Assembly (NCBI GenBank): GCA_963693055.1 | Contig: OY843751.1 | Location: forward strand, 3,296,001 to 3,360,000 | Direction of reading: 5' to 3' | Origin: a bacterium | Lineage (GTDB): Bacteria; Zhuqueibacterota; Zhuqueibacteria; Residuimicrobiales; Krinioviventaceae | Length of the DNA stretch: 64,000 nucleotides | Shown: in pieces, positions 1 to 64,000 of the stretch | Layout of the letters: every line of letters starts with the position of its first letter | Numbering within the stretch: the first letter of the stretch is position 1 | Notes under the pieces: model-generated | Database searches by the model: none | What the model saw: only the letters and a program-made list of their open reading frames with translations | What the model was told of the DNA's origin: nothing | Program-made: the position numbers and the translations under genes

Positions 1-1017
1 GGAAGATTGTGAACCAATCTGGTCAACATCTTTGAGGGCTTGTAATTCAAGCTTTAATTCCCAAAAATAATCAGTGTTTTGTGGATCAACTTCAACAATC
101 CGGTTATTACCCGCATCTGCAATCAATACATGGCCATTTTCAATCATATCCGCATCAACAGGATTCAACAAACCATATGTTGCATCGTCGGCCATAGCTT
201 CTGATGGATACTGCCAAACAATCTCTTTGGACGCTCGGGAAACCAGTAACACACGATTATGCCCCTGGTCTGTGATCAAAACAAGATCCTGATCGCCCTG
301 AATATATTCAATATCTACCGGAGAACTGAGAACCGCTGAACCCAATTCCCATACAATACTCTTGTTACTTTTTTCAACAATAATTACCCGGTCATTACCA
401 CGATCAGCAATGAGGAACTCTGTACTATCATCAATTTTCACAGCATCCGCAGGATTAGATAACTGGTTAGGGCCGTTACCTTCAAGACCATTGGGATCAC
501 CATAATCCCAATCAATAGATTGTGTTTCTCGTCCAATTTGTAATACACGGTGACTGCCTCTGTCAGTAATCAAAACACGGTATTGTTCATTTTCCAAAAA
601 CTCGAATGCATCAACAGGTAGTACTAGCTCTCCACCGGTATACTCCCAGGTAATCCTTTTCGTTACAGGATTATAAATAAACACTTTGGAACCGCTGCGC
701 AAGGGATCAGTGACCAGATAAAGATCCTGGTCATCTATTGTTCGCACATCTATATCTTCAACCGCGCCCAAAGGAATCGTTTCATCCGGCCAGGTCCAGT
801 CAAAACCGCCCAGGGTAAAATTTTCCAACTGGATATCATTACCATCCTCTTCCCATATGGGAGTTAATGTAATTAATGAATCTTTTTGGACACCTTGCTG
901 CACGATTGTTTTTGGAAATGGTGCGGAATCCTGCCAGGTTATTTCCTTTTGCGCAAAAATTTTGCCTGTAACTGTAGTAAACAAAAAAATAGCAATATAC
1001 AGATAATATTTTTTCAT
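1..1017 (-). CDS. Secreted NHL-repeat/beta-propeller protein (3' end outside the window; absent from the ORF track)
   Basis: Manual translation from ATG 1017 is open to position 1. It starts with a signal-like MKKYYLYIAIFLFTTVTGKIFA and has repeated blades ITDRGSHRV, IADRGNDRV, ITDQGHNRV, IADAGNNRI, each preceded by P(V/A)D. Confidence 0.8.
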   Translation of the reverse strand, partial: MKKYYLYIAIFLFTTVTGKIFAQKEITWQDSAPFPKTIVQQGVQKDSLITLTPIWEEDGNDIQLENFTLGGFDWTWPDETIPLGAVEDIDVRTIDDQDLYLVTDPLRSGSKVFIYNPVTKRITWEYTGGELVLPVDAFEFLENEQYRVLITDRGSHRVLQIGRETQSIDWDYGDPNGLEGNGPNQLSNPADAVKIDDSTEFLIADRGNDRVIIVEKSNKSIVWELGSAVLSSPVDIEYIQGDQDLVLITDQGHNRVLLVSRASKEIVWQYPSEAMADDATYGLLNPVDADMIENGHVLIADAGNNRIVEVDPQNTDYFWELKLELQALKDVDQIGSQSS

Positions 1018-1071
1018 TATATTTTCCGTTTGGTTAGTCGGATTAAAACAAATCTCCGATTATACATATTC

Positions 1072-1986
1072 CTAAAGTTCATCCCAGGAACTGATACTTG
1101 AACCAATTGCAATAGAATAAAACTTTGTCAATTCAGAATCAGCTCTCGATGTCATAATAATAGGAACTTTGGCTCCCAAAACAATACCTGCCGTTTTGGT
1201 ATCCGCGAAATAACTTAGTGCTTTATAGAAAACATTGCCCGATTCGATATTGGGCATGATCAAGATATCAGCATCACCACCAACAGGACTATCAATCCCT
1301 TTTGTTTCACAAGCGCTCTTGCTGATTGCATTATCAAGCGCCATGGGACCATCAATAATACAGTTATTTATCTGTCCACGGTGGTTCATTTTAGTCAATA
1401 CAGCCGCATCAATGGTACACGGCATAGATTTATAATTTACTTTTTCTATAGCAGCAATCAAAGCCACTTTGGGTGTTTCAATACCAAGCATTTGGGCACA
1501 GGCTACCGAATTGTCAATAATACCAACTTTGGCATCCAGATCCGGATAAATATTCATACCACCATCAGACATAAATATCAGCTTGTGATATTTAGGTATC
1601 TGCAATACTGCACAATGCGATAACAGCTTACCGGTCCTTACATCATGTTGCTTGTCTAATACACCCTTTAACAAGGTTGCGGAAGAACAACGTCCTTTCA
1701 TAAGTGTATCTGCAAGACGTTCCCGAACAAGCTGTATAGCACGTACAACAGATTGATTTTCATTGTCTGCCTGAACTATATCAAACTGTGTAGCATCAAC
1801 ATTTATTTCCTTACCTGTACGGATGATACTTTCTTTATCTCCCACTAAAACGGCATCTACAATTCCTTCATAGTGGGCATGTGAAATAGCAGCTAGTACC
1901 TCATGTTCATCTGCCATTGCTACAGCTATAGTTTTTTTGGGTTTCTTTTTAACTTCTATCAATAACTCATCAAACGTTGTGATCAT
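1072..1986 (-). CDS. ptb: Phosphate butyryltransferase (PTA/PTB family)
   Basis: Motifs LMKG, DGPMALDNAIS, ADILIMPNIESGN, TSRADS; overlaps buk. Likely start is ATG 1986 (track start 2007). Confidence 0.9.
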   Translation of the reverse strand: MITTFDELLIEVKKKPKKTIAVAMADEHEVLAAISHAHYEGIVDAVLVGDKESIIRTGKEINVDATQFDIVQADNENQSVVRAIQLVRERLADTLMKGRCSSATLLKGVLDKQHDVRTGKLLSHCAVLQIPKYHKLIFMSDGGMNIYPDLDAKVGIIDNSVACAQMLGIETPKVALIAAIEKVNYKSMPCTIDAAVLTKMNHRGQINNCIIDGPMALDNAISKSACETKGIDSPVGGDADILIMPNIESGNVFYKALSYFADTKTAGIVLGAKVPIIMTSRADSELTKFYSIAIGSSISSWDEL

Positions 1987-3061
1987 AGCTAACCGCCTCT
2001 TGTGCATAGATTTTAGGTTCTTCTTGTCCTGTTAATACACGTAGCGCCCCCAGAGCCAAAGCCTCCATCTCTTCCTCACCGGGAAATTTTAATACTTGTG
2101 CTATAAAATCAATCCGTTTTTCTATTTTTTCAATAATCTCATTACTAAATGCAATGCCACCGGTAAGGACTATTGCATCCACTTTACCGGCAAGCACAGC
2201 AGCCATTGCAGCAATTTCTTTTGATATTTGATATGTCATTGCTTCAATAGCTACATTGATGTCATTTGCAGACGATGTTTTTAATAATTGTTGAATATTA
2301 TTTGATCCGGTATAGGCAACCAAACCACCTTTGCCGGTCAACATTTTCAAGATCTGCTTTTCCTGAGGTTTACCAGAAAAACAGAATCTCACCAAATCAC
2401 CAGCAGGTATAGTACCAGCTCTTTCAGGGGAAAAAGGGCCATCTCCGTCAAGGGCATTATTAACATCCACCACTCTACCCTGCTTATGTGCGGCTACAGA
2501 AATACCACCGCCAAGATGGGCGATTATGAGATTTAAATCCTCATACTTTTTTTGCAATGATTCCGCTGCTTTTCTTCCAACGGCTTTATGATTTAACGCA
2601 TGAAAAATACTTTTACGTTTAAATTGAGGATGCCCTGATAATCTTGCAACGCTATCAAACTCATCTACAACAACGGGATCAACAATAAAAGCAGGCGTTT
2701 TACAAATACCTGCGAATTTGGCCGCCAGCACACCACCCAGGTTGGACGCATGCTGACCTTGCACCCCTTTGGTTAAATCCTGAATCATCTCGGCATCTAC
2801 CGCATAAGTTCCACTCGGAATAGGATTTAATAACCCGCCTCTTCCAACATAGGCATCCATATCATTACAATCAATACCTTTATTGGTAAATACATTTTGA
2901 ATCAGTTCAAAACGATAATCAAGCTGGTCCATTATCGTACTAAACTGTGCCAGTTCATCAACAGAGTGATGTACTGACTCGGAAAATACCGGTTCGGTAT
3001 TTTTATAAAGCGCTAATTTTGTAGAGGTGGAACCGGGATTGATAACAAAAATATTAGACAT
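1970..3061 (-). CDS. buk: Butyrate kinase
   Basis: Motifs INPGSTSTK, GRGGLL, HASNLG, VDPVVVDE, HALNHKA, HLGGGISV, GPFSPERAG. Confidence 0.95.
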   Translation of the reverse strand: MSNIFVINPGSTSTKLALYKNTEPVFSESVHHSVDELAQFSTIMDQLDYRFELIQNVFTNKGIDCNDMDAYVGRGGLLNPIPSGTYAVDAEMIQDLTKGVQGQHASNLGGVLAAKFAGICKTPAFIVDPVVVDEFDSVARLSGHPQFKRKSIFHALNHKAVGRKAAESLQKKYEDLNLIIAHLGGGISVAAHKQGRVVDVNNALDGDGPFSPERAGTIPAGDLVRFCFSGKPQEKQILKMLTGKGGLVAYTGSNNIQQLLKTSSANDINVAIEAMTYQISKEIAAMAAVLAGKVDAIVLTGGIAFSNEIIEKIEKRIDFIAQVLKFPGEEEMEALALGALRVLTGQEEPKIYAQEAVSYDHNV

Positions 3062-3164
3062 TCAACCTCCGGAAAATCAGTTTCAATAGGATTATAATTT
3101 TAAAAGCGCTTTTTATAGTTTAATGAAACAAAGCATAAAAAGCAAGAATTCTTGTAAAATAATG

Positions 3165-3689
3165 TCATTCAGCTGATACATGAACCAGTGATTCTACACG
3201 ATATTCACCCAACTTTTCACGACCTTTTAAAAAATCAAGTTCTACAAGAAAGCAACATCCTACAACAATGCCACCCAATCGCTCTACCAGGTTGGTAGTT
3301 GCTTTTATTGTTCCTCCGGTTGCCAAAAGATCATCAATTACCAGTACTTTTTGGTCTTTTTTAATTGCATCCATATGGATCTCGAGCGAATCCGTACCAT
3401 ATTCCAATTCATAGGTTTCCTGAATTGTATTTGATGGTAGTTTGCCCGGTTTTCTTACAGGTACGAATGCAATACCCCACTTGTATGCAAGAATAGAGGC
3501 AAATATAAATCCCCGGGATTCAATTCCCACAACCACATCAATCTCTTCATTTTTGAAATGATCTTCCATTTGTTTTATAGATTCCTGAAAAGCTTTGGGA
3601 TCATCAAGCAGGGTGGTAATATCAATAAAATTAATTCCAGGCTTGGGAAAATCCTTTACCCGTCTCAAAGTTGCATCCAAATCCATCAA
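3165..3689 (-). CDS. apt: Adenine phosphoribosyltransferase
   Basis: DFPKPGINFIDIT, GIESRGF, RKPGKLP, YELEYG, PRPP motif VIDDLLATGGT. Confidence 0.95.
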   Translation of the reverse strand: MMDLDATLRRVKDFPKPGINFIDITTLLDDPKAFQESIKQMEDHFKNEEIDVVVGIESRGFIFASILAYKWGIAFVPVRKPGKLPSNTIQETYELEYGTDSLEIHMDAIKKDQKVLVIDDLLATGGTIKATTNLVERLGGIVVGCCFLVELDFLKGREKLGEYRVESLVHVSAE

Positions 3690-3699
3690 TTGTTTTCCT

Positions 3700-3975
3700 T
3701 TATCGTTCTATACTAAAATTTTTGTATTTATTTTCGCAGGACTGCCAGCTTACATTCACATGTGTAACATCAGAAAACCGGGGTCCTCTCTCAAGAGCAC
3801 TAATATATGCTTCAATATAGGGTCTTTGGCCTTCAGCAAAGCTTTCAACACTACCATCCACCCTGTTACGTACGTATCCGGTTATTCCCAAGGTCTGGGC
3901 TTCCCGTAACGCATAGTAACGAAAGCCCACTCCCTGGACTTCACCGCTCACAATAATATGTGCTGCAGTTTTCAT
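3700..3975 (-). CDS. acyP: Acylphosphatase
   Basis: VSGEVQGVGFR and GYVRNRVDGSVE motifs; 91 aa. Confidence 0.93.
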   Translation of the reverse strand: MKTAAHIIVSGEVQGVGFRYYALREAQTLGITGYVRNRVDGSVESFAEGQRPYIEAYISALERGPRFSDVTHVNVSWQSCENKYKNFSIER

Positions 3976-3995
3976 TTATAATATTACCTTGTTTA

Positions 3996-5291
3996 TTACG
4001 GATACAAACGATACAACATTCTTGGAAATGGTATAGTTTCGCGAACATGTTGTCTTCCGCATAACCAGGCAACAGTTCTTTCAATACCCAATCCAAAACC
4101 TGCGTGAGGTACACTTCCATAACGGCGTACATCCAAATACCATTTAAAATTTTCCATAGGAAGTTCATGCGCTTCAATCTTTTTCATCAATGTATCGTAA
4201 TCATCTTCACGCTGACCGCCACCAATGATCTCTCCATAACCTTCAGGTGCAATCATATCCACACATAATGCACGATCAGGACGTTCAGGATCATTTTTCA
4301 TATAGAAGGCTTTAATGTTTGCCGGGTAATGTGTGATCATCACCGGTTTGTCATATTTACCAGAGATGATGGTTTCATCAGCACCGCCAAAATCATCACC
4401 ATAGACGAATTCAGCATTTGCTTCTTTCAGGATATTGGCAGCATCATCATAATCAATTCTGGGGAAAGGTTTAACGACTTTTTCCAAAGGAGCAATATCA
4501 CGCTCTAAAATATCGAGTTCATCACGACGGTTTTCTAAAACCCGTTCTACAATATAACTTACCAGCCCTTCAGCCATATCCATATCCTGATACAGATCAC
4601 AATAGGCCATTTCAGGTTCAACCATCCAAAACTCGGTCAAATGACGACGGGTTTTAGATTTTTCCGCGCGAAATGTGGGACCAAAACAGTAAGCTTTACC
4701 AAATGCAGAGGCAGCTGGTTCCATATATAACTGACCGCTCTGGGTTAGATAGGCTTTTTCATCAAAATAATTTACTTCAAAAAGATTCGTAGTGCCTTCA
4801 CAGGCTGAAGGTGTAAAAATGGGTGCATCTACCAGGGTAAAACCATTATTGTCAAAATAGTCCCGGCATGATTTTATAATTTCATGACGCACTTTGATAA
4901 TCGCATGCTGTTGAGAAGAACGCAGCCACAAATCACGATGCTCCATTAAAAATTCCACACCATGTTCTTTTGGAGAAATCGGGTATTCTTCGGCTTTGTG
5001 AACAATTTTTACCGAACTGACCTGGATCTCACATCCTCCCTTTGCACGCTTGTCTTCCGCTACAGTTCCGGTAACATGCAATGCGCTTTCCTGCGAAAGA
5101 TGCTGACATTGCTCAAACGTTTCTTCATCTACATTACCTTTAAAGACAACTGCCTGTACCAACCCTGTTCCGTCTCGCATCATTAAAAAAGCAAGTTTAC
5201 CTTTACCGGTTTTGTTGTATAACCAACCAGAGATAGTAACTTCTTTACCAATGTACGATTGCAGTTCTGAAATAAATACTTTTTCAGCCAT
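3996..5291 (-). CDS. asnS: Asparagine-tRNA ligase
   Basis: N-terminal OB fold, [55 protein letters not shown]. Confidence 0.95.
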
Positions 5292-5322
5292 GAACCTGAT
5301 TCCTTTCTTCTACTGATTATCA

Positions 5323-6159
5323 CTACCGTGCCAGCATGACATGGCAGTTTGAATGTCTTAAAATGTGTTCTGTATTACTGCCTAACAGCATCTCACGGAG
5401 CTTGGAATGACCATAAGCGCCTATAGCTATTAAATCTACTTTATTCTCTTTGGCATACTTTACAATTTCTTTGTCCGGTGTTCCGGGTAAAACAATATGC
5501 TCTAGTTCTATATTATAATTTTTTAAATAATCTCGGGCTTCGTTGATATAGTGCTGACCTATTTTTTCATCATCTGTTACTGAAATAAGCGTTACACAAG
5601 AGTGTAACTTTTCAGCCAAGTGACCTGAAAACTGTAAAGCCTGGTTGGCATTGGGGCTGCCATCATAACCAATTAGGATATGATTAATAGACCGGCTCTC
5701 TTTATCCGTTACCAATACGGGTTTGTGTATATTACGACTTACAATTTGTATAGTAGCACCCAACCGTTGTTGGTCCCAGCGGGAAAATTCGCCGCATTTT
5801 CCCAAGACTATTAAATCAGATAGATGAGAACGCTCCAGAATTGCATTTGCCGGAGATGCTACCTTCTTTTCTGTCTCAAACAAAACCCGGTTTTCATTCA
5901 AAATCTGTGAAGATTTTTCAAGCACCTTATCACATTTTTCTTCAAGCAAACGCATGGATTCTTTTTGGTAAAGACCTGTAGGAGCTATTGGCACAAAACC
6001 ATCAGAACCAATTGCAGTAGCCCATTCAAATACGCGTATATCCGCTACAGACAATACTCTCAAATAACTGTTAAAAGCGCGGGCCAAATCAATACCCATA
6101 GATAAAACAGGATCCGTATAAGTAGATCCGTCAACGGCAAGCATGATATTTTTAAACAT
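5323..6159 (-). CDS. Tandem universal stress protein
   Basis: Two Usp domains: MFKNIMLAVDGS and ILIGYDGS...GAYGHSKLREMLLGS. Confidence 0.88.
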   Translation of the reverse strand: MFKNIMLAVDGSTYTDPVLSMGIDLARAFNSYLRVLSVADIRVFEWATAIGSDGFVPIAPTGLYQKESMRLLEEKCDKVLEKSSQILNENRVLFETEKKVASPANAILERSHLSDLIVLGKCGEFSRWDQQRLGATIQIVSRNIHKPVLVTDKESRSINHILIGYDGSPNANQALQFSGHLAEKLHSCVTLISVTDDEKIGQHYINEARDYLKNYNIELEHIVLPGTPDKEIVKYAKENKVDLIAIGAYGHSKLREMLLGSNTEHILRHSNCHVMLAR

Positions 6160-6175
6160 ATCGCGTACCTCTCGT

Positions 6176-7192
6176 TTAAAACCAAACCTCAGGTTTTACA
6201 TCCCGGGTCATTAAATCCTGCAGAGCCATTCTGGGTTCCTTGTTTGCAAAAAGAACATTATACACTTCAAAGCAGATAGGCATTTCAACATCCAGTTTCT
6301 TTGCCAGCTCAACCGTAGAGCGGCAGGTTTTTACACCTTCCGCAACCATGGTCATATTACCCAATACATCGTCAAGAGACAAACCACTACCAATCTTCTC
6401 GCCGACATGACGGTTACGACTGTGACGACTCATACAGGTTACAATTAAATCACCCATACCAGATAGTCCTGAAAATGTGTGAGGATCAGCATCAAACTTG
6501 CGGCCCAACCTGATGATCTCAGCAAGGCCGCGCGGTTGTAAAGCTGCCTTTGTATTATCTCCAAAACCAGCACCATCACAAATTCCCGCAGCAATAGCAA
6601 TTACATTTTTCAAAGCACCACCCAGTTCTACACCGGCAACATCCACACTGGTGTAAATTCGGAACGTGGGTGTATTTACAGCTTCCTGAATTTGCAATGC
6701 GTTTTTTTCATCCGTTGAAGCTACAACCACAGCTGTTGGAATGTTGCGGCTTACTTCTTCCGCATGACTGGGCCCAGAAAGCACAGCAAACTTCTCTACG
6801 GGATGAGCGGGCAATTCTTCACGAAAAATTTCCGAGATCCGCATCAAAGAATCATTTTCAATACCTTTGACACAACTGACAACTATTGTATTGCTGTCAA
6901 TTTCATTTTTGGCAAGCTCTTTTAATACATTGCGAGTTACATGCGATGGGGTAATAAGAAAAATAATATTGGCACTTTTTACCGCATCTGTTAAACAATT
7001 GGTAACATGAATAGTATCATTGAGAATTGCAGCTTTTAATACACTTTCACGCATACGGGTGCGCTGCAAAGATTCTGCTGCTTCTTTATCAAACTCCCAC
7101 AATCTTACTCGGTGGCCATTACTCGCACAAACATTGGCGATTGCAAACCCCCAACTTCCTGCACCCAATATTGCTATATCTAAATTTGGCAT
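6176..7192 (-). CDS. gpsA: NAD(P)H-dependent glycerol-3-phosphate dehydrogenase
   Basis: GAGSWG, LSGPSHAEEV, GGALKNVIAIAAG, GDLIVTC, SRN, VAEG. Confidence 0.95.
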   Translation of the reverse strand: MPNLDIAILGAGSWGFAIANVCASNGHRVRLWEFDKEAAESLQRTRMRESVLKAAILNDTIHVTNCLTDAVKSANIIFLITPSHVTRNVLKELAKNEIDSNTIVVSCVKGIENDSLMRISEIFREELPAHPVEKFAVLSGPSHAEEVSRNIPTAVVVASTDEKNALQIQEAVNTPTFRIYTSVDVAGVELGGALKNVIAIAAGICDGAGFGDNTKAALQPRGLAEIIRLGRKFDADPHTFSGLSGMGDLIVTCMSRHSRNRHVGEKIGSGLSLDDVLGNMTMVAEGVKTCRSTVELAKKLDVEMPICFEVYNVLFANKEPRMALQDLMTRDVKPEVWF

Positions 7193-7202
7193 TCATTTTC
7201 TC

Positions 7203-8207
7203 TTAGTTTATTTTACCGATAACAACCGGTTCTTCATCCACTGCCTTTAACGCATCTGATACTTTGGAAACAGCATCTTGTTCTACAACAAAAACCAAAC
7301 CAATACCCAAATTAAATGTTTTTCTCATTTCTTCATCAGTTACGTTTCCAAACTGTTGAATTAATTTGAATTCGGGTAACACCGTCCAGCTATTCCAATC
7401 TATATCCATTGAAAGATTTTCACGAAGTAAACGCTTGGTATTGCCTTCAATTCCTCCACCGGTAATATGGCTAATGCCATTAATTTCCGGCATGCGTCTT
7501 ACAGCTTTAATAGCATTGGCATAACTTTTATGGACTCTTAGTAATGTATCTCCCCAGCTCATACCACCCAGTTCATCGACAGGCGCTTTCAGATCCACTT
7601 TTTTATGATCAAGCAAAACTTTTCTGGCCATAGAATAACCATTGGTATGTAAACCATTTGAAGCAAGGCCAAGCAACACATTGCCGGGAGCTATTTTGCT
7701 GCCGTCAATAATATCGGGTCTATTAATAACACCAACAATTGAACCAACCAGGTCATATTCACCTGCAGCATAAAAACCCGGCATTTCTGCAGTTTCTCCG
7801 CCTACAAGAGCACAACCATTGAGTTTGCAGCCATCAGACATACCTTTAACAATCTGTTCTGCTTTTTCCGGTTTCAAATCCAAAGTGCCTATATAATCAA
7901 GAAAAAACAGGGGATCTGAACCACAAACCATAATATCATTCACACAATGGTTAACCAGATCTTGGCCAACCGAATCATGCCGGTCCATGGAAAATGCAAT
8001 TTTCAATTTAGTACCCACACCATCAACACTGGATACAATAATAGGCTCGGGATATTTTTTTATATCCAGTGAATAAAATCCTGAAAACAATCCAATACCT
8101 TTTAACACATTATCATTAAAAGTGGATTTTGCCAGGGCGGAAATCTTTTTCGTAGAGGCTTCTGCTGCCTGCAGGTCTACGCCTGAATCTTTGTAACTAA
8201 TGGACAA
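7203..8207 (-). CDS. purM: Phosphoribosylformylglycinamidine cyclo-ligase
   Basis: YKDSGVD, DGVGTKL, GGETAEMPG, SNGLHTNGYS, HITGGG, TFNLGIG. Confidence 0.95.
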   Translation of the reverse strand: MSISYKDSGVDLQAAEASTKKISALAKSTFNDNVLKGIGLFSGFYSLDIKKYPEPIIVSSVDGVGTKLKIAFSMDRHDSVGQDLVNHCVNDIMVCGSDPLFFLDYIGTLDLKPEKAEQIVKGMSDGCKLNGCALVGGETAEMPGFYAAGEYDLVGSIVGVINRPDIIDGSKIAPGNVLLGLASNGLHTNGYSMARKVLLDHKKVDLKAPVDELGGMSWGDTLLRVHKSYANAIKAVRRMPEINGISHITGGGIEGNTKRLLRENLSMDIDWNSWTVLPEFKLIQQFGNVTDEEMRKTFNLGIGLVFVVEQDAVSKVSDALKAVDEEPVVIGKIN

Positions 8208-8210
8208 TGA

Positions 8211-8741
8211 CTATTCTCCCTTTTGTATATTTTCAAAGTATTTATTTCTAGCTTTAACAAAAAACTGTAAATTCTCTTTATCGTAATAATCCGGATAAGT
8301 CCATGGATTGGCCTGAAAGGTACCTCCCTGCCAGAAAAGTTGAACATCACCATAAATACCATTACCAATATAGATACGGTGACTAAAATTCTTTGTGGTT
8401 GCCAACACCAGTTTTGGCACTTCAATATATCCGGGATCCAGATTGATTCTTCGGTTGTTATCGTCGCTTAATTCTTCTTCAATAGAATTTGTTTCAATTT
8501 TTGTATTTACAATATCTGAAGGATCAATATAATTTTGAAATGTTACATAATATTTTTTCAAATCATTACCCATCTCTTCAGCATAGTAATTGGTATGACT
8601 AAAATCAAAAATATTGCTTTTTTCATCTATCGGACCGTACAAAGTAATCAAACCTTCTTCAGCAATTTTTCTATCTTGCTCATTTTTATAACATATTGCA
8701 CATAACAACAATACAGGTTGTGTATTTTTAATTTGGCCCAT
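8211..8741 (-). CDS. DUF4416-family protein
   Basis: FSHTNYYAEEMG, RRINLDPGY, LATTKNFSHRIY, PWTYPDY. Probable start ATG 8741. Confidence 0.8.
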   Translation of the reverse strand: MGQIKNTQPVLLLCAICYKNEQDRKIAEEGLITLYGPIDEKSNIFDFSHTNYYAEEMGNDLKKYYVTFQNYIDPSDIVNTKIETNSIEEELSDDNNRRINLDPGYIEVPKLVLATTKNFSHRIYIGNGIYGDVQLFWQGGTFQANPWTYPDYYDKENLQFFVKARNKYFENIQKGE

Positions 8742-8758
8742 AATAAATTCTCTCTCTA

Positions 8759-9385
8759 TTAATTGATATTTACAGGATTCAAAGTACCGCCACAAAAAGG
8801 GCAAAACTTCCACTCGGAATTATTAAACACATGTTCCGAATGCTGTGAACACTGAAGTACTGTTTTATTACAATCGACCCTGACAGTTTTTCCATTTTCC
8901 TGATCGATTTGAAGTAAAAGATTACCACGTCTTGTCTGACCCACAAGAAAAACATCAGACATCTCGGGCCTTTTTAGCCGAGAATGAATTAAATTCCCAA
9001 GATTATCCATTACTGCACAATCGACTTCAATTTCGCTCCAGTATCGGTATCCATCATTTTCTATATCATTATAATTTCTGCGATCTTGCGCTACGATATA
9101 TTTCTTCCAGGTTACCCGAATACCTTTGAACGTAACCCATTGAATTATATCGAACCGGATATTCTCACCGGTTTCAAGTGGCAAAAAGTCCACTTGAGGA
9201 TAATCAGATTTCAGATATGTACCCTCACCATTAAATCTAAAATCTATCATAAAACTGTCTACGTTGATTGATTTTTCACCAATATCCGGCATAACCAATA
9301 CGCTTGCAACTTTATGACCTTCGTCCATAGCGTATATCAAAACAACCGGAATCAAGACAGTCATTAATATTATATGCCTAAACAT
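8759..9385 (-). CDS. Hypothetical exported protein with C-terminal zinc-ribbon-like motif
   Basis: Hydrophobic N-terminus after ATG 9385; C-terminal CSQHSEH...WKFCPFCG. Confidence 0.6.
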   Translation of the reverse strand: MFRHIILMTVLIPVVLIYAMDEGHKVASVLVMPDIGEKSINVDSFMIDFRFNGEGTYLKSDYPQVDFLPLETGENIRFDIIQWVTFKGIRVTWKKYIVAQDRRNYNDIENDGYRYWSEIEVDCAVMDNLGNLIHSRLKRPEMSDVFLVGQTRRGNLLLQIDQENGKTVRVDCNKTVLQCSQHSEHVFNNSEWKFCPFCGGTLNPVNIN

Positions 9386-9470
9386 GGTTTTCTCCCAAAT
9401 GTTTTTTATATAAACACACAAGCGAGAGAATTAAATCCCATCAGGCAACAAACAACTTACAAAGCAAAAT

Positions 9471-9508
9471 AAAAAAAAACAAGCCCAAAGTCAAACTTTG
9501 GGCTTGTT
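9471..9508 (-). terminator. Rho-independent terminator after xylA
   Basis: AACAAGCCCAAAGT-CAA-ACTTTGGGCTTGTT stem followed by a T-run on the minus strand. Confidence 0.85.
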
Positions 9509-9512
9509 AAAT

Positions 9513-10844
9513 TTAAATAATAAACTGGTTTACAATCCGTTCATAGAGTTCCTGCTTGCCGCTTTTCGTTTTTGGTTCACCAATACTTGCGGCAATGGTT
9601 GCAAGATCATCGAGTTCAAGCTCTCCTCGCTTAAATTTAGCGCCCATACCAGCATCATAACTGGAATAACGTTCTTTTTTCATGGCAAGGTAATCAGTTT
9701 CCGTAATAATTTTATCCGCAATCAACAGCGCTTTAGCGATTGTATCAATAGAGTTGATATGCGATATAAAAATATCTTCAAGATCTGTAGAACTACGTCT
9801 GGTTTTAGCGTCAAAATTCATTCCACCGTTTCCCAAACCTCCAGCTGGTAACAAAACCAGCATGGTTTCTACCGCATCCTGAATTGAATGCCAGAACTCG
9901 TCAGTATCCCATCCATTATGAGGATCACCCTGGTTTACATCCAGACTGCCCAACATATTGGCATTAGCAGCAACTTGTAATTCATGCGCAAAAGTATGAC
10001 CTGCCAGAGTAGCATGGTTGTTCTCAATATTGATTTTAAAATCTTTATCAAGTCCATACTGACGTAAAAATCCAATCACCGTAGCAGTATCAAAATCGTA
10101 TTGGTGTTTGGTGGGTTCCATCGGCTTTGGTTCAATTAAAAAAGTACCGCTAAACCCGATTTTTCGTCCATACTCTTTAGCTTTTGTCAGAAACATTGCC
10201 AGATGTTCCAGCTCACGTTTCATATCTGTATTCAGGAGACTAAAATATCCTTCCCTTCCACCCCAAAACACATAATTGGAACCACCCAGCTCAACCGTAG
10301 CTTCAAGCGCAGCTTTGACCTGTGCGGCAGCATGGGTCAATACCTCGAAATCAGGATTTGTTGCAGCGCCATTCATATACCGAGGATGCGAAAAGACGTT
10401 GGCGGTTCCCCACAACAGTTGAATGCCAGATTCCTGTTGTTTCAATTTTGCCAGTGCGGTTAGTTCCTGCAAATTCTTTTCAGATTCAGAAACCGTACTG
10501 CCTTCGGGGGCCAGATCGCGATCATGAAAACAATAATATGGTAATCCCAGTTTTGAAATAAATTCAAAAGCTGCATCCAGCTTGTCTTTAGCAGCCTGTA
10601 CGGGGTCAGTGTTGACTGCCCAGGGGAAATCTTGGGTACCGGGACCAAAAGGGTCCTCACCCGTTCCACAAAAGGTATGCCAGTATGCAACAGCAAAACG
10701 AAAATGCTCTTTCATTGTTTTGCCTGCAATCACCTTGTTTTCATCATAAAACCTGAATGCCAAGGGATTTCGGGATTCAGGACCTTCGTATTCAATTTTA
10801 CCAATTCCTTTAAAATATTCCTGATTACCGATTGTAACTTTCAT
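9513..10844 (-). CDS. xylA: Xylose isomerase (class II)
   Basis: [54 protein letters not shown]. Probable start ATG 10844. Confidence 0.95.
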
Positions 10845-10866
10845 AAAATCTCCTGTAAAATATCTA

Positions 10867-12129
10867 TTATGGAAAAATGCCGCGTGCTTCAACTGCTTTG
10901 GCAACCCGCTGCACAGCGATCATCATAGCAGCATTTCTCAAATCTGTTTTTTCCTGTTGCGATAATTTCCAAACAGCATCAAAACTTTGTACCATAACCC
11001 TGCGTAAATTCTGGTTTACTTCATCTTCATCCCAGAAAAAGGATTGGATACTCTGCACCCACTCAAAATAGGATACAACAACACCACCGCTATTAGCTAA
11101 AATATCCGGAACTACATACTTTCCTTTTTCTACAAGATATCTTTCAGCTTCGGGGGTTGTCGGACCGTTAGCGCCTTCAACAATAGCATAGGCCTTGATC
11201 TTTTCACAATTATCAATTGTGATTTGCTTTTCCAACGCCGCAGGTACAATAACATCTACATCAAGTTCAAAAATCTCAGACGGGTCAATTTTACTCACAC
11301 CCGGTGCTGTAAAGCCTTCCAGGTGATGATGGCGATTTTTCTGACAATGTTCAATCATATCAGAAATTGGCAATCCCTCCGGACAATAATATGCACCCGT
11401 TACATCACTAACCGCATGCACTTTACATCCTTCTTTTGCCAACAGGTCTGCACTAACTGAACCTACATTACCAAAACCCTGAATGGCGACACTTGTTTGT
11501 TTAGGATCTTTATCCAGTCGATTCAAGAGTTCAAGAGTATTAAACATAACACCACGACCGGTTGCCTCACGTCTTCCCAATGAGCCTCCCAGTTCAATGG
11601 ATTTGCCTGTCACAATATCAAGAACTGTGGAACCGTGAAACATACTGACAGTATCCATAATATAACCCATTGTTTCGGCATTCGTGCCAACATCGGGAGC
11701 GGGGATATCCTGATGGGGACCAATAATAGGCATAATAGCAACGGTATAACGTCTTGTTAGCCTGCGTAGTTCATCAGGAGATAATTGTGTAGGATCTACC
11801 TGCACACCACCTTTACCACCACCATAAGGTATATTTACCACCGCACATTTCCAGGTCATCCACATTGCCAGCGCTTTCACCTCGTCAAGATTTACACCCT
11901 GATGAAATCGGATACCGCCCTTACAGGGACCACGCGCATGGGAATGTTGAACCCGGTAACCACAAAACACTTCAATCCGGCCGTCATCCATAACTACCGG
12001 AAGAGCGACGGTCAAAGCCCTTTCCGGAAAGCTAAGCACACCTAACGTGCTTGGGCTGAGGTTGAGTTTTGTTGCAGCAGACTCTAACTGCTCAAGAGCC
12101 ATGTCGAACACACTGGAATTTGGCATCAC
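10867..12129 (-). CDS. gdhA: Glutamate dehydrogenase (Glu/Leu/Phe/Val family)
   Basis: [47 protein letters not shown]. Confidence 0.92.
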
Positions 12130-12938
12130 GCCCTCCCATTTTTGTGTGGTTTTTGGATTATATAATACGCAGACATGGTTACAAAATCCCTGATATAAGG
12201 CAAACGGGATATGAAACCATTCTGCAGCCTTGGCTTCATATTGAATTTATATTTATAAATCGGTGCAACAAAATAAAATAACCGTTTGATGAGTTTGTAT
12301 TGATTTCTTTTTAAAATACGTTCAAAACGCTCTATTGATATTCCTGTTTCTTTTATTTCTAATAATGCCTCAATTTTATCCTCGGTTTCCCCAAAACCTT
12401 TTAAAGCTAACCTGTACATAAATTGGGGTAAAAGATGATAATAAGGAAGTTTGGCAGCTAACCGGTTTACGCAGATTTGCTGATGTCCGCCAAAGGGCAT
12501 GGCAAAAGGTGGAAAGCCAAAAAACACAAATCCACCCGGATTCAGAAAATCTAGCAAACGAGCCATAAAGCGTTCCTGGTCATGAATATGTTCTATTACA
12601 TCTTTAAGAATAACGAGATCAAACTTTGTTTCAATTTCAGTATCAAAATCCACATCATATATATTTTTAGAAAAAAACCTTACCTGCCCTGATTCGTATT
12701 CTGCTTTGGTAAATTGCTTGGCAAGCTCAACCCGACTGGGAGAGAGTTCAACGCCAACGCACTGACAACCAAAATCCAAAAAGGATTTCAACACACCGGC
12801 TTCTGCACAGCCTATTTCTAGAACATGGGTTTTATTATTCAGATTTAAATATGGAGAAATAAATGGGATTATTGAATCACGAGAGTTGTTATACTGCATT
12901 TCAAAATAGTGCTTTTTATCGGAATGAAAATCGTACAT
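12126..12938 (-). CDS. Class I SAM-dependent methyltransferase
   Basis: VLEIGCAEAG motif I, FDLVILKDVIEHI, LNPGG. Confidence 0.85.
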   Translation of the reverse strand: MYDFHSDKKHYFEMQYNNSRDSIIPFISPYLNLNNKTHVLEIGCAEAGVLKSFLDFGCQCVGVELSPSRVELAKQFTKAEYESGQVRFFSKNIYDVDFDTEIETKFDLVILKDVIEHIHDQERFMARLLDFLNPGGFVFFGFPPFAMPFGGHQQICVNRLAAKLPYYHLLPQFMYRLALKGFGETEDKIEALLEIKETGISIERFERILKRNQYKLIKRLFYFVAPIYKYKFNMKPRLQNGFISRLPYIRDFVTMSAYYIIQKPHKNGRA

Positions 12939-12950
12939 AAAGTTCGGGTC

Positions 12951-13388
12951 CTAACTCATCCATGATAATGGATCATTCTTAACCTTGTCCATCTTGCGGC
13001 GTTCCTTTTTGGTTGGCCGGCCTTTGTATTTGGGTTTCAACTGTTTTGTAGATTTATAGTGAAGACCAATTAGCTCTTTAGCCTCATCAGATAATTCCAG
13101 TTCCTCCTTGACATACATTTCTCGGGCATCTTTTGCAGACACATTTTTATGCGCAAGCCCGGATATTGTATAGTTGATATACTGACCACCTTTTTGCTTG
13201 ATTGTCAATACATCTCCAATATGTATCATCTTTGAGGGCTTGGCAACCTCATTATTGACCTTGACTTTACGGTCATCACAGGCACGGGTAGCCTGGGCCC
13301 GCGTTTTAAACAAGCAGGAAATATTCAGCCATTTATCAAGACGCTGCTGTTCGGCTTTATCAAAAATAATTTTATCTTCAATGCTCAT
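12951..13388 (-). CDS. hslR: Ribosome-associated heat shock protein Hsp15 (S4 domain)
   Basis: RLDKWL...FKTRAQA...KPSK S4 domain and C-terminal GRPTKKERR. Confidence 0.88.
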   Translation of the reverse strand: MSIEDKIIFDKAEQQRLDKWLNISCLFKTRAQATRACDDRKVKVNNEVAKPSKMIHIGDVLTIKQKGGQYINYTISGLAHKNVSAKDAREMYVKEELELSDEAKELIGLHYKSTKQLKPKYKGRPTKKERRKMDKVKNDPLSWMS

Positions 13389-13390
13389 GT

Positions 13391-14359
13391 CTAAAAAATT
13401 TCAACCTTTAGGTAGCGTTGTGGATTTTTACGAACATCTTTGACCAAACTGTCAAGTTCCGTGGTTATGCGGGTCATATCATTATACAAATCTTCATTAC
13501 TTATAGCCTTACCTACAGAACCCTCACCCTTTTCAATTTTTGTAATGATTGAATTCAGTTTAGAGACCGATGTATCAATCTTGTTATACATCTCAGGATC
13601 AGAAATTAATCGAGCAGCTGTTCCCTGTCCGGTTTTCAAACTGTCTGATAATTCCTTCATATTTTTAACAGACTCTGCAATATTGATGGCAAAAGTAGAG
13701 TCCGTAAGCAGCATATTTAAAGTACCTTCACTGTTTGCAACCTGCGAGCCAATCAGCTCAACCAGATTCAATAGACGGTCAAGACTAAAATAAATACGTG
13801 GATCATTAACAATCAAACCCAGCGTACCTTTACCGGAATTGATTTTACCACTAATTTCTTCAATTTCTTTGGTAGCACGTTTAAGTCCATTTACAACATT
13901 TACACCTTCATCAATGATTTTTTCAACATCTATTGGGTCAGAACTTTTCAATAATTCATTATTTTGTAATACAGGTTGATCGAGTGAACCCATGGTCAGG
14001 CCAATAAATTTGTCTCCCAACAGGCCCAGGGTACCAATATGCGCTTCAGAATCCTGACGAATACGATTCTGTACTGTTTTATCGATTTCCAGTACAACTT
14101 CAATCTTTTGGTCTTCCAGATCGCTTGAAAAGTCAACCCCAACAACACTACCCACTCTAACACCAGCAAGTCGAACAGGAGCTCCGGACTGTAGACCATT
14201 TACCCGAGACATTAAAACCCGTAATTGATAACGGTCACTCAAAAGTCCTTGTTGGTTCCCCACAGACATAATGGCAAATATTATAATTGCTATTCCAACA
14301 AGTATTGTAATGCCCACTTTAATTTCATGCCGTTTTTCGGCTTGTTCTCTATTACTCAT
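13391..14359 (-). CDS. mlaD: MlaD/MCE-family protein with helical C-terminal extension
   Basis: N-terminal TM helix, GLQSGAPVRLAGVRVGSV, GLLGDKFI, repeated G(K/E)GTL segments. Confidence 0.88.
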   Translation of the reverse strand: MSNREQAEKRHEIKVGITILVGIAIIIFAIMSVGNQQGLLSDRYQLRVLMSRVNGLQSGAPVRLAGVRVGSVVGVDFSSDLEDQKIEVVLEIDKTVQNRIRQDSEAHIGTLGLLGDKFIGLTMGSLDQPVLQNNELLKSSDPIDVEKIIDEGVNVVNGLKRATKEIEEISGKINSGKGTLGLIVNDPRIYFSLDRLLNLVELIGSQVANSEGTLNMLLTDSTFAINIAESVKNMKELSDSLKTGQGTAARLISDPEMYNKIDTSVSKLNSIITKIEKGEGSVGKAISNEDLYNDMTRITTELDSLVKDVRKNPQRYLKVEIF

Positions 14360-15105
14360 TTTGGACCCGCTATAAATCGTTGAACAAATTCATTTTGACT
14401 TGATTTAATTTCCGCAATAGTACCTATTTCAATAATTGCGCCATCATTAATAACCGCAACCCGGTCAGCTACACTAAACCCACTATCCAACTCGTGGGTT
14501 ACTACTATGGATGTAACACCCAGTTCTTTTTGAGTTTTTCGAATCAATGCATTAATAGTAGTAGCCGTAATCGGATCCAATCCGGTTGTAGGCTCATCAT
14601 ATAACATAATCTGTGGCTGACTTGCCATAGCACGCGCAAGGGCTGCTCTTTTTTTCATCCCGCCTGATAAACTGGCAGGCATTAATTTTTCTGTACCTTT
14701 AAGATCTACAAATTCCAGATTTCTTTTTACAATTTCTTCTATTTGTGCCGGTTTCATTTTGGTGTGTTCTTTTAAAGAATAGCCAACATTGTCACCCACA
14801 GTTAATGAGTCAAACAATGCCGCACCTTGAAAGAGCATGCCAATTTTTTGACGTATAGGAAACAATGCGTTTTCCTGTAATTCTGTGATCTCGTCGCCAT
14901 CAACATATACCTGCCCGGAATCCGCAGGCAATAAACCGAGTAAAATTTTCAGCATTACACTCTTGCCACATCCGCTACGTCCCAAAATTACCAGAGTTTC
15001 ACCACGATATATGGAAAGATTTAATCCCTGTAATACATGTTTATCACCAAAGGATTTGTAAACATTCTGAAAATCAATTATGTAATCTCGGTTTTCTATC
15101 ATCAA
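14356..15105 (-). CDS. mlaF: MlaF-type ABC transporter ATPase
   Basis: GRSGCGKS, FQGAALFDSL, LSGGMKKR, YDEPTTGLDP. Confidence 0.9.
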   Translation of the reverse strand: MMIENRDYIIDFQNVYKSFGDKHVLQGLNLSIYRGETLVILGRSGCGKSVMLKILLGLLPADSGQVYVDGDEITELQENALFPIRQKIGMLFQGAALFDSLTVGDNVGYSLKEHTKMKPAQIEEIVKRNLEFVDLKGTEKLMPASLSGGMKKRAALARAMASQPQIMLYDEPTTGLDPITATTINALIRKTQKELGVTSIVVTHELDSGFSVADRVAVINDGAIIEIGTIAEIKSSQNEFVQRFIAGPK

Positions 15106-15108
15106 ATT

Positions 15109-15882
15109 CTACATCCAGGAAATGGACAAAATCAGCTTTGTTATAAAAAAGTCTAATACAAATATTAAAATTGAAGAAACAACAACAGATTGCGTAGTAG
15201 CTTCACCCACACCCTTGGTACCACCTTGCGCATTAAAGCCCATATAACAGCTAACAATTGCTATGGTAATGCCAAACACAAAAGGTTTGATCATGCCGGT
15301 TATTAAATCACCAAAACCCAAAGCACGGGTTACCGTTTTCCAATAAAATGAGGAACTGATTCCTAACGAACTGGTGGCTATTAAAAGACCACCTAAAATT
15401 CCAACCATATCACCAATTACGGTCAAAACAGGCAGCATTATAGCCAAAGCTTTTAATCGGGTTGATGCAAGTTTTCGGATAGGATTGGTTCCCAGGGCCT
15501 TCATCGCATCCAGCTGTTCGGTTACTTTCATTGATCCTAGCTCTGCAGCAATACCAGCCCCAACACGACCGGCAACCACCAATGAGACCAAGACTGGTCC
15601 CAGTTCACGAACCAGTGAAACACTGACCAATGTACCTACATACATTTTAGCGCCATAAACAGCCATTTCATAGCCGGACTGTAGCGTTAAAACCATCCCT
15701 GTAAACCCGGAAGTCATTAATATAATTAATAATGACCGTACACCTATACTGTGCATTTGATCAAATGTGTCTTTGATATAAAATGGTCGGCTAAAAATAT
15801 TGTAGGTAGCCCTGCCAAATAATTCAGCAAGTCCATGCAGGTGCACAAGAAATTCTATAAAAGTATGATATGCTCGTTTCAA
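15109..15882 (-). CDS. mlaE: MlaE-type ABC transporter permease
   Basis: RELGPV, GRVGAGIAAELGSMKVTEQLDA, GVGEATTQSVV; TTG start. Confidence 0.92.
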   Translation of the reverse strand: MKRAYHTFIEFLVHLHGLAELFGRATYNIFSRPFYIKDTFDQMHSIGVRSLLIILMTSGFTGMVLTLQSGYEMAVYGAKMYVGTLVSVSLVRELGPVLVSLVVAGRVGAGIAAELGSMKVTEQLDAMKALGTNPIRKLASTRLKALAIMLPVLTVIGDMVGILGGLLIATSSLGISSSFYWKTVTRALGFGDLITGMIKPFVFGITIAIVSCYMGFNAQGGTKGVGEATTQSVVVSSILIFVLDFFITKLILSISWM

Positions 15883-15987
15883 ATTAAATTTACTTTAATT
15901 TTTTTATTAAAATCCATAAAAAACAATGTGATAAAAAAAAAGGTATTTTGCAAATATTTCTTGAAAAATCTTTATTATAAAACACTG

Positions 15988-16728
15988 CTAATCCTCTAAT
16001 GTTCCATTTACAAGGGGTACATTTTTTCTAATCAACACGGTTATACCAGCCATTAGCAAATATATCAATATTAAATTATGAATAGGATTTTTCAAAAGAA
16101 CAATATGCATCTTGAACAACAAGAAAATAAAACCAGACATTATTAAAAACAATAAAGCAGAAATATTGGCAAAAAAGGTAAATCCAAGATTCCCATCCTG
16201 AAAAGCATCAATCATAAATCCAATACCACCGCCAATTACAACAATAATCAATAAAAACACAAAACAAGCCAGAGAAATGACTATACTTGTCAAAATCATC
16301 AAAGATTTTGAATATTTATGAATAAAACTGCTAACTTTTAAAGGTTCAATTACAATAGGTTCATCCGAATCTAGCTCAAGTTCACTGATTTTGAAGGATT
16401 CTATATCATTATTTGTTTTTATAACCAGCAAACTTTCAGAAATTAATACAGAGTTTTGAACGGTAGATTCAAAATAATCCAGATCGGGTTCTTTTTCACA
16501 AATAATCTCTACCGAATTACCGACTGTCAATTTAACAGGAACAGGATCAAGAAAAACAAGTTTATGATCATCCAGCTCTATTCTGGGAAAAGGCTCAACA
16601 AAAGCTTGCCTGTAAAGTGAGATATATTCCATTCCCCTGTTAAACAATGGAACAATTACCAACAATGCAAATAATACCGTGTTGGCCAAAACAATTAAAA
16701 AATAATATTTCTTGTTAATCACATGCAA
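15988..16728 (-). CDS. Hypothetical membrane protein
   Basis: One N-terminal TM helix, a soluble loop and about three C-terminal TM segments. Confidence 0.65.
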   Translation of the reverse strand: MHVINKKYYFLIVLANTVLFALLVIVPLFNRGMEYISLYRQAFVEPFPRIELDDHKLVFLDPVPVKLTVGNSVEIICEKEPDLDYFESTVQNSVLISESLLVIKTNNDIESFKISELELDSDEPIVIEPLKVSSFIHKYSKSLMILTSIVISLACFVFLLIIVVIGGGIGFMIDAFQDGNLGFTFFANISALLFLIMSGFIFLLFKMHIVLLKNPIHNLILIYLLMAGITVLIRKNVPLVNGTLED

Positions 16729-16735
16729 ACCTGAT

Positions 16736-17809
16736 TCAATACTCTCTCAACTCTTCCTGACCATTTAACACTCGCAAAACACCCTGCGCCATTGCATCCA
16801 TTTCCAACTCGCCGGGAAAAACAAAGACAGGAGCAATAAACATAATACGTCCGGTAACTTCGGTAATTAATCGATTTGAATTTGCAAGTCCACCAGTCAA
16901 GACAATAGCCTTAACATCACCATTAACAACAGTTGCCATTGCGCCTATTTCTTTGGCAATCTGATAGCACATGGCAAAAAAGACATTCTTTGCCAATTCG
17001 TCACCATCCTGAATGCGTTGCTCTATAACCTGCATATCTTTGGTGCCAAGGTATGCCTTTAGACCACCTTTGCTCATGACCATTTCTTTCATGTCATGAT
17101 TGCCGTATTTGCCTGAGAAACACATATCAATAAAGGGCATAAGTGGTAATGCACCGGTGCGTTCAGGTGAAAAAGGTCCCGCGCTTGAAGCATCGTTCAC
17201 ATCAATCACCCTGCCATTTCGCACAGGAGCAATTGAGATACCTCCACCCAAATGTGCAACAATAAAGTTATTTTTACTGGCATCAATATCCAGCTTTTCA
17301 GCAGCCCAGTATGTAGCTGCACGCAAGTTTAAAGAATGTGACAATGAACGTCTTTCCATTAACGGATGTCCGGAATACCTGGCAACAGGTTCAAACTCAT
17401 CAACGGATACAGGATCAACAGTATACGCAGGACAACTAAATTTTGTTGCAATTTTATCTGCAAGAGCACATCCTAAATTGGATACATGTGCACCCCGGTG
17501 CCCTTCGCGGGCGTCTTTTATCATCTGCTGATCAACTTTATAGGTGCCCCGTTTGAGTGGTTTGAGAATTCCACCACGCCCAACTACAGCATCAAGGGGA
17601 TCCGTTAATTCCTGATCTGCAAGAAAATCTTCAATTGCATTAGTACGATATTCAAACTGGCTCCAAAGAGAATTAAACCTGCCAAGTTCTCGCTCATCAT
17701 GTTTAATGTTCTCTGAAGCTATCACTTTTTTACCTGCATACAATGCAACTTTGGTTGAAGTAGAGCCAGGATTTATTACAAGAATTAAAGCTTTATCATT
17801 TTGGGTCAA
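16736..17809 (-). CDS. buk: Butyrate kinase (second paralogue)
   Basis: INPGSTSTK, GRGG, HVSNLG, VDPVSVDE, HLGGGIS, GPFSPERTG. Confidence 0.93.
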   Translation of the reverse strand: MTQNDKALILVINPGSTSTKVALYAGKKVIASENIKHDERELGRFNSLWSQFEYRTNAIEDFLADQELTDPLDAVVGRGGILKPLKRGTYKVDQQMIKDAREGHRGAHVSNLGCALADKIATKFSCPAYTVDPVSVDEFEPVARYSGHPLMERRSLSHSLNLRAATYWAAEKLDIDASKNNFIVAHLGGGISIAPVRNGRVIDVNDASSAGPFSPERTGALPLMPFIDMCFSGKYGNHDMKEMVMSKGGLKAYLGTKDMQVIEQRIQDGDELAKNVFFAMCYQIAKEIGAMATVVNGDVKAIVLTGGLANSNRLITEVTGRIMFIAPVFVFPGELEMDAMAQGVLRVLNGQEELREY

Positions 17810-17891
17810 TTCTTTACTCCTTTAATTGGATATTTTATGGAATTTTCCCTGGTTTTTGCACAATATATAAAAAGGTTCTGTTACAAACAAG

Positions 17892-17922
17892 AAAAAAGGG
17901 AAAGGCTAAAGCCTTTCCCTTT
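17892..17922 (-). terminator. Rho-independent terminator after the first hydrogenase operon
   Basis: AAAGGGAAAGGCT-AA-AGCCTTTCCCTTT stem with a T-run on the minus strand. Confidence 0.85.
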
Positions 17923-17926
17923 GCAA

Positions 17927-19666
17927 TTATGCTGCGTTTTCTTTATAGATGCTTTTTTTATCATAATGTGTATGAAGCAGTTCATGTGCTTTGTGACCAT
18001 TAGGTTCACCCAGCCATTCTTCATACAATTTCATAACAGCAGGATTCTCATGAGATTTACGGATCTCCATTTTACGGTCTTGCAGATAAATAGCTTCAGC
18101 GCGTTTCTTGCGGATTTCTTCAGAAGTGGGGATCGGTTGACCACCACCACCAATACAACCACCGGGACAAGCCATAATTTCAATAAAATGATATTCAGCT
18201 TCACCGGCTGCAATTTTGTCTAACAATTTACGTGCATTTGCTAAACCGTTAGAAACAGCAGCTTTAACTTTTAAACCGTTCAGGTCTATTTCTGCTTCTT
18301 TAATACCTTCTAAACCTCGAACATCTTTGATCTCTACATCATCAAGTGTCTTTTCGGTAACAATTTCATAAACGGTACGTAATGCAGCTTCCATTACACC
18401 ACCGGTATTACCAAAAATAACAGCAGCACCTGTAGAGATACCCAATGGATCATCGTACTCTTCTTCATGCAGATCAGGTAAATTGATACCAACCTGTTTC
18501 ATCATTACAGCTGCTTCACGTGTGGTCAATACAGCGTCCACATCCTGAAAACCGCTGTCATTCATTTCCGGACGTCCACATTCATATTTCTTGGCAGTAC
18601 AAGGCATGATGGATACACAATAAATATCTTTAGGATCAATGCCATTCTTTTCAGCATAATATGTTTTTGCCAAAGCGCCAAACATCTGCTGTGGAGATTT
18701 ACATGAAGATACATGCGGCAACAAATCAGGATAAAAATGTTCAATAAAATTTATCCAGCCGGGGCTACATGAAGTTAACAATGGCAAAGTGCCGCCATTC
18801 TTTACACGACCCAACAGCTCTGTACCTTCTTCCATAATGGTTAAATCTGCGGTAAAGTCTGTATCAAAAACTTTATCGAATCCCAACATTCTCAAACCAG
18901 TAACAAACTGATTGGTAACCAGAGAACCGGCAGGCATACCAAACATTTCGCCAATTGACGCGCGAACTGCGGGTGCAGTTTGAACAACAACATGTTTTGT
19001 AGGATCATCCAAAGCTGCCCAAACGCGTGCTGTATGATCATTTTCATACAATGCACCAACAGGACAACGATCGATACATTGACCACAGGAAACACAGGCA
19101 ACATCGCCAATGCCTTTACCAAATGGAGTATCAACCCAAACTTCGTATCCACGGCCTTCAAGACCAATTGCGCTAACACTCTGTACCAGTTCACAAGTCT
19201 GGATACAACGGCGGCACAAGATACATTTGGAAGGATCACGAACGATAGCCGCACTGGAAAGGTCCAGTTCACCCTTACGTTCATGATATTCAAAACGATT
19301 TTCACGCAAACCCAATTGTTCTGCGGCATCCTGCAATTCACAGAAATTATTGCGAACACATTCAGTACATTTCATGGGATGACGAGACAATAACAATTCG
19401 AGTGCCATTTTGCGAGAGTCGCGAACTGATTGGGTGCGTGTTGAAACATTCATCCCCTCCTTACATTGCCATGAGCAAGCAGTGCGTAACAAACGATCAC
19501 CTTCAACCTCTACAACACATAAACGACATGCAGATACCGGCGGTAAATCTGGATGATAGCATAAACGGGGGATTTTGATATTTAATTTTTCTGCTGCTTC
19601 TAGAACAGTCGTACCCTTGGGTACTGTTACTGTTTTACCATCTATTGTTAATGTGATATTTTCCAC
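17927..19666 (-). CDS. hydA: [FeFe]-hydrogenase group A catalytic subunit (HndD/HydA type), copy 1
   Basis: H-cluster motifs TSCSPGW, MPCTAKKYE, EIMACPGGCIGGGGQP; N-terminal 2Fe-2S, His-ligated 4Fe-4S (HPMKCTEC) and 2x4Fe-4S. Confidence 0.96.
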   Translation of the reverse strand: MENITLTIDGKTVTVPKGTTVLEAAEKLNIKIPRLCYHPDLPPVSACRLCVVEVEGDRLLRTACSWQCKEGMNVSTRTQSVRDSRKMALELLLSRHPMKCTECVRNNFCELQDAAEQLGLRENRFEYHERKGELDLSSAAIVRDPSKCILCRRCIQTCELVQSVSAIGLEGRGYEVWVDTPFGKGIGDVACVSCGQCIDRCPVGALYENDHTARVWAALDDPTKHVVVQTAPAVRASIGEMFGMPAGSLVTNQFVTGLRMLGFDKVFDTDFTADLTIMEEGTELLGRVKNGGTLPLLTSCSPGWINFIEHFYPDLLPHVSSCKSPQQMFGALAKTYYAEKNGIDPKDIYCVSIMPCTAKKYECGRPEMNDSGFQDVDAVLTTREAAVMMKQVGINLPDLHEEEYDDPLGISTGAAVIFGNTGGVMEAALRTVYEIVTEKTLDDVEIKDVRGLEGIKEAEIDLNGLKVKAAVSNGLANARKLLDKIAAGEAEYHFIEIMACPGGCIGGGGQPIPTSEEIRKKRAEAIYLQDRKMEIRKSHENPAVMKLYEEWLGEPNGHKAHELLHTHYDKKSIYKENAA

Positions 19667-19718
19667 ATTTAACCTCCATTGTGCGTATTATAACGTTAAA
19701 CTCAACATACATTATTTG

Positions 19719-21308
19719 TTAAGCCACAGCTTCCGGTTGTTTTACCAATTTTTCGAATTCAGGGCGGAAATGTTTCAGCGTTCCCAGAATAGGTACAGGA
19801 GCAGCCTGACCTAATCCACAGAACGCACCCTTCATCATGACTACTGCAAGTTCTTCAATCATATCGATGTCTTTGATCTCGCCTTTACCACTGCTCAATT
19901 TTTCAAGACGCTCCAATAAACGGCCTGTTCCTTCACGGCAAAGTGTACATTTACCACAAGATTCATGATTAAAGAATTCTACAAAATTGGTTACCAGATC
20001 AACAATTTCCTGATCTTCATCAACAACCAGTAAAGCACCTGAACCCAAACCTGAGCCAATTTCGCGCAAGTTTTCAACTGCCAATGGCAGGTCCAGATGT
20101 TCGGAGGTTAAAATACCACCAGTAGTTCCACCCATTTGGGCGAGTTTAAAGCCTTTACCATTGGGAATGCCCTGACCGATATCATAAATAATTTCTCGCA
20201 GGGTAATGCCCATGGGAACTTCAATAAGGCCGGGATTATTAATATTGCCAACCATGGTAAATACCTTAGTGCCCGGGCTTTTTTCGGTGCCCAGTGACTT
20301 GTACCACTCGGCGCCTTTTAAAACAATCTGAGGAATATTAGCAAGTGTTTCCACGTTATTTACGATTGTCGGTTTTCCCCACAGACCTTCGGAAGGTGGA
20401 AACGGTGGTTTATCACGTGGTTCTCCGCGTTTTCCTTCAATGGATTCTATCAATGCGGTCTCCTCACCACAGATATAAGCGCCGGCCCCTTCACGAATTT
20501 CAAGATCAAATGAAAAATCTGTACCAAACAGATTATCACCCAGTAATCCGTTTTCTTTAGCCTGATCGATAGCGCGCTGCATCCGATCGATGGACATGCG
20601 GTATTCACCACGAATATAAACATAACCTTTGGTTGCACCCACTGCAAAACCTGCAAGTGCCATTCCCTCAATAACTGCATGTGGATCGCCTTCAAGGATC
20701 AGACGGTCTTTAAATGTACCCGGCTCACCTTCGTCAGCATTACATACAATGTATTTTTGCTCAGCGGTTTCTTTGGCAGCAAAATCCCATTTCAAGCCAG
20801 TTGGGAAAAATGCACCACCACGTCCCTGCAGGCCGGATTCTTTAACGGTACTGCGTACAGCATCGGGGTCCATTTCGGTTAATGCTTTACCAAATGCTTC
20901 ATATCCGTCATGAGCAATGTATTCATCAATGTTATCAGGATCAATAACACCGGCATTTTTCAATACTACCCGTATTTGTTTTCCAAAACGAGGTGCAGGT
21001 ACACCTGCGGTCTCTGTTTCAGGAATATCAGTATATTGTAAACGATCAACTTTACGACCTTTGATCAGGTGTTCAGAGATGATTTCAGAAACATCTTCAA
21101 CCTTGACACCGGCATAATATACCGCGTCAGGGAAAACAACCATAACAACACCTTTATTATAAATTCCCAAACTACCAGTTTCAACAACACGGACTTCATC
21201 GGCAAGCGCTGCCATTTTCAGTTCGCGCTCCAATGCGTCTTTGACAGAACGGGCGCCCTGGGCAATTGTATGTCCATCCATTGCAATAAGTATGTGAATC
21301 CTATGCAT
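19719..21308 (-). CDS. hydB: NuoF-like flavin subunit (HndC/HydB), short form
   Basis: GRGGAFFPTG, CNADEGEPGTFKDR, GAGAYICGEET, ESCGKCTLCREG...CGLG. No C-terminal ferredoxin domain; N-terminal Trx-like domain has no Cys. Confidence 0.92.
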   Translation of the reverse strand: MHRIHILIAMDGHTIAQGARSVKDALERELKMAALADEVRVVETGSLGIYNKGVVMVVFPDAVYYAGVKVEDVSEIISEHLIKGRKVDRLQYTDIPETETAGVPAPRFGKQIRVVLKNAGVIDPDNIDEYIAHDGYEAFGKALTEMDPDAVRSTVKESGLQGRGGAFFPTGLKWDFAAKETAEQKYIVCNADEGEPGTFKDRLILEGDPHAVIEGMALAGFAVGATKGYVYIRGEYRMSIDRMQRAIDQAKENGLLGDNLFGTDFSFDLEIREGAGAYICGEETALIESIEGKRGEPRDKPPFPPSEGLWGKPTIVNNVETLANIPQIVLKGAEWYKSLGTEKSPGTKVFTMVGNINNPGLIEVPMGITLREIIYDIGQGIPNGKGFKLAQMGGTTGGILTSEHLDLPLAVENLREIGSGLGSGALLVVDEDQEIVDLVTNFVEFFNHESCGKCTLCREGTGRLLERLEKLSSGKGEIKDIDMIEELAVVMMKGAFCGLGQAAPVPILGTLKHFRPEFEKLVKQPEAVA

Positions 21309-21783
21309 TTGCCTGTCCTTTCATTTTATAGTCTTTTAATATTGCCACTGCTTTTTCCGGAGTAAGATTACCATAAACCTCATCATTGATCATCATAACC
21401 GGTGCAACCGCACAAAGTCCCAAACAGCTTGTAAATTCCAGAGTAAAAAGATTATCGGGAGTGGTTTCATTCATATCAAGACCCAGATATTCTTTAATTT
21501 TTTCCAGAACATCTTTGGAACCTTTAACATGGCAGGGTGCATTGTTGCAGCAACGTACAATATATTTACCTTTATCTTCTGTATTGAACAGACTATAAAA
21601 AGTAGCTACACCATAAATATCTGAAAGTGGTAATTTGGTAGCTTTTGCAACTTGAGTAAGTACGGGTTCAGAGAGGGAACCATACTCTTTTTGAACATCT
21701 TTTAAAATATAAATAAGTGGTGTTTTTGTGTCAGCATAATTTTTGACAATAACATCCACCTTGGTTAAATCTTGCATTCTCAA
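21301..21783 (-). CDS. hydC: NuoE-like 2Fe-2S subunit (HndA/HydC), copy 1
   Basis: YGVATFYSLF, CNNAPCHVKG, CLGLCAVAP. ATG 21777 fits the GGAGG RBS better. Confidence 0.92.
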   Translation of the reverse strand: MRMQDLTKVDVIVKNYADTKTPLIYILKDVQKEYGSLSEPVLTQVAKATKLPLSDIYGVATFYSLFNTEDKGKYIVRCCNNAPCHVKGSKDVLEKIKEYLGLDMNETTPDNLFTLEFTSCLGLCAVAPVMMINDEVYGNLTPEKAVAILKDYKMKGQANA

Positions 21784-21820
21784 CCTCCATAGATTGATTT
21801 TCCAGCGTTGCGGGTATCGT

Positions 21821-22183
21821 CTAGTTTAAATTAAATACATATTCCGAAACTACAGTATTGTTCACAATATGTTCTGCAATAATTTTACGAGCTATTTCAG
21901 CATTTACTTTACCATATGTAACGGTAGGTTTGTCTGCCTGAGCAATCTGCAGCATGGGTTCATTATCACAGTAACCCAAACAACCTGTTTGTGTAACAAC
22001 AGCGTCTTTGATACCACGCTTTTCAATTTCATCTAAAATCGCTGACATTGTGTCACGTGAACCTGCGGCGATTCCGCATGTTCCCATGGAAACAATAATG
22101 CGATATTTTGCATCGCTTTCCCGTGCAGCCATCTGAGATTTTGCCTTCTCCTTGATAGCACGGAGATCTGCTAATGTTTTCAC
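21821..22183 (-). CDS. HndB-like thioredoxin-fold 2Fe-2S subunit
   Basis: MGTCGIAAG...TGCLGYCDNEP; GTG start after GGAGG. Confidence 0.88.
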   Translation of the reverse strand: MKTLADLRAIKEKAKSQMAARESDAKYRIIVSMGTCGIAAGSRDTMSAILDEIEKRGIKDAVVTQTGCLGYCDNEPMLQIAQADKPTVTYGKVNAEIARKIIAEHIVNNTVVSEYVFNLN

Positions 22184-22220
22184 TGCTTTACCTCCTGTTT
22201 GTTTTGTTTATGTTAAATAC

Positions 22221-22345
22221 GAATTAATTCTCATTCTTTTCCCGTTTCGTGTGAATTAATCCAGTTTACTTTCCCGAACAGTGTAACATTTTACTTTTTT
22301 TTTAGAATTGATTCTCTTTCTTTTCCCTAAAAATTGAATCAATTC
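22221..22345. promoter_or_regulatory. Duplicated operator-like array (four GAATYRATYC boxes)
   Basis: Boxes at 22221, 22253, 22305 and 22336; direct repeat GAATTAATTCTCATTCTTTTCCC / GAATTGATTCTCTTTCTTTTCCC. Confidence 0.55.
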
Positions 22346-22421
22346 CCTTTTATCTTACAGTGTTTATATTCATTTGTTCACTTTTTTTTACCATCTCCCT
22401 TACTATTTATTATTTACATTA

Positions 22422-22985
22422 TTAATCTAATAAAACTTTACTTTTCACTTGAATACGTTTCAATTCAGATTTGATATGTTTTTTTGCCGGAACAACCATA
22501 TCAAAAAAATCACAATCCTGTTCTGCCATTCTTGCCAAAAGCCAGTATGAATCAAAACATAAAAGTCCCTTGTCCGTACGATGAAGGTAGCAAAAATGCA
22601 CATCAACCGCACCCATTACCAGGTTTACAACTGTACCGGCAATATCTCCCAAAGGTGCCAGGTTTAAGCTATTGAGTTTGAAATCAGCGGTAACAGTTGT
22701 GCCTTTACCCAATTTCGATTTCAAAACCATGCGCCCACCGGCTTCATTTGCTGCCTGGTTCCAGAATGGTAATCCCATTCCTACTGAACGTGTGGTTCTT
22801 GAGGTAACAAAGGGATCAATAACTCTGGCCTGAGTAACGTCATCCATACCTCTGCCATTATCACGTATTGTAACCGCGAGCCTGTTTTGTTTTTGAGATT
22901 CATCAATAAACAAAATCACGCGTGAAGCCTCTGCTTCAATGGAATTTGTAACAATATCCAAAATATTTAATGATAATTCACGCAT
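22422..22985 (-). CDS. Stand-alone HATPase_c (kinase-like) protein of [FeFe]-hydrogenase clusters
   Basis: MRELSLNILDIVTNSIEA, IRDNGRGM, DPFVTSRTTRSVGMGLP, GKGTTV. Confidence 0.85.
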   Translation of the reverse strand: MRELSLNILDIVTNSIEAEASRVILFIDESQKQNRLAVTIRDNGRGMDDVTQARVIDPFVTSRTTRSVGMGLPFWNQAANEAGGRMVLKSKLGKGTTVTADFKLNSLNLAPLGDIAGTVVNLVMGAVDVHFCYLHRTDKGLLCFDSYWLLARMAEQDCDFFDMVVPAKKHIKSELKRIQVKSKVLLD

Positions 22986-23747
22986 CTAGCTCATCTCCTC
23001 CGGGAGTTCAAGAGAGGTTTTACGTCCATCTTGCTTTTTGAGTGCTTTACGGATCTCTTCAAAATCCGGTTTTTCGATATAAAACCAGGTATATTTTGAA
23101 CCCAACATACTTATATCGTGGGCATCAGAAGCTGTAATGATACTTTTGGTAGTATTGAGTAAAAAACGATGATTTTTTGAAACATTCTCAAATGGTTGTG
23201 CAATTTCAAGCGCATCGAAAGGCAAGTTGTCGGGAATGAATCCCAAAGAGCGTAACAAACTGTATGATTTCCTATCAATATGCGCAGGATAAATGATACC
23301 ATTCAAATCTACAACCGTACTGGCAACTTTGTAAATATTCAGGCTTACCGGCAGAGCAAACATACGTTTACTTTCCTCAATAATATTTTCCTGAAAATCG
23401 CAAACATATTGTGGACCAAACATGGATGCATCATATTCACCAGGCATCAAATGTTCATATATATAGTTTTGGAAATGCCCGGCAGCATCCAGGTCTGGAA
23501 ATAAACATATAGAGTGCGCATCTTCACGTGTATAGACTTCCATACCAGGAATGACAAAGAGTTTTTTATTTTCAGCGGCCTTAACAACAGCCTGTGTATT
23601 TTCTGCAGAGTTGTGATCCGTAATTGCCAGGATATCCAGTTCATGTTGCAGGGCTGTTTTAACAATATCAACTGGCCCCATTGTCAATTCAGCACAAGGC
23701 GAAAGGACCGTATGAACATGCAAATCCGCTTTGTACCATTGCAGCAT
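22986..23747 (-). CDS. PHP-domain phosphoesterase
   Basis: DLHVHTVLSPC, AITDHNS, PGMEV, PAHIDR, SDAH. Confidence 0.9.
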   Translation of the reverse strand: MLQWYKADLHVHTVLSPCAELTMGPVDIVKTALQHELDILAITDHNSAENTQAVVKAAENKKLFVIPGMEVYTREDAHSICLFPDLDAAGHFQNYIYEHLMPGEYDASMFGPQYVCDFQENIIEESKRMFALPVSLNIYKVASTVVDLNGIIYPAHIDRKSYSLLRSLGFIPDNLPFDALEIAQPFENVSKNHRFLLNTTKSIITASDAHDISMLGSKYTWFYIEKPDFEEIRKALKKQDGRKTSLELPEEMS

Positions 23748-23751
23748 TCAC

Positions 23752-24093
23752 CTATCTCCCCCGTAAACCAAAATCGTAAAGTTGGCCTGCGACATCAAAG
23801 GCAGACAGGGTTGTGCTGAAAACAGGTATATTTTTTTCATTGGCTTTTTCAAGGGCTGAATCGTCAGGAACCAATCCTTCGGGAAAGATAACTCCGGCAA
23901 GAGACTTGAAAAATACAATGGCAATAACGTTTTCATGTGTTTGATTGGTGATCCACAATGACCCTTTTAATGCATTGGCCATTGCATCACTAAGGATATC
24001 AGACAAGTAACCAAAATCTACTTCTTTGTTCAGATTTTGTTCACCGCTGAGAACTTTTAAATCTAACTTTTTTACAATCTCTTGCAACACCAT
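23752..24093 (-). CDS. DRTGG/HPr-kinase-N-like domain protein
   Basis: GYLSDILSDAM...LWITNQTHENVIA...ANEKNIPV; this family is typically found next to the PHP gene in hydrogenase loci. Confidence 0.78.
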   Translation of the reverse strand: MVLQEIVKKLDLKVLSGEQNLNKEVDFGYLSDILSDAMANALKGSLWITNQTHENVIAIVFFKSLAGVIFPEGLVPDDSALEKANEKNIPVFSTTLSAFDVAGQLYDFGLRGR

Positions 24094-24135
24094 GGGATCT
24101 CCCTTCCTCCAAAAAATTCGAACCCATATTATGAA

Positions 24136-25614
24136 TTATTCCATTTTTGAAGCCGGCAGGAACACTGAAAAAGTTGTTCCTTTTTCATACTCGCTTTCAA
24201 TTTCGATCTTGCCGGCATATGCATCTACAATTTTTTTAACAATTGTTAGACCCAATCCGGTACCGGTTATTTCTCGGGTGTGTTCATTCTTGGCCCTGAA
24301 AAAATCTTCAAACAAGCGTTCTTTATCTTCAGGACGCATCCCTATTCCGGTATCGGTAACATCAATTCGAATATAATGACCGTTACGACTGCCGTTTATG
24401 GTTATGGAACCGTTATCACGATTGTATTGAATTGCATTGGATATGACTTGAGTAAATAAACGTTGAAGATCTATCTGGTCAGCATCTACAAACAAATGTT
24501 CAGTAACGCTAATACGAACTTCTAGATTGTGTTCCTTGATGTCATTTTTCATGAAATTGAGTCGTTCTGACAATAGCTCTGAAATATCCTGTCTGTTTAT
24601 TTCGCGTCTTACCTTGCCAGCTTCCAGACGGGTGACATTTAGCAAATCATTGATCAGATTGACAAGTGACTTTGTACGATCTAATGATCTCTTTAAATAA
24701 TTCTCATACAAGTCCGGATCATCGCCCAGAGTCTTGTCTACAACCAGCTCAAGATAGCCTTGTACAGCAGACAATGGTGATTTTAATTCATGTGCAGCCA
24801 TATCTACAAATTGAGAGCGCATGATATCAATTTTTTTCAATTCTGAAATATCACGCAAGACAGACACAACGCCCAACAATTCACCCTTGTCTATGATAGG
24901 TGTTGTATTGGCCATTATCACCAGTTTTGCCGGCGGATGTATAATGATCTCTTGCTGTATCGCTTTAACCTGTTCTTTTTTGCTAAAAATCTCTCGCAGC
25001 TGTTTGTTCAACTCGTCTGGCAGAAACTGCCAAACTTTGTCACCAATTTCAATCTTGCTTTCAACGTTTAATAATTTTATAAACCCGGGATTAAAAAGTA
25101 CAACCTGCCCTTCCTGGTTAATAACCATAATACCATCATCCAAAGAATTGATAATGGTGCGCATGCGCGATTGCTCATGAGCAACCTGCAGCAATCTTCT
25201 TTCCTGCTCTTCACGTAATCTTCTGGCTTCTAAAATATACCAGCGACGTTCAAGAGCACGGTTTACCAGGATTTGCAGTTCATCTGGTTCAAAAGGTTTG
25301 GGTATATACTGGTAGGCACCCAGTCGTGTGGTTTCCACAGCAGTTTCAATAGATGCATATGCAGTAACAATCACACAAATGGCTTCGGGATATACCAGCT
25401 TGATCTCACGTAATACCTGCGTGCCCTCCACATCCGGCATACGTAAATCAATAAAGTACAGATCATACTCGTTGGCAATACCCTTTTCAATACCTTCTGT
25501 ACCGTTTGAGGCCGTATCTACATTATGACCGTACAACTCGAGGATGCGTCTAATGCCTTCACGCATCCCCAATTCATCATCTACGACCAGTATTTTACCT
25601 TGTTCAATCCTCAA
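24136..25614 (-). CDS. Cytoplasmic REC-PAS-histidine kinase
   Basis: ILVVDDE...IDLRMP...KP receiver, PAS (LDDGIMVIN), AHELKSPL H-box, DTGIG, GTGLGL. Confidence 0.9.
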   Translation of the reverse strand: MRIEQGKILVVDDELGMREGIRRILELYGHNVDTASNGTEGIEKGIANEYDLYFIDLRMPDVEGTQVLREIKLVYPEAICVIVTAYASIETAVETTRLGAYQYIPKPFEPDELQILVNRALERRWYILEARRLREEQERRLLQVAHEQSRMRTIINSLDDGIMVINQEGQVVLFNPGFIKLLNVESKIEIGDKVWQFLPDELNKQLREIFSKKEQVKAIQQEIIIHPPAKLVIMANTTPIIDKGELLGVVSVLRDISELKKIDIMRSQFVDMAAHELKSPLSAVQGYLELVVDKTLGDDPDLYENYLKRSLDRTKSLVNLINDLLNVTRLEAGKVRREINRQDISELLSERLNFMKNDIKEHNLEVRISVTEHLFVDADQIDLQRLFTQVISNAIQYNRDNGSITINGSRNGHYIRIDVTDTGIGMRPEDKERLFEDFFRAKNEHTREITGTGLGLTIVKKIVDAYAGKIEIESEYEKGTTFSVFLPASKME

Positions 25615-26008
25615 GTTCTTTAAATATCTTTTCGCTTAAATATTGTACCAAATCTCTGGGAGAAATGGGTTTTTCCAAATAATCATCTGCCTTGATCCAG
25701 TTTTTTTCTTCATCTGTATCGGTAGAAAAACGGATACCGGTATCGTGACCGGCTGAAGTCATGATGATTACACGAACGTTTTCAGTATTGGGCTGTTGTT
25801 TGATTCTGTGGCAAAGTACAAAACCAGAATCAAAATGCTCCATTGCAAGGTCAACAACAACAACAGGCGGATTAAATGCTTTGAATTTTTCCAAACCTTC
25901 CACACTGTCATATGCAGTTTCTACAGTATAGCCTTCTTTTTCTAAAACGGGTTTATAAATATTGATCAAATCTGTATCGTCATCAACCATTAAAATCTTT
26001 TTATCCAT
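25604..26008 (-). CDS. Single-domain response regulator
   Basis: ILMVDDD, VVVDLAME, LEKP. Confidence 0.88.
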   Translation of the reverse strand: MDKKILMVDDDTDLINIYKPVLEKEGYTVETAYDSVEGLEKFKAFNPPVVVVDLAMEHFDSGFVLCHRIKQQPNTENVRVIIMTSAGHDTGIRFSTDTDEEKNWIKADDYLEKPISPRDLVQYLSEKIFKELED

Positions 26009-26022
26009 GCGAACATTTTCCT

Positions 26023-26415
26023 TTAATTCTTGGTTTTCAACATTTCAATTACTTTATCATACAACTGTGTATGTGTAACGGGTTTTTCCATAAAGTCATC
26101 TACCGGGTTCCAATTATCATCCGGGCCAATGGTGAGATTAAAATTGTGTTCCTGATTGACACTGGTCATCATCAGGATCAATGTATCGTTAATAGCATCA
26201 TCTTTACGAATCTCACGGGCAACTTCAAAGCCTTCACCCACTTCGGTCATCATGACATCGAGTATTACCAAATCCGGTTTTTCGGATCTAACCAGTTTCA
26301 GTCCATCTGAACCGTTATAGGCCTTGCATACATGAAAACCCTTTGATGTAAAAAAGGCACGGTTCATTTCGACTAGATCAACATCATCATCAATTATTAA
26401 TAATTTATAACTCAT
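26023..26415 (-). CDS. Single-domain response regulator
   Basis: LLIIDDD, ILDVMM, MEKP. Confidence 0.88.
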   Translation of the reverse strand: MSYKLLIIDDDVDLVEMNRAFFTSKGFHVCKAYNGSDGLKLVRSEKPDLVILDVMMTEVGEGFEVAREIRKDDAINDTLILMMTSVNQEHNFNLTIGPDDNWNPVDDFMEKPVTHTQLYDKVIEMLKTKN

Positions 26416-26429
26416 CTTTCCTCTAGAGT

Positions 26430-28442
26430 TTATTGACCTGTTACCGCTTGAACAGTTTCAAGTGCCATTGGTAAATCAATTAAAAAATTGGTTCCATAAC
26501 CGGGTGTGCTCTGCACTTTAATATTACCCTTGTGCATTTTCAAAATTCCATAAGCTATAGGAAGACCTAAACCGGTTCCTTTGCCAATTTGCTTGGTCGT
26601 AAAAAAGGGTGTAAACAGTTTTGCAACATTTTCCTGAGCTATTCCAACTCCAGTGTCTTTAAATTCAAGGCATACACGACTTGCTTCATAATCTGTATTT
26701 GCCGAGATTGTTAACACACCACCATCGGGCATAGCTTCTGCGGCGTTTATTGCAAGATTTAAAAAGACCTGGTAAATCTGATCTCCATCAATATCAACCA
26801 GTGGCAGATTCGGATCAAAATTCACTTTAATCTCTATATTTTGAAATAATTGTTGTTTCTCTATTACAGAAATCATCTTGCCAATTAATTCGGAAAGGTT
26901 ATGCTTTTTCAGCTTTAACTTTCCTTGTCTGGAAAAGTTTAACAATCCGGAAACAATTTTTTGACAGCGTTTTGTCTCTTCCATAATAAACCGCATGTCT
27001 TTGGCCTGAGGATCAGTATCTTCCATTTTTTGCAAAACCAGATGCGCGTAAAGTAAAATGGATCCCAAGGGATTGTTTACTTCGTGAGCCACACCTGCTG
27101 CAAGCTGACCAATGGATGCCAACTTTTCATGCTGGATGAGTTGTTCCTGCGTTTCAGCGAGTTGTTCCAATGAATTTTTCAACTCTTGCTGCATACGCTG
27201 CTGTTTTTCAATAATAAACGGCAAACACATGGCATCTTCTGCAATCCCTTGATAAACAGCAATGGCGTATTCTCTACAACTATCATAACCACAGGATCTG
27301 CAATTGAGCTCGTCAGACGGATCAAATTTTTCAATCTTTTCCAGAATTGAGCGAATCTCTTTGTCCGAGGGTAATGGCATTTTGCATGGTCGTGCTTTAA
27401 ACGTTCTAAACACATCCACATCACGACATTGCTCAAGAGTACTTTTCCATGACATATAATTGGTAGATTGCCGGTGTGATGCTGTATACTGAACAATTTT
27501 TTGTTTTCGTGTAAAATAATTGACCGACTTGTTCATAAAGGGTCCATTTATACACCCTTCACAAAACAACACATCAACCAGACTGGCTTTGATTTCTTGG
27601 TTTTTAAGACAATCAAACAGTTTGAGAATTTGTTGCTTACCTTCGGTCAAAATGACTTCCTTGTTCATAATATCAAGCGGTAAACCAGCGCTGCGCAAAA
27701 AACCTCCGGAAATGGGATACAAACTGCCCAAATACGGATGCGGCGGATCGAAATCCTTCCAAGTACAATTCTCAGGATCAACACCCAGTTTTCTCCAAAG
27801 TTCTTCCAGTTCCTGAAAGGTCAAAACTTCGTCTACTGCATCTTTAACTTCGGCATCTCGTATTTCTGTTTTTTTCGCAGTACAGGGGCCAATAAATACC
27901 GTTTTTACATTGGCACCATATATTTTTTTTACAACCCTGCCCATAGCAATCATGGGTGATACTACCGGGGCAAGGTCGTTAATTAATTCGGGTACATACA
28001 TTTGAATATATGAAAAAATTGCAGGACAAGAGCTTGTTATAAAGGGCCTTTCTTTCTGGTTATTTTTTTCATTAACCAGGTTTAAATAAGCGCGATTTAT
28101 AAGATCAGCGCCAAAGGCCACTTCAACAACATGAGAAAAACCACAAGCGCGTAACGCACCTACCAGCTTGCCGGTTTCCATTTTAGGGTATGCCGCAGGA
28201 AACGATGGCGCCAGCATGGCTACTGTATTCTCTTGCTTGAGTAATTCCAAAGCATTGTCAACTCCATCCAGAACTGCTTTTGCCTTTTGTGTACAAACAG
28301 TAACACAATGACCACAGCTAAGACAGCGTTCTACAATGACTTTGGCTTGCCCGTTTTCAACCTTGATTGCTTTTGCCGGGCATTCCCGAATACAGGAATA
28401 ACAGCGCTTGCATTTTTCTTCTATTGTCCAAACAACTGGCAT
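26430..28442 (-). CDS. Putative sensory [FeFe]-hydrogenase (group C-like) fused to a histidine kinase
   Basis: 2x4Fe-4S, variant H-cluster motifs ITSSCP, GPCTAKKTE, DVLFCEGCING, an extra FeS motif (NCRSCGYDSC...MCLP), coiled coil, GVAHEVNNPL, HATPase (PFFTTK, GTGLGL). Confidence 0.88.
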   Translation of the reverse strand: MPVVWTIEEKCKRCYSCIRECPAKAIKVENGQAKVIVERCLSCGHCVTVCTQKAKAVLDGVDNALELLKQENTVAMLAPSFPAAYPKMETGKLVGALRACGFSHVVEVAFGADLINRAYLNLVNEKNNQKERPFITSSCPAIFSYIQMYVPELINDLAPVVSPMIAMGRVVKKIYGANVKTVFIGPCTAKKTEIRDAEVKDAVDEVLTFQELEELWRKLGVDPENCTWKDFDPPHPYLGSLYPISGGFLRSAGLPLDIMNKEVILTEGKQQILKLFDCLKNQEIKASLVDVLFCEGCINGPFMNKSVNYFTRKQKIVQYTASHRQSTNYMSWKSTLEQCRDVDVFRTFKARPCKMPLPSDKEIRSILEKIEKFDPSDELNCRSCGYDSCREYAIAVYQGIAEDAMCLPFIIEKQQRMQQELKNSLEQLAETQEQLIQHEKLASIGQLAAGVAHEVNNPLGSILLYAHLVLQKMEDTDPQAKDMRFIMEETKRCQKIVSGLLNFSRQGKLKLKKHNLSELIGKMISVIEKQQLFQNIEIKVNFDPNLPLVDIDGDQIYQVFLNLAINAAEAMPDGGVLTISANTDYEASRVCLEFKDTGVGIAQENVAKLFTPFFTTKQIGKGTGLGLPIAYGILKMHKGNIKVQSTPGYGTNFLIDLPMALETVQAVTGQ

Positions 28443-28443
28443 A

Positions 28444-30156
28444 TTATTCTACATCTCTTCTCACATAGTGTGTATGCAAGAGCTCATGGGCCTTATGACT
28501 GTTGGGCTCGCCAAGGAACTCTTTATACAATTTCTGAACTGATTCATTCTGATGTGAACAACGCATGGGCAGTTCTTTATCGATCTTGTAAATAGCCTGC
28601 ATACGCTTTTCAGTTTTTTCAGGATCAGAAGGCAATGGCTGACCACCACCATTAATACAACCACCGGGGCATGCCATAACTTCAATAAAGTGATATGGAG
28701 AAGTTCCTTCCTGCATCTGGTCCAGGAAATGGTTTATGTTTTTCAATCCGTTAATAGCGGCAACTTTAAGTTCAATATCATTAATCGTTACAACAGCTTC
28801 TTTAACACCACTCAAGCCACGGATTGGACGAAAATCGATATCATCCATTTCTTTACCCGTAAGTGTAAAATATGCTGTACGCAAAGCGGCTTCCATAACA
28901 CCACCGGCACTACCAAAAATAACCGCAGCACCCGTTGATTCACCCAATGGATCATCAAAGTGTTCTTCTGCCAGGCGGGTAAAATCAATACCTGCGTTTT
29001 TGATCATTCTTGCAAGTTCGCGTGTGGTAACTACTGCATCAACATCCGGGTATTTATCACCCAGTTCAGGACGTTGAGCTTCAAATTTCTTTGCAGTACA
29101 TGGCATTACAGATACTACAAATATATCTTTGGGATCAATACCCATCTTTTGCGCATAAAAAGATTTTACAAGCGCTCCCTGCATTTCATGTGGTGATTTA
29201 CAGGTTGAGAGATTGCCCAACAGATCGGGATAAAAATGTTCAATATATTTAATCCAACCCGGACTACAAGAAGTAATCATGGGAACAGTACCATTATTGG
29301 TTAAACGACCCAACAATTCAGTTGCTTCTTCCATAATGGTAAGATCAGCACTAAAGTTGGTGTCAAAAACAGTGTCAAAGCCCATTGCGCGAAGTGCTGA
29401 AACCATTTGACCTGTAACAATAGTGCCAACCGGCATCCCAAATTCTTCACCCAGTGCAACACGTACAGCCGGTGCAACTTGAACAACAACATGTTTTTCT
29501 TTATTATTAATGGCATCCCAAACAACTTTTTCCTGGCTCTTTTCTTTCAAAGCACCAACTGGACAGTTAACAATACACTGACCACAGTAAACACAAGGAA
29601 CTGTGTTCAAACTGTTATCAAATGCAGGGGTAACATAAGTCTGGAAACCACGGTTTGCAAAATCAATTGCGCCTACATTTTGTACTTCATGACAAACACG
29701 GATACAGCGACCGCAGAGAATACATTTATCGGGATCACGTTCCATTGATGGACTTGCAACATCCTGTTTGTTTGAACGTTTTTCACCTTCATAGCGCAGG
29801 CTGCGAACACCATATTCCGCAGCAAGGGTCTGTAATTCACAATTTCCATTGCGAACACATTGCAAACAATCAGCCGGGTGGTTGGCAATCAACAACTCGA
29901 TGATGGTTTTTCTTGCACGTCTTACCTTGGGTGAATTGGTTTGCACCTTCATTCCGTCAGCTACCGGAAATGCACAGGAAGGTACAAGATTGCGCTGTCC
30001 TTCTACTTCAACAACACATATACGGCATGAACCGGTTGGGCTAAATCCTTTCAGGTAACACAATGTTGGTATTTTAATACCTTCACGGTCAGCTACGGTA
30101 AGGATCGTTTCACCCGGATTGGCCCAGCACTCTTTATCATTTATTATAATTCGCAT
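28444..30156 (-). CDS. hydA: [FeFe]-hydrogenase group A catalytic subunit, copy 2
   Basis: TSCSPGW, MPCTAKKFE, EVMACPGGCINGGGQP and a full accessory cluster set. Confidence 0.96.
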   Translation of the reverse strand: MRIIINDKECWANPGETILTVADREGIKIPTLCYLKGFSPTGSCRICVVEVEGQRNLVPSCAFPVADGMKVQTNSPKVRRARKTIIELLIANHPADCLQCVRNGNCELQTLAAEYGVRSLRYEGEKRSNKQDVASPSMERDPDKCILCGRCIRVCHEVQNVGAIDFANRGFQTYVTPAFDNSLNTVPCVYCGQCIVNCPVGALKEKSQEKVVWDAINNKEKHVVVQVAPAVRVALGEEFGMPVGTIVTGQMVSALRAMGFDTVFDTNFSADLTIMEEATELLGRLTNNGTVPMITSCSPGWIKYIEHFYPDLLGNLSTCKSPHEMQGALVKSFYAQKMGIDPKDIFVVSVMPCTAKKFEAQRPELGDKYPDVDAVVTTRELARMIKNAGIDFTRLAEEHFDDPLGESTGAAVIFGSAGGVMEAALRTAYFTLTGKEMDDIDFRPIRGLSGVKEAVVTINDIELKVAAINGLKNINHFLDQMQEGTSPYHFIEVMACPGGCINGGGQPLPSDPEKTEKRMQAIYKIDKELPMRCSHQNESVQKLYKEFLGEPNSHKAHELLHTHYVRRDVE

Positions 30157-30171
30157 ATCTTCCTCAGTTTA

Positions 30172-32181
30172 TTATTCCACATAAATGGCATCAAATTTAC
30201 AATTGGCTCTACACTGATCACAGCGTATACATTTATCATCAATAATGTAATGTGCTTTTTTACGTTCGCCCAGAATAGCATTTTCAGGACATTTTCTAGC
30301 ACAAACTGTACAACCGGTACATTTATCTGTATCAATCTTATATGTCAACAGGTCTCTACAAACACCAGCGCGGCATTTACGATCGTACAAGTGTTCTTCG
30401 TATTCTTCACGGAAATAACGTATTGTGCTCAATACGGGGTTCGCGGCAGTTTGTCCCAATCCACACAACGAAGTATTAATGATCACTTCTGACAGACGTT
30501 CAAGGTATACCATACCCTGGAAACGCAGCAGTGAATCTTCGGCAGATTTTTCAGCACGATGGCTTGATGACAAACGTTCCAGAATTTCCAACAACCGCTT
30601 TGTACCCTCACGACAAGGAATACATTTACCACATGATTCAGACTGGATAAAGGTCATAAAGTATTTGGCCAAATCAACCATACAGGTTGTTTCATCCATT
30701 ACCACCAGACCACCGGAACCCATCATGGCGCCAATGCTTTTGAGTGATTCATAATCTACAGGAGTATCGATAACTGAATCCGGTAATGCACCACCAGAAG
30801 GACCACCAATCTGTACAGCCTTGAATTCTTTACCATCAGGAATACCACCACCAATATCAAAAACGATTTCACGCAGTGTAACACCCATGGGAACTTCAAC
30901 CAGACCTACATTTTTCACTTTACCGGAAAGAGCAAAGATCTTGGTACCTTTAGAATTTTCTGTACCAATCTTTGAATACCAGTCTGCACCATTACGCAAG
31001 AGTACCGGTACATTTGCAAAAGTTTCAACGTTATTAATAATGGTTGGTTTACCAAACAATCCTGCATCTGAAGGATATGGTGGTTTAGGACGCGGCATTC
31101 CGCGTTTACCTTCAATTGAATTCAACAATGCGGTTTCTTCACCACAAACAAATGCGCCCGCACCTTTTTTAATTTTCAGGTTAAAGCTAAATCCTGTTCC
31201 CAGAATATTCTCACCCAACAGGCCATAGGCTTTAGCGTCTTTGATCGTTTTTTCAAGTCTAGCAATTGCAAGTGGATATTCAGCACGGCAGTAAACATAA
31301 CCTTCATCTGCACCAATAGCAAAAGCGGCAATAGCCATACCTTCTACCATCAAATGAGGATCACCTTCCATTACCGCACGATCCATAAATGCACCAGGAT
31401 CGCCTTCATCTGCATTACAAACAACATATTTTTTATCGCCTTTTGACTGGGCAGCCAGTTTCCACTTTAAACCTGTTGGAAAACCACCGCCGCCACGACC
31501 ACGAAGTCCGCCGTCTAAAACTTCTTTAACCACTTTTTCGGAATCCATTTGGGTCAAAGCTTTGGTCAAAGCCTGGTAACCACCATTTGAAATATATTGA
31601 TCAATACTTTCCGGATCAATTACACCACAATTGGCTAAAACTACTTTTTTCTGTTTCTTAAAGAATGGAATATCTTCCATTTTATCAACACTTGACCAAT
31701 CACCTGCATGACCATTTTTATCATATACACCCAGTGTTTTTCCTACAATCACTTGTTTATTAATAATGGTCTGTTCCACAATTTCAGGAACATCCTCAAC
31801 TGTAACTTCACAATAACTGATTCTCGGATAATTGGGTAATTTAATATCAACAATAACTTCACGTGCGCAATATCCAACACAACCAGTAGAGATCAGCTTT
31901 GCATTAATATTTTTTTCATTCAATAATGTTTTAAAAGCATCATATATTTTTTGTGCACCATTTGCTAAACCACAGGTACCCATACCCAGCAGGATAACAG
32001 GTTCCTCGTGATTTTCTAAAAGAATTTCATCTTTTAAACTTTTAACTGCCTGCAATTCAGCATCCGAATGGCCATTACTATTGCCATTGGTGCTCAGGCA
32101 TTCTATTAATGATTTCACCGGAAAGTCCTGATCTTTCCATAAATTGGTGAAAAGGTTTTTATATGTATTCATATCAGCCAC
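30172..32181 (-). CDS. hydB: NuoF-like flavin subunit (HydB), full-length bifurcating type
   Basis: N-terminal GMGTCG...GCVGYC domain, DEGDPGAFMDR, GGPSGG, EYEEH...C...C, C-terminal CTGCTVC and CIRCDQC. Probable GTG start 32181 after GAGG (track start 32217). Confidence 0.93.
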   Translation of the reverse strand: MADMNTYKNLFTNLWKDQDFPVKSLIECLSTNGNSNGHSDAELQAVKSLKDEILLENHEEPVILLGMGTCGLANGAQKIYDAFKTLLNEKNINAKLISTGCVGYCAREVIVDIKLPNYPRISYCEVTVEDVPEIVEQTIINKQVIVGKTLGVYDKNGHAGDWSSVDKMEDIPFFKKQKKVVLANCGVIDPESIDQYISNGGYQALTKALTQMDSEKVVKEVLDGGLRGRGGGGFPTGLKWKLAAQSKGDKKYVVCNADEGDPGAFMDRAVMEGDPHLMVEGMAIAAFAIGADEGYVYCRAEYPLAIARLEKTIKDAKAYGLLGENILGTGFSFNLKIKKGAGAFVCGEETALLNSIEGKRGMPRPKPPYPSDAGLFGKPTIINNVETFANVPVLLRNGADWYSKIGTENSKGTKIFALSGKVKNVGLVEVPMGVTLREIVFDIGGGIPDGKEFKAVQIGGPSGGALPDSVIDTPVDYESLKSIGAMMGSGGLVVMDETTCMVDLAKYFMTFIQSESCGKCIPCREGTKRLLEILERLSSSHRAEKSAEDSLLRFQGMVYLERLSEVIINTSLCGLGQTAANPVLSTIRYFREEYEEHLYDRKCRAGVCRDLLTYKIDTDKCTGCTVCARKCPENAILGERKKAHYIIDDKCIRCDQCRANCKFDAIYVE

Positions 32182-32194
32182 AATATCCTCTTTT

Positions 32195-32647
32195 TTATTT
32201 TTGCCGGTATTCTGCAATTAATTTTTGTATTTTTTTAACGGTCAAATGACCATAATATTCATCATTGATTGATATTACCGGGGCTATACTGCATGCGCCA
32301 ATACAAGCAACGGTTTCGATTGAAAATTGTAAATCTTTGGTTGTATCACCAGCTGAAATTTCAAGTTCATTTTCTAATGTTTGTAAAATATCCAAAGAAC
32401 CTTTCACATGACATGCTGTACCACGACAAACGCGAATAATATATTTGCCCAAAGGTTTCAGGCGAAATTGATTATAAAATGTAGCCACACCATAAATCCG
32501 GCTGACAGGCAGCTTGGTATGAGTTGCTACTTTATTCATCTCTTCTTCAGACAAGTATCCCTGAACTTCCTGAATATCCTGTAAAATAGGAATCAGGACT
32601 GATGGATCACCCGGAGGATACTTTTCAAAAATCTGTTGCGTCTCCAT
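32195..32647 (-). CDS. hydC: NuoE-like 2Fe-2S subunit (HydC), copy 2
   Basis: YGVATFYNQF, CRGTACHVKG, CIGACSIAP. Confidence 0.93.
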   Translation of the reverse strand: METQQIFEKYPPGDPSVLIPILQDIQEVQGYLSEEEMNKVATHTKLPVSRIYGVATFYNQFRLKPLGKYIIRVCRGTACHVKGSLDILQTLENELEISAGDTTKDLQFSIETVACIGACSIAPVISINDEYYGHLTVKKIQKLIAEYRQK

Positions 32648-32673
32648 TAAAAAACCTCTCCATTAGTGTGTTT

Positions 32674-34143
32674 TTATTTAATATTTTCTTCTATTACCGG
32701 CAAGACAACTGTAAAAGTGGAACCGTTGACCAGGTCACTGTCTATTTCAATATACCCATTATGGTCTTCAATAATACGTTTGGCAATTGAAAGGCCCAGG
32801 CCTGTACCGGAAATACGTTGAGACACTGCATTCTTGGCACGGTAAAACTCGTCAAAGATCTTGTGTTTATCTTCTTCAGACATGCCAATACCAGTGTCTT
32901 TAACAATAACATTGATTTTATTTTTTTCTACTGTTACCTGTACATGAACACTCTTGTGCTCGGGTGTATATTTTATTGCATTACTAACCAGATTATCAAA
33001 AACTCTGCCCATATCTTCTTCGTTACCACGTATCGCGGGCAATTGATCAGGAATATCGCAAGCAAAGTTTATATCTTTGGCCTTTGCTTCGTTTTTATAA
33101 AACTCACAAGTACCACGAAGCACTGAAGAGATATCAAGAGCAGACATGACCTTTGCTGTTACTTTTTTCTCGGCACGGGTCAGATCCAAAAGATCGTTTA
33201 CCATGGCCAACAGTTCATTTGCCCGATCTCGAGACTTTGTAATATAATCTTTTTCTTTTTCAGGATTCCCTGTGATAACGCCTTCCAAAATCAAATTCAA
33301 ATAACCTTCAATAGCGCCTAAAGGTGCCTTGAGTTCATGAGCAACAAGACTGAGAAAATCTGTTTTCATCTGGTCAATCTTTTTCTCTTCAGAGACATCA
33401 ATTAAAACCGTCACGGTTCCAATCAATGCGCCATTTTCATCAATTACAGGAGTAATATTAGGCTGAAGGACCCTGCCATTACCCAGGTTTACTTCAAATT
33501 TTTCAAGAATTTCACAAGAAGTAACTTTGCTCAATGCATTTGCAATTTTCTTTTCAAGATCAGGATTACTCAACAATCCCAATACATTTTTGCCAAACAC
33601 ATCTCCATCCTTTAAGCGCAGCATTTTAAGAGCCGCAGGATTTATGAGCAAGATCTGCCCTTCTTTATTGGTAGCAATTACACCTTCACTCATGCAATTG
33701 ATAATGGTGTTGGTGCGTGTTTTCTCAATGATATGTTCTGCACGCAGCTTTTCCGCTTCTAACAAAAGTCTGCGTTTTTCGAGCGCGCGTTCAATTTTGG
33801 CTCTGAATTCATCGGGAGTAAAAGGTTTGGCCAAATAATCGTAAGCACCTTTTTTTACAGCATCTACCGCGTTTTCGATGGTTGCATAGCCTGTAATAAC
33901 AATAGGAACAATCTTTTCATCGATCTTGCGAATTTCTTCAAGAAACTGCATACCATCCATACGGGGCATCATCAGGTCAGTGACAACAAGATCATAGTTG
34001 TTGTTGCGGATTTTTTCAAGTCCTTCCATTCCATCTTCAGCAAGGTCAACCTCGTATTTGGAAAGTTCAAGAATCCGTTCGCAACCAATGCGGCTTACTT
34101 CGTCATCATCAACAACAAGAACTTTAATGTTTTCAAGGGTCAT
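32674..34143 (-). CDS. Cytoplasmic REC-PAS-histidine kinase (paralogue of 24136-25614)
   Basis: VLVVDDD...TDLMMP...KP, PAS (MSEGVIATN), AHELKAPL, SNAIKY, GTGLGL. Confidence 0.9.
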   Translation of the reverse strand: MTLENIKVLVVDDDEVSRIGCERILELSKYEVDLAEDGMEGLEKIRNNNYDLVVTDLMMPRMDGMQFLEEIRKIDEKIVPIVITGYATIENAVDAVKKGAYDYLAKPFTPDEFRAKIERALEKRRLLLEAEKLRAEHIIEKTRTNTIINCMSEGVIATNKEGQILLINPAALKMLRLKDGDVFGKNVLGLLSNPDLEKKIANALSKVTSCEILEKFEVNLGNGRVLQPNITPVIDENGALIGTVTVLIDVSEEKKIDQMKTDFLSLVAHELKAPLGAIEGYLNLILEGVITGNPEKEKDYITKSRDRANELLAMVNDLLDLTRAEKKVTAKVMSALDISSVLRGTCEFYKNEAKAKDINFACDIPDQLPAIRGNEEDMGRVFDNLVSNAIKYTPEHKSVHVQVTVEKNKINVIVKDTGIGMSEEDKHKIFDEFYRAKNAVSQRISGTGLGLSIAKRIIEDHNGYIEIDSDLVNGSTFTVVLPVIEENIK

Positions 34144-34538
34144 GCTTGATCCTGACTTAATAATTTCTCAACCCGTTCAATCAATTCAGATGGTTTGAGC
34201 GGTTTAGCTGCAAAATCATCAACTTTCATCCATTCTTTGTCATTTGAAAGTTGAAAGGTAAAGCCTGTTTTTTCCTGGGCAGAAGAAAGCATTAAAATGG
34301 GCATATGCTTCATATTCTCATCTTCCCTTACTGCATATGCAACAGTAAACCCGGCGTCACGTTCTTCCATCATCAAGTCCAGGACCAGCAGGTCATACTG
34401 GTTTTCACGGAGTTTCTTCAATGCATCAGATGACGTATATGCTTCTTCAACCGTATACCCTTTTGATTCCAGAATCGTTTTGTTGATCTCGATAAAATCC
34501 GGATCATCATCTGCCAGTAAAATTTTAATATCTTTCAT
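34140..34538 (-). CDS. Single-domain response regulator
   Basis: ILLADDD, LDLMME, AAKP. Probable start ATG 34538. Confidence 0.88.
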   Translation of the reverse strand: MKDIKILLADDDPDFIEINKTILESKGYTVEEAYTSSDALKKLRENQYDLLVLDLMMEERDAGFTVAYAVREDENMKHMPILMLSSAQEKTGFTFQLSNDKEWMKVDDFAAKPLKPSELIERVEKLLSQDQA

Positions 34539-34572
34539 ATTCTCTCCTGTTTTCAAGAAAACAGACTATTAT

Positions 34573-34944
34573 TTAAATACGGTTTACATCCAGCGCTGAC
34601 TGAATGGCCGTTGTTAAATCATTTATACCAAAAGAGTTCAAATGGTAATAGAAAACTTGTTCTTTACGGATAGCTGTTTCCAGATCTCTGGAATTGGAAC
34701 GAGATTGAACAATAATCCGTGATGCTGGCGAACTCCCTTTTAAAATGCGGAGTGTTTGATTTATTTGAATATCTTCCAATCCCGCATCTATGATAATTAC
34801 ATCAAAATGGTGTTCTTGAGCCTGTTGAATACCTGCAAACGGATCATTAACGATCTTGTAGTTTACTTTTTTAGATTCCAGAAAAAGTTCAAGATCGCGG
34901 TTAGCTTCGTTTACAGATGTTGATATTAACAGACAATTCATCAC
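34573..34944 (-). CDS. Atypical (pseudo)receiver-domain protein
   Basis: Receiver-like pattern (FDVIIID...RIIVQS...VFYY) without the acidic DD pair or the conserved Lys-Pro. Confidence 0.65.
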   Translation of the reverse strand: MMNCLLISTSVNEANRDLELFLESKKVNYKIVNDPFAGIQQAQEHHFDVIIIDAGLEDIQINQTLRILKGSSPASRIIVQSRSNSRDLETAIRKEQVFYYHLNSFGINDLTTAIQSALDVNRI

Positions 34945-34978
34945 AATACCAATAATTAATATTATTCATCTGTTTACT

Positions 34979-34994
34979 ATCAATTTGCGTGCCA
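34979..34994 (-). promoter_or_regulatory. Putative sigma54 -24/-12 promoter
   Basis: TGGCACGCAAATTGAT versus consensus TGGCACG-N4-TTGCW (GA instead of GC at -12), 35 bp upstream of the first gene of the island. Confidence 0.7.
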
Positions 34995-35110
34995 CAGATT
35001 CAAGTCAAAAACCGCAACCACAAACATAACACAAGTCATTTAAAAACAGTAAATTAACAACACTAGCGCAGTAATGTAATAAATGGATTATATCATTTAT
35101 GAGAGAGTTA

Positions 35111-35131
35111 AGTGTGGAATTTCTCCACACT
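35111..35131. promoter_or_regulatory. Putative enhancer (UAS) palindrome for the adjacent sigma54 activator
   Basis: AGTGTGGA-ATTTC-TCCACACT, about 120 bp upstream of the -24 element; no T-tract. Confidence 0.55.
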
Positions 35132-36449
35132 ACAAATCGTACTTGCGGATCTTGTCGTAAAGGGTTTTTCGATCAATTTGAAGGGCTTTGGCACTCTTAC
35201 TAATGTTTCCCTGAAACTTTTCAAGAATGTTATGGATGTGTCTCTTTTCCATATCAGCGAGTGATATAGCATCTGTTTCAGACAAGGTTGTAGAGTGAAT
35301 ATGAGCAGGCAAACTGGATTCATGAATAACCAGAGATTCTTCAATTACAATTGCACGTTCTATAACATTTTCCAGCTCTCGTATATTACCAGGCCAATGG
35401 TACCCCATTAACGCATTTAACGCATTGTCAGAAACAGATTGTATATCATTTCCCCGCCGTTTATGATTATGCTTTTGGATAAAATGCTCTATTAACAATG
35501 GTATATCGTCTTTACGTTCACGTAAAGGTGGTAAATGAATAGGAATAACACTAATTCTGTAATACAAATCTTCTCGAAACGTGCCCTTATCAACAGAATC
35601 TTTAAGATCACGGTTGGTAGCAGCAATAATACGCACATCCACTTTGATGGATTGGGTATCTCCTACCCTACGGATCTCTTTTTCCTGTATTGCTCGCAAA
35701 ATCTTGGCCTGCACATTTAAAGAAATATTGCCAATCTCATCAAAAAAGAAAGTTCCCTTGTTTGCAAGCTCAAATGCGCCATGCTTTGTAGTATGCGCAC
35801 CCGTAAAGGATCCTTTAGCATGCCCAAACAACTCGCTCTCAAAAAGTGATTCCACAAGTGAACCGCAATCCATTGCGAAAAAGGGTTTATTTGTGCGCAA
35901 ACTGGCAGCATGTATAGCCCGGGCTATCATCTCTTTTCCTGTACCACTCTCACCCAATACCAGAACTGTGCTTTCAGTGGGTGCAATTTTATCGATCATT
36001 TCAAATATGTGACGCATTTGCTGCGAATGGCCAATAATTCGCATCGGTTTTCCATCAAAATCAAACTCATAATACCCATTTTGGTCAGATTTACGGCTTT
36101 CCATGATTTGATGAACCAGCTCCAACGCCTGATCTGGCTGAAAAGGCTTGGACAAATAATCAAAGGCACCAATACGTCCTGCCTCTACAGCAGTCTCCAG
36201 AGAAGCATGCCCCGTAATAATAATGACTTCAAGTGCAGGATTATCTTTTTTCAATTCCTTAAGCAGCTCTATACCGTTCATGCCCGGTAGTTGATAATCT
36301 ACAAACGCAACATCATAATTCTTTTTATGAATCTGCTCTAAAGCGTTTGTTGCATTTTCACAAACATCAACACTCAAACCCTTGTCTTTAAAGTAAAGAG
36401 CAAAAGCATCACGAAACGAGAGATTGTCATCAATTAGCAAAATATTCAA
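35130..36449 (-). CDS. Sigma54-dependent NtrC-family response regulator (REC-AAA+-Fis HTH)
   Basis: GESGTGKE, ESELFGHAKGSFTGA, FFDEIG, FREDLYYR, WPGNIRELEN, C-terminal HTH. Confidence 0.93.
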   Translation of the reverse strand: MNILLIDDNLSFRDAFALYFKDKGLSVDVCENATNALEQIHKKNYDVAFVDYQLPGMNGIELLKELKKDNPALEVIIITGHASLETAVEAGRIGAFDYLSKPFQPDQALELVHQIMESRKSDQNGYYEFDFDGKPMRIIGHSQQMRHIFEMIDKIAPTESTVLVLGESGTGKEMIARAIHAASLRTNKPFFAMDCGSLVESLFESELFGHAKGSFTGAHTTKHGAFELANKGTFFFDEIGNISLNVQAKILRAIQEKEIRRVGDTQSIKVDVRIIAATNRDLKDSVDKGTFREDLYYRISVIPIHLPPLRERKDDIPLLIEHFIQKHNHKRRGNDIQSVSDNALNALMGYHWPGNIRELENVIERAIVIEESLVIHESSLPAHIHSTTLSETDAISLADMEKRHIHNILEKFQGNISKSAKALQIDRKTLYDKIRKYDL

Positions 36450-36566
36450 AATTCAATTCTTTCTTTTAAGAAAGGAATATAATCAGAAAAAATGAATAAT
36501 GAAATAATTGATTTTTGTAAGAAACTGTAAAAAATTTTAAAATGCTGATTGTTAAATGATTTTAAC

Positions 36567-36595
36567 TTGACATTAGGGTTTGTTTTAATTATAAT
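36567..36595 (+). promoter_or_regulatory. Consensus sigma70 promoter
   Basis: TTGACA-17 bp-TATAAT upstream of 36649 and an AAGGAG RBS. Confidence 0.75.
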
Positions 36596-36648
36596 TACTA
36601 TTAGTTTTTTAAACATTCGGCCATCGAGGAAAAGGAGTTAAAAACATT

Positions 36649-37017
36649 ATGGCAAGTATATTAGTCATAGATGATGAAGAAGAGGTTCGTGATATAATCA
36701 AACAAATCCTTGAACATGCGGGATACACAGTTTATACTGCGGGTGATGGTAATCAGGGAATTAAGACCTATCGTGAAAACCCGACAGATATAGTCATAAC
36801 CGATATCATCATGCCAGACAAGGAAGGTATAGAAACCATAATTGAATTAAAAACCGAATTCCCCGAAGTAAAAATTATTGCTATTTCGGGTGGTGGACGT
36901 GTGGGGCCGATGGATTATCTTAAAATGTCGCAAAAGCTGGGTGCGGTTAAAAGTTTTACCAAGCCCTTTCAACGCCAGGAGCTACTGGACGCAGTGAGTG
37001 AATTATTAGATAACTAG
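36649..37017 (+). CDS. Single-domain response regulator
   Basis: ILVIDDE, TDIIMPDKEG, IAISGGG, FTKP. Confidence 0.9.
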   Translation: MASILVIDDEEEVRDIIKQILEHAGYTVYTAGDGNQGIKTYRENPTDIVITDIIMPDKEGIETIIELKTEFPEVKIIAISGGGRVGPMDYLKMSQKLGAVKSFTKPFQRQELLDAVSELLDN

Positions 37018-37062
37018 GCTTAATTTGCCCACGTTTTTATTCATAACAAAAAGGAGCGAACT

Positions 37063-38460
37063 ATGTTGAAAAACACAATTTTAATTGGATTGTGTATTTC
37101 CGTATGTGTATTCATGTTTTCTTGTACAACTCAAGAGGATACAGCTATGAAATTTACAGGCGCCAAGGGTGAAGTTACTATAATGACTTTGGATCCGGGT
37201 CACTTTCATGCCGCATTGGTCCAAAAAACCATGATTGACCAGATCTCACCGGACGTTTATATATATGCACCAGATGGTCCGGATGTTGAAGACCATATCA
37301 AACGTATGGAAGGTTTTAACAATCGTGCAGAGAATCCCACCAGTTGGAATCTACATGTATATAAAGGTGATGATTTTCTGGATAAAATGATTGCCGAAAA
37401 ACCCGGTAATGTTATGATGACCGCCGGTAATAACAAGAAAAAAACCGAATATATCAAAGCAACTGTTGATGCAGGAATCAATGTACTGGCTGATAAACCC
37501 ATGTGTATTGATAAAAAAGGTTTCGAGTTGTTAAAAGAAGCTTTTGCTTCTGCTGAAGCTAATAATGTTCTGCTTTATGATGTGATGACAGAACGTCATG
37601 AAATTACAACCATATTGCAGCGCGAACTTTCTCTGATTCCCGAAGTATTTGGTGAATTGGAAAAAGGAACCCCTGACAATCCTGCAGTTACAAAAGAAAG
37701 TGTTCACCACTTTTTCAAATATGTTTCCGGCAATCCCATTAAACGTCCGGTTTGGTATTTTGATACTACCCAACAAGGCGAAGGTATTGTTGATGTAAAC
37801 ACTCACCTGGTAGATTTGATTCAATGGGAATGTTTCCCCGAACAGATCATCAACTATGAGACTGATATTGAGATGCTGCAGGCAAACCGCTGGCCAACCA
37901 TGATCAGCAAAGCCCAGTTTGAAAAAGTTACCCGTGAACCTGAATTTCCTGATTTTCTGAAAAAGAATATCAATAAAAAAGGCGAACTGGAAGTTTATGG
38001 TAATGGTGACATGATTTACAAAATCAATGGCATTCACGCCAAAGTATCTGTTATCTGGAACTATCAGGCACCTGAAGGCGCTGGTGACACTCATTACTCT
38101 ATTATGCGTGGAACCAAAGCCAATGTAATCATCAAACAAGGTGTAGATGAAAAATACAAACCTGAATTGTATGTAGAACATCCGCAAGGCAAAAGCACCA
38201 AAGAACTGGATGATGCAATAATGGCTGCTATTCACAATCTTCAGGATAAATATCCTGGTATTGATCTTGAAAAACAGAAAAAACGCTGGCACATTATTAT
38301 TCCTGACAAGTACCGTGTAGGCCACGAAGCACACTTTGGTCAGGTAACCCAGAAATATCTGCAATACCTGGTTGACGGTAAACTCCCCGATTGGGAAGTT
38401 CCAAACATGATCTCCAAGTACTATACTACTACTACTGCTTTAGAGATGGCGTCAAAATAA
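37063..38460 (+). CDS. Putative lipoprotein oxidoreductase (Gfo/Idh/MocA-like)
   Basis: Lipobox FMFSC, LDPGHFHAALVQK, NVLADKP, HLVDL, GHEAHF. Confidence 0.7.
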   Translation: MLKNTILIGLCISVCVFMFSCTTQEDTAMKFTGAKGEVTIMTLDPGHFHAALVQKTMIDQISPDVYIYAPDGPDVEDHIKRMEGFNNRAENPTSWNLHVYKGDDFLDKMIAEKPGNVMMTAGNNKKKTEYIKATVDAGINVLADKPMCIDKKGFELLKEAFASAEANNVLLYDVMTERHEITTILQRELSLIPEVFGELEKGTPDNPAVTKESVHHFFKYVSGNPIKRPVWYFDTTQQGEGIVDVNTHLVDLIQWECFPEQIINYETDIEMLQANRWPTMISKAQFEKVTREPEFPDFLKKNINKKGELEVYGNGDMIYKINGIHAKVSVIWNYQAPEGAGDTHYSIMRGTKANVIIKQGVDEKYKPELYVEHPQGKSTKELDDAIMAAIHNLQDKYPGIDLEKQKKRWHIIIPDKYRVGHEAHFGQVTQKYLQYLVDGKLPDWEVPNMISKYYTTTTALEMASK

Positions 38461-38486
38461 GAACAAACAAGCATTTATTCTTATAC

Positions 38487-38521
38487 AGCCCCTTACATTT
38501 ATTTGTATGGGGCTTTTTTTT
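38487..38521 (+). terminator. Rho-independent terminator
   Basis: AGCCCCTTACA...TGTATGGGGCT followed by a T-run. Confidence 0.8.
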
Positions 38522-38910
38522 AACCTTGATTTAACCAGAATTACAAGATTAACATGATTTCCTTGATTAACCACCAAAAGGCATTTTTGAGTCCTGATCA
38601 ATAGTTTACGGATTGGGATGAATTGGAGGGTCGATAATAGTCTGAATTATGATTATCAGGATTGTTATAATTATAGGATATGAAAAATGAAAAACATTAA
38701 TCCTCACAAACTTATAATCGAATGCACCCAAATTCAAACAAAAAAATTGAAGCATTTTTCCACTGAATGATAGGGCCTCAAGCCATCCTCTAAAAAACCT
38801 GCAACAATAAATTACTTGGAATCGTCAATTATAAATATATTTTATATATCACACACAGTTTTATTCATTACTGAAAATTAAACATTCCGAATCCAATTAA
38901 GGAGGCGTTT

Positions 38911-40560
38911 ATGAAGCGATTGTTTTTATTCTTGTTCATCTTGTTAGAAATTAACGCAGCAGCAGCCTCTGACAGTATAGAGTTGGCTAAACAAAACGGC
39001 AAACAAGCGCAGGAAGCATTAATCCATAGCAATCGGGTTCTTGATGCATATATGAAACGTCTCGATCCTGTAACCGGCCTTCTACCCCGCAAAGGTGGAA
39101 ACAAAACCTGGTATGTACGTGATTCCGCAGCCGACCTCTATCCTTTTCTGGTGATGGCAGCTTATTATACGGATCGTGAAATTTATGATCACCAGATGTT
39201 TGAAATCCTTCGTAATGAAATCAAACATTCCACACGCGTGGGGATGCTTTCCGATAATGTGCTGGCAGGCGGAGGCTTTGAACATGACGAAATTGACATG
39301 GATCGCATCATTTTCGGGTCCTGCGAATATGTCAAAGACGGTCTCATTCCCCTTACCGAACTTTTAGGACACCATGCATGGTATGAGCGAATGACAGGTA
39401 TTGTTGATGATATGATTGTCAACGCAACCTATGAAACTCCTTATGGTATGCTGCCGTCCATGAGTGATGAAGTCAATGGAGAATTTTTGCAAGCCCTCTC
39501 CCGCCTCGCATATCTTACCCATGATTCTCGCTATATCAATCAGGCCATTTCAATTGGAGATTTTTATTTCAATGTGGTCATTCCCGGGTCTCACGGATTA
39601 CCTACTCATATGTGGGATTTGAAAAATAACAAACCGGAAACAAACTTTTTTAATTTTGCCGATCACGGAAATGAGATCGTTGGCGGTTTATCAGAACTAG
39701 TATTATTTTTAAAAGAAACCGGACACCCTAAATTCGATGAATACCAACAACCCATGATCAATCTTATTGACCAACTGCTTGAAAGCGGCCTGAATTCTGA
39801 TGGCGTATGGTATTCCAAGATCAATCCCGAAACCAATGAGATCATTGACGAACGCCACGCACACTGCTGGGGGTATTTGTTTAATGCGGTTTATACAACA
39901 TATTTGATTTCCGGAGAAAAGCGCTTTCTGGATGCTACCGAACGTGCATTACAGGCTGTAACGGATAAGCCTGCCTACCTTGACGATCCTGATGGAAGCG
40001 GACGCAATTACGGTTCCAACGCTTATTCCGATGCAATTGAAAGCGCAATCGTTTTTCTGAATCGTATGCCGGACGAACATAAATTTACAGTGTTGGATGA
40101 ATGTGTGGACCGGTTCCTGAAACGCCAGCGGGATGATGGTATTATTGAAGACTGGTATGGAGATGGTAACTATGTCCGCACCGCACTCATGTACGTTTTT
40201 ATGAAATCACAAGGCACATGGATTGAGCCGTGGAATAAAGATGTTAGCCTGGGCGCAGTTGAACAGGATAACAGTATACTGATAACATTAGTAAGCGAAG
40301 AAGACTGGCAGGGTATTCTCCGTTTTGACAAGCCGAGACACAAATTGAACTTCAATCTTTCAGTCAATTATACACGTTTGAATGAATTCCCGGAATGGTA
40401 TACTGTAGAACAGGACAAACTCTATTCACTTGACATCAATGGCAAACAAGAGGTATATACCGGAGGAGAGCTTGTACGCGGTATACCTGTAGAATCAAAT
40501 TCTGGTGAGAGCCTGGTGATTCATGTCTCTGCCTTGCCTGGGCCACCGTATGGACCTTGA
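38911..40560 (+). CDS. Secreted hypothetical protein, possibly an (alpha/alpha)-barrel glycosidase-like fold
   Basis: Signal peptide, GGAGG RBS, helical aromatic/acidic segments (DSAADLYPF, DHGNEI, WYGDGNY); the fold is inference. Confidence 0.6.
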   Translation: MKRLFLFLFILLEINAAAASDSIELAKQNGKQAQEALIHSNRVLDAYMKRLDPVTGLLPRKGGNKTWYVRDSAADLYPFLVMAAYYTDREIYDHQMFEILRNEIKHSTRVGMLSDNVLAGGGFEHDEIDMDRIIFGSCEYVKDGLIPLTELLGHHAWYERMTGIVDDMIVNATYETPYGMLPSMSDEVNGEFLQALSRLAYLTHDSRYINQAISIGDFYFNVVIPGSHGLPTHMWDLKNNKPETNFFNFADHGNEIVGGLSELVLFLKETGHPKFDEYQQPMINLIDQLLESGLNSDGVWYSKINPETNEIIDERHAHCWGYLFNAVYTTYLISGEKRFLDATERALQAVTDKPAYLDDPDGSGRNYGSNAYSDAIESAIVFLNRMPDEHKFTVLDECVDRFLKRQRDDGIIEDWYGDGNYVRTALMYVFMKSQGTWIEPWNKDVSLGAVEQDNSILITLVSEEDWQGILRFDKPRHKLNFNLSVNYTRLNEFPEWYTVEQDKLYSLDINGKQEVYTGGELVRGIPVESNSGESLVIHVSALPGPPYGP

Positions 40561-40584
40561 TAAACCATCATTAAAGGAATAAAC

Positions 40585-41230
40585 CCAGATTATAGGATTA
40601 TCAGGATTGACTGATTAGAACAATTCCGGGCCCTGAGTGCGAGTGAGTGTCATGCTCACGAGTGTATCGAAGGGCCAGTAATTGTCTGAATTAAGACCCT
40701 GATTAAAGGATTATCCTGTCTGACTTGATTAGAGCCGGGCTCTGAGTGCGAGTGAGTGTCATGCTCACGAGAGTATCGAAGGGCCAGTAATTGTCTGAAT
40801 TAAGACCCTGATTAAAGGATTATCCTGTCTGACTTGATTAGAGCCGGGCCTGGTAAGCTGATCGCCCGGCACTTGAGTGCCGGGCGGAATATCACATTGG
40901 GACATGTGTCCCTACATACATAATTCAGGACAGAAGTCCTGACTAAAATTCCGCCGGGCACAAATGTACCCGGCAATCAAAGGGCTGGTAATTGTCTAAA
41001 TTATGACCATGATTAAAGAATTTAACAATGATTAAAGGATTATCAGGATTGCCATGATTAAATCCGGGCGCTGTACTTTGACATGCTCAGCAACCGTGCT
41101 GCCTTCGCCTAAAGCAGATGGATTTATCAAAGGGCTGGTAATTGTCTTTTTACGTTACCAAACAGGAGTTTGGTAACGAGTAAAAAAAACGGCAAACATG
41201 AGACGCTCAAAAAGCTGATAGCTATCAGCT
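40585..41230. repeat. Intergenic array of a conserved scaffold and REP-like hairpin inserts, including a 109-bp tandem duplication
   Basis: 40626-40734 and 40735-40843 differ at 2 positions. The AAGGGCYRGTAATTGTCT scaffold core occurs four times. Many palindromes. Confidence 0.85.
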
Positions 41231-41240
41231 ATTAAAAACC

Positions 41241-43202
41241 CTATTCCTCATTCAACGTTGCTAGCAATTCTTCAATTTCCATCTGAGCGGTCTCCCACTG
41301 TTCCATGTTTTGCTGAAGATTGTTTTTCGCGTCTGCATATTCTTTTTGCAGCTGAGCAGCTTTGGGACCATCTTTGTAGGTTTCAGGATCAGCAAGTAAT
41401 GTCTCTATTTCACCAATTCGTGTTTCAAGTATCTCAATCTGAGCTTCACAATCATCCACTATTTTTTGGAATTGGTTCCGTTTTTTACTGATTGCCTGCC
41501 GCGCTTCCGCTTCTTTGCGTTTATCTTCTTTGGATTTCTTGACTATACTGGTTTTAGATGTTGATTCAGTAGGACTAGAAGATTTGGAATCAGTGATTTT
41601 GGTTTCATCCTGCTGGCGTCTATGCAAATAATCAGAGTAATTGCCCTCATATACCCGCAAATGTTTTTCCTTGATCTCAATAACGCGAGTCACGAGTTTA
41701 TCCAGGAAATAGCGATCATGTGAGATGAGAATAACTGTACCATCATAATATTTTAACGCATGTTCAAGCGCTTCTTTCGATGCCATGTCCAGATGGTTGG
41801 TAGGTTCATCCATAATCAAAAAGTTGACAGGCGACATTAATATCTTGGCAAGAGAAACCCGTGCTTTTTCTCCACCCGACAATACCCCAACCTTTTTGAA
41901 CACATCATCACCCGTGAACTGAAAAACGCCCAATACATCTCTAACCTGTGGTAACAGACTGTCAGCAACAGAAGAACAAACCTCATCATAGACCGTTGCA
42001 TTTAAATCCAACGTATCCACCTGATGCTGGGCATAGTAACCAATATCGGTCTTTTGGCCAACAGTAATTTCACCTTGCTGTTGTTCAAGCTGCCCTACTA
42101 CCAGACGAGTGAGGGTTGTTTTACCGGCACCATTAACGCCTACCAATGCCAGTTTTTCACCACGGTACAGATCCATATCCACATTTTCAAGGACCCAGTC
42201 CTTTTCGTATTTGAATGACATGTTTTTTACATGCAGTACTTCTTTATAACTTTGCTGATGTACGGAAAGTTTAAAATTCAAGCGTCTTGGCGGTGGCGGC
42301 AGTACAACATCTTCAAGCTTATTTAGCTGTTTCACACGACTTTGTACCTGTTTGGCTTTACTGGCTTTGTAGCGAAAGCGATCAATAAACTCTTCCTGCT
42401 GTTGTCGTTTAGCTTTGACTTCTTCCTGTCGTTTCATCAACAGTTCAAGATTTTCTTCTTTTCTACGCTCATAATCGTGGTAATTACCGGGATAATGGGT
42501 CAGTTTGCCTCTGTCCAGTTCATAAATTTCATTACACAAACGTTCAATAAAATAACGGTCATGCGACACAATAACCATACTACCGCTGAAACTGAGCAAG
42601 TATTGTTCAAGCCATTCGAGTGAAGGTAAATCCAGATGGTTGGTAGGTTCATCGAGAAGCAGCAGATCCGGTTTCTGGATGAGCAAACGCGCCAAATAAA
42701 CACGCATACGCCAACCACCACTAAAATCAGAGATAGGACGGTGAAAATCAGATACAGCGAATCCCAAGCCGGACAAAATCGCTTTAATACTGCTTTCCAG
42801 TTTGTATCCGTCAAGCACTTCATAACGGCTTTCCAGAGTGCCCAACTTTTTCAGCAGGGCATCGTGATCGCCTTCTCCATCTTCAAGCTGATGACGGATC
42901 TTGTAAATCTGTTCTTCCAGATCCAATAATTCTCCCTGACCTTCTAACGCAACCTCTAGAATACTGCCACGCTCAATACTGATCTCTTCCTGAGGAAGAA
43001 ATCCTATAACATAATCTTTGGGTTTTATCTGCTCCATAGAATCAGGTTGCAGGTCACCATTTACCACGCGTAACAAGGTGGTTTTCCCCGCACCGTTGGG
43101 GCCAATTAACGCGGAACGTCTACCAGGAGTTATGGTCCAGTTTACATCGTTAAATAAATATCTTTCACCAATAGCATAATTTAATCGAGATATTTGCAGC
43201 AT
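41241..43202 (-). CDS. ABC-F family ribosome-associated ATPase (YheS/YdiF-like)
   Basis: Two ABC domains (GPNGAGKT, GVNGAGKT, two DEPTNHLD), linker RFRYKASKAKQVQSR, C-terminal coiled coil, no TM segments. Confidence 0.92.
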   Translation of the reverse strand: MLQISRLNYAIGERYLFNDVNWTITPGRRSALIGPNGAGKTTLLRVVNGDLQPDSMEQIKPKDYVIGFLPQEEISIERGSILEVALEGQGELLDLEEQIYKIRHQLEDGEGDHDALLKKLGTLESRYEVLDGYKLESSIKAILSGLGFAVSDFHRPISDFSGGWRMRVYLARLLIQKPDLLLLDEPTNHLDLPSLEWLEQYLLSFSGSMVIVSHDRYFIERLCNEIYELDRGKLTHYPGNYHDYERRKEENLELLMKRQEEVKAKRQQQEEFIDRFRYKASKAKQVQSRVKQLNKLEDVVLPPPPRRLNFKLSVHQQSYKEVLHVKNMSFKYEKDWVLENVDMDLYRGEKLALVGVNGAGKTTLTRLVVGQLEQQQGEITVGQKTDIGYYAQHQVDTLDLNATVYDEVCSSVADSLLPQVRDVLGVFQFTGDDVFKKVGVLSGGEKARVSLAKILMSPVNFLIMDEPTNHLDMASKEALEHALKYYDGTVILISHDRYFLDKLVTRVIEIKEKHLRVYEGNYSDYLHRRQQDETKITDSKSSSPTESTSKTSIVKKSKEDKRKEAEARQAISKKRNQFQKIVDDCEAQIEILETRIGEIETLLADPETYKDGPKAAQLQKEYADAKNNLQQNMEQWETAQMEIEELLATLNEE

Positions 43203-43432
43203 AGTCCATTCAAAGTTTGTTCATACAAAGAAATGAATTTACTAAAGAATAGACAAAAATCCCAATGGAAAAATAACCAAGATTAATACCATGATTAAAA
43301 AAGATTCACATGATTTACCATGATTGAAGGATCATATAGTTTTGAGCAAGAAATATTATTATGCATTTTTATTTCTTTGCGTACACTGTGATATCTTGGC
43401 GACCTTTGCGATCTGTATTTTTTAAGCATTAA

Positions 43433-44848
43433 TTAATACTCGCTGAAATACAATCCCACTTCCGAGATTAACGGACACGCGCGCGCATCATTAATGGTCA
43501 AACGGACATATCTGGATTTAACTGCATCAATCCGATCCAGCTTTTTATTACCAATGGTTGTGCCCTTACTCACCTCGATCCATTCATTACCGGACTTTAC
43601 TTCCACAGTATATGCCTTTATCCGTTGCCCCATCATAATGGGTTCGCGAATTTCGACAACATTAAAAGTCTTATCTTCTCCCAAATCCAATTCAAGAGAT
43701 GCAGAAAGAGTATTATTGTCTGTGGTCCAATAAGTATTATTATCCTTGTCCACTACATTCGCTGCCTTGAACTGTTCCGCGTTCCCCCTCACCTCACTTG
43801 CAGTTACAGTTGCACCATCAACAAGATTATCATCAAAAATGGAATCCAGTGCTTTTCTAAACTCATATAGCCGTTTAACATCAGCTTCTTCAAACAGTCC
43901 CCTGTCATTGGGTGGTATATTCAGCAACAGTACGCAATTCCGGCCAACGGATTTGAAATAGATATCCAGCAAATGTTCAAGCGATTTGGGCTGCTGCTCC
44001 TTATGCCAGAACCAGCCTTTGCGTATAGATACATCACACTCGCCTGCCACCCAATCGGGTCCTTCAATATCACCACTATTTAAATATTTAGTATCGGCTT
44101 TACCGATTTTAACTCGGGATTTGTCGATCATGGACCAGCATGTTTCACCGGCAAAACCATGTTCATTGCCAATCCAACGGACATCCGGGCCGGAATCGGA
44201 AAACATGCACACACCCGGCTGCATTTGGCGAACCAGCGACCAGAACATATCATAATCATAGACCTGTACTTTACCATTGGGACCTTCTCCGCAAGCACCG
44301 TCAAACCACATCTCGGTCAAGGGACCATAATTTGTCATCAATTCCCGCAGTTGTCCGGTATAATACTGATTATACGCTTCTCCCTGTCCATAAGTCGCTT
44401 CGTGGCGGTCCCAGGGTGAGAGATAGATCCCCATGCTGATTCCAAATTTTTCACAGGCATTAGAAAGCTCTCTAACTATATCTCCCTTGCCATCTTTCCA
44501 GGGACTGGTTTTCACGCTGTGATCGGTGTATGCGCTGGGCCAGAGGCAGAATCCATCGTGATGTTTGGCTGTAAGGATGACAGTTTTAAATCCGCATTCC
44601 TGAGCGGTTTTGGCCCACTGTTCTGCATCCAGATCGACAGGATTAAAGATTGCAGGTTCTTCGGTACCGTCTCCCCATTCCTTGTCTGTAAATGTATTGA
44701 CAGTAAAATGCACAAACATGATCAATTCCTGTTGCTGCCAGGAGAGCTGTCTTGCCGTGGGTATGGGCAGGATGGGTGTGGGTGGTGTGGTTTGCGCGAA
44801 CAGGTTAACAGACATAAAAAACAGGATAAATAATTTTAGAATTTTCAT
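43433..44848 (-). CDS. Alpha-L-fucosidase (GH29) with C-terminal F5/8-type domain
   Basis: TAKHHDGFCLWPS, YLSPWDRH, EMWFDGA, WIGNEHG, ECDVSIRKGWF, SVGRN. Signal peptide from ATG 44848. Confidence 0.92.
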   Translation of the reverse strand: MKILKLFILFFMSVNLFAQTTPPTPILPIPTARQLSWQQQELIMFVHFTVNTFTDKEWGDGTEEPAIFNPVDLDAEQWAKTAQECGFKTVILTAKHHDGFCLWPSAYTDHSVKTSPWKDGKGDIVRELSNACEKFGISMGIYLSPWDRHEATYGQGEAYNQYYTGQLRELMTNYGPLTEMWFDGACGEGPNGKVQVYDYDMFWSLVRQMQPGVCMFSDSGPDVRWIGNEHGFAGETCWSMIDKSRVKIGKADTKYLNSGDIEGPDWVAGECDVSIRKGWFWHKEQQPKSLEHLLDIYFKSVGRNCVLLLNIPPNDRGLFEEADVKRLYEFRKALDSIFDDNLVDGATVTASEVRGNAEQFKAANVVDKDNNTYWTTDNNTLSASLELDLGEDKTFNVVEIREPIMMGQRIKAYTVEVKSGNEWIEVSKGTTIGNKKLDRIDAVKSRYVRLTINDARACPLISEVGLYFSEY

Positions 44849-44869
44849 GATAACTCCGGGAATGGGTCT

Positions 44870-45140
44870 AACCACAAAGCCGCAAAGGACATAAAGATTT
44901 TAAATATACAAATAATCCATAAAAAAGAAAATGAATTGATGGATAATTCCCAATATTTCAACCATATCAAGAAATTAAAAATATCAGAAAGAAATGATCC
45001 GTGAGGAACCGTGTAAATCTGTGGCTTGAATTATTTGGCCATGGATTGACACTAATCCACGCAGAATCTCTTCGCGTACTTAATCTTTGTTGTTCCCCCT
45101 AAATACAGATAAACCACGAAGGACACGAAACTCACGAAGA
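44870..45140. repeat. Cluster of degenerate 9-bp-period short repeats, partly in inverted pairs
   Basis: AACCACAAAGCCGCAAAGGACATAAAG; ATCCGTGAGGAACCGTGTAAATCTGTGGC / GCCATGGATTGACACTAATCCACGCAG; AACCACGAAGGACACGAAACTCACGAAG. Confidence 0.65.
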
Positions 45141-45199
45141 AAAACATTGTTTTTTATACAATATGTTTTATTTTTAGTTAAACACAATAAGGGGAAATC

Positions 45200-46042
45200 A
45201 TGAGCGAAGAAAAAACCTGTTTCATCATAATGCCAATAACTACACCCGAATCACACTTGGAAGAATACAGAGATGGAAAAACACATTTCAAGCATGTATT
45301 AGATTGCCTATTGATACCCAGTGTAAAAAAAGCTGGATTTAAACCAATCCCACCAATTGCAAAAGGTTCTGATATAATTCAAGCAGAGATTATTAAAAAT
45401 CTTGAAATATGTGAGCTGGTCTTGTGTGACATGTCAACATTGAATCCAAATGTTTTTTTTGAATTTGGTATAAGAACTGCTTTAAACAAGCCAGTCTGTG
45501 TTGTAAAAGACGAAATCACCCAAAAAGTGCCATTTGATACAACAAATATCAACTATCATGAATATAATAGCTCAATAGATCCTTGGGAATTAACTTCTGA
45601 AATTGATGCATTATCAACACATATTATAGATTCCTATAAGAGGAGTAATAATAAAAATACTTTGTGGAAATATTTTGGATTAAAAGATAAAGCTATTCCA
45701 TACCAAACTGAACCAGGTGAAAATTCTGATATTGAATATATTAAAATGCAAATCAATTCTATAAATCAAAAAATGGGAGGCTTTACTTACACTGAAAATG
45801 AAATAGGTCCATTAACTAAAGCTATAGTTAACTTAAACGATTCAAACAAACAGATTTCTAAGTCCAAAATATATAGAATAATTGAAGAATTCAAACCAAC
45901 CACAGCTGAAATTGAAAATATTAAAATTCAAGATGGAAACATGATAAATATACATTATACAGGAAAGTGGTCAAGTGTTGATAAAATTCTCTTAATAGAT
46001 TTCTTTAAGAAAGTACACTATAATGTACAATATGAAATGTAA
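45200..46042 (+). CDS. Nucleoside 2-deoxyribosyltransferase/TIR-like domain protein
   Basis: KTCFIIMP...IIKNLEICELVLCDMSTLNPNVFFEFGIRTALNKP...PFD; visibly more AT-rich than its neighbours and on the opposite strand. Confidence 0.72.
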   Translation: MSEEKTCFIIMPITTPESHLEEYRDGKTHFKHVLDCLLIPSVKKAGFKPIPPIAKGSDIIQAEIIKNLEICELVLCDMSTLNPNVFFEFGIRTALNKPVCVVKDEITQKVPFDTTNINYHEYNSSIDPWELTSEIDALSTHIIDSYKRSNNKNTLWKYFGLKDKAIPYQTEPGENSDIEYIKMQINSINQKMGGFTYTENEIGPLTKAIVNLNDSNKQISKSKIYRIIEEFKPTTAEIENIKIQDGNMINIHYTGKWSSVDKILLIDFFKKVHYNVQYEM

Positions 46043-46109
46043 ATAATTTATATTAAATAACACCTTTTAAAAATATATCACAAATCCTATTAAAGTAATC
46101 CACTACCTG

Positions 46110-46136
46110 CTTTGCGATCTTTGCGGCTTTGCGGTT
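46110..46136. repeat. 9-bp-period repeat, inverted relative to 44870-44896
   Basis: CTTTGCGATCTTTGCGGCTTTGCGGTT. Confidence 0.65.
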
Positions 46137-46140
46137 ATCT

Positions 46141-46172
46141 AAAAAAAAGCCCGTCCCAAAATCAGAACGGGC
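46141..46172 (-). terminator. Probable terminator after the NIPSNAP gene
   Basis: GCCCGT...ACGGGC stem followed by T8 on the minus strand. Confidence 0.6.
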
Positions 46173-46185
46173 CCAGGTATATTCA

Positions 46186-46977
46186 CTATATCTGCGAGCA
46201 CCCAAGCGGACGCAGGATAATATCTGTGATATTGGATACGGTGTCTTTGTACTTTTCCACCTCACGCAGCTGTAACCAATCCGGATGGGTACGGAACTTG
46301 TCCCAACTGGCAAAACGCTCATCCATGTCGTTAAACGCCAGCATATAGGTCAAATTCGGCATCATGGGGCCTACAATAGTCTGCCCAAACAAAACAGGAT
46401 TCAAATCGGAATCTTTGAAAATATCAATCTCGCTGCCATTGTTAAACATTTCAACTTTGAGATTACCGGCCTTAACACTGTGACTCTCGTAAATACGTAT
46501 TTCATAAATGCGGCTCTTGTTTTTCAACATTTCTGTTGGCACCTCTACCTTGGGCATGTGCGCAAAACATTGCAGTAAAGAGGATTCCCTGCGAACATAC
46601 GCTATATTATCCAGCGTTGTGTTGAGGAAATCTGCGCCGGCTTTATTATATTCCGCATCATCCAGTAATTTTTGAGGTACTGTTAATACAGATTCTATAT
46701 TGGGGTGCGGGATCATAATATACAAAGTGGGGTCAGTAGGACCAAAAAAGACATTGAACGCACCCACGTTTTTAATGCCTGCACGATTCAATGCGGGTAT
46801 AGCCGCATCACGATAAAATTCTTCAACGCGGTTCTTGCCAGAACCCACATTCAACCGATATTTAATCAATTCAACAATTTCCTGTTTTCCTGTAGCAGCA
46901 TTTGCATCACTTTGCATGCCTGCCATGGTGGCGGCGCCGGCTGCAACAGAAGCTGATAAAAAATCTCTACGCTTCAT
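46186..46977 (-). CDS. Tat-exported NIPSNAP-family protein
   Basis: MKRRDFL twin-arginine signal; IYEIRIYESHS, PNLTYML, WDKFRTHPDW, LRPLGCSQI. Confidence 0.82.
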   Translation of the reverse strand: MKRRDFLSASVAAGAATMAGMQSDANAATGKQEIVELIKYRLNVGSGKNRVEEFYRDAAIPALNRAGIKNVGAFNVFFGPTDPTLYIMIPHPNIESVLTVPQKLLDDAEYNKAGADFLNTTLDNIAYVRRESSLLQCFAHMPKVEVPTEMLKNKSRIYEIRIYESHSVKAGNLKVEMFNNGSEIDIFKDSDLNPVLFGQTIVGPMMPNLTYMLAFNDMDERFASWDKFRTHPDWLQLREVEKYKDTVSNITDIILRPLGCSQI

Positions 46978-46989
46978 ATTTTTCCTTCC

Positions 46990-47999
46990 TTAATTTTTCC
47001 TTACACGTATTGTATATGCGTGTTTTGGATTTTCAACCAATAACTGATTAATTTCCAAATCAGTAAACCCACTTTGTTTTAATGCAGGAATCAATTTCAG
47101 GGACAATGAGGCATAATCCCGAAAATCTCCACCATTCGGTTCTCCTACACGGTACCAGCCCGCATCATGAGATAACAAGACATGGTTCAACACATTATTC
47201 GCTTTCATTACGGAAAGCATTTCAACTATCGACTCTATTCGTTTCGGATCGTCCCGCATATTATCAATGGATACCCAACCACCCTGTTTTGCAAAACGGA
47301 TTCGCTCTTCATCTATACCTCGTTGCGAATGTGTCCAGATAAATGCTTGTGGCGAAACACCTTCTTCGTCAAGTATTTCCAACTGTTGAAAGGCCGGTGA
47401 ACCGGGACCAGTATGAGAATTAATTGTTAATCCGGTAGCAAGGTGGGTTTTGGCTGCAGCGCGGGCAAGTTTAGCGTGCAGTTCGGATAACACAGAATCT
47501 CTGGCAACTGCAATTTTTATAAAACCCGGTTTAATACCCGTATCTTCAATACCATTCTGCCATTCGGAAATCCATCGTTCAGCCAACTGTTCGGCAGTTT
47601 TGGTATGTGCGTGTTTAGGAATATATTGATCATTCATTGCTCCGTAATAACCGGTATTGGTCAGAATATACATCCCCGATTTTTCGGACAGCATCTTACA
47701 AAGCAAGGGATCTCGTCCCACATATGCGGGTGTACATTCAACAAGGGTTTGTATTCCAAGATCTTTGATTTGTTGCAGATAAGGTAAAACTTTGGCAGTA
47801 ACCTCTTCTCTATCCCAGCGATGGTAACCTGTACTGTCTGCACCTATAAAATCCACCAAAACATGTTCATGGCTCAACGTCTGGCCCATGTCATCCGGTG
47901 AAATGGCACCATTCACAGTCATCACAATGCTGGTTTCTTTCTGACTTTTACAGGAAACCAAGACCAGAAAAAGAAGCAGATAAAATATTTTTTTATCAT
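46990..47999 (-). CDS. Phosphotriesterase-family amidohydrolase, probable lipoprotein; start codon out of frame at an A7 tract
   Basis: TLSHEHV, ECTP, GRDP, GFIKIA, SHTG, WTHSQ, LLSHDAG. The body frame encodes KKIFYLLLFLVLVSC upstream of the track start (47961). Confidence 0.82.
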
Positions 48000-48009
48000 T
48001 CTCTTTGCC

Positions 48010-49023
48010 TTATAAGCTTTTAATAGTGTTCCATATATTTTCATTCATGGGAATTCCGTTTTCCAGATTGTCTTTACGTATCTGTAACACACGTTCTCCC
48101 GGATAGGTTATTTCAGTTGAGATGTTTGATGATTTGGAATTTTTCACATCTTGAATGATGCTATCTACAACATCCAAAACATGGTTAGCGGAATGCAGCT
48201 TTGTAATATCAATCGCGATAAATACCTGAGACACATTGTATTCACGTACAGGATCACCACCAAGATCACCAACCTGTTTGGTCGATAATCCGCCAGAGAT
48301 GAGTGTTGCAATTATATCCAGCAACATAGACAGGCCCGCGCCTTTCCAGTATCCTACAGACAAGGGTCGTTGCGCTTCCAGGATATCTGCCGGATCAGTA
48401 GTCAAATCCCCGGCTTTATTGAAACCACCGGGTATAGATAATTGCTGCCCCGCCTGTTTGACGACCTCCATTTTGCCATAAGAAAACTGTGACATGGCCA
48501 TATCAAGTACAACCGGCGTTTCTTTTCCGGGCACAGCCAGAACCAAAGGATTGTTTCCCAGGCGGCAATCGGTTGCTCCCCAAGCCGGCATATTAGGCAT
48601 GGTGTTCGTCCAGCCGATATAAATAAAGCCATCAGCAGCAACACGACGACCATAAGAGCCCGCCCTCATCCAATGATTGGTATGGGCCAACCCCACACAA
48701 CCAATACCAAATTCTGTTGCAAGCACTTTTGCCCGGTCTGCCATTGCCAATGCATTCAAAATACCGGGGCCCAGTTTTCCATCCCATTGTTCCAGAGCGC
48801 CCATCACATTCACATTTACAGGTTCAGCATCTACAATTACCAACTTGCGTTTGATCTGATCAATAAACCGGGGGAACCGGTTTGCACCATGAGAATAAAC
48901 ACCCTCAAGGCTGGATTCTGCAAATACAAAAGCCAATGTTTCAGCTTTTTCGGTGGTAAATCCATACTTTTTCAATACCCTTATGAACTCGGCTTGCATC
49001 TCATTAAATTGGATTCTTTTCAT
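48010..49023 (-). CDS. dlgD: 2,3-diketo-L-gulonate reductase (Ldh-2 family)
   Basis: GVYSHGANRFPRF, HTNHWMRAGSYG, GNNPLV, DMAMSQFSYG, GYWKGAGLS. Confidence 0.88.
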   Translation of the reverse strand: MKRIQFNEMQAEFIRVLKKYGFTTEKAETLAFVFAESSLEGVYSHGANRFPRFIDQIKRKLVIVDAEPVNVNVMGALEQWDGKLGPGILNALAMADRAKVLATEFGIGCVGLAHTNHWMRAGSYGRRVAADGFIYIGWTNTMPNMPAWGATDCRLGNNPLVLAVPGKETPVVLDMAMSQFSYGKMEVVKQAGQQLSIPGGFNKAGDLTTDPADILEAQRPLSVGYWKGAGLSMLLDIIATLISGGLSTKQVGDLGGDPVREYNVSQVFIAIDITKLHSANHVLDVVDSIIQDVKNSKSSNISTEITYPGERVLQIRKDNLENGIPMNENIWNTIKSL

Positions 49024-49060
49024 ATTTCACCTGTACTCTGGTTAATATTCAATATCGGAA

Positions 49061-49624
49061 TCAAAGTTGAGTAGCTTTACGTTTCTCAATAAATCTTGAA
49101 AAAAGTTGATAAACTGTAATAACAAAATATGCACAACAAACACCAACAAAGCCTCCTACCAACACATCAATAGGATAGTGAACACCAACATATATTCTTG
49201 AAATCCCAACCAGTACCGCAAAAGTCCAGTACACATACCAACCTTTTGGAAAAAAGTAGGTAAAAAATGCCGCAGTAGCAAAGGAATTGGATGCATGTGC
49301 AGATGGAAAAGAAAATGATGTTTTCATCCCAATCAACATGTTAACATTTTCAAGAGCAACACAGGGCCTGGCTCTTCCAATCAAGGGCTTCAGGAAACCT
49401 GCCGAAATCTGATCACTAAATGTGATTACAAAAATTATTAATAAAGCAGCAATTCTTCCCTTTTTGCCCCCCTTCCATAATAACCAGACATAAAAAACCA
49501 GAAATATAGGATACCAGTGTTTCTGGTTCGTAATAAAAGGCATAAACCAATCAAAAAAGGGATTACTAAGCGAATGATTAAAAAAATAAAAAACAACAGT
49601 ATCTATATGTTGAAGCCATTCCAT
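49061..49624 (-). CDS. PAP2-family membrane phosphatase
   Basis: KPLIGRARP, SFPSAH, SRIYVGVHYPID. Probable start ATG 49624. Confidence 0.88.
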   Translation of the reverse strand: MEWLQHIDTVVFYFFNHSLSNPFFDWFMPFITNQKHWYPIFLVFYVWLLWKGGKKGRIAALLIIFVITFSDQISAGFLKPLIGRARPCVALENVNMLIGMKTSFSFPSAHASNSFATAAFFTYFFPKGWYVYWTFAVLVGISRIYVGVHYPIDVLVGGFVGVCCAYFVITVYQLFSRFIEKRKATQL

Positions 49625-49821
49625 TGTAAAAATCCTCTGTATCAAATTTGAACTTTTGGAATATATGAATATGGAATAATTTTTGCAAATTTTAATTCGG
49701 AAAAATAAACCAAAACAGCACAAGGCAATATTTAACAATATCTTAAGATAGCAAACAAAACCCTTAAACAATGCAGATACAGAGTCCAAATTAACCTCTT
49801 AATGCCCAAAGGACACACCGA

Positions 49822-52779
49822 ATGGAAACCAGCTTATTACAAGAATTCGTAGATCATTACAATATTTCTTATATTTTCACAGATACCAACCATAAAATAA
49901 TAAAAATGGAAGGAATGCTCTTTCCCAAACTGGTAAGCAATCTGCATTACATAGATATTAAAGATCAACAGTTATGGGACATACTCCCCTTTCTTGAACC
50001 TTATCGCACACGAATAACAGGGGTTTATAGCGGACACGCTCCAAAATATTCATTCAATTTTAAAAGTGAGAATCCAAAGCTGGAAGAAATCCAAATCAAC
50101 GTAATATCAAAAACAGATAAAGATCCTGCCGGTTTTTTGTATATTTTTAATGAATTGAATGAAAATGGTAAAAGTAAGGTCGGAAACACATTTCAAATTT
50201 TACCTTCAAGAGATATACAGCAATCTATTTATAAACAGAAATATGAATTATCTGATCTTATCCCCCTTTCTGATTTGCAACACTTTCAAAATATGTTTGC
50301 AGATGCCACACGTGTAGCTTCATTAATTCTTGATGTTAATGGACACGCAATCACCAAACCCAGTAATTATAATCCTGTATGCAAACGTATCCAAAAGCAT
50401 ATCAGAGGGATGCAGGATTGTCAATTTTCAGATAACAAGCTTGCTGAAAAAGCCAAACAAGAGGAACAGATTGTATACCAGAGATGTGACAATTGCGATT
50501 TTTTAAACGCAGCTATTCCTATCTGGGTTGCTGGCAGACATATCGCCAATTGGATGGTGGGGCAAATTAAAACCGGTCCAACTGATAGCAACAGAATCAT
50601 AGAATACGCTCAAAAGCTCCACATTGATGAAAACGAGTTACTAGAAAATTACGAACAATTGAAACCCATGTCAGAACAAGAGTTTAAAAGCAGGGTTGAA
50701 TTATTGAATATTTTTGTACAAAAGCTCTCAATATACATGTACAACAATATGATCATGGCTTCTGAAATTGTTAATCTCAACCAGATTCGTCATGACCTGG
50801 ACCATGAAAGAAATTTATTACAGACATTGATGGATAACATTCCGGACTTTATCTATTTTAAGGACAATGAAAGCAAATTTACCAGAATAAACATTGCTCA
50901 TGCTCACAATTTAAATGTTTACAGTCCCTCAAAGGCAATTGGTTATACAGATTTTAAATTTATCGATGAAGAAACTGCAAGAGAAACTGCAGAAGATGAA
51001 AACAATCTACTCAACACCGGCAGACCTTTGATCGGTAAAATTGAAATGATAAAAAAGCTGGATGGTAAAATAAGGTGGATATCTACTACCAAAGTCCCCG
51101 TCAAAGATGGCAACGGACAAATAACCGGCCTGGTTGGGATATCGCGTGATATTACAAAAATCAAAAGAGCCGAAGAACGATTATTGAAAAAAAATGAGCA
51201 ATTAGATAAAGCGCTTCAGGCAGCTCAACAGGCAACACAGGCAAAATCTGAATTCCTTGCCAATATGAGTCATGAAATCAGAACACCTATGAATGGTGTG
51301 ATAGGTATGACCAGTTTATTGCAAAACACAGATCTTGATCCTGAACAAAAGGAATATGTAGATACCATTAAGACCAGTGGTGACGGTTTGATGGTTATCA
51401 TAAATGATATTCTGGACTTTTCCAAGATAGAATCCGGCAAAATGGAACTGGAACAACATCCTTTTGATATTCGTGAATGTGTTGAAGAGACGCTTAATAT
51501 TCATTCCCCCAATGCAAATAAAAAAGGATTGGAACTCACCTGCCTGTTTGATCCCAGTACTCCTACAAAAATCATTGGAGATGTAACCCGCATTAGACAA
51601 GTTCTGAATAACCTTTTAGGTAATGCAATAAAATTTACCAAAGAAGGTGAAGTGGTAGTATATGTAAGGTCCCGTGAAAAAAGTGAAGATTTTTATGAAC
51701 TTGAATTTGCCATTCAAGATACCGGTATAGGTATAGCGGAAGAAAGAATGGGACTTTTATTTCAAGCGTTTAGCCAGGTCGATGCCTCAATAACACGGAA
51801 ATACGGTGGTACGGGTCTGGGACTCGCTATTAGTAAAAAACTATCAAATTTGATGGGTGGAGATATTTGGGTTAAAAGCAAAGCCGGTAAAGGTTCAACG
51901 TTTTACTTTACCATACAAACCAAAATCTCTAAAGGCATTATTAGCGATGACGCATTAACCAAAACACTTGATAACAAGAGTATTCTAATTGTTGATGATA
52001 ATGACACAAATCGTCGTATTCTCGAATTGCAGACACGTGCATGGAATATGAAAACAGACAATACCGGGTACCCGCTTAAAGCTTTAGAATGGCTCAAACA
52101 AGGTAAAACCTATGATGTAATTCTGTTAGATATGATGATGCCGGAAATGGATGGATTAACACTTGCAGAAGAGATCCGCAAGCTGAATGCTCATAAAGGT
52201 ACACATCTTATCATGCTTACTTCCGTAACCCGAACAGACGAGCATAACCAGCGGTTCAAAGATTTGAATTTTAGTAATGTATTATCAAAACCTGTAAGAC
52301 AGGCTGTATTAATGAACACACTGGTTGAAGCATTTAGTGGAAAACAAACCGAACAAAAAGAAAATGTTATTTTCAAAATGGATGAACAGATGGCGGAACA
52401 ATTTCCGCTAAACATTCTTGTGGCAGAAGATAATAAAATCAATCAACGGTTGGCACTCAAGGTTTTAAAAAAGTTGGGATATGATGCAACTATTGCTGAA
52501 AATGGCAAAGAAGCTATAGAGATGATGGAAAAACAATCTTTTGACATCATTTTTATGGATATTCAAATGCCAATCATGGATGGATTTGAAACCACACAAT
52601 ATATAATAAATAAATGGCATGATGATCGTCCGCGTATCATTGCAATGACAGCAAATGCCATGGAAGGTGACAAAGAAGCATGTTTAAATGCGGGGATGGA
52701 CGCATATATCAGTAAACCCATCAACATCAAAAGTTTGGTTAATGAATTAAAAAACAACTATCCAGACATGAATGAATGA
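49822..52779 (+). CDS. Hybrid histidine kinase (PocR-like sensor, PAS, HisKA/HATPase, two REC)
   Basis: LQHFQNMFADAT...PSNYNPVC...C...AAIPI...GQ (PocR-like), [28 protein letters not shown], two receiver domains. Confidence 0.88.
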   Translation: METSLLQEFVDHYNISYIFTDTNHKIIKMEGMLFPKLVSNLHYIDIKDQQLWDILPFLEPYRTRITGVYSGHAPKYSFNFKSENPKLEEIQINVISKTDKDPAGFLYIFNELNENGKSKVGNTFQILPSRDIQQSIYKQKYELSDLIPLSDLQHFQNMFADATRVASLILDVNGHAITKPSNYNPVCKRIQKHIRGMQDCQFSDNKLAEKAKQEEQIVYQRCDNCDFLNAAIPIWVAGRHIANWMVGQIKTGPTDSNRIIEYAQKLHIDENELLENYEQLKPMSEQEFKSRVELLNIFVQKLSIYMYNNMIMASEIVNLNQIRHDLDHERNLLQTLMDNIPDFIYFKDNESKFTRINIAHAHNLNVYSPSKAIGYTDFKFIDEETARETAEDENNLLNTGRPLIGKIEMIKKLDGKIRWISTTKVPVKDGNGQITGLVGISRDITKIKRAEERLLKKNEQLDKALQAAQQATQAKSEFLANMSHEIRTPMNGVIGMTSLLQNTDLDPEQKEYVDTIKTSGDGLMVIINDILDFSKIESGKMELEQHPFDIRECVEETLNIHSPNANKKGLELTCLFDPSTPTKIIGDVTRIRQVLNNLLGNAIKFTKEGEVVVYVRSREKSEDFYELEFAIQDTGIGIAEERMGLLFQAFSQVDASITRKYGGTGLGLAISKKLSNLMGGDIWVKSKAGKGSTFYFTIQTKISKGIISDDALTKTLDNKSILIVDDNDTNRRILELQTRAWNMKTDNTGYPLKALEWLKQGKTYDVILLDMMMPEMDGLTLAEEIRKLNAHKGTHLIMLTSVTRTDEHNQRFKDLNFSNVLSKPVRQAVLMNTLVEAFSGKQTEQKENVIFKMDEQMAEQFPLNILVAEDNKINQRLALKVLKKLGYDATIAENGKEAIEMMEKQSFDIIFMDIQMPIMDGFETTQYIINKWHDDRPRIIAMTANAMEGDKEACLNAGMDAYISKPINIKSLVNELKNNYPDMNE

Positions 52780-52796
52780 AATGGTGATACGATAAA

Positions 52797-55700
52797 ATGA
52801 TCCAATTTAATAAAATACTTGTTGTTTGCGTTGTCTTTTTCAATATTTCTTTAATCTTTGCTCAGAATATTGAATTTCTAAGGTCAAGAAACGAGCAACT
52901 GGAACAACGTGATTTGAATAGATACAGGTGGGACCACTTGACTAAACGTGATGGTTTAGGCCAGGGAAATGTTGACTATATTTTAAAAAAGTCTGATGGA
53001 AATATTTGGATGGTTACCGGCAGCCAGGGTGCAGAAGGTACAGGCATAACCATTTGGGATGGATATAAATTTAGAAAGCTTACCACAGATAATGGGCTCT
53101 CTACAAATCAAATAACTTCAATTATAGAAGATCTTGAAGGAAATGTTTGGATAGGTACAAAAACAAAAGGATTGGCAGTATATCTCAACGATAATATTTG
53201 GAAATATTACACCACAAAAGATGGATTAAAAAATAACTTTATTACCTCTTTATATGCTGACAGACAGGGGCGTATATGGGTAGGCTCATTAAATGGTGTT
53301 TCCTTTTTTCAAAATAATGAATTCTTGTCGCTGCAACATTCACCAATGACAGATTCACTGGCAATACAAGCTATCTATCAGGCTCCCGATAAGAGCATGT
53401 GGTTTGCACAGGAGCCGGGTAATGTTTTTCGTTATAAAGACGGTAAATGGAAATACTGGACATTATCACAAAATTCATTATGGACGAATATAAATCATTA
53501 CAACTTTGTTGAATTTAAGCCTAATGAACTATGGTTGCCAACCAATAATGGTATATTTATTTTTACAAAAGACCGATATAAACATATCGATACCCGAAAC
53601 GGACTTCCAGGAAATCAAATTACAGATTTAAAAAAATTCAGCAATGGGAATTTGTACCTTTGTACAGAATTTAATGGAATTGGTGTCTATGATGGTAATA
53701 TTTGGAGACATTATAACGATTATGATGGACTCGGAAACGACGTAACGTTTTCTATTGTCGAAAATGGCGATAATATTCTTATTGGTACCATGACGGGGCT
53801 CACAGTATGGCATCCATCAAATTGGAAATACATTACAAAACAAAACGGCTTGTTAACCAATAGTGTACGTAATGTATTAATTCAGGAGGATAACAGCATA
53901 TGGTTTTCCACTCCTATGGGCATTGCCGTAAATGAAAATGGTAAATGGCGTTATTTCCATCAAAAAGATGGCTTGCCGGGAAAATTCTGCAATAAACTAT
54001 ACAGCGATAACCAAAATAATATTTGGGTCACCTGTACCGACTGGCAATCCAAAGAAAGCGGCATGGCAATTTATAACAAAAGCACATCTAGATTTGATTA
54101 TAAAGGGAATTTTCAATCCTTTATTTTCAAAAGTTCAGATGGTGCAGTATGGGCAGGTAATACAAATAACTGGAAGACCCAAAGAGATCTATTAGTCAGA
54201 ATTAAAGATGATGTAAAAACAACCTTTAATGAACAAAACGGATTTCCTCTTCTCTCCTGCTATGGCGGTTTTGAAGCTAAAGATGGTTCCATTTGGATTT
54301 ATTCAAAACATAATGGAATTGCTGTTTTCAAAAATGAAAATTGGAAACATTTAACAACAAAAGATGGTTTGTGCAGTAATAAAATCAGTTCCATGTATCA
54401 AACCAGAAATGGAGATATTTGGGTTGGGAGCATGGACAAGGGTGTTTCTATTTACAAAGAATACAAGTGGAATACTTTTGATAAAAGAAACGGATTTAAT
54501 GGATCATTCATTAATAATATTCTGGAGACAAAAGAAGGTCATATCTGGTTTGGCTCAGAAGGTGATGGCATTATCATTTTTGATGGTGAAAACTTTGAAC
54601 AAATGACCAAACATGGGGGCTTGCCAAGTAATCTGATTTGGGACCTAGACCTGGCAAAAGATGGCTCAATCTGGGTTAGTACCAAAGACAAAGGCGTTGC
54701 AATTTATAAACATTCGGAAAACAAAATACCTCAAACTATAGTATATGATAATGCAAATTGGTTAATAAGTAATAATAATAATAAAAACAACTATTATACG
54801 ATCTTGGAAGATAGCACTCAATATTTGAATAATGTAAGTATTGCCGGACTAAACTGCCATCCGACAAGAAAATTAAATGATATTGTAATTAAGGGAAATA
54901 AGCTTGACCTGTATGTAGATGCACTTGTCAAATGGCATAAAACAAACTCTGGGATGTTTAATTATTCATGGAAAATTGATGATCAACCTTGGAGCAAATA
55001 TGTAAAGGGACCGGTAATTCATATTAAAGATTTAACCAGCGGTCCTCATACATTAGCGGTACGAGCCAAATCTCCACTGTTTCATGTAGATCCTAACCCT
55101 GTGATAGTTGAATTTCGTATCATCAAACCTGTTCCTGTGCTGGCAATCAGTTTTATAATTTTGGGAATTATTATCGTATTAATTTCTATTAAACTGTTTG
55201 TCATCTCTCAGGAAAAGAAGCGCATTAAATATGATATGGAAGAAGCAGAACGCCAGATAGAAATTGCCGAACAAGACCGTCGAATTTTAGAACTGGAAAA
55301 ACTACGGGCCATACAGGAAAAAGAAATAGAACGTAAAGAAAAAGAATATTCTCTTCAGGCACAAAAAGTATTAGAAGAAGCTAAAGACCTGGCTGAAGAA
55401 GCTACCCGGGCCAAGAGTGAATTTCTTGCCAATATGAGTCACGAAATTAGAACTCCCATGAATGCCGTAATAGGGCTTACCGGATTATTGCTCGAAACAG
55501 AACTGGATGAAGAACAACGCGATTATGTAGAAACTGTCAAATCCAGTGGTGATGCACTCATGTCCGTAATAAACGATATTCTGGATTATTCTAAAATTGA
55601 ATCCGGAAAAATGCAATTTGAACAACAACCATTTAAACTGCGGGATTGTATCGAAAGTTGTCTGGAGTATCATGCAACCAATGCAGCTAAAAAAAACCTG

Positions 55701-56969
55701 GATCTTACTTATTATATTGAACCCGGCATTCCTGATGTAATCATCGGAGACTTTAACAGGATACGACAAATCCTCAATAACCTGCTGAGTAATGCAGTAA
55801 AATTTACAAATTATGGTGACATTTTTGTGCACGCTAATGCAGCTCAAAAAAACGATGAATATGAATTTCATCTGATGGTCAAAGATACGGGTATTGGCAT
55901 TGAAGCAGATAAAGTGGATCATGTATTCAGATCATTTACTCAAGCAGATGCTTCCACTACCCGTAAATATGGCGGTACAGGATTGGGTCTTACTATCAGT
56001 AAAAGCTTGTGTGAAAAAATGGGTGGAACCATGTGGGTTAACAGCCAACCGGACAAGGGTTCATCCTTTCACTTTACTTTCTTAGCTCAGGGTAACATTA
56101 CTCTGCAAAATGAGTTAAAACCAGATAATGAAGACAACTTTAACAACCGTAACATTTTAATTGTAGATGATAATGATACAAACCGGCGTATTCTTTCAAT
56201 CATGCTGAAACGTTGGGGCATGAACACCCGAGATGTTGCAACCGGTCAAGAAGCTTTAGAATTGCTAGATCATGGAGCAGAGTTTGATTTGGCAATTCTT
56301 GATTTACAAATGCCTGAAATGGACGGTATAATGCTCGCTGAAAAAATCAGAGAGACTAAAAGTGCAGAAACGCTTCCCCTTGTTATGTTGACTTCGGTCG
56401 GTTTCAGGGATAATGATGAAAAATTTAAGGCATTGAAATTTTCAAGTTTTGTTCATAAACCGGTAAAACAATCAAGTTTGTTCAATATTCTCATGCATAT
56501 CTTTGATGGCAAATTGCCTAGAAAAATCAAAGAAAAAGAACCTCGGGATAATAAAAATTCAGAATTCGCCCGCCATTATCCATTGCAAATACTGGTTGCT
56601 GAAGATAATCCTATTAATCAGAAACTGGCGCAACGTATCCTGGAAAAATATGGCTATACTCCATCCATTGTTGATAACGGACTGGAAGCAGTACATGCGT
56701 TGGATCAGCATAATTTCGATCTGGTGTTAATGGATGTGCAAATGCCTGAAATGGATGGCTACGAAGCAACAAAGATAATTACCGAACGTTTTGGCGGCAG
56801 CAGACCCTTTATTATTGCAATGACTGCAAATGCCATGGAAGGTGATCGTGAAAAGTGCCTGCAAGCCGGCATGGATGATTACGTTAGCAAACCCATTCAT
56901 CTTGAACACTTGTTAGATTTGTTCAAAGAATATTATGGAAAAATTGTGGATTTAAAAGCATCGGCATGA
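52797..56969 (+). CDS. Membrane hybrid histidine kinase with periplasmic beta-propeller sensor and two REC domains
   Basis: Signal peptide, many (D/N)GL-x-xN / G-x-IW repeats, YYY-like domain, TM helix, coiled coil, [14 protein letters not shown], two receivers. Confidence 0.9.
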
Positions 56970-57139
56970 CAGAAAAGTAGGCCATAATGACAGATTTACT
57001 GACAATCCTGCAATTATTCTGGCAACTCCGCAAATCCGCTAACTGACTGTTAATTAGCTGCTTACATCATAAAATATCTTTTGCACAGAATTTGCTGCAT
57101 AGACTCAAAAAAATGCATCAAATTCATGAAAGGATAATC

Positions 57140-59035
57140 ATGGCAGAAAAATCATCTCAGTACCAGTTTCAAGCCGAAGTAAACCAACTACTGGATATTT
57201 TAACCCACTCTTTATATACTCACCGGGATATCTTTGTTAGAGAATTGGTCTCTAATGCAGCCGATGCGCTGGATAAAGCTCGATTCAAATCTATCAAGGG
57301 TGAAGAGATCAACGATTCCGATCTGGATCTTGAAATCCGTATTGATCTCGACAAAGACAACAAAACCATTACCCTCTCCGATACAGGTATCGGAATGACC
57401 AAAGATGAGCTGATCAATAATATTGGTACCATTGCCCGCTCAGGAACCTCTGACTTTGTTAAACAATTGTCACAGGAAAATGAAAAAGACGTTAATTTGA
57501 TTGGACGTTTTGGAGTTGGATTTTATTCTGTTTTCATGGCAGGCGAAAAAGTAGAAATTACTACGCAATCTGCTACTCCGGGTGAACCTACATGGGTATG
57601 GATTAGTGACGGAAAAGGCGAGTTTACTATTGACGAAGCAGAAACGCCTGCCAAACGCGGCACTCAGATCAAAGTCTTTCTTCGTGAAGATGCTGAACAA
57701 TTTGCTGATTCCTATACTATTAAAAATGCTATTGAAAAATATTCAAATTTTGTATCGTTCCCTATCAAGCTCGACAGTGAACAGGTTAACACTATATCCG
57801 CTATCTGGAGAGAACCCAAAAGCAGCTTAAAAAAAGAACAATATACAGAATTCTTTAAATATCTAGCAAAACAACCGGATGACCCTATAACTTATCTGCA
57901 TTTTAGTGCCGATGCCCCCATACAGTTCAACTCGTTGATATTTGTTCCCAAGACCAATCTTGAGCTTATGGGATTCGGACGCGATGAAGAAGGCATTCAC
58001 ATGTTTGTTAAACGTGTTCTGGTAGATGCACACTCTAAAGATATTCTGCCCAATTATCTGCGTTTTGCAAGCGGTGTTGTAGAAAGTGATGAACTGCCCC
58101 TCAACATTTCCAGAGAAACCTTGCAGGAAAACCCGTACATGATGAAAATCAAAAATACGGTTGTTAACAAATTCCTCAGTCATTTACAGGACTTTTCCAA
58201 AGATGAGGAAGCATACAAAGAATTCTGGAACCAGCATGGCAGAATCCTCAAAGAAGGTTATAACGATTTTCAGCTTAAAGACAAGCTGGTAGAGTTGTTT
58301 AGATTCAACTCTTCAAAGTGTGAAAATGGAGATGAACTGGTATCTCTTCGCACTTATGTGGACCGCATGTCTGAAAAACAACAGGATATCTATTATCTGT
58401 CAGGTTCATCACGCGAGGCTATTGAAAATAATCCCGCAATGGACTTGTTCAAATCAAAAGATATTGAAGTTTTGTACAGTTTCGATCCGATCGATGAGTT
58501 TGTACTTTCAGGCATTATGGAATATGATAAAAAGAAATTCGTTTCCGTTGACCAGGCTGATCTCGGTCATTTGAATGACATTCCCAATCAGGAAAAAGAT
58601 GAAGAAAAAGAAGAAAAAGAAGAAACAAAATCTGAAGATTTGAAAGATTTTGATAATCTTGCAAGACGCATCAAAGACATTTTAGGCGGCAAGGTTGAAG
58701 ATGTTCGCCTGTCTGAGCGGTTGGTCAAGAATCCTGCTGTATTGATTGGATCACAAGGCGGCATGTCTGCGCAGATGGAAAAGATCATGCATCTCTATAA
58801 CCAGGATGCCAAATTGGCGCCCAAGGTAATGGAGATTAATCCCAAACATTCGGTAATCAAAAACATGTTGTCCATTTACAAAAAAGATGTAGCTGACCCT
58901 CTTTTGAACAAACTCGCTAACAACCTGTTTAATAGCGTGGCTTTGCTTGATGGCAACATTCAAGATCCCCATGAAATGGCAGCAACAATACAGGAACTAC
59001 TGGAAGAAACTTCCAAACTCTATATTAAAGAATAA
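57140..59035 (+). CDS. htpG: Chaperone HtpG (Hsp90)
   Basis: FQAEVNQLL, FVRELVSNAADA, DTGIGMT, IGRFGVGFYS, LPLNISRE, EINPKH. Probable start ATG 57140. Confidence 0.96.
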   Translation: MAEKSSQYQFQAEVNQLLDILTHSLYTHRDIFVRELVSNAADALDKARFKSIKGEEINDSDLDLEIRIDLDKDNKTITLSDTGIGMTKDELINNIGTIARSGTSDFVKQLSQENEKDVNLIGRFGVGFYSVFMAGEKVEITTQSATPGEPTWVWISDGKGEFTIDEAETPAKRGTQIKVFLREDAEQFADSYTIKNAIEKYSNFVSFPIKLDSEQVNTISAIWREPKSSLKKEQYTEFFKYLAKQPDDPITYLHFSADAPIQFNSLIFVPKTNLELMGFGRDEEGIHMFVKRVLVDAHSKDILPNYLRFASGVVESDELPLNISRETLQENPYMMKIKNTVVNKFLSHLQDFSKDEEAYKEFWNQHGRILKEGYNDFQLKDKLVELFRFNSSKCENGDELVSLRTYVDRMSEKQQDIYYLSGSSREAIENNPAMDLFKSKDIEVLYSFDPIDEFVLSGIMEYDKKKFVSVDQADLGHLNDIPNQEKDEEKEEKEETKSEDLKDFDNLARRIKDILGGKVEDVRLSERLVKNPAVLIGSQGGMSAQMEKIMHLYNQDAKLAPKVMEINPKHSVIKNMLSIYKKDVADPLLNKLANNLFNSVALLDGNIQDPHEMAATIQELLEETSKLYIKE

Positions 59036-59048
59036 ATAGCTATAAATT

Positions 59049-59082
59049 AAAAAAGGACGGCCAATTAGCCGTCCTTTTTTTT
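59049..59082. terminator. Bidirectional terminator between convergent htpG and nrdA
   Basis: A6-GGACGGC-CAATTA-GCCGTCC-T8. Confidence 0.88.
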
Positions 59083-59144
59083 GTCGTTTATATATAAATC
59101 CAGGCGTAATCGCCAGATTTTCTTACGCCCGGATTTGGGAGGAG

Positions 59145-61580
59145 TCATTCACAACTGGGGCAAATCTTTGCCAGCATGGGATCAGTGGGGCATCCTTCCA
59201 GGCTGCCCGATTTCACCTGGTCTACCATTTCATCACCATACTTTTCACGTGCCTCAAGTTCAATCTGATTCAAATCAGAGAGTTCTACAATGGGTTCCTC
59301 AATCGTGATGGATTCTTTTGGTTTGCCATTACCATTTCCATTTGAACCGGCGCGCTTGCCGAATCCCTTTCGTTCACCACGTTTATTGACATTTGAGGTA
59401 TATTTCTCGCCCTTGATGGTTTTATCAATAAAGCAGTAATAGGTAGATTTCAATTCCATTTTCCATGCATACTGGTAAATCTCGTCCATGTTTGCACGCA
59501 AATCTTCATTAATGTAAAGTGATTTGGAAACTGCCTGGTCAATATGACGCTGAAACGCGGCTGCAATCTCAATCTGTCTGAATGGAGATATTTCATAAGC
59601 TGATTTGAACAAGGCTTTATCAATTTTTCCATCCAGTTCATCTATGTACTGTACAGATCCGTTTTGACCTTTAATGATCTCGTACATTTCATCATTCCAG
59701 AGATCTTTTTCTTCAAGCATCTGCATAAGCTTTTTGTTAACTACAATAAATTTACCGGACAATGTATCGCGCGAGTATATATTACTGAAAAAGCTGTCTA
59801 TGGTTGATGTTGTTCCTGCTATAATAGAAATGGAAGCAGTTGGAGCAATTGCCAGCAGAACAGAATTTCTGCGGGGTTTATAGTTATACGGTTTGCCTTT
59901 TTCCTGCATTTCTAAGTAATGCGCAAACGCGCCCTTTGCCTCAGCCATGGCTTCAGATTTTGCATAGGCTGTCTCTTTAAAAAACGCAGCAATCTTGTCT
60001 GCCATCTGCACAGCCCTATCAGAATCATAAGCGATACCCAGATCCAGCAATGCTTCCGCAAAGCCCATAAGTCCCACTCCCATGGGTCTCAAATCCATGG
60101 TATTCTTTTTTGATTCCGGTGAGGGATAAAAATTCCTGTCCATAATATTATCAAGCGCAAGAACAGCGGTTTCTATGGTATCTTTTAATTTTTCCCAATC
60201 AATATCAGTCTTTTCCGCATTTACATGTCGAGATAGATTCAACGATGCCAGGGTACATACCGCGGTTGAACCGGGAGAATTGGGAATTGATATTTCTGTA
60301 CATAAATTTGAACTATTGATAATACTGTAATCTGGACAAGGGTTATGGCGATTATGCGCATCCTTGAATGTGAGCCATGGATGCCCTGTCTTGGCTAGTT
60401 TGAACAGATATTTTTTATAAAATTCTTTACTGTCAACCTTGCGCCAGAGTTTGAGCTTGCCCGCTTCGGCATCACGAATATATTTTTTATACTTTTTTGT
60501 AAAATCATCACCAATGGCTTCAACCAGATCGGGACATTCGGCAGGATCAAACAAATATAATGGATCACCCCTGTCAATACGATGCATCATTTCATCCGGC
60601 ATCCAGAAAGCAGTATTCAGGGAGGGTGTTCGCAGATACGCGTTACCGGTTGTTTCTTTTAAATCCAGAAACGCTTCAATATCATAATGCCAGGGCTGAA
60701 TATAGACTACCTGCGAGCTTCTCCTTCTGCCACCCTGCTGTATAGCGTTAACCGTTGTATCAAAAATCTTGATGAATGGAATGATCCCTGAAGATCTTGC
60801 ATTCAACGAATGAATTGCGGAACCCGTTGCTCTGATGCGGGTTACATCTGTTCCTACACCACCGGCGAATTTCGCAAGCAATGACGTTTCGCGCACCTTG
60901 TCCATAATGCCCATCAGATCATCATCCACCACATTAATATAACAACTGCTGTACTGACTGGTAGTCATGCCGGAATTATACAAGGATGGTGTGGAATGCA
61001 GGTACTCAAGATTGGATAGCTTGTTATAAATTTTCACAACTTGTTCTTCATTGTCTCCAATGCCCATGGCAACACGCATAAAAAACCATTGTAGTTTTTC
61101 AATAATCTCATAATTTCTGTCACGGGTAAAATAACGGTTCTGCAGAGTAGATAATCCAAAATAGTCCAGCTCATCGTTACGGGATTCTTGAATTGCGTTT
61201 TCAATTTTCTTTAGATCAAAATCGAGCAGGTCTTTTTTAAGGATATTCTCTTTAACGCCAAACTTGACATATTCACTAAAAGTTTTAAAACGCAGATCAA
61301 TTTTACGGTTAATGATCTTTTGCAATTGCCGCACTGCCAGTCTGTCATAGATTGTATTGCGCGGAATGAGCTGTTCAATGGCTTTTAATACCAGGTAATC
61401 CAGTTCTTCTGTGGTAACCCTCTCAGGAACCTTAAGATCCAGTTCCTTCAATACTTTGTATACAATGCCGTAATCATCCTGAATGTCCATATCTTCAAGC
61501 AGCCAGAAAATAGCATTCACAATTTTACGGGTTTGAAATTTCTCTTCCACCCCTTCGCGTTTAACAACAATTCTCTCCAA
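59145..61580 (-). CDS. nrdA: Class I ribonucleotide reductase alpha subunit with N-terminal ATP cone
   Basis: VVKREG ATP cone, STPSLYNSG, SSCY, NSSNLCTEI, VCTLAS, APTASIS, KSTYY, C-terminal CPSCE. Confidence 0.95.
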   Translation of the reverse strand: MERIVVKREGVEEKFQTRKIVNAIFWLLEDMDIQDDYGIVYKVLKELDLKVPERVTTEELDYLVLKAIEQLIPRNTIYDRLAVRQLQKIINRKIDLRFKTFSEYVKFGVKENILKKDLLDFDLKKIENAIQESRNDELDYFGLSTLQNRYFTRDRNYEIIEKLQWFFMRVAMGIGDNEEQVVKIYNKLSNLEYLHSTPSLYNSGMTTSQYSSCYINVVDDDLMGIMDKVRETSLLAKFAGGVGTDVTRIRATGSAIHSLNARSSGIIPFIKIFDTTVNAIQQGGRRRSSQVVYIQPWHYDIEAFLDLKETTGNAYLRTPSLNTAFWMPDEMMHRIDRGDPLYLFDPAECPDLVEAIGDDFTKKYKKYIRDAEAGKLKLWRKVDSKEFYKKYLFKLAKTGHPWLTFKDAHNRHNPCPDYSIINSSNLCTEISIPNSPGSTAVCTLASLNLSRHVNAEKTDIDWEKLKDTIETAVLALDNIMDRNFYPSPESKKNTMDLRPMGVGLMGFAEALLDLGIAYDSDRAVQMADKIAAFFKETAYAKSEAMAEAKGAFAHYLEMQEKGKPYNYKPRRNSVLLAIAPTASISIIAGTTSTIDSFFSNIYSRDTLSGKFIVVNKKLMQMLEEKDLWNDEMYEIIKGQNGSVQYIDELDGKIDKALFKSAYEISPFRQIEIAAAFQRHIDQAVSKSLYINEDLRANMDEIYQYAWKMELKSTYYCFIDKTIKGEKYTSNVNKRGERKGFGKRAGSNGNGNGKPKESITIEEPIVELSDLNQIELEAREKYGDEMVDQVKSGSLEGCPTDPMLAKICPSCE

Positions 61581-61595
61581 GATGACTCCCTCCTC

Positions 61596-62585
61596 TTAAT
61601 AATTGGTATATTCGGTAGATGATACTTCAAAAAAGTTGGTTAATTTTTTCAGATCTTCCTTTTGCAGGAATTTGAGCGGATTCTCATCCACATAATAGTG
61701 TGGTTCAAATCCCAGTTCTTCCAGTCGCCGGTCTGTTACATATTTCAGGTACAGTTCCAGTTCCTTGTAGGTCAAACCATAGATTGTGCGTCCACCGAAT
61801 ATTCGCTGTAAATACTCAAATTCCAGATTGGCGCCATCAATAATAATATTGCGGATCTCGTCTACAAAATCATAATCGTCAACAATCTCAGGGGTCTCTT
61901 CAATAAGAATCAGTATAGCTTCAATACCATTCTGCAAGTGCAGGCTCTCGTCTATCAATACCAGTTCAACACCAGATACTACATTTTTCATTTTTCCGGT
62001 ATCTTTCATGGCAAAGAAATGCGCGAACGATGAATAAAAGAAAATACCTTCCATTACTATATTATTCAGCAATATACTTTTTACGATCTGCTTTCTACCA
62101 TCAACCGAATAGGGATCACCTTTACCATAGGTGAGCTTGTCTACTTCACGGATTACAATATCCTGTTTTTCTTTTAGCAGTTTATCGGTTTGGGTTATTT
62201 TGTACATTTTACTGCGGTCCATTTCAAATGTCTGCATTACGCTTTCGAAAAAATCACTGTGGATATTTTCAACAAACATCTGCGTGGTAAATGACATTTT
62301 GGCATAAGGATCGATCAACAACGGAAAAAATCCGTTTACTAGCACATTGCCTACCAGCAATTCGGATGATGAAAAATATCCTACAGCCATATCAAACACT
62401 TCTTTTTCTGAAGCACTCAACGAGTTGTAATCCAATACATCCTGTTGAATGTTTAGCTCTTCCGGAAACCAGATGGCTTGTTTTTGTTGTTTATAGAGTT
62501 CTTTGAAAATGGGGAATTTGGGATCATCGCTGATATCGATATTTTCCCTGACCGAAGTTTTGCCAATCAAAGCGGATTTCTGCAT
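61596..62585 (-). CDS. nrdB: Class I ribonucleotide reductase beta subunit with class Ic (R2c) signature
   Basis: WFPEE, FSSSELLV, ENIHSDFF, MEGIFFYSSF, DESLH, C-terminal NFFEVSSTEY. Confidence 0.92.
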   Translation of the reverse strand: MQKSALIGKTSVRENIDISDDPKFPIFKELYKQQKQAIWFPEELNIQQDVLDYNSLSASEKEVFDMAVGYFSSSELLVGNVLVNGFFPLLIDPYAKMSFTTQMFVENIHSDFFESVMQTFEMDRSKMYKITQTDKLLKEKQDIVIREVDKLTYGKGDPYSVDGRKQIVKSILLNNIVMEGIFFYSSFAHFFAMKDTGKMKNVVSGVELVLIDESLHLQNGIEAILILIEETPEIVDDYDFVDEIRNIIIDGANLEFEYLQRIFGGRTIYGLTYKELELYLKYVTDRRLEELGFEPHYYVDENPLKFLQKEDLKKLTNFFEVSSTEYTNY

Positions 62586-62734
62586 AGTTACTCCTCCTCA
62601 ATATGAATATATTCCGTTTTGTTAAAAGGCCATTAATAACAGCTCTTTTTGATGTGATTTAATGTGGTGATTCTGGCTTACTGCACAAAAATTTTGGGTG
62701 CAGGAGTTATACAACGAGGAAGTCCCCCTATATA

Positions 62735-62781
62735 TTCCCATATATAGGGGTTTTTTCAAATTTTTACACTAAATATAGTAA
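62735..62781. promoter_or_regulatory. Tandem NrdR boxes
   Basis: TTCCCATATATAGGGG (62735) and ACACTAAATATAGTAA (62766) resemble acaCwAtATaTwGtgt, start 31 bp apart, and lie upstream of nrdBA. Confidence 0.75.
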
Positions 62782-62819
62782 TTTAATGAGATTTATTACA
62801 ATAGCTTGTGCAAACAATC

Positions 62820-64000
62820 TCATGGCACATACAACAACTTTATGGTAGCTTGCTGATTGTTTGCGATCAAGTGACACAAATAGAGTCCGGCGCTGACAGT
62901 TTGACCATTGTCATCAAGTCCGTCCCAGGATTGGGTATACTGCCCGGCGGATCTGTATTCGTTCACCAGGGTGCGCACCTTTTGACCCAACATATTATAT
63001 ATAACGAGTTGTGCATTGCCCATGCCTGCAAGTTCATACTCTATCATTGTAGAGCTGTTAAAGGGGTTGGGATAGTTTTGCTTCAAACCAATTGTTCGAG
63101 GAATGACCGGGTCTTTTTCGTTAACCGAGGTGAGAACGCCCCGATATCTCAATAATCCAGAACCGTCTGTGACCGCGTATATGATTGACGGATCATTTTG
63201 GTCAAAACGGATTTTGTAACATATCCCCGAACCTTCAGGAAAAGCAGCCGGAAAGGGGCCCCAGGTCTCTCCCGCGTCATAACTTATATGTGCGTCAATA
63301 CCGGCAGCAACAACAATATTACTATCTGCGGGATGTACAGCTATAGTATAATAAAAATCATAAGGACAATCCAAATCACTTTCTATAAAAGACCAACTTT
63401 TCCCCCCATCGACTGATTTTAAAAGCCCGTTAAAATAATTTGTTGCCCATACTGTTTGTTCGTTTTGTGGATTACAACACATATCATAAACTATAAATAT
63501 GTGCTGTTGTTTTCCCTCATTAGCAAAAGTCCAGTCCAAACCGTTTTCAGAATAATAAACTCCATGCATAGAATTTACATTACCATAATCTGTACCTAAT
63601 AAAAAATTACATCCATCAAGTGAATTCACAAAAACAACAGGCAAAGATTCTTCTGCAAACAATACCTTCTGCCAATCTTTACCCTTGTTAACCGTACGAA
63701 ACAAACCTACATTCGTCCCCGCAAAGAGCAAGCTATCTGAAAATGGAAAAATGGTAAACAAAATGCCAATATCATTAGAAAAAAATCTGTCAATTCCATC
63801 AACTTTACTAAAAGTTGGTGTTGAACAAACAATATCCATCGCAATATCATTATATTGATTATCGTAACCGTTTGTCAATACTGTCCAAACCTTATTTTCG
63901 ATATTTGTTTGCTTTATATCATTTATTGTACAAAAACCACTGTCAATTTGAGCGTCATACCAGTCACCGTCACCACATTTATAATACATGCCCGCGCCAT
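62820..64000 (-). CDS. Secreted BNR/Asp-box propeller protein with C-terminal FlgD/T9SS-like sorting domain (5' end outside the window)
   Basis: Asp-boxes TVNKGKDW, SENGLDW, SVDGGKSW, SYDAGETW; tail NYPNPFNSST...IYNMLGQKVRTL...WDG...SAGLY. The frame is open to the window edge. Confidence 0.85.
   Translation of the reverse strand, partial: GAGMYYKCGDGDWYDAQIDSGFCTINDIKQTNIENKVWTVLTNGYDNQYNDIAMDIVCSTPTFSKVDGIDRFFSNDIGILFTIFPFSDSLLFAGTNVGLFRTVNKGKDWQKVLFAEESLPVVFVNSLDGCNFLLGTDYGNVNSMHGVYYSENGLDWTFANEGKQQHIFIVYDMCCNPQNEQTVWATNYFNGLLKSVDGGKSWSFIESDLDCPYDFYYTIAVHPADSNIVVAAGIDAHISYDAGETWGPFPAAFPEGSGICYKIRFDQNDPSIIYAVTDGSGLLRYRGVLTSVNEKDPVIPRTIGLKQNYPNPFNSSTMIEYELAGMGNAQLVIYNMLGQKVRTLVNEYRSAGQYTQSWDGLDDNGQTVSAGLYLCHLIANNQQATIKLLYVP

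Follow-up and report, generated by a model that had tools for sequence, protein, structure and literature searches.

A probable single sigma54-type operon for two kinds of [FeFe]-hydrogenase and a hydrogenase-kinase fusion in a bacterial genome in which HydE, HydF and HydG were not found

The window analysed here, a stretch of 64,000 nucleotides, carries between positions 17927 and 36449 a block of 18 minus-strand genes, all present in the order that an earlier sequence-only reading had given. The genes and elements, as predicted, are:

35130..36449, minus strand: sigma54-dependent activator, REC-AAA-HTH with a GSFTGA loop; RpoN is encoded in the genome
35112..35130, unstranded: enhancer site 1, palindrome GTGTGGAGAAATTCCACAC, best genome-wide matrix match
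35089..35106, unstranded: enhancer site 2, a second palindrome
34979..34995, minus strand: sigma54-type -24/-12 promoter, TGGCAC..TTGAT, the best such site on the block's minus strand
34573..34944, minus strand: pseudo-receiver, first gene behind the promoter; elsewhere fused with an insert-type receiver
34140..34538, minus strand: REC1, stand-alone receiver whose insertion bears a Trp
32674..34143, minus strand: HK1, REC-PAS-HisKA-HATPase, PhoR/WalK-like kinase with an NtrC-like input receiver
32195..32647, minus strand: HydC1
30172..32172, minus strand: HydB1, bifurcating type (A/M, F, GGPSG, B2 His motif, two C-terminal 4Fe-4S motifs)
28444..30156, minus strand: HydA1, group A3 catalytic subunit, P1/P2/P3 intact
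26430..28442, minus strand: sensor, 2x4Fe-4S, H-domain, Cx2Cx4Cx16C and NtrB-like histidine kinase, without PAS
26023..26415, minus strand: REC2, insert-type receiver
25604..26008, minus strand: REC3, insert-type receiver
24136..25614, minus strand: HK3, REC-PAS-HisKA-HATPase, 39% identical to HK1
23752..24093, minus strand: DRTGG protein
22986..23747, minus strand: PHP phosphoesterase-like protein
22422..22985, minus strand: stand-alone HATPase_c without HisKA
22184..22421, unstranded: intergenic gap, long in this genus only, scanned motifs absent
21821..22183, minus strand: HydD/HndB-like thioredoxin-fold protein, 3 Cys
21301..21777, minus strand: HydC2
19719..21308, minus strand: HydB2, non-bifurcating type (T/K, Y, GGTTG; B2-B5 ligand motifs missing)
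17927..19666, minus strand: HydA2, group A3 catalytic subunit, P1/P2/P3 intact
17895..17922, minus strand: intrinsic-terminator-like hairpin

Alignments place the likely starts of hydB1, REC1 and hydC2 at 32172, 34538 and 21777, as opposed to the longest open reading frames. Much of the earlier description was borne out: we counted three proteins with Fe_hyd_lg_C, three kinases of HisKA+HATPase make-up whose His boxes are intact, and seven receiver or receiver-like domains, found no convincing membrane segment (the highest 19-residue hydropathy, 1.85, lies in the DRTGG protein), and located the terminator-like hairpin at 17922-17895. Acidic pocket, phospho-Asp and Lys are kept in six of the seven receivers, the pseudo-receiver retaining the Asp alone. 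The part that did not stand is the "operator-rich gap" before hydD, insofar that neither its length nor its sequence is conserved and a motif scan of 22184..22421 returned no enhancer, sigma54 or Rex match.

The pairing of a bifurcating with an NADH-only enzyme, also put forward in that reading, agrees with published HydB criteria. These are, for the bifurcating type, A/E232 and M234, F367, GGPSG, the B2 His/Cys motif and B3 plus B4, and for the non-bifurcating type T/S232, K/S/A234, Y367, absence of GGPSG and loss of B2-B5. HydB1 carries GAFMD, GAGAFVCGE and GGPSG, signatures seen in 23/23 full-length hydB1 rows, as well as the B2 motif EHLYDRKCRAGVC and two ferredoxin motifs; HydB2 carries GTFKD, GAGAYICGE and GGTTG with neither a ferredoxin motif nor an N-terminal Cys, and 31/31 rows agree. 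HydABC1 is thus predicted to be bifurcating and HydABC2 to be NADH-only. Both HydB proteins keep the Glu of CGEETAL, which we take to go with NADH preference. Whether HydB1 holds the B5 2Fe-2S cluster is uncertain: its N-terminal domain is of the HydD kind and has three Cys, and most of the additional N-terminal Cys found in relatives have been lost in this genus. The P1/P2/P3 H-cluster motifs, our test for group A, are kept in 64/64 full-length HydA rows. The closest solved relatives of HydA1 are PDB 7Q4V and 8A6T, from the bifurcating enzymes (HydABC) of Acetobacterium woodii and Thermoanaerobacter kivui, and TSCSPGW is common to HydA1 and 7Q4V.

The third H-domain protein shows the signs of group C: N-terminal 2x4Fe-4S, an H-domain that lacks C299 and both Met (it reads TSSCP, GPCTAKK and LFCEGC), and Cx2Cx4Cx16C. 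The accessible portion of PMC8163306 gives these as features of that group. No match to a PAS domain of the M2f/TmHydS type was found in the sensor, the kinase following directly after the H-domain part. This domain content is consistent with the cytoplasmic relay and group C-type sensor proposed earlier. Kinase-linked group C fusions are labelled differently in two papers (C1 or C3), and our literature search found no report of H2-dependent kinase activity in such a protein. The sensor kinase scored 124 bits against kinases neighbouring sigma54 activators and 75 against those neighbouring OmpR regulators, the reverse holding for HK1 and HK3 (112-118 for the OmpR-neighbour class vs 73-75 for the sigma54-neighbour class), a likeness that is no proof of a cognate pair because the genome holds about 15 sigma54-activator receivers. 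The sensor gene adjoins the activator orthologue in one relative, L131, and is separated from it by one gene in another, L129.

Gene order is conserved over three families of one order, probably KSB1, and the synteny of the block exceeds chance. A full-length sensor-kinase orthologue of at least 60% identity occurs in 28 of 41 relatives; the bifurcating gene(s), the sensor and hydB2 share a single stretch in 19 of the 40 fetched loci, which had been picked via sensor or hydB2 matches and many of which stop at contig ends. A stretch with sensor plus hydB2 was met three times among the 80 genome-collection loci listed, always in this lineage, and not among the 80 metagenome loci listed. A literature search covering mostly open-access main texts listed no description of the block; the gene-cluster figures in the supplements of PMC11406978 could show similar blocks.

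All features of a sigma54-dependent operon were found by sequence matching: a -24/-12 element (with GA in place of GC at -12), an upstream enhancer, an activator with a GAFTGA-like loop, and RpoN. Enhancer site 1 has the top genome-wide score (29.2, the next being 20.8) under a matrix whose 14 training loci come from other genera; the genome contains the enhancer pair just once. Enhancer and promoter lie 5' of the pseudo-receiver in 15/15 loci of the first set, 14 of them the training loci; in six untrained loci of the order the enhancer scored 15.0-25.1, a score of 15 being reached by 0.07% of random windows. There are exceptions: L020 has the block with pseudo-receiver, enhancer and sigma54 promoter all missing, L012 and L018 have no adjacent activator, and L110 retains the enhancer with the promoter match missing. 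From the pseudo-receiver to hydA2 the spacers are at most 52 bp, the gap before hydD excepted, and sigma70-like sites across the block are as frequent as chance predicts (65 vs 57.4 +/- 7.9). Rex control of the block was rejected, there being no box at up to three mismatches in its promoter regions. Since a single shared promoter motif heads the block, joint switch-on of both enzymes is likely; the block, as read from these motifs, is likely one operon in which the two enzymes are switched on together with no choice between them.

The sequence-only reading had instead proposed an H2-driven phosphorelay that picks between two operons, with a second promoter before hydD. Its enzyme types and its relay stood, but separate operon switching did not, and we now consider it very unlikely. 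The gap is 238 bp long in this genome and 234 bp in a congener, a length that speaks for the proposal and may accommodate an internal promoter in this genus; in 26 other loci, however, it spans 33-144 bp (median 75.5), and neither the block nor its relatives showed a further conserved promoter or operator in front of hydD. Deletion loci also weigh against it: in L113 the order is activator, enhancer, pseudo-receiver, Mur-ligase-like gene, DRTGG, PHP, hydD, C2, B2, A2, the bifurcating enzyme and relay are deleted and the NADH-only genes stand behind the first promoter, and L104, from another order, resembles it. In the proposal's favor, H2 regulates one of the two Ruminococcus albus hydrogenases according to the accessible part of PMC10838669, and in other orders of the phylum the bifurcating operon is Rex-led, with Rex-like boxes, whereas the NADH-only operon is led by the block's enhancer type. 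Separate switching may apply in those orders, because the enzymes there lie in separate Rex-led and sigma54-led operons. An alternative that keeps co-transcription, and that we regard as unlikely, is protein-level gating, in which one of the two enzymes is turned off after translation by the stand-alone insert-type receivers together with the DRTGG-PHP-HATPase-HydD module. Such gating would fit a conserved core of sensor, REC2, REC3 and HK3 that has no DNA-binding output of its own, and insert-type receivers that in other genomes flank hydC or come after hydB; it would also address the problem that two active enzymes should pass electrons from reduced ferredoxin via H2 to NAD+, bypassing the Rnf complex encoded in the genome. 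However, no fusion of an insert-type receiver to a hydrogenase subunit appears among the best 120 of 609 longer profile matches, which are receiver-receiver tandems (on top), kinases and other signalling proteins, and in Clostridia the module also stands beside bifurcating enzymes that occur singly. For REC1 with HydB2 and HydC2, complex prediction gave no answer (score 0.00).

The genome is closed and 100% complete and encodes seven H-domain proteins. A whole-genome search found no HydE, HydF or HydG, although the same search was positive in T. maritima and B. thetaiotaomicron. Across the phylum HydG is present in 10 of 52 HydA-positive genomes and missing in 42, the single-copy control EcfT being detected in 126/133 genomes of the same sample. 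An incomplete assembly as the cause was rejected on the closed genome and this control; the DRTGG, PHP and HATPase proteins as replacement maturases were rejected as well, the module being common in Clostridia and kept in two maturase-positive relatives. The papers listed in the literature search, mostly open-access main texts, describe no comparable maturase-less bacterial lineage. H2 sensing depends on the H-cluster, for whose assembly this genome encodes no known route, a circumstance invisible to the earlier reading.

Two candidate importers emerged, neither located in the hydrogenase block. The genome's sole tm1266, above the family cut-off, lies directly 5' of a TonB receptor gene; in maturase-keeping relatives tm1266 lies 5' of hydG, and the same leader hairpin precedes it in both settings. 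The receptor was found in 30 of 36 HydF-negative relatives (six are without it) vs one of five HydF-positive ones, the five representing three genera; one genome, G004, has maturases and receptor together, and in another, G067, both importers occur with no H-domain match. The second candidate, an ECF S-component, is present in 42/42 HydA-positive, HydG-negative genomes of the phylum and also in 7/10 HydG-positive ones. Its profile gave nothing meaningful against solved structures and no family in NCBIfam. The literature search found no link between an ECF S-component and [FeFe]-hydrogenase maturation, and TM1266 was not named among the matches listed. The best score of the receptor, below the cut-off, was to heme-type receptors, and the ORF upstream of it is, we assume, FeoA-like; because of these two features the imported substance could possibly be iron or another cofactor.

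Import of a di-iron cofactor by a maturase-less cell nonetheless appears likely. That the cell makes the 2Fe site by a HydEFG-independent synthesis of its own, receptor and S-component bringing only iron or another precursor, strikes us as decidedly unlikely. The receptor's resemblance to heme-type receptors would suit such a synthesis, as would the Bacillota class sample of 61 genomes, in which the S-component occurs in only 7/32 HydA-positive, HydG-negative genomes (and 5/14 HydG-positive ones), and the accessible text of PMC11216029 has an alternative pathway proposed for maturase-less archaea and some eukaryotes. Against it, HydE- and HydG-family matches in the genome are nil even at E 0.001, the receptor sits in the regulated slot that hydG occupies in maturase-bearing relatives, and no recurrent candidate enzyme was found among the unassigned neighbours. 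The missing maturases could also mean that the H-domain proteins act without a 2Fe site, as Fe-S wires or redox sensors, or are silent, so that H2 is not sensed and is perhaps handled by the membrane-bound [NiFe] enzyme encoded elsewhere in the genome. This we hold to be extremely improbable, since the 2Fe-site and proton-path residues are kept in 64/64 HydA rows and conservation within the block is highest for hydA2 (mean 82%).

Our preferred reading, to which we give an even chance, is that both enzymes, sensor and relay form one sigma54 operon in a maturase-less, cofactor-importing cell. The TonB receptor and ECF S-component would import the 2Fe subcluster or a nearly complete precursor. 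With its H-domain loaded, the NtrB-like kinase of the sensor would signal H2 or redox state to NtrC-like receivers, namely the one in the activator and the input receivers of HK1 and HK3. The activator would then drive the entire 17-kb transcript, sensor included, while HK1 and HK3 would phosphorylate the stand-alone receivers as sinks or protein-level modulators. How flux divides between the enzymes would then depend chiefly on the NADH/NAD+ ratio and on H2 pressure: the NADH-only enzyme would produce H2 at very low H2 only and otherwise convert H2 to NADH. More tentatively, and with some doubt, we suggest that the ready-made di-iron cofactor is scavenged from neighbours via the tm1266-controlled receptor and the S-component, and that the hydrogenase-kinase fusion senses cofactor loading as well as H2, the operon coming on only after cofactor arrival. 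If true, an organometallic cofactor would here be cross-fed between organisms, and a receptor kinase would read it.

Maturation of [FeFe]-hydrogenases without HydE, HydF and HydG is an open question for archaea and some eukaryotes in the accessible part of PMC11216029. In the lineage studied here, a closed bacterial genome comes together with relatives that have maturases, relatives that lack them and two named candidate importers, of which one stands in the regulated hydG slot, and the question consequently becomes directly testable. The findings are also relevant to the signal sensed by kinase-fused group C hydrogenases. Both enzyme types under one promoter motif make a defined system for asking how a ferredoxin-to-NAD+ short circuit is exploited or prevented. 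The findings also caution that hydA alone is poor ground for inferring H2 production.

The following comparisons refer to the accessible portions of the papers cited. HydDB group C1 is termed "histidine kinase-linked (putative)" (PMC5037454), and sub-type V BfuABC with a kinase-bearing BfuT is reported from Hydrogenedentota and Caldithrix abyssi (PMC11406978), where maturase terms occur in the reference list only. The block shares with sub-type V the sequence hydC-hydB-hydA followed by an H-domain-kinase fusion, but it has no rex, is sigma54-led and adds two hybrid kinases as well as an NADH-only enzyme; elsewhere in the phylum, in other orders, a rex-led unit of hydC-hydB-hydA and fusion was found. 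HydB1 has the B1-B4 motifs of the Bfu family (PMC9304861), and differs from that family and from the A. woodii and T. kivui HydABC in its HydD-like N-terminal domain with three Cys. HydB2 resembles the NADH-dependent non-bifurcating enzymes of Syntrophus aciditrophicus and Syntrophomonas wolfei (PMC7311640) in T/K, Y, the absence of GGPSG and fewer Fe-S motifs; unlike them, it has a Cys-less N-terminal thioredoxin domain and is accompanied by hydD and DRTGG-PHP-HATPase in a cluster shared with a bifurcating enzyme. R. albus, with HydABC, HydA2 and HydS, likewise combines a bifurcating and a non-bifurcating enzyme with a putative sensor, but there the second enzyme uses ferredoxin only and is transcribed separately, and HydS is of the PAS type (PMC10838669). 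Ignavibacterium album also has both kinds, as two trimeric enzymes, in separate clusters and with hydEFG present (PMC3362086). Archaea, Giardia and Entamoeba have intact hydrogenases without HydE, HydF and HydG, a closed genome included, and an importer is not named for them (PMC11216029); the present case differs in that the lineage is bacterial, maturases are present in some relatives and missing in others, and a candidate importer lies behind tm1266.

All 18 minus-strand genes of the block (17927..36449) were found in the order given by the sequence-only reading, and its count of three H-domain proteins, three histidine kinases, seven receiver domains and a closing hairpin was confirmed throughout. 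The two enzyme types that it proposed are supported by the criteria of Losey et al., by which three sequence sites and Fe-S content divide the beta subunits into bifurcating and NADH-only forms (available text of PMC7311640). HydB1 carries A/M, F, GGPSG, the B2 His motif and two ferredoxin motifs, the bifurcating signature, whereas HydB2 displays the NADH-only one, with T/K, Y and GGTTG, no C-terminal clusters and zero Cys in the N-terminal domain. This split was kept in all full-length rows from 40 loci (23/23 HydB1, 31/31 HydB2); from its sequence, the presence of the B5 cluster in HydB1 is uncertain. Motifs P1/P2/P3 are intact in both HydA and in 64/64 aligned full-length HydA rows, and TSCSPGW is common to HydA1 and the solved enzyme 7Q4V. 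The sensor, an H-domain fused to a histidine kinase, matches the group C sensory hydrogenase pattern in the accessible part of PMC8163306, and the P2 Cys and Lys are present in it and in at least 35 of 40 aligned rows, two of which are apparently unrelated kinases recruited through the kinase part. Here and in several related loci, a butyrate-kinase-like gene (16736-17809 of the window, minus strand) follows hydA2.

The genome, a single 6.5-Mb contig with a completeness rating of 100%, encodes seven H-domain proteins. For HydG and HydE it gave no match at E 0.001, for HydF the matches were generic GTPases only, and tblastn with the maturases of relatives returned the same absence. Among 133 genomes of the phylum (completeness at least 85%), group A3 HydA exceeded the cut-off in at least 52, G063 being missed, and HydG was found in 10 of these 52; as a control, single-copy EcfT was detected in 126/133. 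The gap was similar in a Bacillota-class sample of 61 genomes of unreported completeness, with HydG in 14 of 46 HydA-positive genomes. The same puzzle was described for archaea and certain eukaryotes by Greening et al., who suggest that an unknown pathway operates there (PMC11216029, in the part available). At one locus (L052:5662-9049) insert-type receivers stand on both sides of hydG-hydE, between two hydrogenase gene sets, each beside a hydC.

Candidate importers are encoded at two loci of the same genome:

L145:2748-3284 (G000:C1:890747-891283), an ECF S-component encoded on its own and belonging to no named family, which tracks [FeFe]-hydrogenases in two phyla
L146:3378-6342 (G000:C1:2767877-2770841), an ORF that we take to be FeoA-like, a conserved leader hairpin, tm1266 and a TonB receptor in series

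The only tm1266 of the genome (TIGR03959, 108.5 bits; cut-off 60.8) lies directly 5' of the TonB receptor; in two relatives (G004, G070) hydG, not the receptor, follows tm1266. In both settings (for tm1266-hydG: L142 and L144) a similar hairpin stands ahead of the tm1266 ribosome-binding site and is possibly a translational feedback site. The receptor occurs in 30/36 HydF-negative vs 1/5 HydF-positive relatives (Fisher p 0.009, overstated because kin are not independent). In other orders receptor and S-component terminate hydrogenase clusters. The S-component is present in 56/133 genomes of the phylum, among them 49 of the 52 HydA-positive and all 42 HydA-positive, HydG-negative genomes; in the three HydA-positive genomes without it, hydG adjoins hydA. 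Its presence in 7/10 HydG-positive genomes of the phylum counts against specificity, and in the Bacillota sample it goes with hydA (12/13, five of them immediately behind that gene) and not with the loss of maturases (7/32). The receptor also occurs in three genomes that encode sensor-sized H-domain proteins but no group A3 HydA, and two of the three have the S-component as well; G067, with both importers, gave no H-domain match. The H-cluster cofactor is a candidate substrate. The genes for EcfT and for two EcfA-like ATPases lie at scattered sites of the genome. The sole relative with both maturases and receptor has tm1266-hydG-hydF-hydE divergent from a kinase and sigma54 activator (L144:6414-15723).

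The proposal of two separately switched operons was not borne out. Two palindromes, followed about 100 bases on by a TGGC-N-TTG promoter, lie upstream of the pseudo-receiver in 15/15 first-set loci. With an enhancer matrix trained on 14 loci from other genera, the site in the window ranked first genome-wide, and no other top-ranked site in the whole genome had a second palindrome adjoining it; six untrained loci of the same order scored 15.0-25.1, while 0.07% of random windows reached 15 or more. The gap before hydD, described as operator-rich in the sequence-only reading, is long here (238 bp vs 33-144 bp at 26 other loci) and gave no match to enhancer, sigma54 or Rex sites. At a related locus, L113, activator, enhancer and pseudo-receiver run into the NADH-only module, with bifurcating enzyme and relay missing, which puts the NADH-only genes behind the enhancer. 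From the single conserved promoter, the variable gap and L113 we infer that the genes from the pseudo-receiver to hydA2 are co-transcribed from one sigma54-type promoter. As exceptions, neither enhancer nor promoter accompanies the block in L020, the adjacent activator is missing from L012 and L018, and L110 retains the enhancer alone. At 36567-37017 (plus strand) of the window, a perfect sigma70 consensus (12/12) precedes a divergent stand-alone receiver retained in close relatives.

Within the genome, the sensor kinase scored 124 bits against kinases beside sigma54 activators and 75 against those beside OmpR regulators; for HK1 and HK3, two hybrid kinases, the values were 73-75 and 112-118 bits, respectively. 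Activator, HK1 and HK3 have NtrC-like receivers, and the stand-alone REC1-3 are nearer OmpR receivers (four OmpR examples only). In other genomes pseudo-receiver and insert-type receiver are fused. These likenesses suggest a two-tier relay, drawn between classes and not between assigned cognate pairs, in which the sensor would address the activator and the hybrid kinases, and these in turn the stand-alone receivers.

The block is likely a single sigma54 operon whose sensor requires an H-cluster that the cell cannot build by the known route and probably imports. The output of the sensor would then reflect cofactor supply and H2 jointly, and through the activator the two enzymes would rise together. 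The NADH-only enzyme of S. aciditrophicus reached 2.2-40.2 Pa H2, NADH/NAD+ ratios being given as 1-5 (PMC7311640, available text), so that above this range HydABC2, the predicted NADH-only enzyme, would tend to run in the direction that oxidises H2 and regenerates NADH. The genome encodes Rnf, which HydABC2 and the bifurcating enzyme would bypass when running together; this bypass speaks most strongly for a further layer of control, which the stand-alone receivers would exert at the protein level.

Of the synteny that had been put forward as a check, the combination of bifurcating gene(s), sensor and hydB2 is kept in 19 of the 40 loci compared, from three families; many of the remaining loci stop at contig ends. 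Sensor orthologues (at least 60% identity) occur in 28/41 relatives and hydB2 orthologues in 38/133 genomes of the phylum. REC1 and HK1 are frequently lost in relatives, and in several the NADH-only unit stands alone (L103, L104, L111-L113). In two families a Mur-ligase-like gene is inserted ahead of DRTGG (L113:4594-5739, L008, L009, L013, L014, L016, L017, L107, L108, L118), and in one the activator is preceded by a receiver joined to a degenerate kinase-like domain (L008, L011, L013, L015-L017, L091).

In other orders rex and Rex-like boxes lead the bifurcating unit (hydCBA, sensor, receiver, kinase), and the NADH-only unit is separate, headed by the same enhancer and pseudo-receiver. Sensor and activator orthologue close the NADH-only unit in L131, and an HK1-like kinase abuts DRTGG in L103, L104, L111 and L112. 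The simplest reading is that a bifurcating unit was inserted into a sigma54-led NADH-only unit and Rex control was lost, an order of events that we infer by comparing gene arrangements. The proposed switch suits those other orders better than the window. Two loci (L031, L023) have two hydC/hydB pairs, one per type, possibly exchangeable diaphorase modules, ahead of a single hydA-like gene and then [NiFe]-subunit-like genes. Further hydrogenase-related loci comprise a second H-domain-kinase fusion (47% identity; L147:1742-3817 and downstream), followed, after two Rex-like boxes, by a membrane-bound [NiFe] operon; rex, an H-domain-PAS protein, a SpoIIE phosphatase and a group B-like hydrogenase in series, and elsewhere an H-domain-MCP fusion (L148:1230-6748; L149:1391-3550); and a fused NuoE-NuoF with bifurcating-type motifs, adjoining a GltD-like partner without an H-domain (L150:2627-6537).

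The weight of the finding rests mainly on the maturase gap and the candidate importer, not on the proposed switch. Neither the merged cluster nor the tm1266-linked importer is described in the literature searched (main texts, mostly open-access), and the available parts of PMC5317091 and PMC11683472 hold no description of the block. Its parts are known separately: as far as the accessible text of these sources goes, a kinase-bearing sensor behind hydCBA (PMC11406978, PMC5037454), both enzyme types within one genome (PMC3362086) and regulation by H2 of one enzyme out of two (PMC10838669) have already been reported.

Follow-up and report, generated by a model that had tools for sequence, protein, structure and literature searches.

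The hydC-hydB-hydA genes that we analysed probably encode a non-bifurcating [FeFe]-hydrogenase: judged from their sequences, HydA, HydB and HydC are predicted to interconvert NADH and H2 without ferredoxin, using a HydB flavoprotein that lacks the ligands of the N-terminal [2Fe-2S] cluster, the zinc hinge and the C-terminal 2x[4Fe-4S] domain. The non-bifurcating NADH-linked hydrogenase is an already known enzyme type. The genes lie in a 64-kb window, by which we mean the whole stretch of DNA analysed (64,000 nucleotides).

All the features described here are on the reverse strand of the window. The short HydB (529 aa, 19719..21308), described by combining the ORF list, Pfam, phmmer against the PDB and AlphaFold2, consists of a cluster-less thioredoxin-like N-domain (residues ~1-92), joined by a linker to a NuoF-like core, which contains the FMN/NADH site and, as ligands of the B1 [4Fe-4S] cluster, C451, C454, C457 and C497. 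A 52-bp spacer (19667..19718), which holds a GGAGG ribosome-binding site before the GTG start of hydA, separates it from the catalytic [FeFe]-hydrogenase subunit HydA (579 aa, 17927..19666). On its other side are HydC, a NuoE-like [2Fe-2S] subunit with all four Cys present (160-aa ORF, 21301..21783), and a small HndB/HydD-like thioredoxin-like protein (120 aa, GTG start, 21821..22183). The true start of HydC is likely the ATG at 21777, giving 158 aa and matching 19 relatives. The order HndB-like, HydC, HydB, HydA was conserved in 19/19 relatives' loci, within the extent of each locus. An accessory cassette (22422..24093) lies 5' of the HndB-like gene and comprises DRTGG (23752-24093), PHP (22986-23747) and histidine-kinase-like ATPase (22422-22985) genes. 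Next comes a signalling block (24136..28442). Its gene at 26430-28442 combines a sensory-type [FeFe]-hydrogenase and a histidine kinase in one protein, the genes at 26023-26415 and 25604-26008 each encode a receiver protein, and the ORF list adds a putative further kinase of 492 aa (24136-25614). Beyond the sensory hydrogenase-kinase, 10 kb upstream of the short-HydB cluster, we found a canonical bifurcating-type HydABC (28444..32647), formed by HydC2 (32195-32647), HydB2 (681 aa, 30172-32217) and HydA2 (28444-30156).

A preliminary description of this locus had proposed that HydB keeps a thioredoxin-like N-domain with its four Cys replaced, and that it has neither the zinc site nor the 2x[4Fe-4S] domain. 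Both points were borne out by alignment with characterised bifurcating HydB chains (phmmer, PDB), a check which that description had itself suggested. Residues 2-524 of HydB aligned with 7t2r_B (E=8e-192) and 7q4v_B (E=2e-188), and A9, T14, S46 and Y50 sit opposite the four N-terminal cluster Cys of these chains. In the AlphaFold2 model (mean pLDDT 86.3), the N-domain folds as beta-alpha-beta-beta-beta-alpha, and its blocks reach pLDDT values of 82-96. At the other end, HydB stops where a ~70-residue C-terminal part starts in the bifurcating PDB chains: it ends 10 residues past alignment position 520, without Cys, and the C-terminal ferredoxin domain (B3, B4) is absent. The hinge zinc site (three Cys and one His) is absent as well, with E434 at the third ligand position and the H..C..C tail missing. 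In Pfam, HydB matched only Complex1_51K, SLBB and NADH_4Fe-4S, with neither 2Fe-2S_thioredx nor Fer4 found, and the Fe-S ligands that remain are the B1 set of four. The frame is open up to the TAA stop codon (19719-19721), and the 52-bp spacer, which had correctly been considered too small for the missing domain, contains no ferredoxin-domain remnant. A Cys at position 510 was considered as a relic zinc ligand and dropped: in the canonical HydB2 this position is not a Cys, and the third ligand is found at position 434 instead.

Losey et al. 2020 described criteria that tell NADH-dependent, non-bifurcating beta subunits apart from their bifurcating counterparts: Thr/Ser at TmHydB position 232 and Lys/Ser/Ala at 234 in the NADH site, Tyr for Phe near the FMN, no GGPSG in the SLBB region, and fewer Fe-S domains (PMC7311640). 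HydB has T198 and K200 in DEGEPGTFKDR, Y278 in GAGAYICGEE (GAGAF in HydB2 and in the PDB HydB chains), GGTTGG and no GGPSG in the SLBB region, and a number of Fe-S domains below that of bifurcating betas. HydB2 carries DEGDPGAFMDR, GAGAF and GGPSGG, together with the zinc-hinge motif and the 2x[4Fe-4S] tail. The earlier proposals that the bifurcating motifs are replaced in HydB, and that such features mark non-bifurcating NADH-dependent enzymes, thus agree with the HydB2 comparison and with the published sequence criteria, respectively. Furthermore, the AFM motif, Phe and GGPSG around FMN/NAD, which are reported to be conserved in bifurcating enzymes (PMC12018979), are all replaced in HydB (TFK, Tyr and GGTTG). 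Among 155 NuoF-like sequences, A-M, F and GGPSGG co-occurred in 25, 22 of which had a tail of at least 72 aa with at least 10 Cys; no ferredoxin-type tail was found in any T-K/Y sequence examined in this set. The signature residues are correlative evidence for non-bifurcation. As for the clusters, the B3/B4 domain is described as absent from non-bifurcating enzymes (PMC9499530), while a T. kivui complex mutated in the N-terminal cluster is reported to assemble with bifurcation ~tenfold lower (PMC10021017). By itself, a missing N-terminal cluster does not identify a non-bifurcating enzyme, because T. sibiricus NfnB, with zinc at that site, is reported to retain bifurcation (PMC12018979). HydB lacks every bifurcation-linked part, so the enzyme likely couples NADH and hydrogen directly.

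In the proposed enzyme, electrons would flow from NADH to FMN, then to the B1 [4Fe-4S] cluster, the HydA iron-sulfur chain and the H-cluster, and the [2Fe-2S] cluster of HydC would be the sole remaining side cluster. Since there is no ferredoxin-docking domain, H2 release from NADH would need low H2 pressure, as in syntrophs. With a canonical HydABC at hand and a sensory hydrogenase-kinase in between, the cell could pick either enzyme according to the H2 level. The conserved cluster-less N-domain would likely have a structural or docking role, by analogy with FdsB.

Indeed, the same cluster-less N-domain is reported for R. capsulatus FdsB (PMC7171172). The plan of FdsB (R. capsulatus 6tg9_B, C. 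necator 6vw7) is that of HydB: a ~100-aa ferredoxin-like N-domain unable to bind [2Fe-2S], a NuoF core, FMN, one [4Fe-4S] and no ferredoxin domain. In phmmer the two matched across residues 6-522 (E=2e-118), and Foldseek paired them as well, at ~37-39% identity. However, the partner of FdsB is a molybdenum formate dehydrogenase (FdsA), whereas the gene adjoining hydB in the window is hydA. Bifurcating HydABC/Bfu enzymes (T. maritima, A. woodii, T. kivui; A. mobile NiFe-HydABCSL) ranked first by sequence as well as by fold (7t2r_B, 7q4v_B) and have the HydA type and accessory cassette seen in the window, but HydB differs from them in lacking the N-terminal cluster, the zinc hinge, B3/B4 and AFM/F/GGPSG.

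The non-bifurcating hydrogenases of S. wolfei and S. aciditrophicus resemble the window HydB in their T/K, Y and non-GGPSG signatures; they likewise have no C-terminal 2x[4Fe-4S], and combine HydA with a NuoE-like and a NuoF-like partner. In S. aciditrophicus the NuoE-like part and HydB form a single fused chain, whereas the window HydB is separate, with a cluster-less thioredoxin-like N-domain and an accompanying HydD-like gene. The predicted non-bifurcating trimeric betas have no N-domain, since they are listed at 402-434 aa (Losey 2020 Table S1, PMC7311640) and the S. wolfei beta is described as aligning only to the C-terminal residues 177-585 of S. aciditrophicus HydB (PMC7311640). Closer in length class and signatures is YP_001741249 of Ca. 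Cloacimonas acidaminovorans (520 aa; T, K, Y, GGAAG), which is ~49% identical to the window HydB; it is known as a table entry, the sole predicted non-bifurcating 'tetrameric' case given in Losey 2020 Table S2 (PMC7311640). A 521-aa Cloacimonetes homologue (locus L010) also has a Cys-less N-domain, and shares its operon with a bifurcating-type HydB. By description alone, the window HydB can be likened to the sub-type II BfuB of Hydrogenedentota, which is reported to lack B3, B4 and B5, was judged non-bifurcating (Zheng and Huang 2024, PMC11406978), and is said there to be found in genomes that also carry bifurcating sub-types (PMC11406978). Our literature search turned up no account of a hydrogenase HydB whose N-domain is Cys-less.

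The Hnd enzyme of D. fructosovorans is encoded in the order hndA-B-C-D, and its HndC carries N- and C-terminal clusters. A likeness to this layout had been proposed for our locus. The four Hnd-like genes are present, but they are arranged as B-like, A-like, C-like, D-like, which makes the likeness loose, and the HndC-like protein has neither set of clusters.

An unexpected observation was the absence of HydE, HydF and HydG from the closed genome. The HydE, HydF and HydG models gave no match above cut-off in this 6.5-Mb genome, and tblastn with the HydE, HydF and HydG of two relatives returned weak GTPase-domain matches only. Across 151 genomes of the phylum, HydG was found in 10/151 and catalytic-type HydA in 59/151. 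Should H-cluster maturases indeed be missing, the HydABC-like complexes could be non-working hydrogenases that serve another partner as Fe-S flavoprotein NADH oxidoreductases, or could use an unknown cofactor route. We regard this reading as unlikely, even if it deserves consideration. The H-cluster motifs P1, P2 and P3 of HydA (TSCSPGW, MPCTAKKYE and EIMACPGGCIGGGGQP) are intact, as they are in HydA2, and among the HydA fragments of relatives P1 was present in 17/18 and P2 in 16/18, the misses being the two shortest fragments. HydA scored 898.8 bits against NCBIfam NF040763 (cut-off 765), and its best PDB match is A. woodii HydA1, which also has TSCSPGW. Also against this reading, maturase-less archaea and protists are reported to have active [FeFe]-hydrogenases (PMC11216029), and a plasmid may be missing from the assembly.

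The lineage, whose closest database matches carry the label candidate division KSB1, could tentatively be described as having two intact and conserved HydABC enzymes, one of the bifurcating type and one a plain NADH module, in genomes, the present closed one among them, without HydE/HydF/HydG. It is possible, although we hold it with limited confidence, that an unknown maturase-independent route to the H-cluster operates here, as proposed for archaea, and that the enzyme pair represents a natural before-and-after series for the needs of bifurcation. A search of the literature on maturase-less bacteria gave no paper, and the accessible text of the KSB1 papers found mentions neither the short HydB enzyme nor maturases.

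A different possibility is that the short HydB/HydC pair is not a stand-alone enzyme but an alternative diaphorase head, forming mixed complexes in which it and the bifurcating pair use common catalytic subunits. In six loci from six phyla (L007, L008, L009, L010, L011 and L013), among the matches listed, a single operon contains both the bifurcating-type and the short Cys-less HydB/HydC pairs with one HydA or HydA-like gene each. As both pairs share one operon and one HydA there, the short module may not always act alone. In the window and at least 18 relatives, however, each HydB/HydC pair comes with a HydA of its own, the clusters being ~10-12 kb apart, and we consider mixed complexes improbable for the enzyme described here.

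It had also been suggested that the HndB-like subunit supplies the missing 2Fe-2S cluster. In one version of this idea, the complex would still bifurcate, with a [2Fe-2S] cluster on the HndB-like protein replacing the N-terminal one and ferredoxin docking elsewhere, e.g. on HydC or a distal HydA cluster. The HndB-like protein does not have a full four-Cys motif: it has three Cys only (C36, C68 and C72), which are invariant in the window and in 19/19 relatives. The N-domain of S. ovata StnB (8oh5_B) shares this three-Cys motif and is reported with a [2Fe-2S] cluster (PMC10482914), and the HndB-like gene is always immediately before hydC-hydB within the window's order. On the other hand, this gene belongs to a DRTGG-PHP-HATPase-HydD cassette that also precedes bifurcating-type HydB proteins with intact clusters (L053, L010 and others), and the HndB-like protein lacks all three Cys in 5/6 of the other-phylum loci with a Cys-less short HydB, among the matches listed. 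Moreover, Schut et al. 2022 report for A. mobile that the operon's hisK and hydD lie outside the holoenzyme (PMC9304861). Together with the loss in HydB of the B3/B4 docking domain and the zinc hinge, and with the replacement of AFM, F and GGPSG, these observations leave the supply of a cluster by the HndB-like subunit unsupported and make continued bifurcation very doubtful.

Returning to the non-bifurcating enzyme, we evaluated the conservation of its HydB. The Cys-less N-domain was found in 86/120 listed database homologues (3 of the 86 being fragments) and the four N-terminal Cys in the other 34/120; T, K and Y were present in 120/120 and GGPSGG in 0/120. Mean pairwise identity was 0.713 in the N-domain vs 0.783 in the core for the Cys-less clade, and 0.611 vs 0.732 for the four-Cys clade. 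Relative to the core, the N-domain is as well conserved in the Cys-less clade as in the cysteine-bearing sister group, and on these comparisons the cluster-less N-domain is under constraint. The zinc hinge (C434 and the H..C..C tail) was present in 34/34 four-Cys forms and 43/82 Cys-less forms, and 37/39 of the tail-less Cys-less forms also lacked C434, so that the two losses are correlated. This distribution suggests that the ferredoxin domain may have been lost first, then the N-terminal cysteines, and then the zinc hinge.

Tree supports were obtained as FastTree values and as IQ-TREE SH-aLRT from a fast search. The Cys-less clade was well supported in both trees (1.0 in FastTree, 98.2 aLRT in IQ-TREE), and the bifurcating-type sequences formed a separate clade (16 sequences, aLRT 99.9 in IQ-TREE) with the window HydB outside. 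Deep nodes were poorly supported (0.14-0.5 in FastTree, 27.1 in IQ-TREE SH-aLRT). FastTree and IQ-TREE disagreed on the four-Cys short forms, which were a clade in one tree (0.888) and a grade in the other (27.1), and the grouping of HydB with the ~400-aa Syntrophomonadaceae and Gelria forms had a FastTree support of 0.377.

The alternative that the gene is a pseudogene in decay, or a full-length hydB cut short by truncation or mis-assembly, has the shorter length as the sole point in favour and is practically negligible given the open frame, the ribosome-binding site within the 52-bp spacer, the N-domain constraint, the correlated loss of C434 and tail, a 99% identical copy in a same-genus genome, and about 80 database clusters in the same length class (528-555 aa). 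Mis-assembly, which the preliminary description had named as a possible refutation, is excluded because the same short form, at ≥75% identity, is present in 36/36 sampled genomes of the window's order. Truncation and mis-assembly are thus refuted by the comparative data, according to which HydB is an intact, lineage-conserved short form; the hybrid or degenerate architecture previously proposed gives way to a conserved family under constraint.

In genome surveys, multimeric group A3 [FeFe]-hydrogenases are usually all labelled electron-bifurcating. The Cys-less clade indicates that a large share of these genes, in several phyla, encode a flavoprotein predicted to be unable to dock ferredoxin. 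Ferredoxin-independent forms would alter the estimates of energy yield and H2 threshold for the host organisms. The graded natural series, from enzymes with all parts to those without the ferredoxin domain, then without the N-terminal cluster, and then without the zinc hinge, offers a variant set for testing the needs of bifurcation, and also allows the role of the conserved cluster-less N-domain to be probed. If confirmed, the absence of maturases would extend the question of alternative H-cluster assembly to bacteria. Lastly, hydA is followed on its 3' side, after 117 bp and in the same orientation, by a butyrate kinase gene (16736..17809), a neighbour that places the locus in a fermentative context.

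The genes of the short-HydB cluster lie on the minus strand and follow one another, in transcription order, as a DRTGG protein (23752-24093), a PHP protein (22986-23747) and a histidine-kinase-like ATPase (22422-22985), all three identified by open reading frame and domain scan, then an HndB/HydD-like thioredoxin-like protein of 120 aa (21821-22183), the NuoE-like HydC (21301-21783), the NuoF-like HydB of 529 aa (19719-21308), HydA of 579 aa (17927-19666, 3' of HydB) and, 117 bp past HydA, a butyrate kinase gene (16736-17809). The 52-bp spacer between hydB and hydA holds a GGAGG ribosome-binding site. Ten kb upstream, also on the minus strand, a second cluster (28444-32647) encodes HydC2, HydB2 (681 aa) and HydA2, and it is followed by a minus-strand signalling block (24136-28442) of a hydrogenase-kinase fusion, two receiver proteins and a 492-aa kinase open reading frame. 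The fusion (26430-28442, minus strand), a sensory-type [FeFe]-hydrogenase joined to HisKA and HATPase domains, stands between both HydABC clusters; it is speculation that it governs an H2-dependent choice of the bifurcating or the plain enzyme.

Residues 2-524 of HydB align to bifurcating HydB structures (A. mobile 7t2r_B, E = 8e-192; A. woodii 7q4v_B, E = 2e-188), and the protein ends approximately where the zinc hinge and the 2x[4Fe-4S] domain start in these reference chains. In the PDB-chain alignment and in an alignment of 122 sequences, A9, T14, S46 and Y50 face the four Cys of the N-terminal cluster, and a Pfam scan of HydB found neither 2Fe-2S_thioredx nor Fer4. In the AlphaFold2 model (70 sequences, mean pLDDT 86.3), the thioredoxin-like fold of the N-domain is predicted with confidence, and Foldseek matched the model to HydB, NfnB, StnB and FdsB chains. 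The comparison with characterised HydB proteins proposed in the preliminary description thus found Cys-less N-terminal ligand positions and no C-terminal domain, and it bears out the retained fold with four replaced Cys and the absent Zn site and 2x[4Fe-4S] domain. At the NADH/FMN site, HydB has T198, K200, Y278 and GGTTGG, against A, M, F and GGPSGG in HydB2. These four positions were proposed by Losey et al. 2020 (PMC7311640) to separate non-bifurcating from bifurcating beta subunits, in line with the earlier remark that such features mark non-bifurcating enzymes, and a later structural paper restates the criteria as the AFM motif, Phe-281 and GGPSG (PMC12018979).

On this basis, NADH would reduce FMN, and electrons would pass via the core [4Fe-4S] cluster of HydB (B1) and then along the cluster chain of HydA to reach the H-cluster; no low-potential branch would exist, since the ferredoxin docking domain is absent. 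This predicted path agrees with S. wolfei and S. aciditrophicus, whose characterised enzymes are reported to form H2 from NADH only when the H2 pressure is very low (PMC7311640). The behaviour of a T. kivui mutant lacking the N-terminal cluster, described as assembling and keeping dye activity with approximately tenfold less bifurcation (PMC10021017), is consistent with it as well. The regions 1072-3061 and 16736-17809 (both minus strand) of the window also hold two butyrate/acetate-type kinase genes, one of which adjoins a phosphate acetyl/butyryl transferase gene, and a glutamate dehydrogenase is encoded at 10867-12129, a fermentative context in keeping with a need for NADH disposal.

The preliminary description read the architecture as hybrid or degenerate; the homologues speak for a conserved family instead. 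Among the best 120 database proteins, the closest of which are labelled candidate division KSB1, 86 have a Cys-less N-domain, nearly always A/S-T-S-Y, with 65-99% identity to the query (528-555 aa when full-length; three are fragments). The remaining 34 (57-61% identity), for the most part labelled Firmicutes/Bacillota, retain the four Cys and likewise have no ferredoxin domain. T, K and Y are present in 120/120, GGPSGG in none. The former ligand loops (residues 10-20 and 46-52) carry new residues (M10, D11, H13, T14, Q17, R20, S46 and Y50) that are nearly invariant in about 80 homologues. Mean pairwise identity in the Cys-less clade is 0.713 for the N-domain versus 0.783 for the core (0.611 versus 0.732 in the Cys-bearing sister group); the Cys-less N-domain is not drifting. 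We also sampled 151 genomes of the phylum, including 36 of the window's order: all 36 encode a short HydB at ≥75% identity, and in at least 18 of these a bifurcating-type HydB (664-689 aa) lies 10-12 kb from it on one contig, as in the window. The order HATPase, HndB-like, HydC, HydB, HydA recurs in 19/19 loci from relatives, within the reach of each locus.

An H-x-C-x-C tail and a Cys at query position 434 occur together in HydB2, in 34/34 four-Cys short forms and in 43/82 Cys-less forms; C434 is also missing in 37 of the 39 tail-less forms, the query having E434. In trees built on 397 core columns, the Cys-less clade is robust (FastTree support 1.0 with 39 sequences; SH-aLRT 98.2), bifurcating-type sequences fall into a clade of their own (aLRT 99.9), and the four-Cys short forms neighbour the Cys-less clade as its sister (0.888) in one tree and as a basal grade (27.1) in the other; deeper nodes, including the link to the approximately 400-aa Syntrophomonadaceae and Gelria forms, are weakly supported. 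With tail-less members in at least two sub-clades, we infer from these distributions and placements that the ferredoxin domain was likely lost first, then the N-terminal cysteines and finally the zinc hinge. HydB proteins with four N-terminal Cys, A-M, F, GGPSGG and the zinc-hinge tail, lacking the 2x[4Fe-4S] domain, were observed at loci L008 (6785-8470), L011 (6806-8482) and L117; their motifs make them intermediates whose direction is opposite to that of the query family.

Non-bifurcating HydABC enzymes are already known. Losey Table S2 lists a Cloacimonas beta subunit of 520 aa that carries GGAAG along with T, K and Y, a BfuB sub-type lacking B3-B5 is described as co-occurring with bifurcating types (Zheng and Huang 2024, PMC11406978), and FdsB has the same cluster-less N-domain (PMC7171172). 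Our literature search found no explicit account of a conserved Cys-less N-domain in hydrogenase HydB, nor of a stepwise series, and their description seems new to print.

The HndB-like protein had been proposed to supply the missing 2Fe-2S cluster. It has three Cys, not four, invariant in the window and 19 relatives, and the same motif (G-T-C-G ... G-C-x-G-x-C) is found in the N-domains of HydB2 (30172-32217, minus strand) and S. ovata StnB; in HydB2 and the HndB-like protein, this variant of the thioredoxin-like [2Fe-2S] motif has no evident fourth ligand. Because the StnB N-domain is reported to carry a [2Fe-2S] cluster (PMC10482914), one is possible on the HndB-like protein. The role of donor finds little favour. 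The cassette to which the gene belongs also lies 5' of bifurcating-type HydB whose clusters are intact (L053, L010 and others). In 5/6 other-phylum loci with Cys-less short HydB (L008-L011, L013), none of the three Cys is left in the HndB-like protein, and its other invariant residues are kept. In A. mobile, the products of hydD and hisK from the operon are reported to be absent from the purified enzyme (PMC9304861). We thus read it as a putative accessory or regulatory protein, not a donor of the lost cluster.

Some evidence counts against the plain-NADH mechanism. T. sibiricus Nfn is reported still to bifurcate without the N-terminal cluster (PMC12018979). In other phyla, the short HydB/HydC pair shares a single HydA with a bifurcating-type pair: in L007, L008, L009, L010, L011 and L013, a single operon encodes, in this order, bifurcating-type HydB and HydC, short Cys-less HydB and HydC, and one HydA or HydA-like protein, a gene content that amounts to two different diaphorase heads per catalytic subunit. 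Finally, HydE, HydF and HydG were not found in the window's closed genome (6,535,007 bp). The NCBIfam HydG and HydE models had no match there (positive controls matched), the HydF model gave only GTPase-domain matches under the cut-off, the HydF tetramer domain none, and tblastn with HydE/HydF/HydG queries from two same-order relatives (identities confirmed) only weak GTPase similarity. In the same genome, Fe_hyd_lg_C is matched seven times, two complete HydABC clusters being among the matches. Across the 151 genomes, catalytic-type HydA occurs in 59, HydG in 10 and both in nine. The relatives' HydA proteins keep the H-cluster motifs P1 (17/18) and P2 (16/18) wherever the fragment extends to the motif. 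A narrow literature search found no report of maturase-less bacteria with an active enzyme; active enzymes in maturase-less hosts are reported for archaea and some protists (PMC11216029). In the relative genome G042 (C24:111965-117820), hydG directly adjoins a short-HydB hydrogenase cluster of a same-class family with P-T-T-H at the ligand positions, and maturases are therefore tied to the enzyme type in some relatives.

Follow-up and report, generated by a model that had tools for sequence, protein, structure and literature searches.

The gene at 26430..28442 of the window analysed here (the whole stretch of DNA, 64,000 nt) encodes a histidine kinase whose input is a complete HydS-type (group C-like) sensory [FeFe]-hydrogenase module and whose kinase core is NtrB/AtoS/ZraS-like, with no PAS domain between them; this description, first given in a sequence-only reading of the locus, is upheld by Pfam, NCBIfam, AlphaFold and Foldseek alike. 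We propose that the protein probably turns the redox state of its hydrogenase module into kinase activity. By prediction, H2 acting at the H-cluster determines that redox state, and reduction or oxidation of the C-terminal FeS cluster would shift a coiled coil and thereby alter the autokinase/phosphatase balance. The [FeFe]-type sensors characterised to date end in a PAS domain without a known partner; in a one-polypeptide sensor-kinase the signal could be read out directly as autophosphorylation.

Domain architecture and conserved residues

The features of the sensor kinase gene and its neighbours are listed in Table 1. The gene lies on the minus strand, a point on which the earlier reading gave nothing. 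The domain order found by Pfam and AlphaFold is 2x[4Fe-4S], H-domain, Cx2Cx4Cx16C module, long helix, HisKA and HATPase_c, an architecture common to all 120 homologues among the matches listed. All motifs quoted in the sequence-only reading are present in the translation, which contains two CxxCxxCxxxCP motifs (residues 11-22 and 40-51), FITSSCPAIF (134-143), GPCTAKKTE (185-193), the third H-domain motif DVLFCEGCINGP (290-301) and the H-box HEVNNPL (453-459). The protein belongs to the HisKA family of kinases, having a HisKA domain with the conserved His (47.5 bits, cut-off 26.9) and a HATPase_c domain (79.9 bits, cut-off 26.4) in Pfam; the predictions show no membrane segment and point to a soluble protein. 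The reading was also right in placing the start one base after the stop of the second hydA copy (hydA2 stop codon 28444-28446, sensor kinase ATG from 28442); the other hydA is located at 17927-19666.

Table 1. Positions of the sensor kinase gene, its domains and the surrounding genes and sites in the window
Feature	Position	Strand	Remarks
HydS-type sensor histidine kinase (lineage A)	26430..28442	-	670 aa, ATG start
Ferredoxin-like domain, N-terminal	28285..28424 (residues 7-53)	-	Pfam Fer4 dicluster, two 4-Cys motifs
H-domain	27540..28229 (residues 72-301)	-	Fe_hyd_lg_C, 1e-52 (Pfam)
C-terminal FeS module	27219..27308 (residues 379-408)	-	PF04060; C381-x2-C384-x4-C389-x16-C406
Continuous predicted helix	27030..27236 (residues 403-471)	-	From fourth FeS Cys through His453 of H-box
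Kinase core	26463..27110	-	HisKA 445-506 (H-box HEVNNPL, His453), HATPase_c 552-660
hydC2-hydB2-hydA2, trimeric group A [FeFe]-hydrogenase set	28444..32647	-	Directly upstream of sensor kinase
REC1, single-domain receiver	26023..26415	-	14 nt downstream of sensor kinase
REC2, single-domain receiver	25604..26008	-	Type is conserved neighbour in 30/30 related loci
Hybrid kinase REC-PAS-HisKA-HATPase_c	24136..25614	-	H-box HELKSPL; N-terminal receiver NtrC-class
DRTGG, PHP, HATPase_c protein, 2Fe-2S protein, hydC1, hydB1, hydA1	17927..24093	-	Rest of cluster
Terminator-like hairpin, strong	17922-17895		After hydA1 end of cluster
REC-PAS-kinase of paralogous signalling set (32674..34944)	32674-34143	-	Ahead of hydC2
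Receiver of paralogous signalling set	34140-34556	-	Ahead of hydC2
Degenerate receiver of paralogous signalling set	34573-34944	-	Ahead of hydC2
Candidate sigma-54-type -24/-12 element TGGCACGCAAATTGAT	34979..34994	-	35 nt upstream of operon's first gene
Perfect palindrome GTGTGGA-N5-TCCACAC	35112..35130	.	About 128 bp upstream of -24 element
NtrC-type sigma-54 activator	35130..36449	-	REC, AAA+, HTH_8; best matches AtoC, ZraR

Conservation was assessed over 121 sequences, the query plus 120 homologues among the matches listed. The four H-cluster cysteines, the Cx2C spacing, the Cx2Cx4Cx16C motif and HE[VI]NNPL are each found in 121/121 aligned sequences and are therefore not chance occurrences; His453 is invariant across the aligned homologues, and the eight cysteines of the N-terminal ferredoxin-like domain are kept in 120-121 of the 121. 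In alignment with solved hydrogenases, C139, C187, C294 and C297 fall on the ligand cysteines of the cluster, Ser138 pairs with the first Cys of TSCCP and Cys139 with its second, Gly185 is at the Met of MPC and Leu292 at the Met of ExMxC. The proton-relay position (C299 in CpI numbering) is occupied by S, P, A or T in all 121 sequences, i.e., the relay Cys is lost. The Lys and Glu of CxxKxxE are kept throughout the 121 sequences, lineages without HydG included, and a 62-sequence alignment shows no variation in the Ala-Pro of the APS motif; the non-Cys residues conserved in these two motifs line the [2Fe] pocket.

The third motif requires a one-residue gap (CEGC here versus CPEGC and CPGGC in solved hydrogenases), the Cx2C being a residue short of the equivalent motif in all the solved hydrogenases aligned and in the other H-domain proteins of the genome. 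That Cx2C might be a general trait of the genome's hydrogenases was considered and rejected, HydA1 and HydA2 both reading CPGGC; it is specific to the kinase-fused clade, and the genome's own PAS-type HydS keeps Cx3C. The shortened motif counts against our proposed reading. No solved structure of a sensory-type [FeFe] hydrogenase was among the matches listed by the sequence searches or Foldseek, and a literature search for the TSCSP motif gave only unrelated papers. In a tree of H-domains whose inner forks have modest support, HydA1 and HydA2 fall away from the kinase-fused forms, which cluster with the remaining sensory types.

The absence of a PAS domain, claimed in the sequence-only reading, held in every comparison. 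Pfam found no PAS family, either in the whole protein at E<=0.001 or in residues 300-450 at E<=10; in the AlphaFold model, whose mean pLDDT is 83, there is a single helix at 403-471 and no strand between residues 293 and 511 save one isolated position, the confidence falling to 47-58 about residues 431-460, the part of the helix with His453. Among the Foldseek matches listed, those to the N-terminal part are [FeFe] hydrogenases, that to the C-terminal part is ZraS, and none is a PAS protein. A PAS domain hidden in residues 302-445 was rejected on all three counts.

The distance from the fourth FeS Cys to the phospho-His is 40 residues in 42 of the 121 sequences and 47 in the other 79, the 670-aa sensor kinase itself having 47, and it is 54 residues in all nine lineage-B sequences. 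Because the spacing is only ever 40, 47 or 54 (heptad steps), it fits a rigid coiled-coil coupling, and this heptad-quantised linker provides a concrete, mutable hypothesis for the way in which sensor and kinase may be coupled. In PAS-type enzymes, a signalling role has been suggested for the C-terminal Cx2Cx4Cx16C cluster (PMC8163306, available sections).

The kinase core (residues 420-664) gave its best NCBIfam matches to AtoS (227.8 bits) and ZraS (190.9 bits), both far below the equivalog cut-offs of 646 and 479, respectively, so that by curated cut-off it is neither an AtoS nor a ZraS orthologue. Among solved structures, the ZraS cytoplasmic domain comes closest to the kinase part (E 6.9e-36, 35% identity; Foldseek TM 0.78, normalised to ZraS). 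The HExxNPL H-box is common to the sensor kinase and the ZraS/AtoS/NtrB-type kinases, whereas the input module of the latter is entirely unlike the HydS-type one, which here belongs to a predicted soluble protein.

Relation to known hydrogenase sensors

With its ligand cysteines, loss of the relay Cys, both FeS motifs and a group A hydrogenase as neighbour, the protein is by its sequence a putative sensory, HydS-like hydrogenase of group C; having no PAS domain, it is not an M2f-type member and fits the kinase-linked subclass. HydDB lists the group C1 [FeFe]-hydrogenase as 'histidine kinase-linked (putative)' (PMC5037454, Table 1), and 'BfuT' proteins with a His kinase, which HydDB types as C3, are described from sub-type V BfuABC clusters in a 2024 paper (PMC11406978); the role proposed for kinase-linked H-domains in the available passages of both papers is H2 sensing leading to hydrogenase gene regulation. 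In the C1/BfuT proteins, as here, a sensory-type H-domain is combined with a histidine kinase, a trimeric group A3-type hydrogenase being encoded alongside, and these passages indicate no difference of kind from the sensor kinase, a candidate for either C1 or C3. As the class is already catalogued and common, the sensor kinase gene alone leaves the picture unchanged. The same passages do not mention the heptad linker, the receiver and receiver-kinase module, the two paralogous lineages or the order-wide lack of HydG. It had been stated in the sequence-only reading that the characterised sensory enzymes carry PAS domains and that the kinase-fused ones are genomic predictions, in agreement with the available parts of PMC8163306, PMC5037454, PMC11406978 and PMC8924675; our literature search found no experiment or autophosphorylation work on any kinase-fused member.

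Two characterised sensory enzymes are close enough for comparison, within what the available sections of PMC8163306 give. TmHydS of Thermotoga maritima and other putative sensory enzymes of the PAS type (group C/M2f) likewise have the N-terminal 2x[4Fe-4S] and C-terminal Cx2Cx4Cx16C motifs, no relay Cys, a Gly at the Met353 position and a place in a group A hydrogenase operon, but TmHydS carries a PAS domain at its C-terminal end and lacks a kinase, while here the FeS module leads through one helix into the kinase. TamHydS of Thermoanaerobacter mathranii (group D/M2e) resembles the sensor kinase in having no PAS domain, the same four-Cys motif and no relay Cys, and in being encoded beside a bifurcating hydrogenase; it has no output domain, a separate histidine kinase-like ATPase gene adjoining it, and carries Ser at the Met353 position where the sensor kinase has Gly. 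At the Met497 position, Leu is found here and in TamHydS, and Ser in TmHydS. The [NiFe] regulatory hydrogenases HoxBC/HupUV with HoxJ/HupT (HydDB group 2b, 'histidine kinase-linked') follow the same logic, a slow hydrogenase acting through a histidine kinase on hydrogenase expression (PMC5037454, available passages). However, the metal site and fold of HoxBC/HupUV are unrelated to those of the sensor kinase, and HoxJ/HupT is a kinase separate from its sensor and furnished with a PAS-like domain (PMC8163306, available sections), in contrast to the single polypeptide without PAS described here.

Related loci, regulatory sites and candidate partners

The related loci form two groups, one of sequences labelled KSB1, 'Cytophagia' or unclassified bacterium and the other Bacteroidota-type. 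hydA lies directly upstream of the sensor kinase in all 29 loci with upstream sequence, and downstream of it a lone receiver and then a receiver-kinase are found in 30 of 30. In two loci (L022 and L025), the sensor's slot is filled by a Cache-domain kinase (46-47% identity in the kinase part), with hydA on one side and the same receiver, receiver-kinase and Rex genes on the other; the HydS-type sensor thus acts as an exchangeable input module. The genome encodes, in addition to two hydABC sets, four H-domain sensors: two kinase-fused, one PAS/PP2C-linked and one chemoreceptor-fused. The second kinase-fused form, paralogue B, is located at 2.48 Mb, 0.84 Mb from the locus, and is away from any hydABC in this genome. 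In most relatives, a signalling set like that ahead of hydC2 lies 3' of the lineage-B HydS-kinase.

HydS-kinases carry HE[VL]NNPL and match AtoS and ZraS best, and the hybrid kinases carry HELK[SA]PL and match PnpS and PhoR best. There are seven receiver domains at the locus; the receivers of the activator and of both hybrid kinases group together (34-45% identity), and REC1, REC2 and RECa make up a second receiver group.

The element upstream of the operon is a candidate sigma-54 promoter by its position and by its conservation, TGGCAY-N5-TTGAT being conserved in L002, L003 and L004; its -12 part is GA against a consensus of GC, and the window has 32 sigma-54-like matches versus 35.8 expected by chance, so there is no enrichment. 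An rpoN gene is present in the genome. The arms of the palindrome are nearly invariant and its spacer variable across six loci, no other exact copy of its 17-nt core was found in the genome, and it is a candidate activator-binding site.

Going by gene order and domain class, we infer that the phosphoryl group is likely to be passed to NtrC-class receivers, the first candidate being that of the hybrid kinase 24136-25614, three genes downstream; REC1 and REC2 may serve that kinase as targets or as sinks for phosphate. In this clade, the activator 35130-36449 could be the transcriptional output by way of the sigma-54-like promoter 34994-34979, which would head an operon that includes the sensor gene itself; the sensor kinase might feed the activator directly, via the hybrid kinases, or not at all.

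Alternative readings and the source of the H-cluster

In the sequence-only reading, the HExxNPL H-box was taken to suit the kinase as partner of the activator at 35130, and in such a direct two-component pair the HydS-kinase would phosphorylate the activator and so switch on the hydrogenase operon from the sigma-54 promoter. The part of this proposal that stands is the fit of kinase and receiver class, promoter and palindrome: the kinase matches AtoS/ZraS best and the activator AtoC/ZraR, names that denote kinase-activator pairs; ZraS is also the closest solved kinase structure; the stretch separating the activator gene from the operon contains a conserved sigma-54-like promoter and the palindrome, and the genome has rpoN; and in L007 and L048 a HydS-kinase gene immediately precedes the activator gene. 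Those two HydS-kinases, however, are of lineage B (the L007 protein is 52% identical to paralogue B and 43% to the 26430..28442 protein), while lineage A always precedes its own receivers and receiver-kinase (30/30), and the activator's receiver is no more NtrC-like than the N-terminal receivers of the two hybrid kinases. Conserved co-location of the lineage-A kinase with the activator was not found: an NtrC-type activator is within 10 kb in five of 30 related loci and in none of the 23 Bacteroidota-type ones, and no DNA-binding response regulator was seen in two annotated Bacteroidota-type downstream regions (L018 and L026). Paralogue B, which has no regulator beside its gene, is at least as good a candidate partner of the activator, and we regard the direct pair as rather unlikely.

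The nature of the signal is a separate matter. In the closed 6.5 Mb genome, neither family models nor a tblastn search with HydE/F/G from a relative of the same family detected HydE, HydF or HydG, and there is thus no known route here to the [2Fe] subcluster that reaction with H2 requires. The H-domain might then be cubane-only, and the protein, with its 4-5 FeS clusters, would be a redox sensor, not an H2 sensor, reporting reduction of ferredoxin, NADH or HydABC. In line with this, HydG scored above cut-off in only five of the 41 relatives searched, of which 39 have a HydS-kinase, the proton relay is lost, and PP2C-linked Bacteroidota-type relatives have lost H-cluster cysteines and yet persist, so that the fold can serve without an H-cluster. 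We nevertheless find a pure redox sensor doubtful, since the cluster cysteines, the Lys and Glu of CxxKxxE and the Ala-Pro are retained equally in lineages without HydG, since the same genome retains, besides both complete hydABC sets, a further three H-domain sensors, which is hard to explain if none of these can be matured, and since HydG lies about 4 kb downstream of the same fusion in 17 of the 23 Bacteroidota-type loci; active [FeFe] hydrogenases without HydEFG have moreover been reported from archaea and some eukaryotes (PMC11216029, available passages). It is very improbable that the protein is mainly a fourth structural subunit ('BfuT') of HydABC, with electron transfer as its main task and the kinase as a side function. 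The one-base gap to hydA2 and the constant adjacency to hydA would suit such a subunit, and in the available passages of PMC11406978 proteins of this kind are designated T subunits of BfuABC sub-types IV and V, but paralogue B stands apart from any hydABC in this genome, and the Cache-domain kinases found in the same position in L022 and L025 mean that it is the kinase, rather than the hydrogenase module, that is conserved in this slot.

For the kinase driven by its HydS-type module, the preferred reading, the question of maturation extends to the whole bacterial order, which, we suggest tentatively and with somewhat less than even confidence, runs its [FeFe] network either by a non-HydEFG route to the H-cluster, like the archaea described in 2024, or with cubane-only FeS redox sensors of a new type. 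Under either alternative, transmission would fall to the heptad-locked helix that joins cluster ligand and phospho-His. A genome without detectable HydE/F/G, in an order mostly without HydG, offers a bacterial test case for the alternative H-cluster maturation proposed for archaea.

Kinase-fused hydrogenase module and its linker

The sequence-only reading had placed a sensory [FeFe]-hydrogenase module joined to a histidine kinase at 28442 to 26430, and this identification is right: the region is one minus-strand ORF (670 aa, ATG start), the hydA2 stop lies one base upstream of its ATG, as claimed, and every motif quoted was found in the translation. The claimed lack of a PAS domain also holds: Pfam detected no PAS family, either in the full sequence (E<=0.001) or in a search restricted to residues 300-450 (E<=10), and no PAS protein was among the Foldseek matches listed. 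The AlphaFold model (mean pLDDT 83) shows no strand from residue 293 to residue 511, one isolated position excepted. The Foldseek matches are [FeFe] hydrogenases for the N-terminal two thirds (about 1e-20) and, for the last 230 residues, the ZraS cytoplasmic domain (35% identity; TM 0.78, normalised to ZraS).

In the alignment to solved hydrogenases, the two Cys of TSCCP pair with Ser138 and Cys139, respectively; we take the second to be the cluster ligand, and the C178A variant sequence in the alignment agrees. Gly185 stands in place of the Met of MPC and Leu292 in place of the Met of ExMxC. The third motif, CEGC, is one residue shorter than the CPEGC or CPGGC of the solved enzymes, and is also shorter than in HydA1, HydA2, the PAS-type HydS, the MCP-type HydS and a 489-aa H-domain protein of the same genome. 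The Cys missing from the sensor kinase is C299, the start of the proton pathway (PMC8163306). With a threshold of E<=0.001, 5674 homologues were retrieved, plain kinases counted in; the 120 listed share the same PAS-free Pfam domain set, and nearly all are 645-726 aa long, one having 507 aa without HATPase_c. Sources among the matches listed include KSB1, Calditrichia, Bacteroidota, Ignavibacteria, Melioribacteraceae and Chloroflexi. All 121 sequences (the query and the 120 listed homologues) keep the four H-cluster Cys, Gly185, Leu292, the Cx2C spacing, Cx2Cx4Cx16C and HE[VI]NNPL; at the proton-relay position they have S, P, A or T, never Cys.

In the sensor kinase (lineage A), the phospho-His lies 47 residues beyond the fourth FeS Cys. 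Only three values of this spacing were observed, differing by exactly one heptad per step: 40 residues in 42 and 47 in 79 of the same 121 sequences, and 54 in nine of nine sequences examined from a paralogous lineage (lineage B). In the predicted structure, residues 403-471 form a single unbroken helix from the fourth FeS Cys (C406) that bears His453, with confidence dropping to 47-58 near residues 431-460. The heptad steps and the single predicted helix together point to a coiled coil that would link the kinase rigidly to the C-terminal cluster; a signalling role for such a cluster has been proposed in PAS-type enzymes (PMC8163306).

HydDB group C1 is entered as "Histidine kinase-linked (putative)" (Table 1, PMC5037454), and "BfuT", with a histidine-kinase domain, is described as encoded in BfuABC clusters (PMC11406978). 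The sensory role rests mainly on PAS-type enzymes and is termed putative in reviews (PMC8924675, PMC11216029), and our literature search found nothing relevant on autophosphorylation of kinase-fused sensory [FeFe] enzymes. The protein is thus a new member of an already catalogued kind that is common and uncharacterised; its modest significance gains a little from the heptad-locked linker and from the closed genome in which HydE, HydF and HydG were not found.

Gene neighbourhood and putative promoter region

The sensor kinase gene lies within a minus-strand run of closely spaced or overlapping genes, with gaps of at most 42 nt except one of 238 bp.

Positions of the features discussed (window coordinates unless marked; run order in the direction of transcription)
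Feature	Position	Strand	Remark
NtrC-type activator	36449-35130	-	run, 1
Receiver-like protein, receiver, REC-PAS-kinase	34573-34944 (first); 32674-34143 (kinase)	-	run, 2; first likely degenerate
hydC2, hydB2, hydA2	28444-30156 (hydA2)	-	run, 3
Sensor kinase	28442-26430	-	run, 4
REC1, REC2, second REC-PAS-kinase	26023-26415; 25604-26008; 24136-25614	-	run, 5
DRTGG, PHP, HATPase_c proteins	22986-24093; 22422-22985	-	run, 6
238-bp gap	22183-22422		ahead of second hydrogenase set
2Fe-2S protein, hydC1, hydB1, hydA1	17927-19666 (hydA1)	-	run, 7, past the gap
Strong terminator-like hairpin	17922-17895		after hydA1
Sigma-54-like element TGGCACGCAAATTGAT	34994-34979	-	35 nt upstream of first gene after activator
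Perfect palindrome GTGTGGA-N5-TCCACAC	35112-35130		about 128 bp upstream of sigma-54-like element
Lone receiver, Oxidoreduct_C protein	36649-38460	+	divergent, adjoining activator gene
Lineage-B HydS-kinase paralogue	G000:C1:2480741-2482813 (L037 8742-10817)		54-residue linker
4Fe-4S dicluster domain	residues 7-53		Pfam
Fe_hyd_lg_C	residues 72-301		Pfam, E 1e-52
PF04060 "putative Fe-S cluster" domain	residues 379-408		Pfam
HisKA	residues 445-506		Pfam
HATPase_c	residues 552-660		Pfam

Among 36 loci compared from other genomes, 30 carry a full-length homologue; hydA is immediately upstream in all 29 with upstream sequence, and a single receiver (two in the close clade) and then a receiver-kinase follow downstream in 30 of 30. 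In L018 and L026, the two Bacteroidota-type loci with downstream annotation, the genes that follow encode a 130-132-aa receiver, a 372-374-aa REC-HisKA-HATPase and Rex. In L022 (8410-10227) and L025 (8957-10756), a Cache-domain histidine kinase, 46-47% identical in its kinase part, fills the HydS-kinase slot after hydA, and the genes for receiver, receiver-kinase and Rex follow as before. On this pattern the receiver and receiver-kinase stay constant, whereas the hydrogenase module acts as an input domain that can be swapped.

The case for a sigma-54 promoter heading the operon is one of position and conservation, because consensus matches in the window are no commoner than by chance and the -12 element is GA instead of GC. 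TGGCAY-N5-TTGAT is kept in L002, L003 and L004, where the flanks diverge, and rpoN is present in the genome. The arms of the palindrome are nearly invariant across six loci with a variable spacer, and no second exact copy of its 17-nt core was found in the genome.

The DRTGG, PHP and stand-alone HATPase_c trio, which separates the second hydCBA set from the signalling genes, is kept in L001-L007. The 238-bp gap holds three short GAAT..ATTC-type inverted repeats and no terminator-like hairpin was found in it; it may be an operator region. The receiver-like protein (Pfam 30.0 bits against a cut-off of 30.2; kept in L001-L004 and L007) apparently lacks the N-terminal acidic pair and conserved Lys when read by eye, and is likely a pseudo-receiver. 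The divergent lone receiver and Oxidoreduct_C pair is kept in L001-L004, and an Oxidoreduct_C-type oxidoreductase also lies near the activator in L048.

Two lineages and candidate phosphotransfer partners

At least one HydS-kinase was found in 39 of 41 genomes searched (the source genome and 40 relatives of the same order). A further full-length copy, of lineage B and 48% identical to the sensor kinase, lies at 2.48 Mb in the closed source genome (6.5 Mb, one contig), with FeS (Fer4_22), NAD-binding and NuoH-like genes as neighbours and no regulator alongside. In relatives, two receiver genes and a REC-PAS-kinase gene usually come after the lineage-B copy, and are of the type found behind the activator in the window.

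The activator had been proposed as the partner of the sensor kinase. An NtrC-type activator lies within 10 kb in five of the 30 loci and in none of the 23 Bacteroidota-type ones, the upstream sequence of two close relatives being too short to tell. L007 and L048 are the only loci where a HydS-kinase gene immediately precedes that of the activator, and both copies are of lineage B; that of L007 is 52% identical to the B copy of the source genome and 43% to the sensor kinase. The proposed pairing is supported only in part; direct phosphotransfer to the activator is possible, with less support than had been assumed. The receivers fall into two classes, that of the activator with those of both hybrid kinases (34-45% identity) and REC1, REC2 and RECa (28-39%). 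The kinases do likewise, the HydS-kinases having HE[VL]NNPL and best matches AtoS and ZraS, and the hybrid kinases HELK[SA]PL and best matches PnpS and PhoR. We propose a cascade of two tiers: the targets of the sensor kinase would be NtrC-class receivers, beginning with that of the downstream hybrid kinase, and this hybrid kinase would in turn feed the lone receivers.

Maturases, the sensed signal and other H-domain proteins

The sensor kinase might sense H2 or redox state only. HydG and HydE had no match in the closed genome (NCBIfam models, E<=0.001), the HydF model gave GTPase-domain matches only (best 101.7 bits against a cut-off of 325.55), and tblastn with HydE, HydF and HydG of a same-family relative gave only three weak GTPase matches. 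HydG exceeded its cut-off in five of the 41 genomes, and 35 of the 39 with a HydS-kinase had none over it; in 17 of 23 Bacteroidota-type loci, a HydG gene lies about 4 kb downstream (509.6 bits for the one tested). Archaea and some eukaryotes are reported to have hydrogenases in the absence of HydEFG, and an alternative pathway has been put forward (PMC11216029). The genome keeps at least seven H-domain proteins, with two hydABC sets, two kinase-fused sensors, a PAS-type HydS beside a PP2C phosphatase and Rex, and an MCP-fused HydS. Judged from sequence, H2 sensing appears somewhat ahead of redox-only sensing, given the strict retention of the cluster ligands and of conserved residues near them.

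Both catalytic HydA copies have TSCSPGW against TSCCP in solved enzymes, which puts Ser at the position aligned with the cluster-ligand Cys; this is also true of 12 of 12 HydA copies from L001-L007, and the genome of L007 (G004) has HydEFG. Bacteroidota-type PP2C-linked HydS-like proteins (L018 3247-5106; equivalents in L013, L015, L028 and L030), whose genes lie upstream of hydCBA in divergent orientation, no longer have the first Cys of their third motif; two of them have lost the second-motif Cys too, so that the H-cluster sites are degenerate. The source genome, besides its kinase-fused sensors, has the phosphatase-linked sensory type at L038 (G000:C1:4384000-4400000). The PAS-type HydS there has 577 aa, and its gene is grouped with those for a SpoIIE/PP2C phosphatase, a small 2Fe-2S protein and Rex and with a 489-aa [FeFe] hydrogenase-like gene. 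In L039 (G000:C1:808000-822000), a HydS-type module is fused to a methyl-accepting chemotaxis signalling domain (6391-8550, 719 aa) and adjoins a separate kinase and NtrC-type activator pair.
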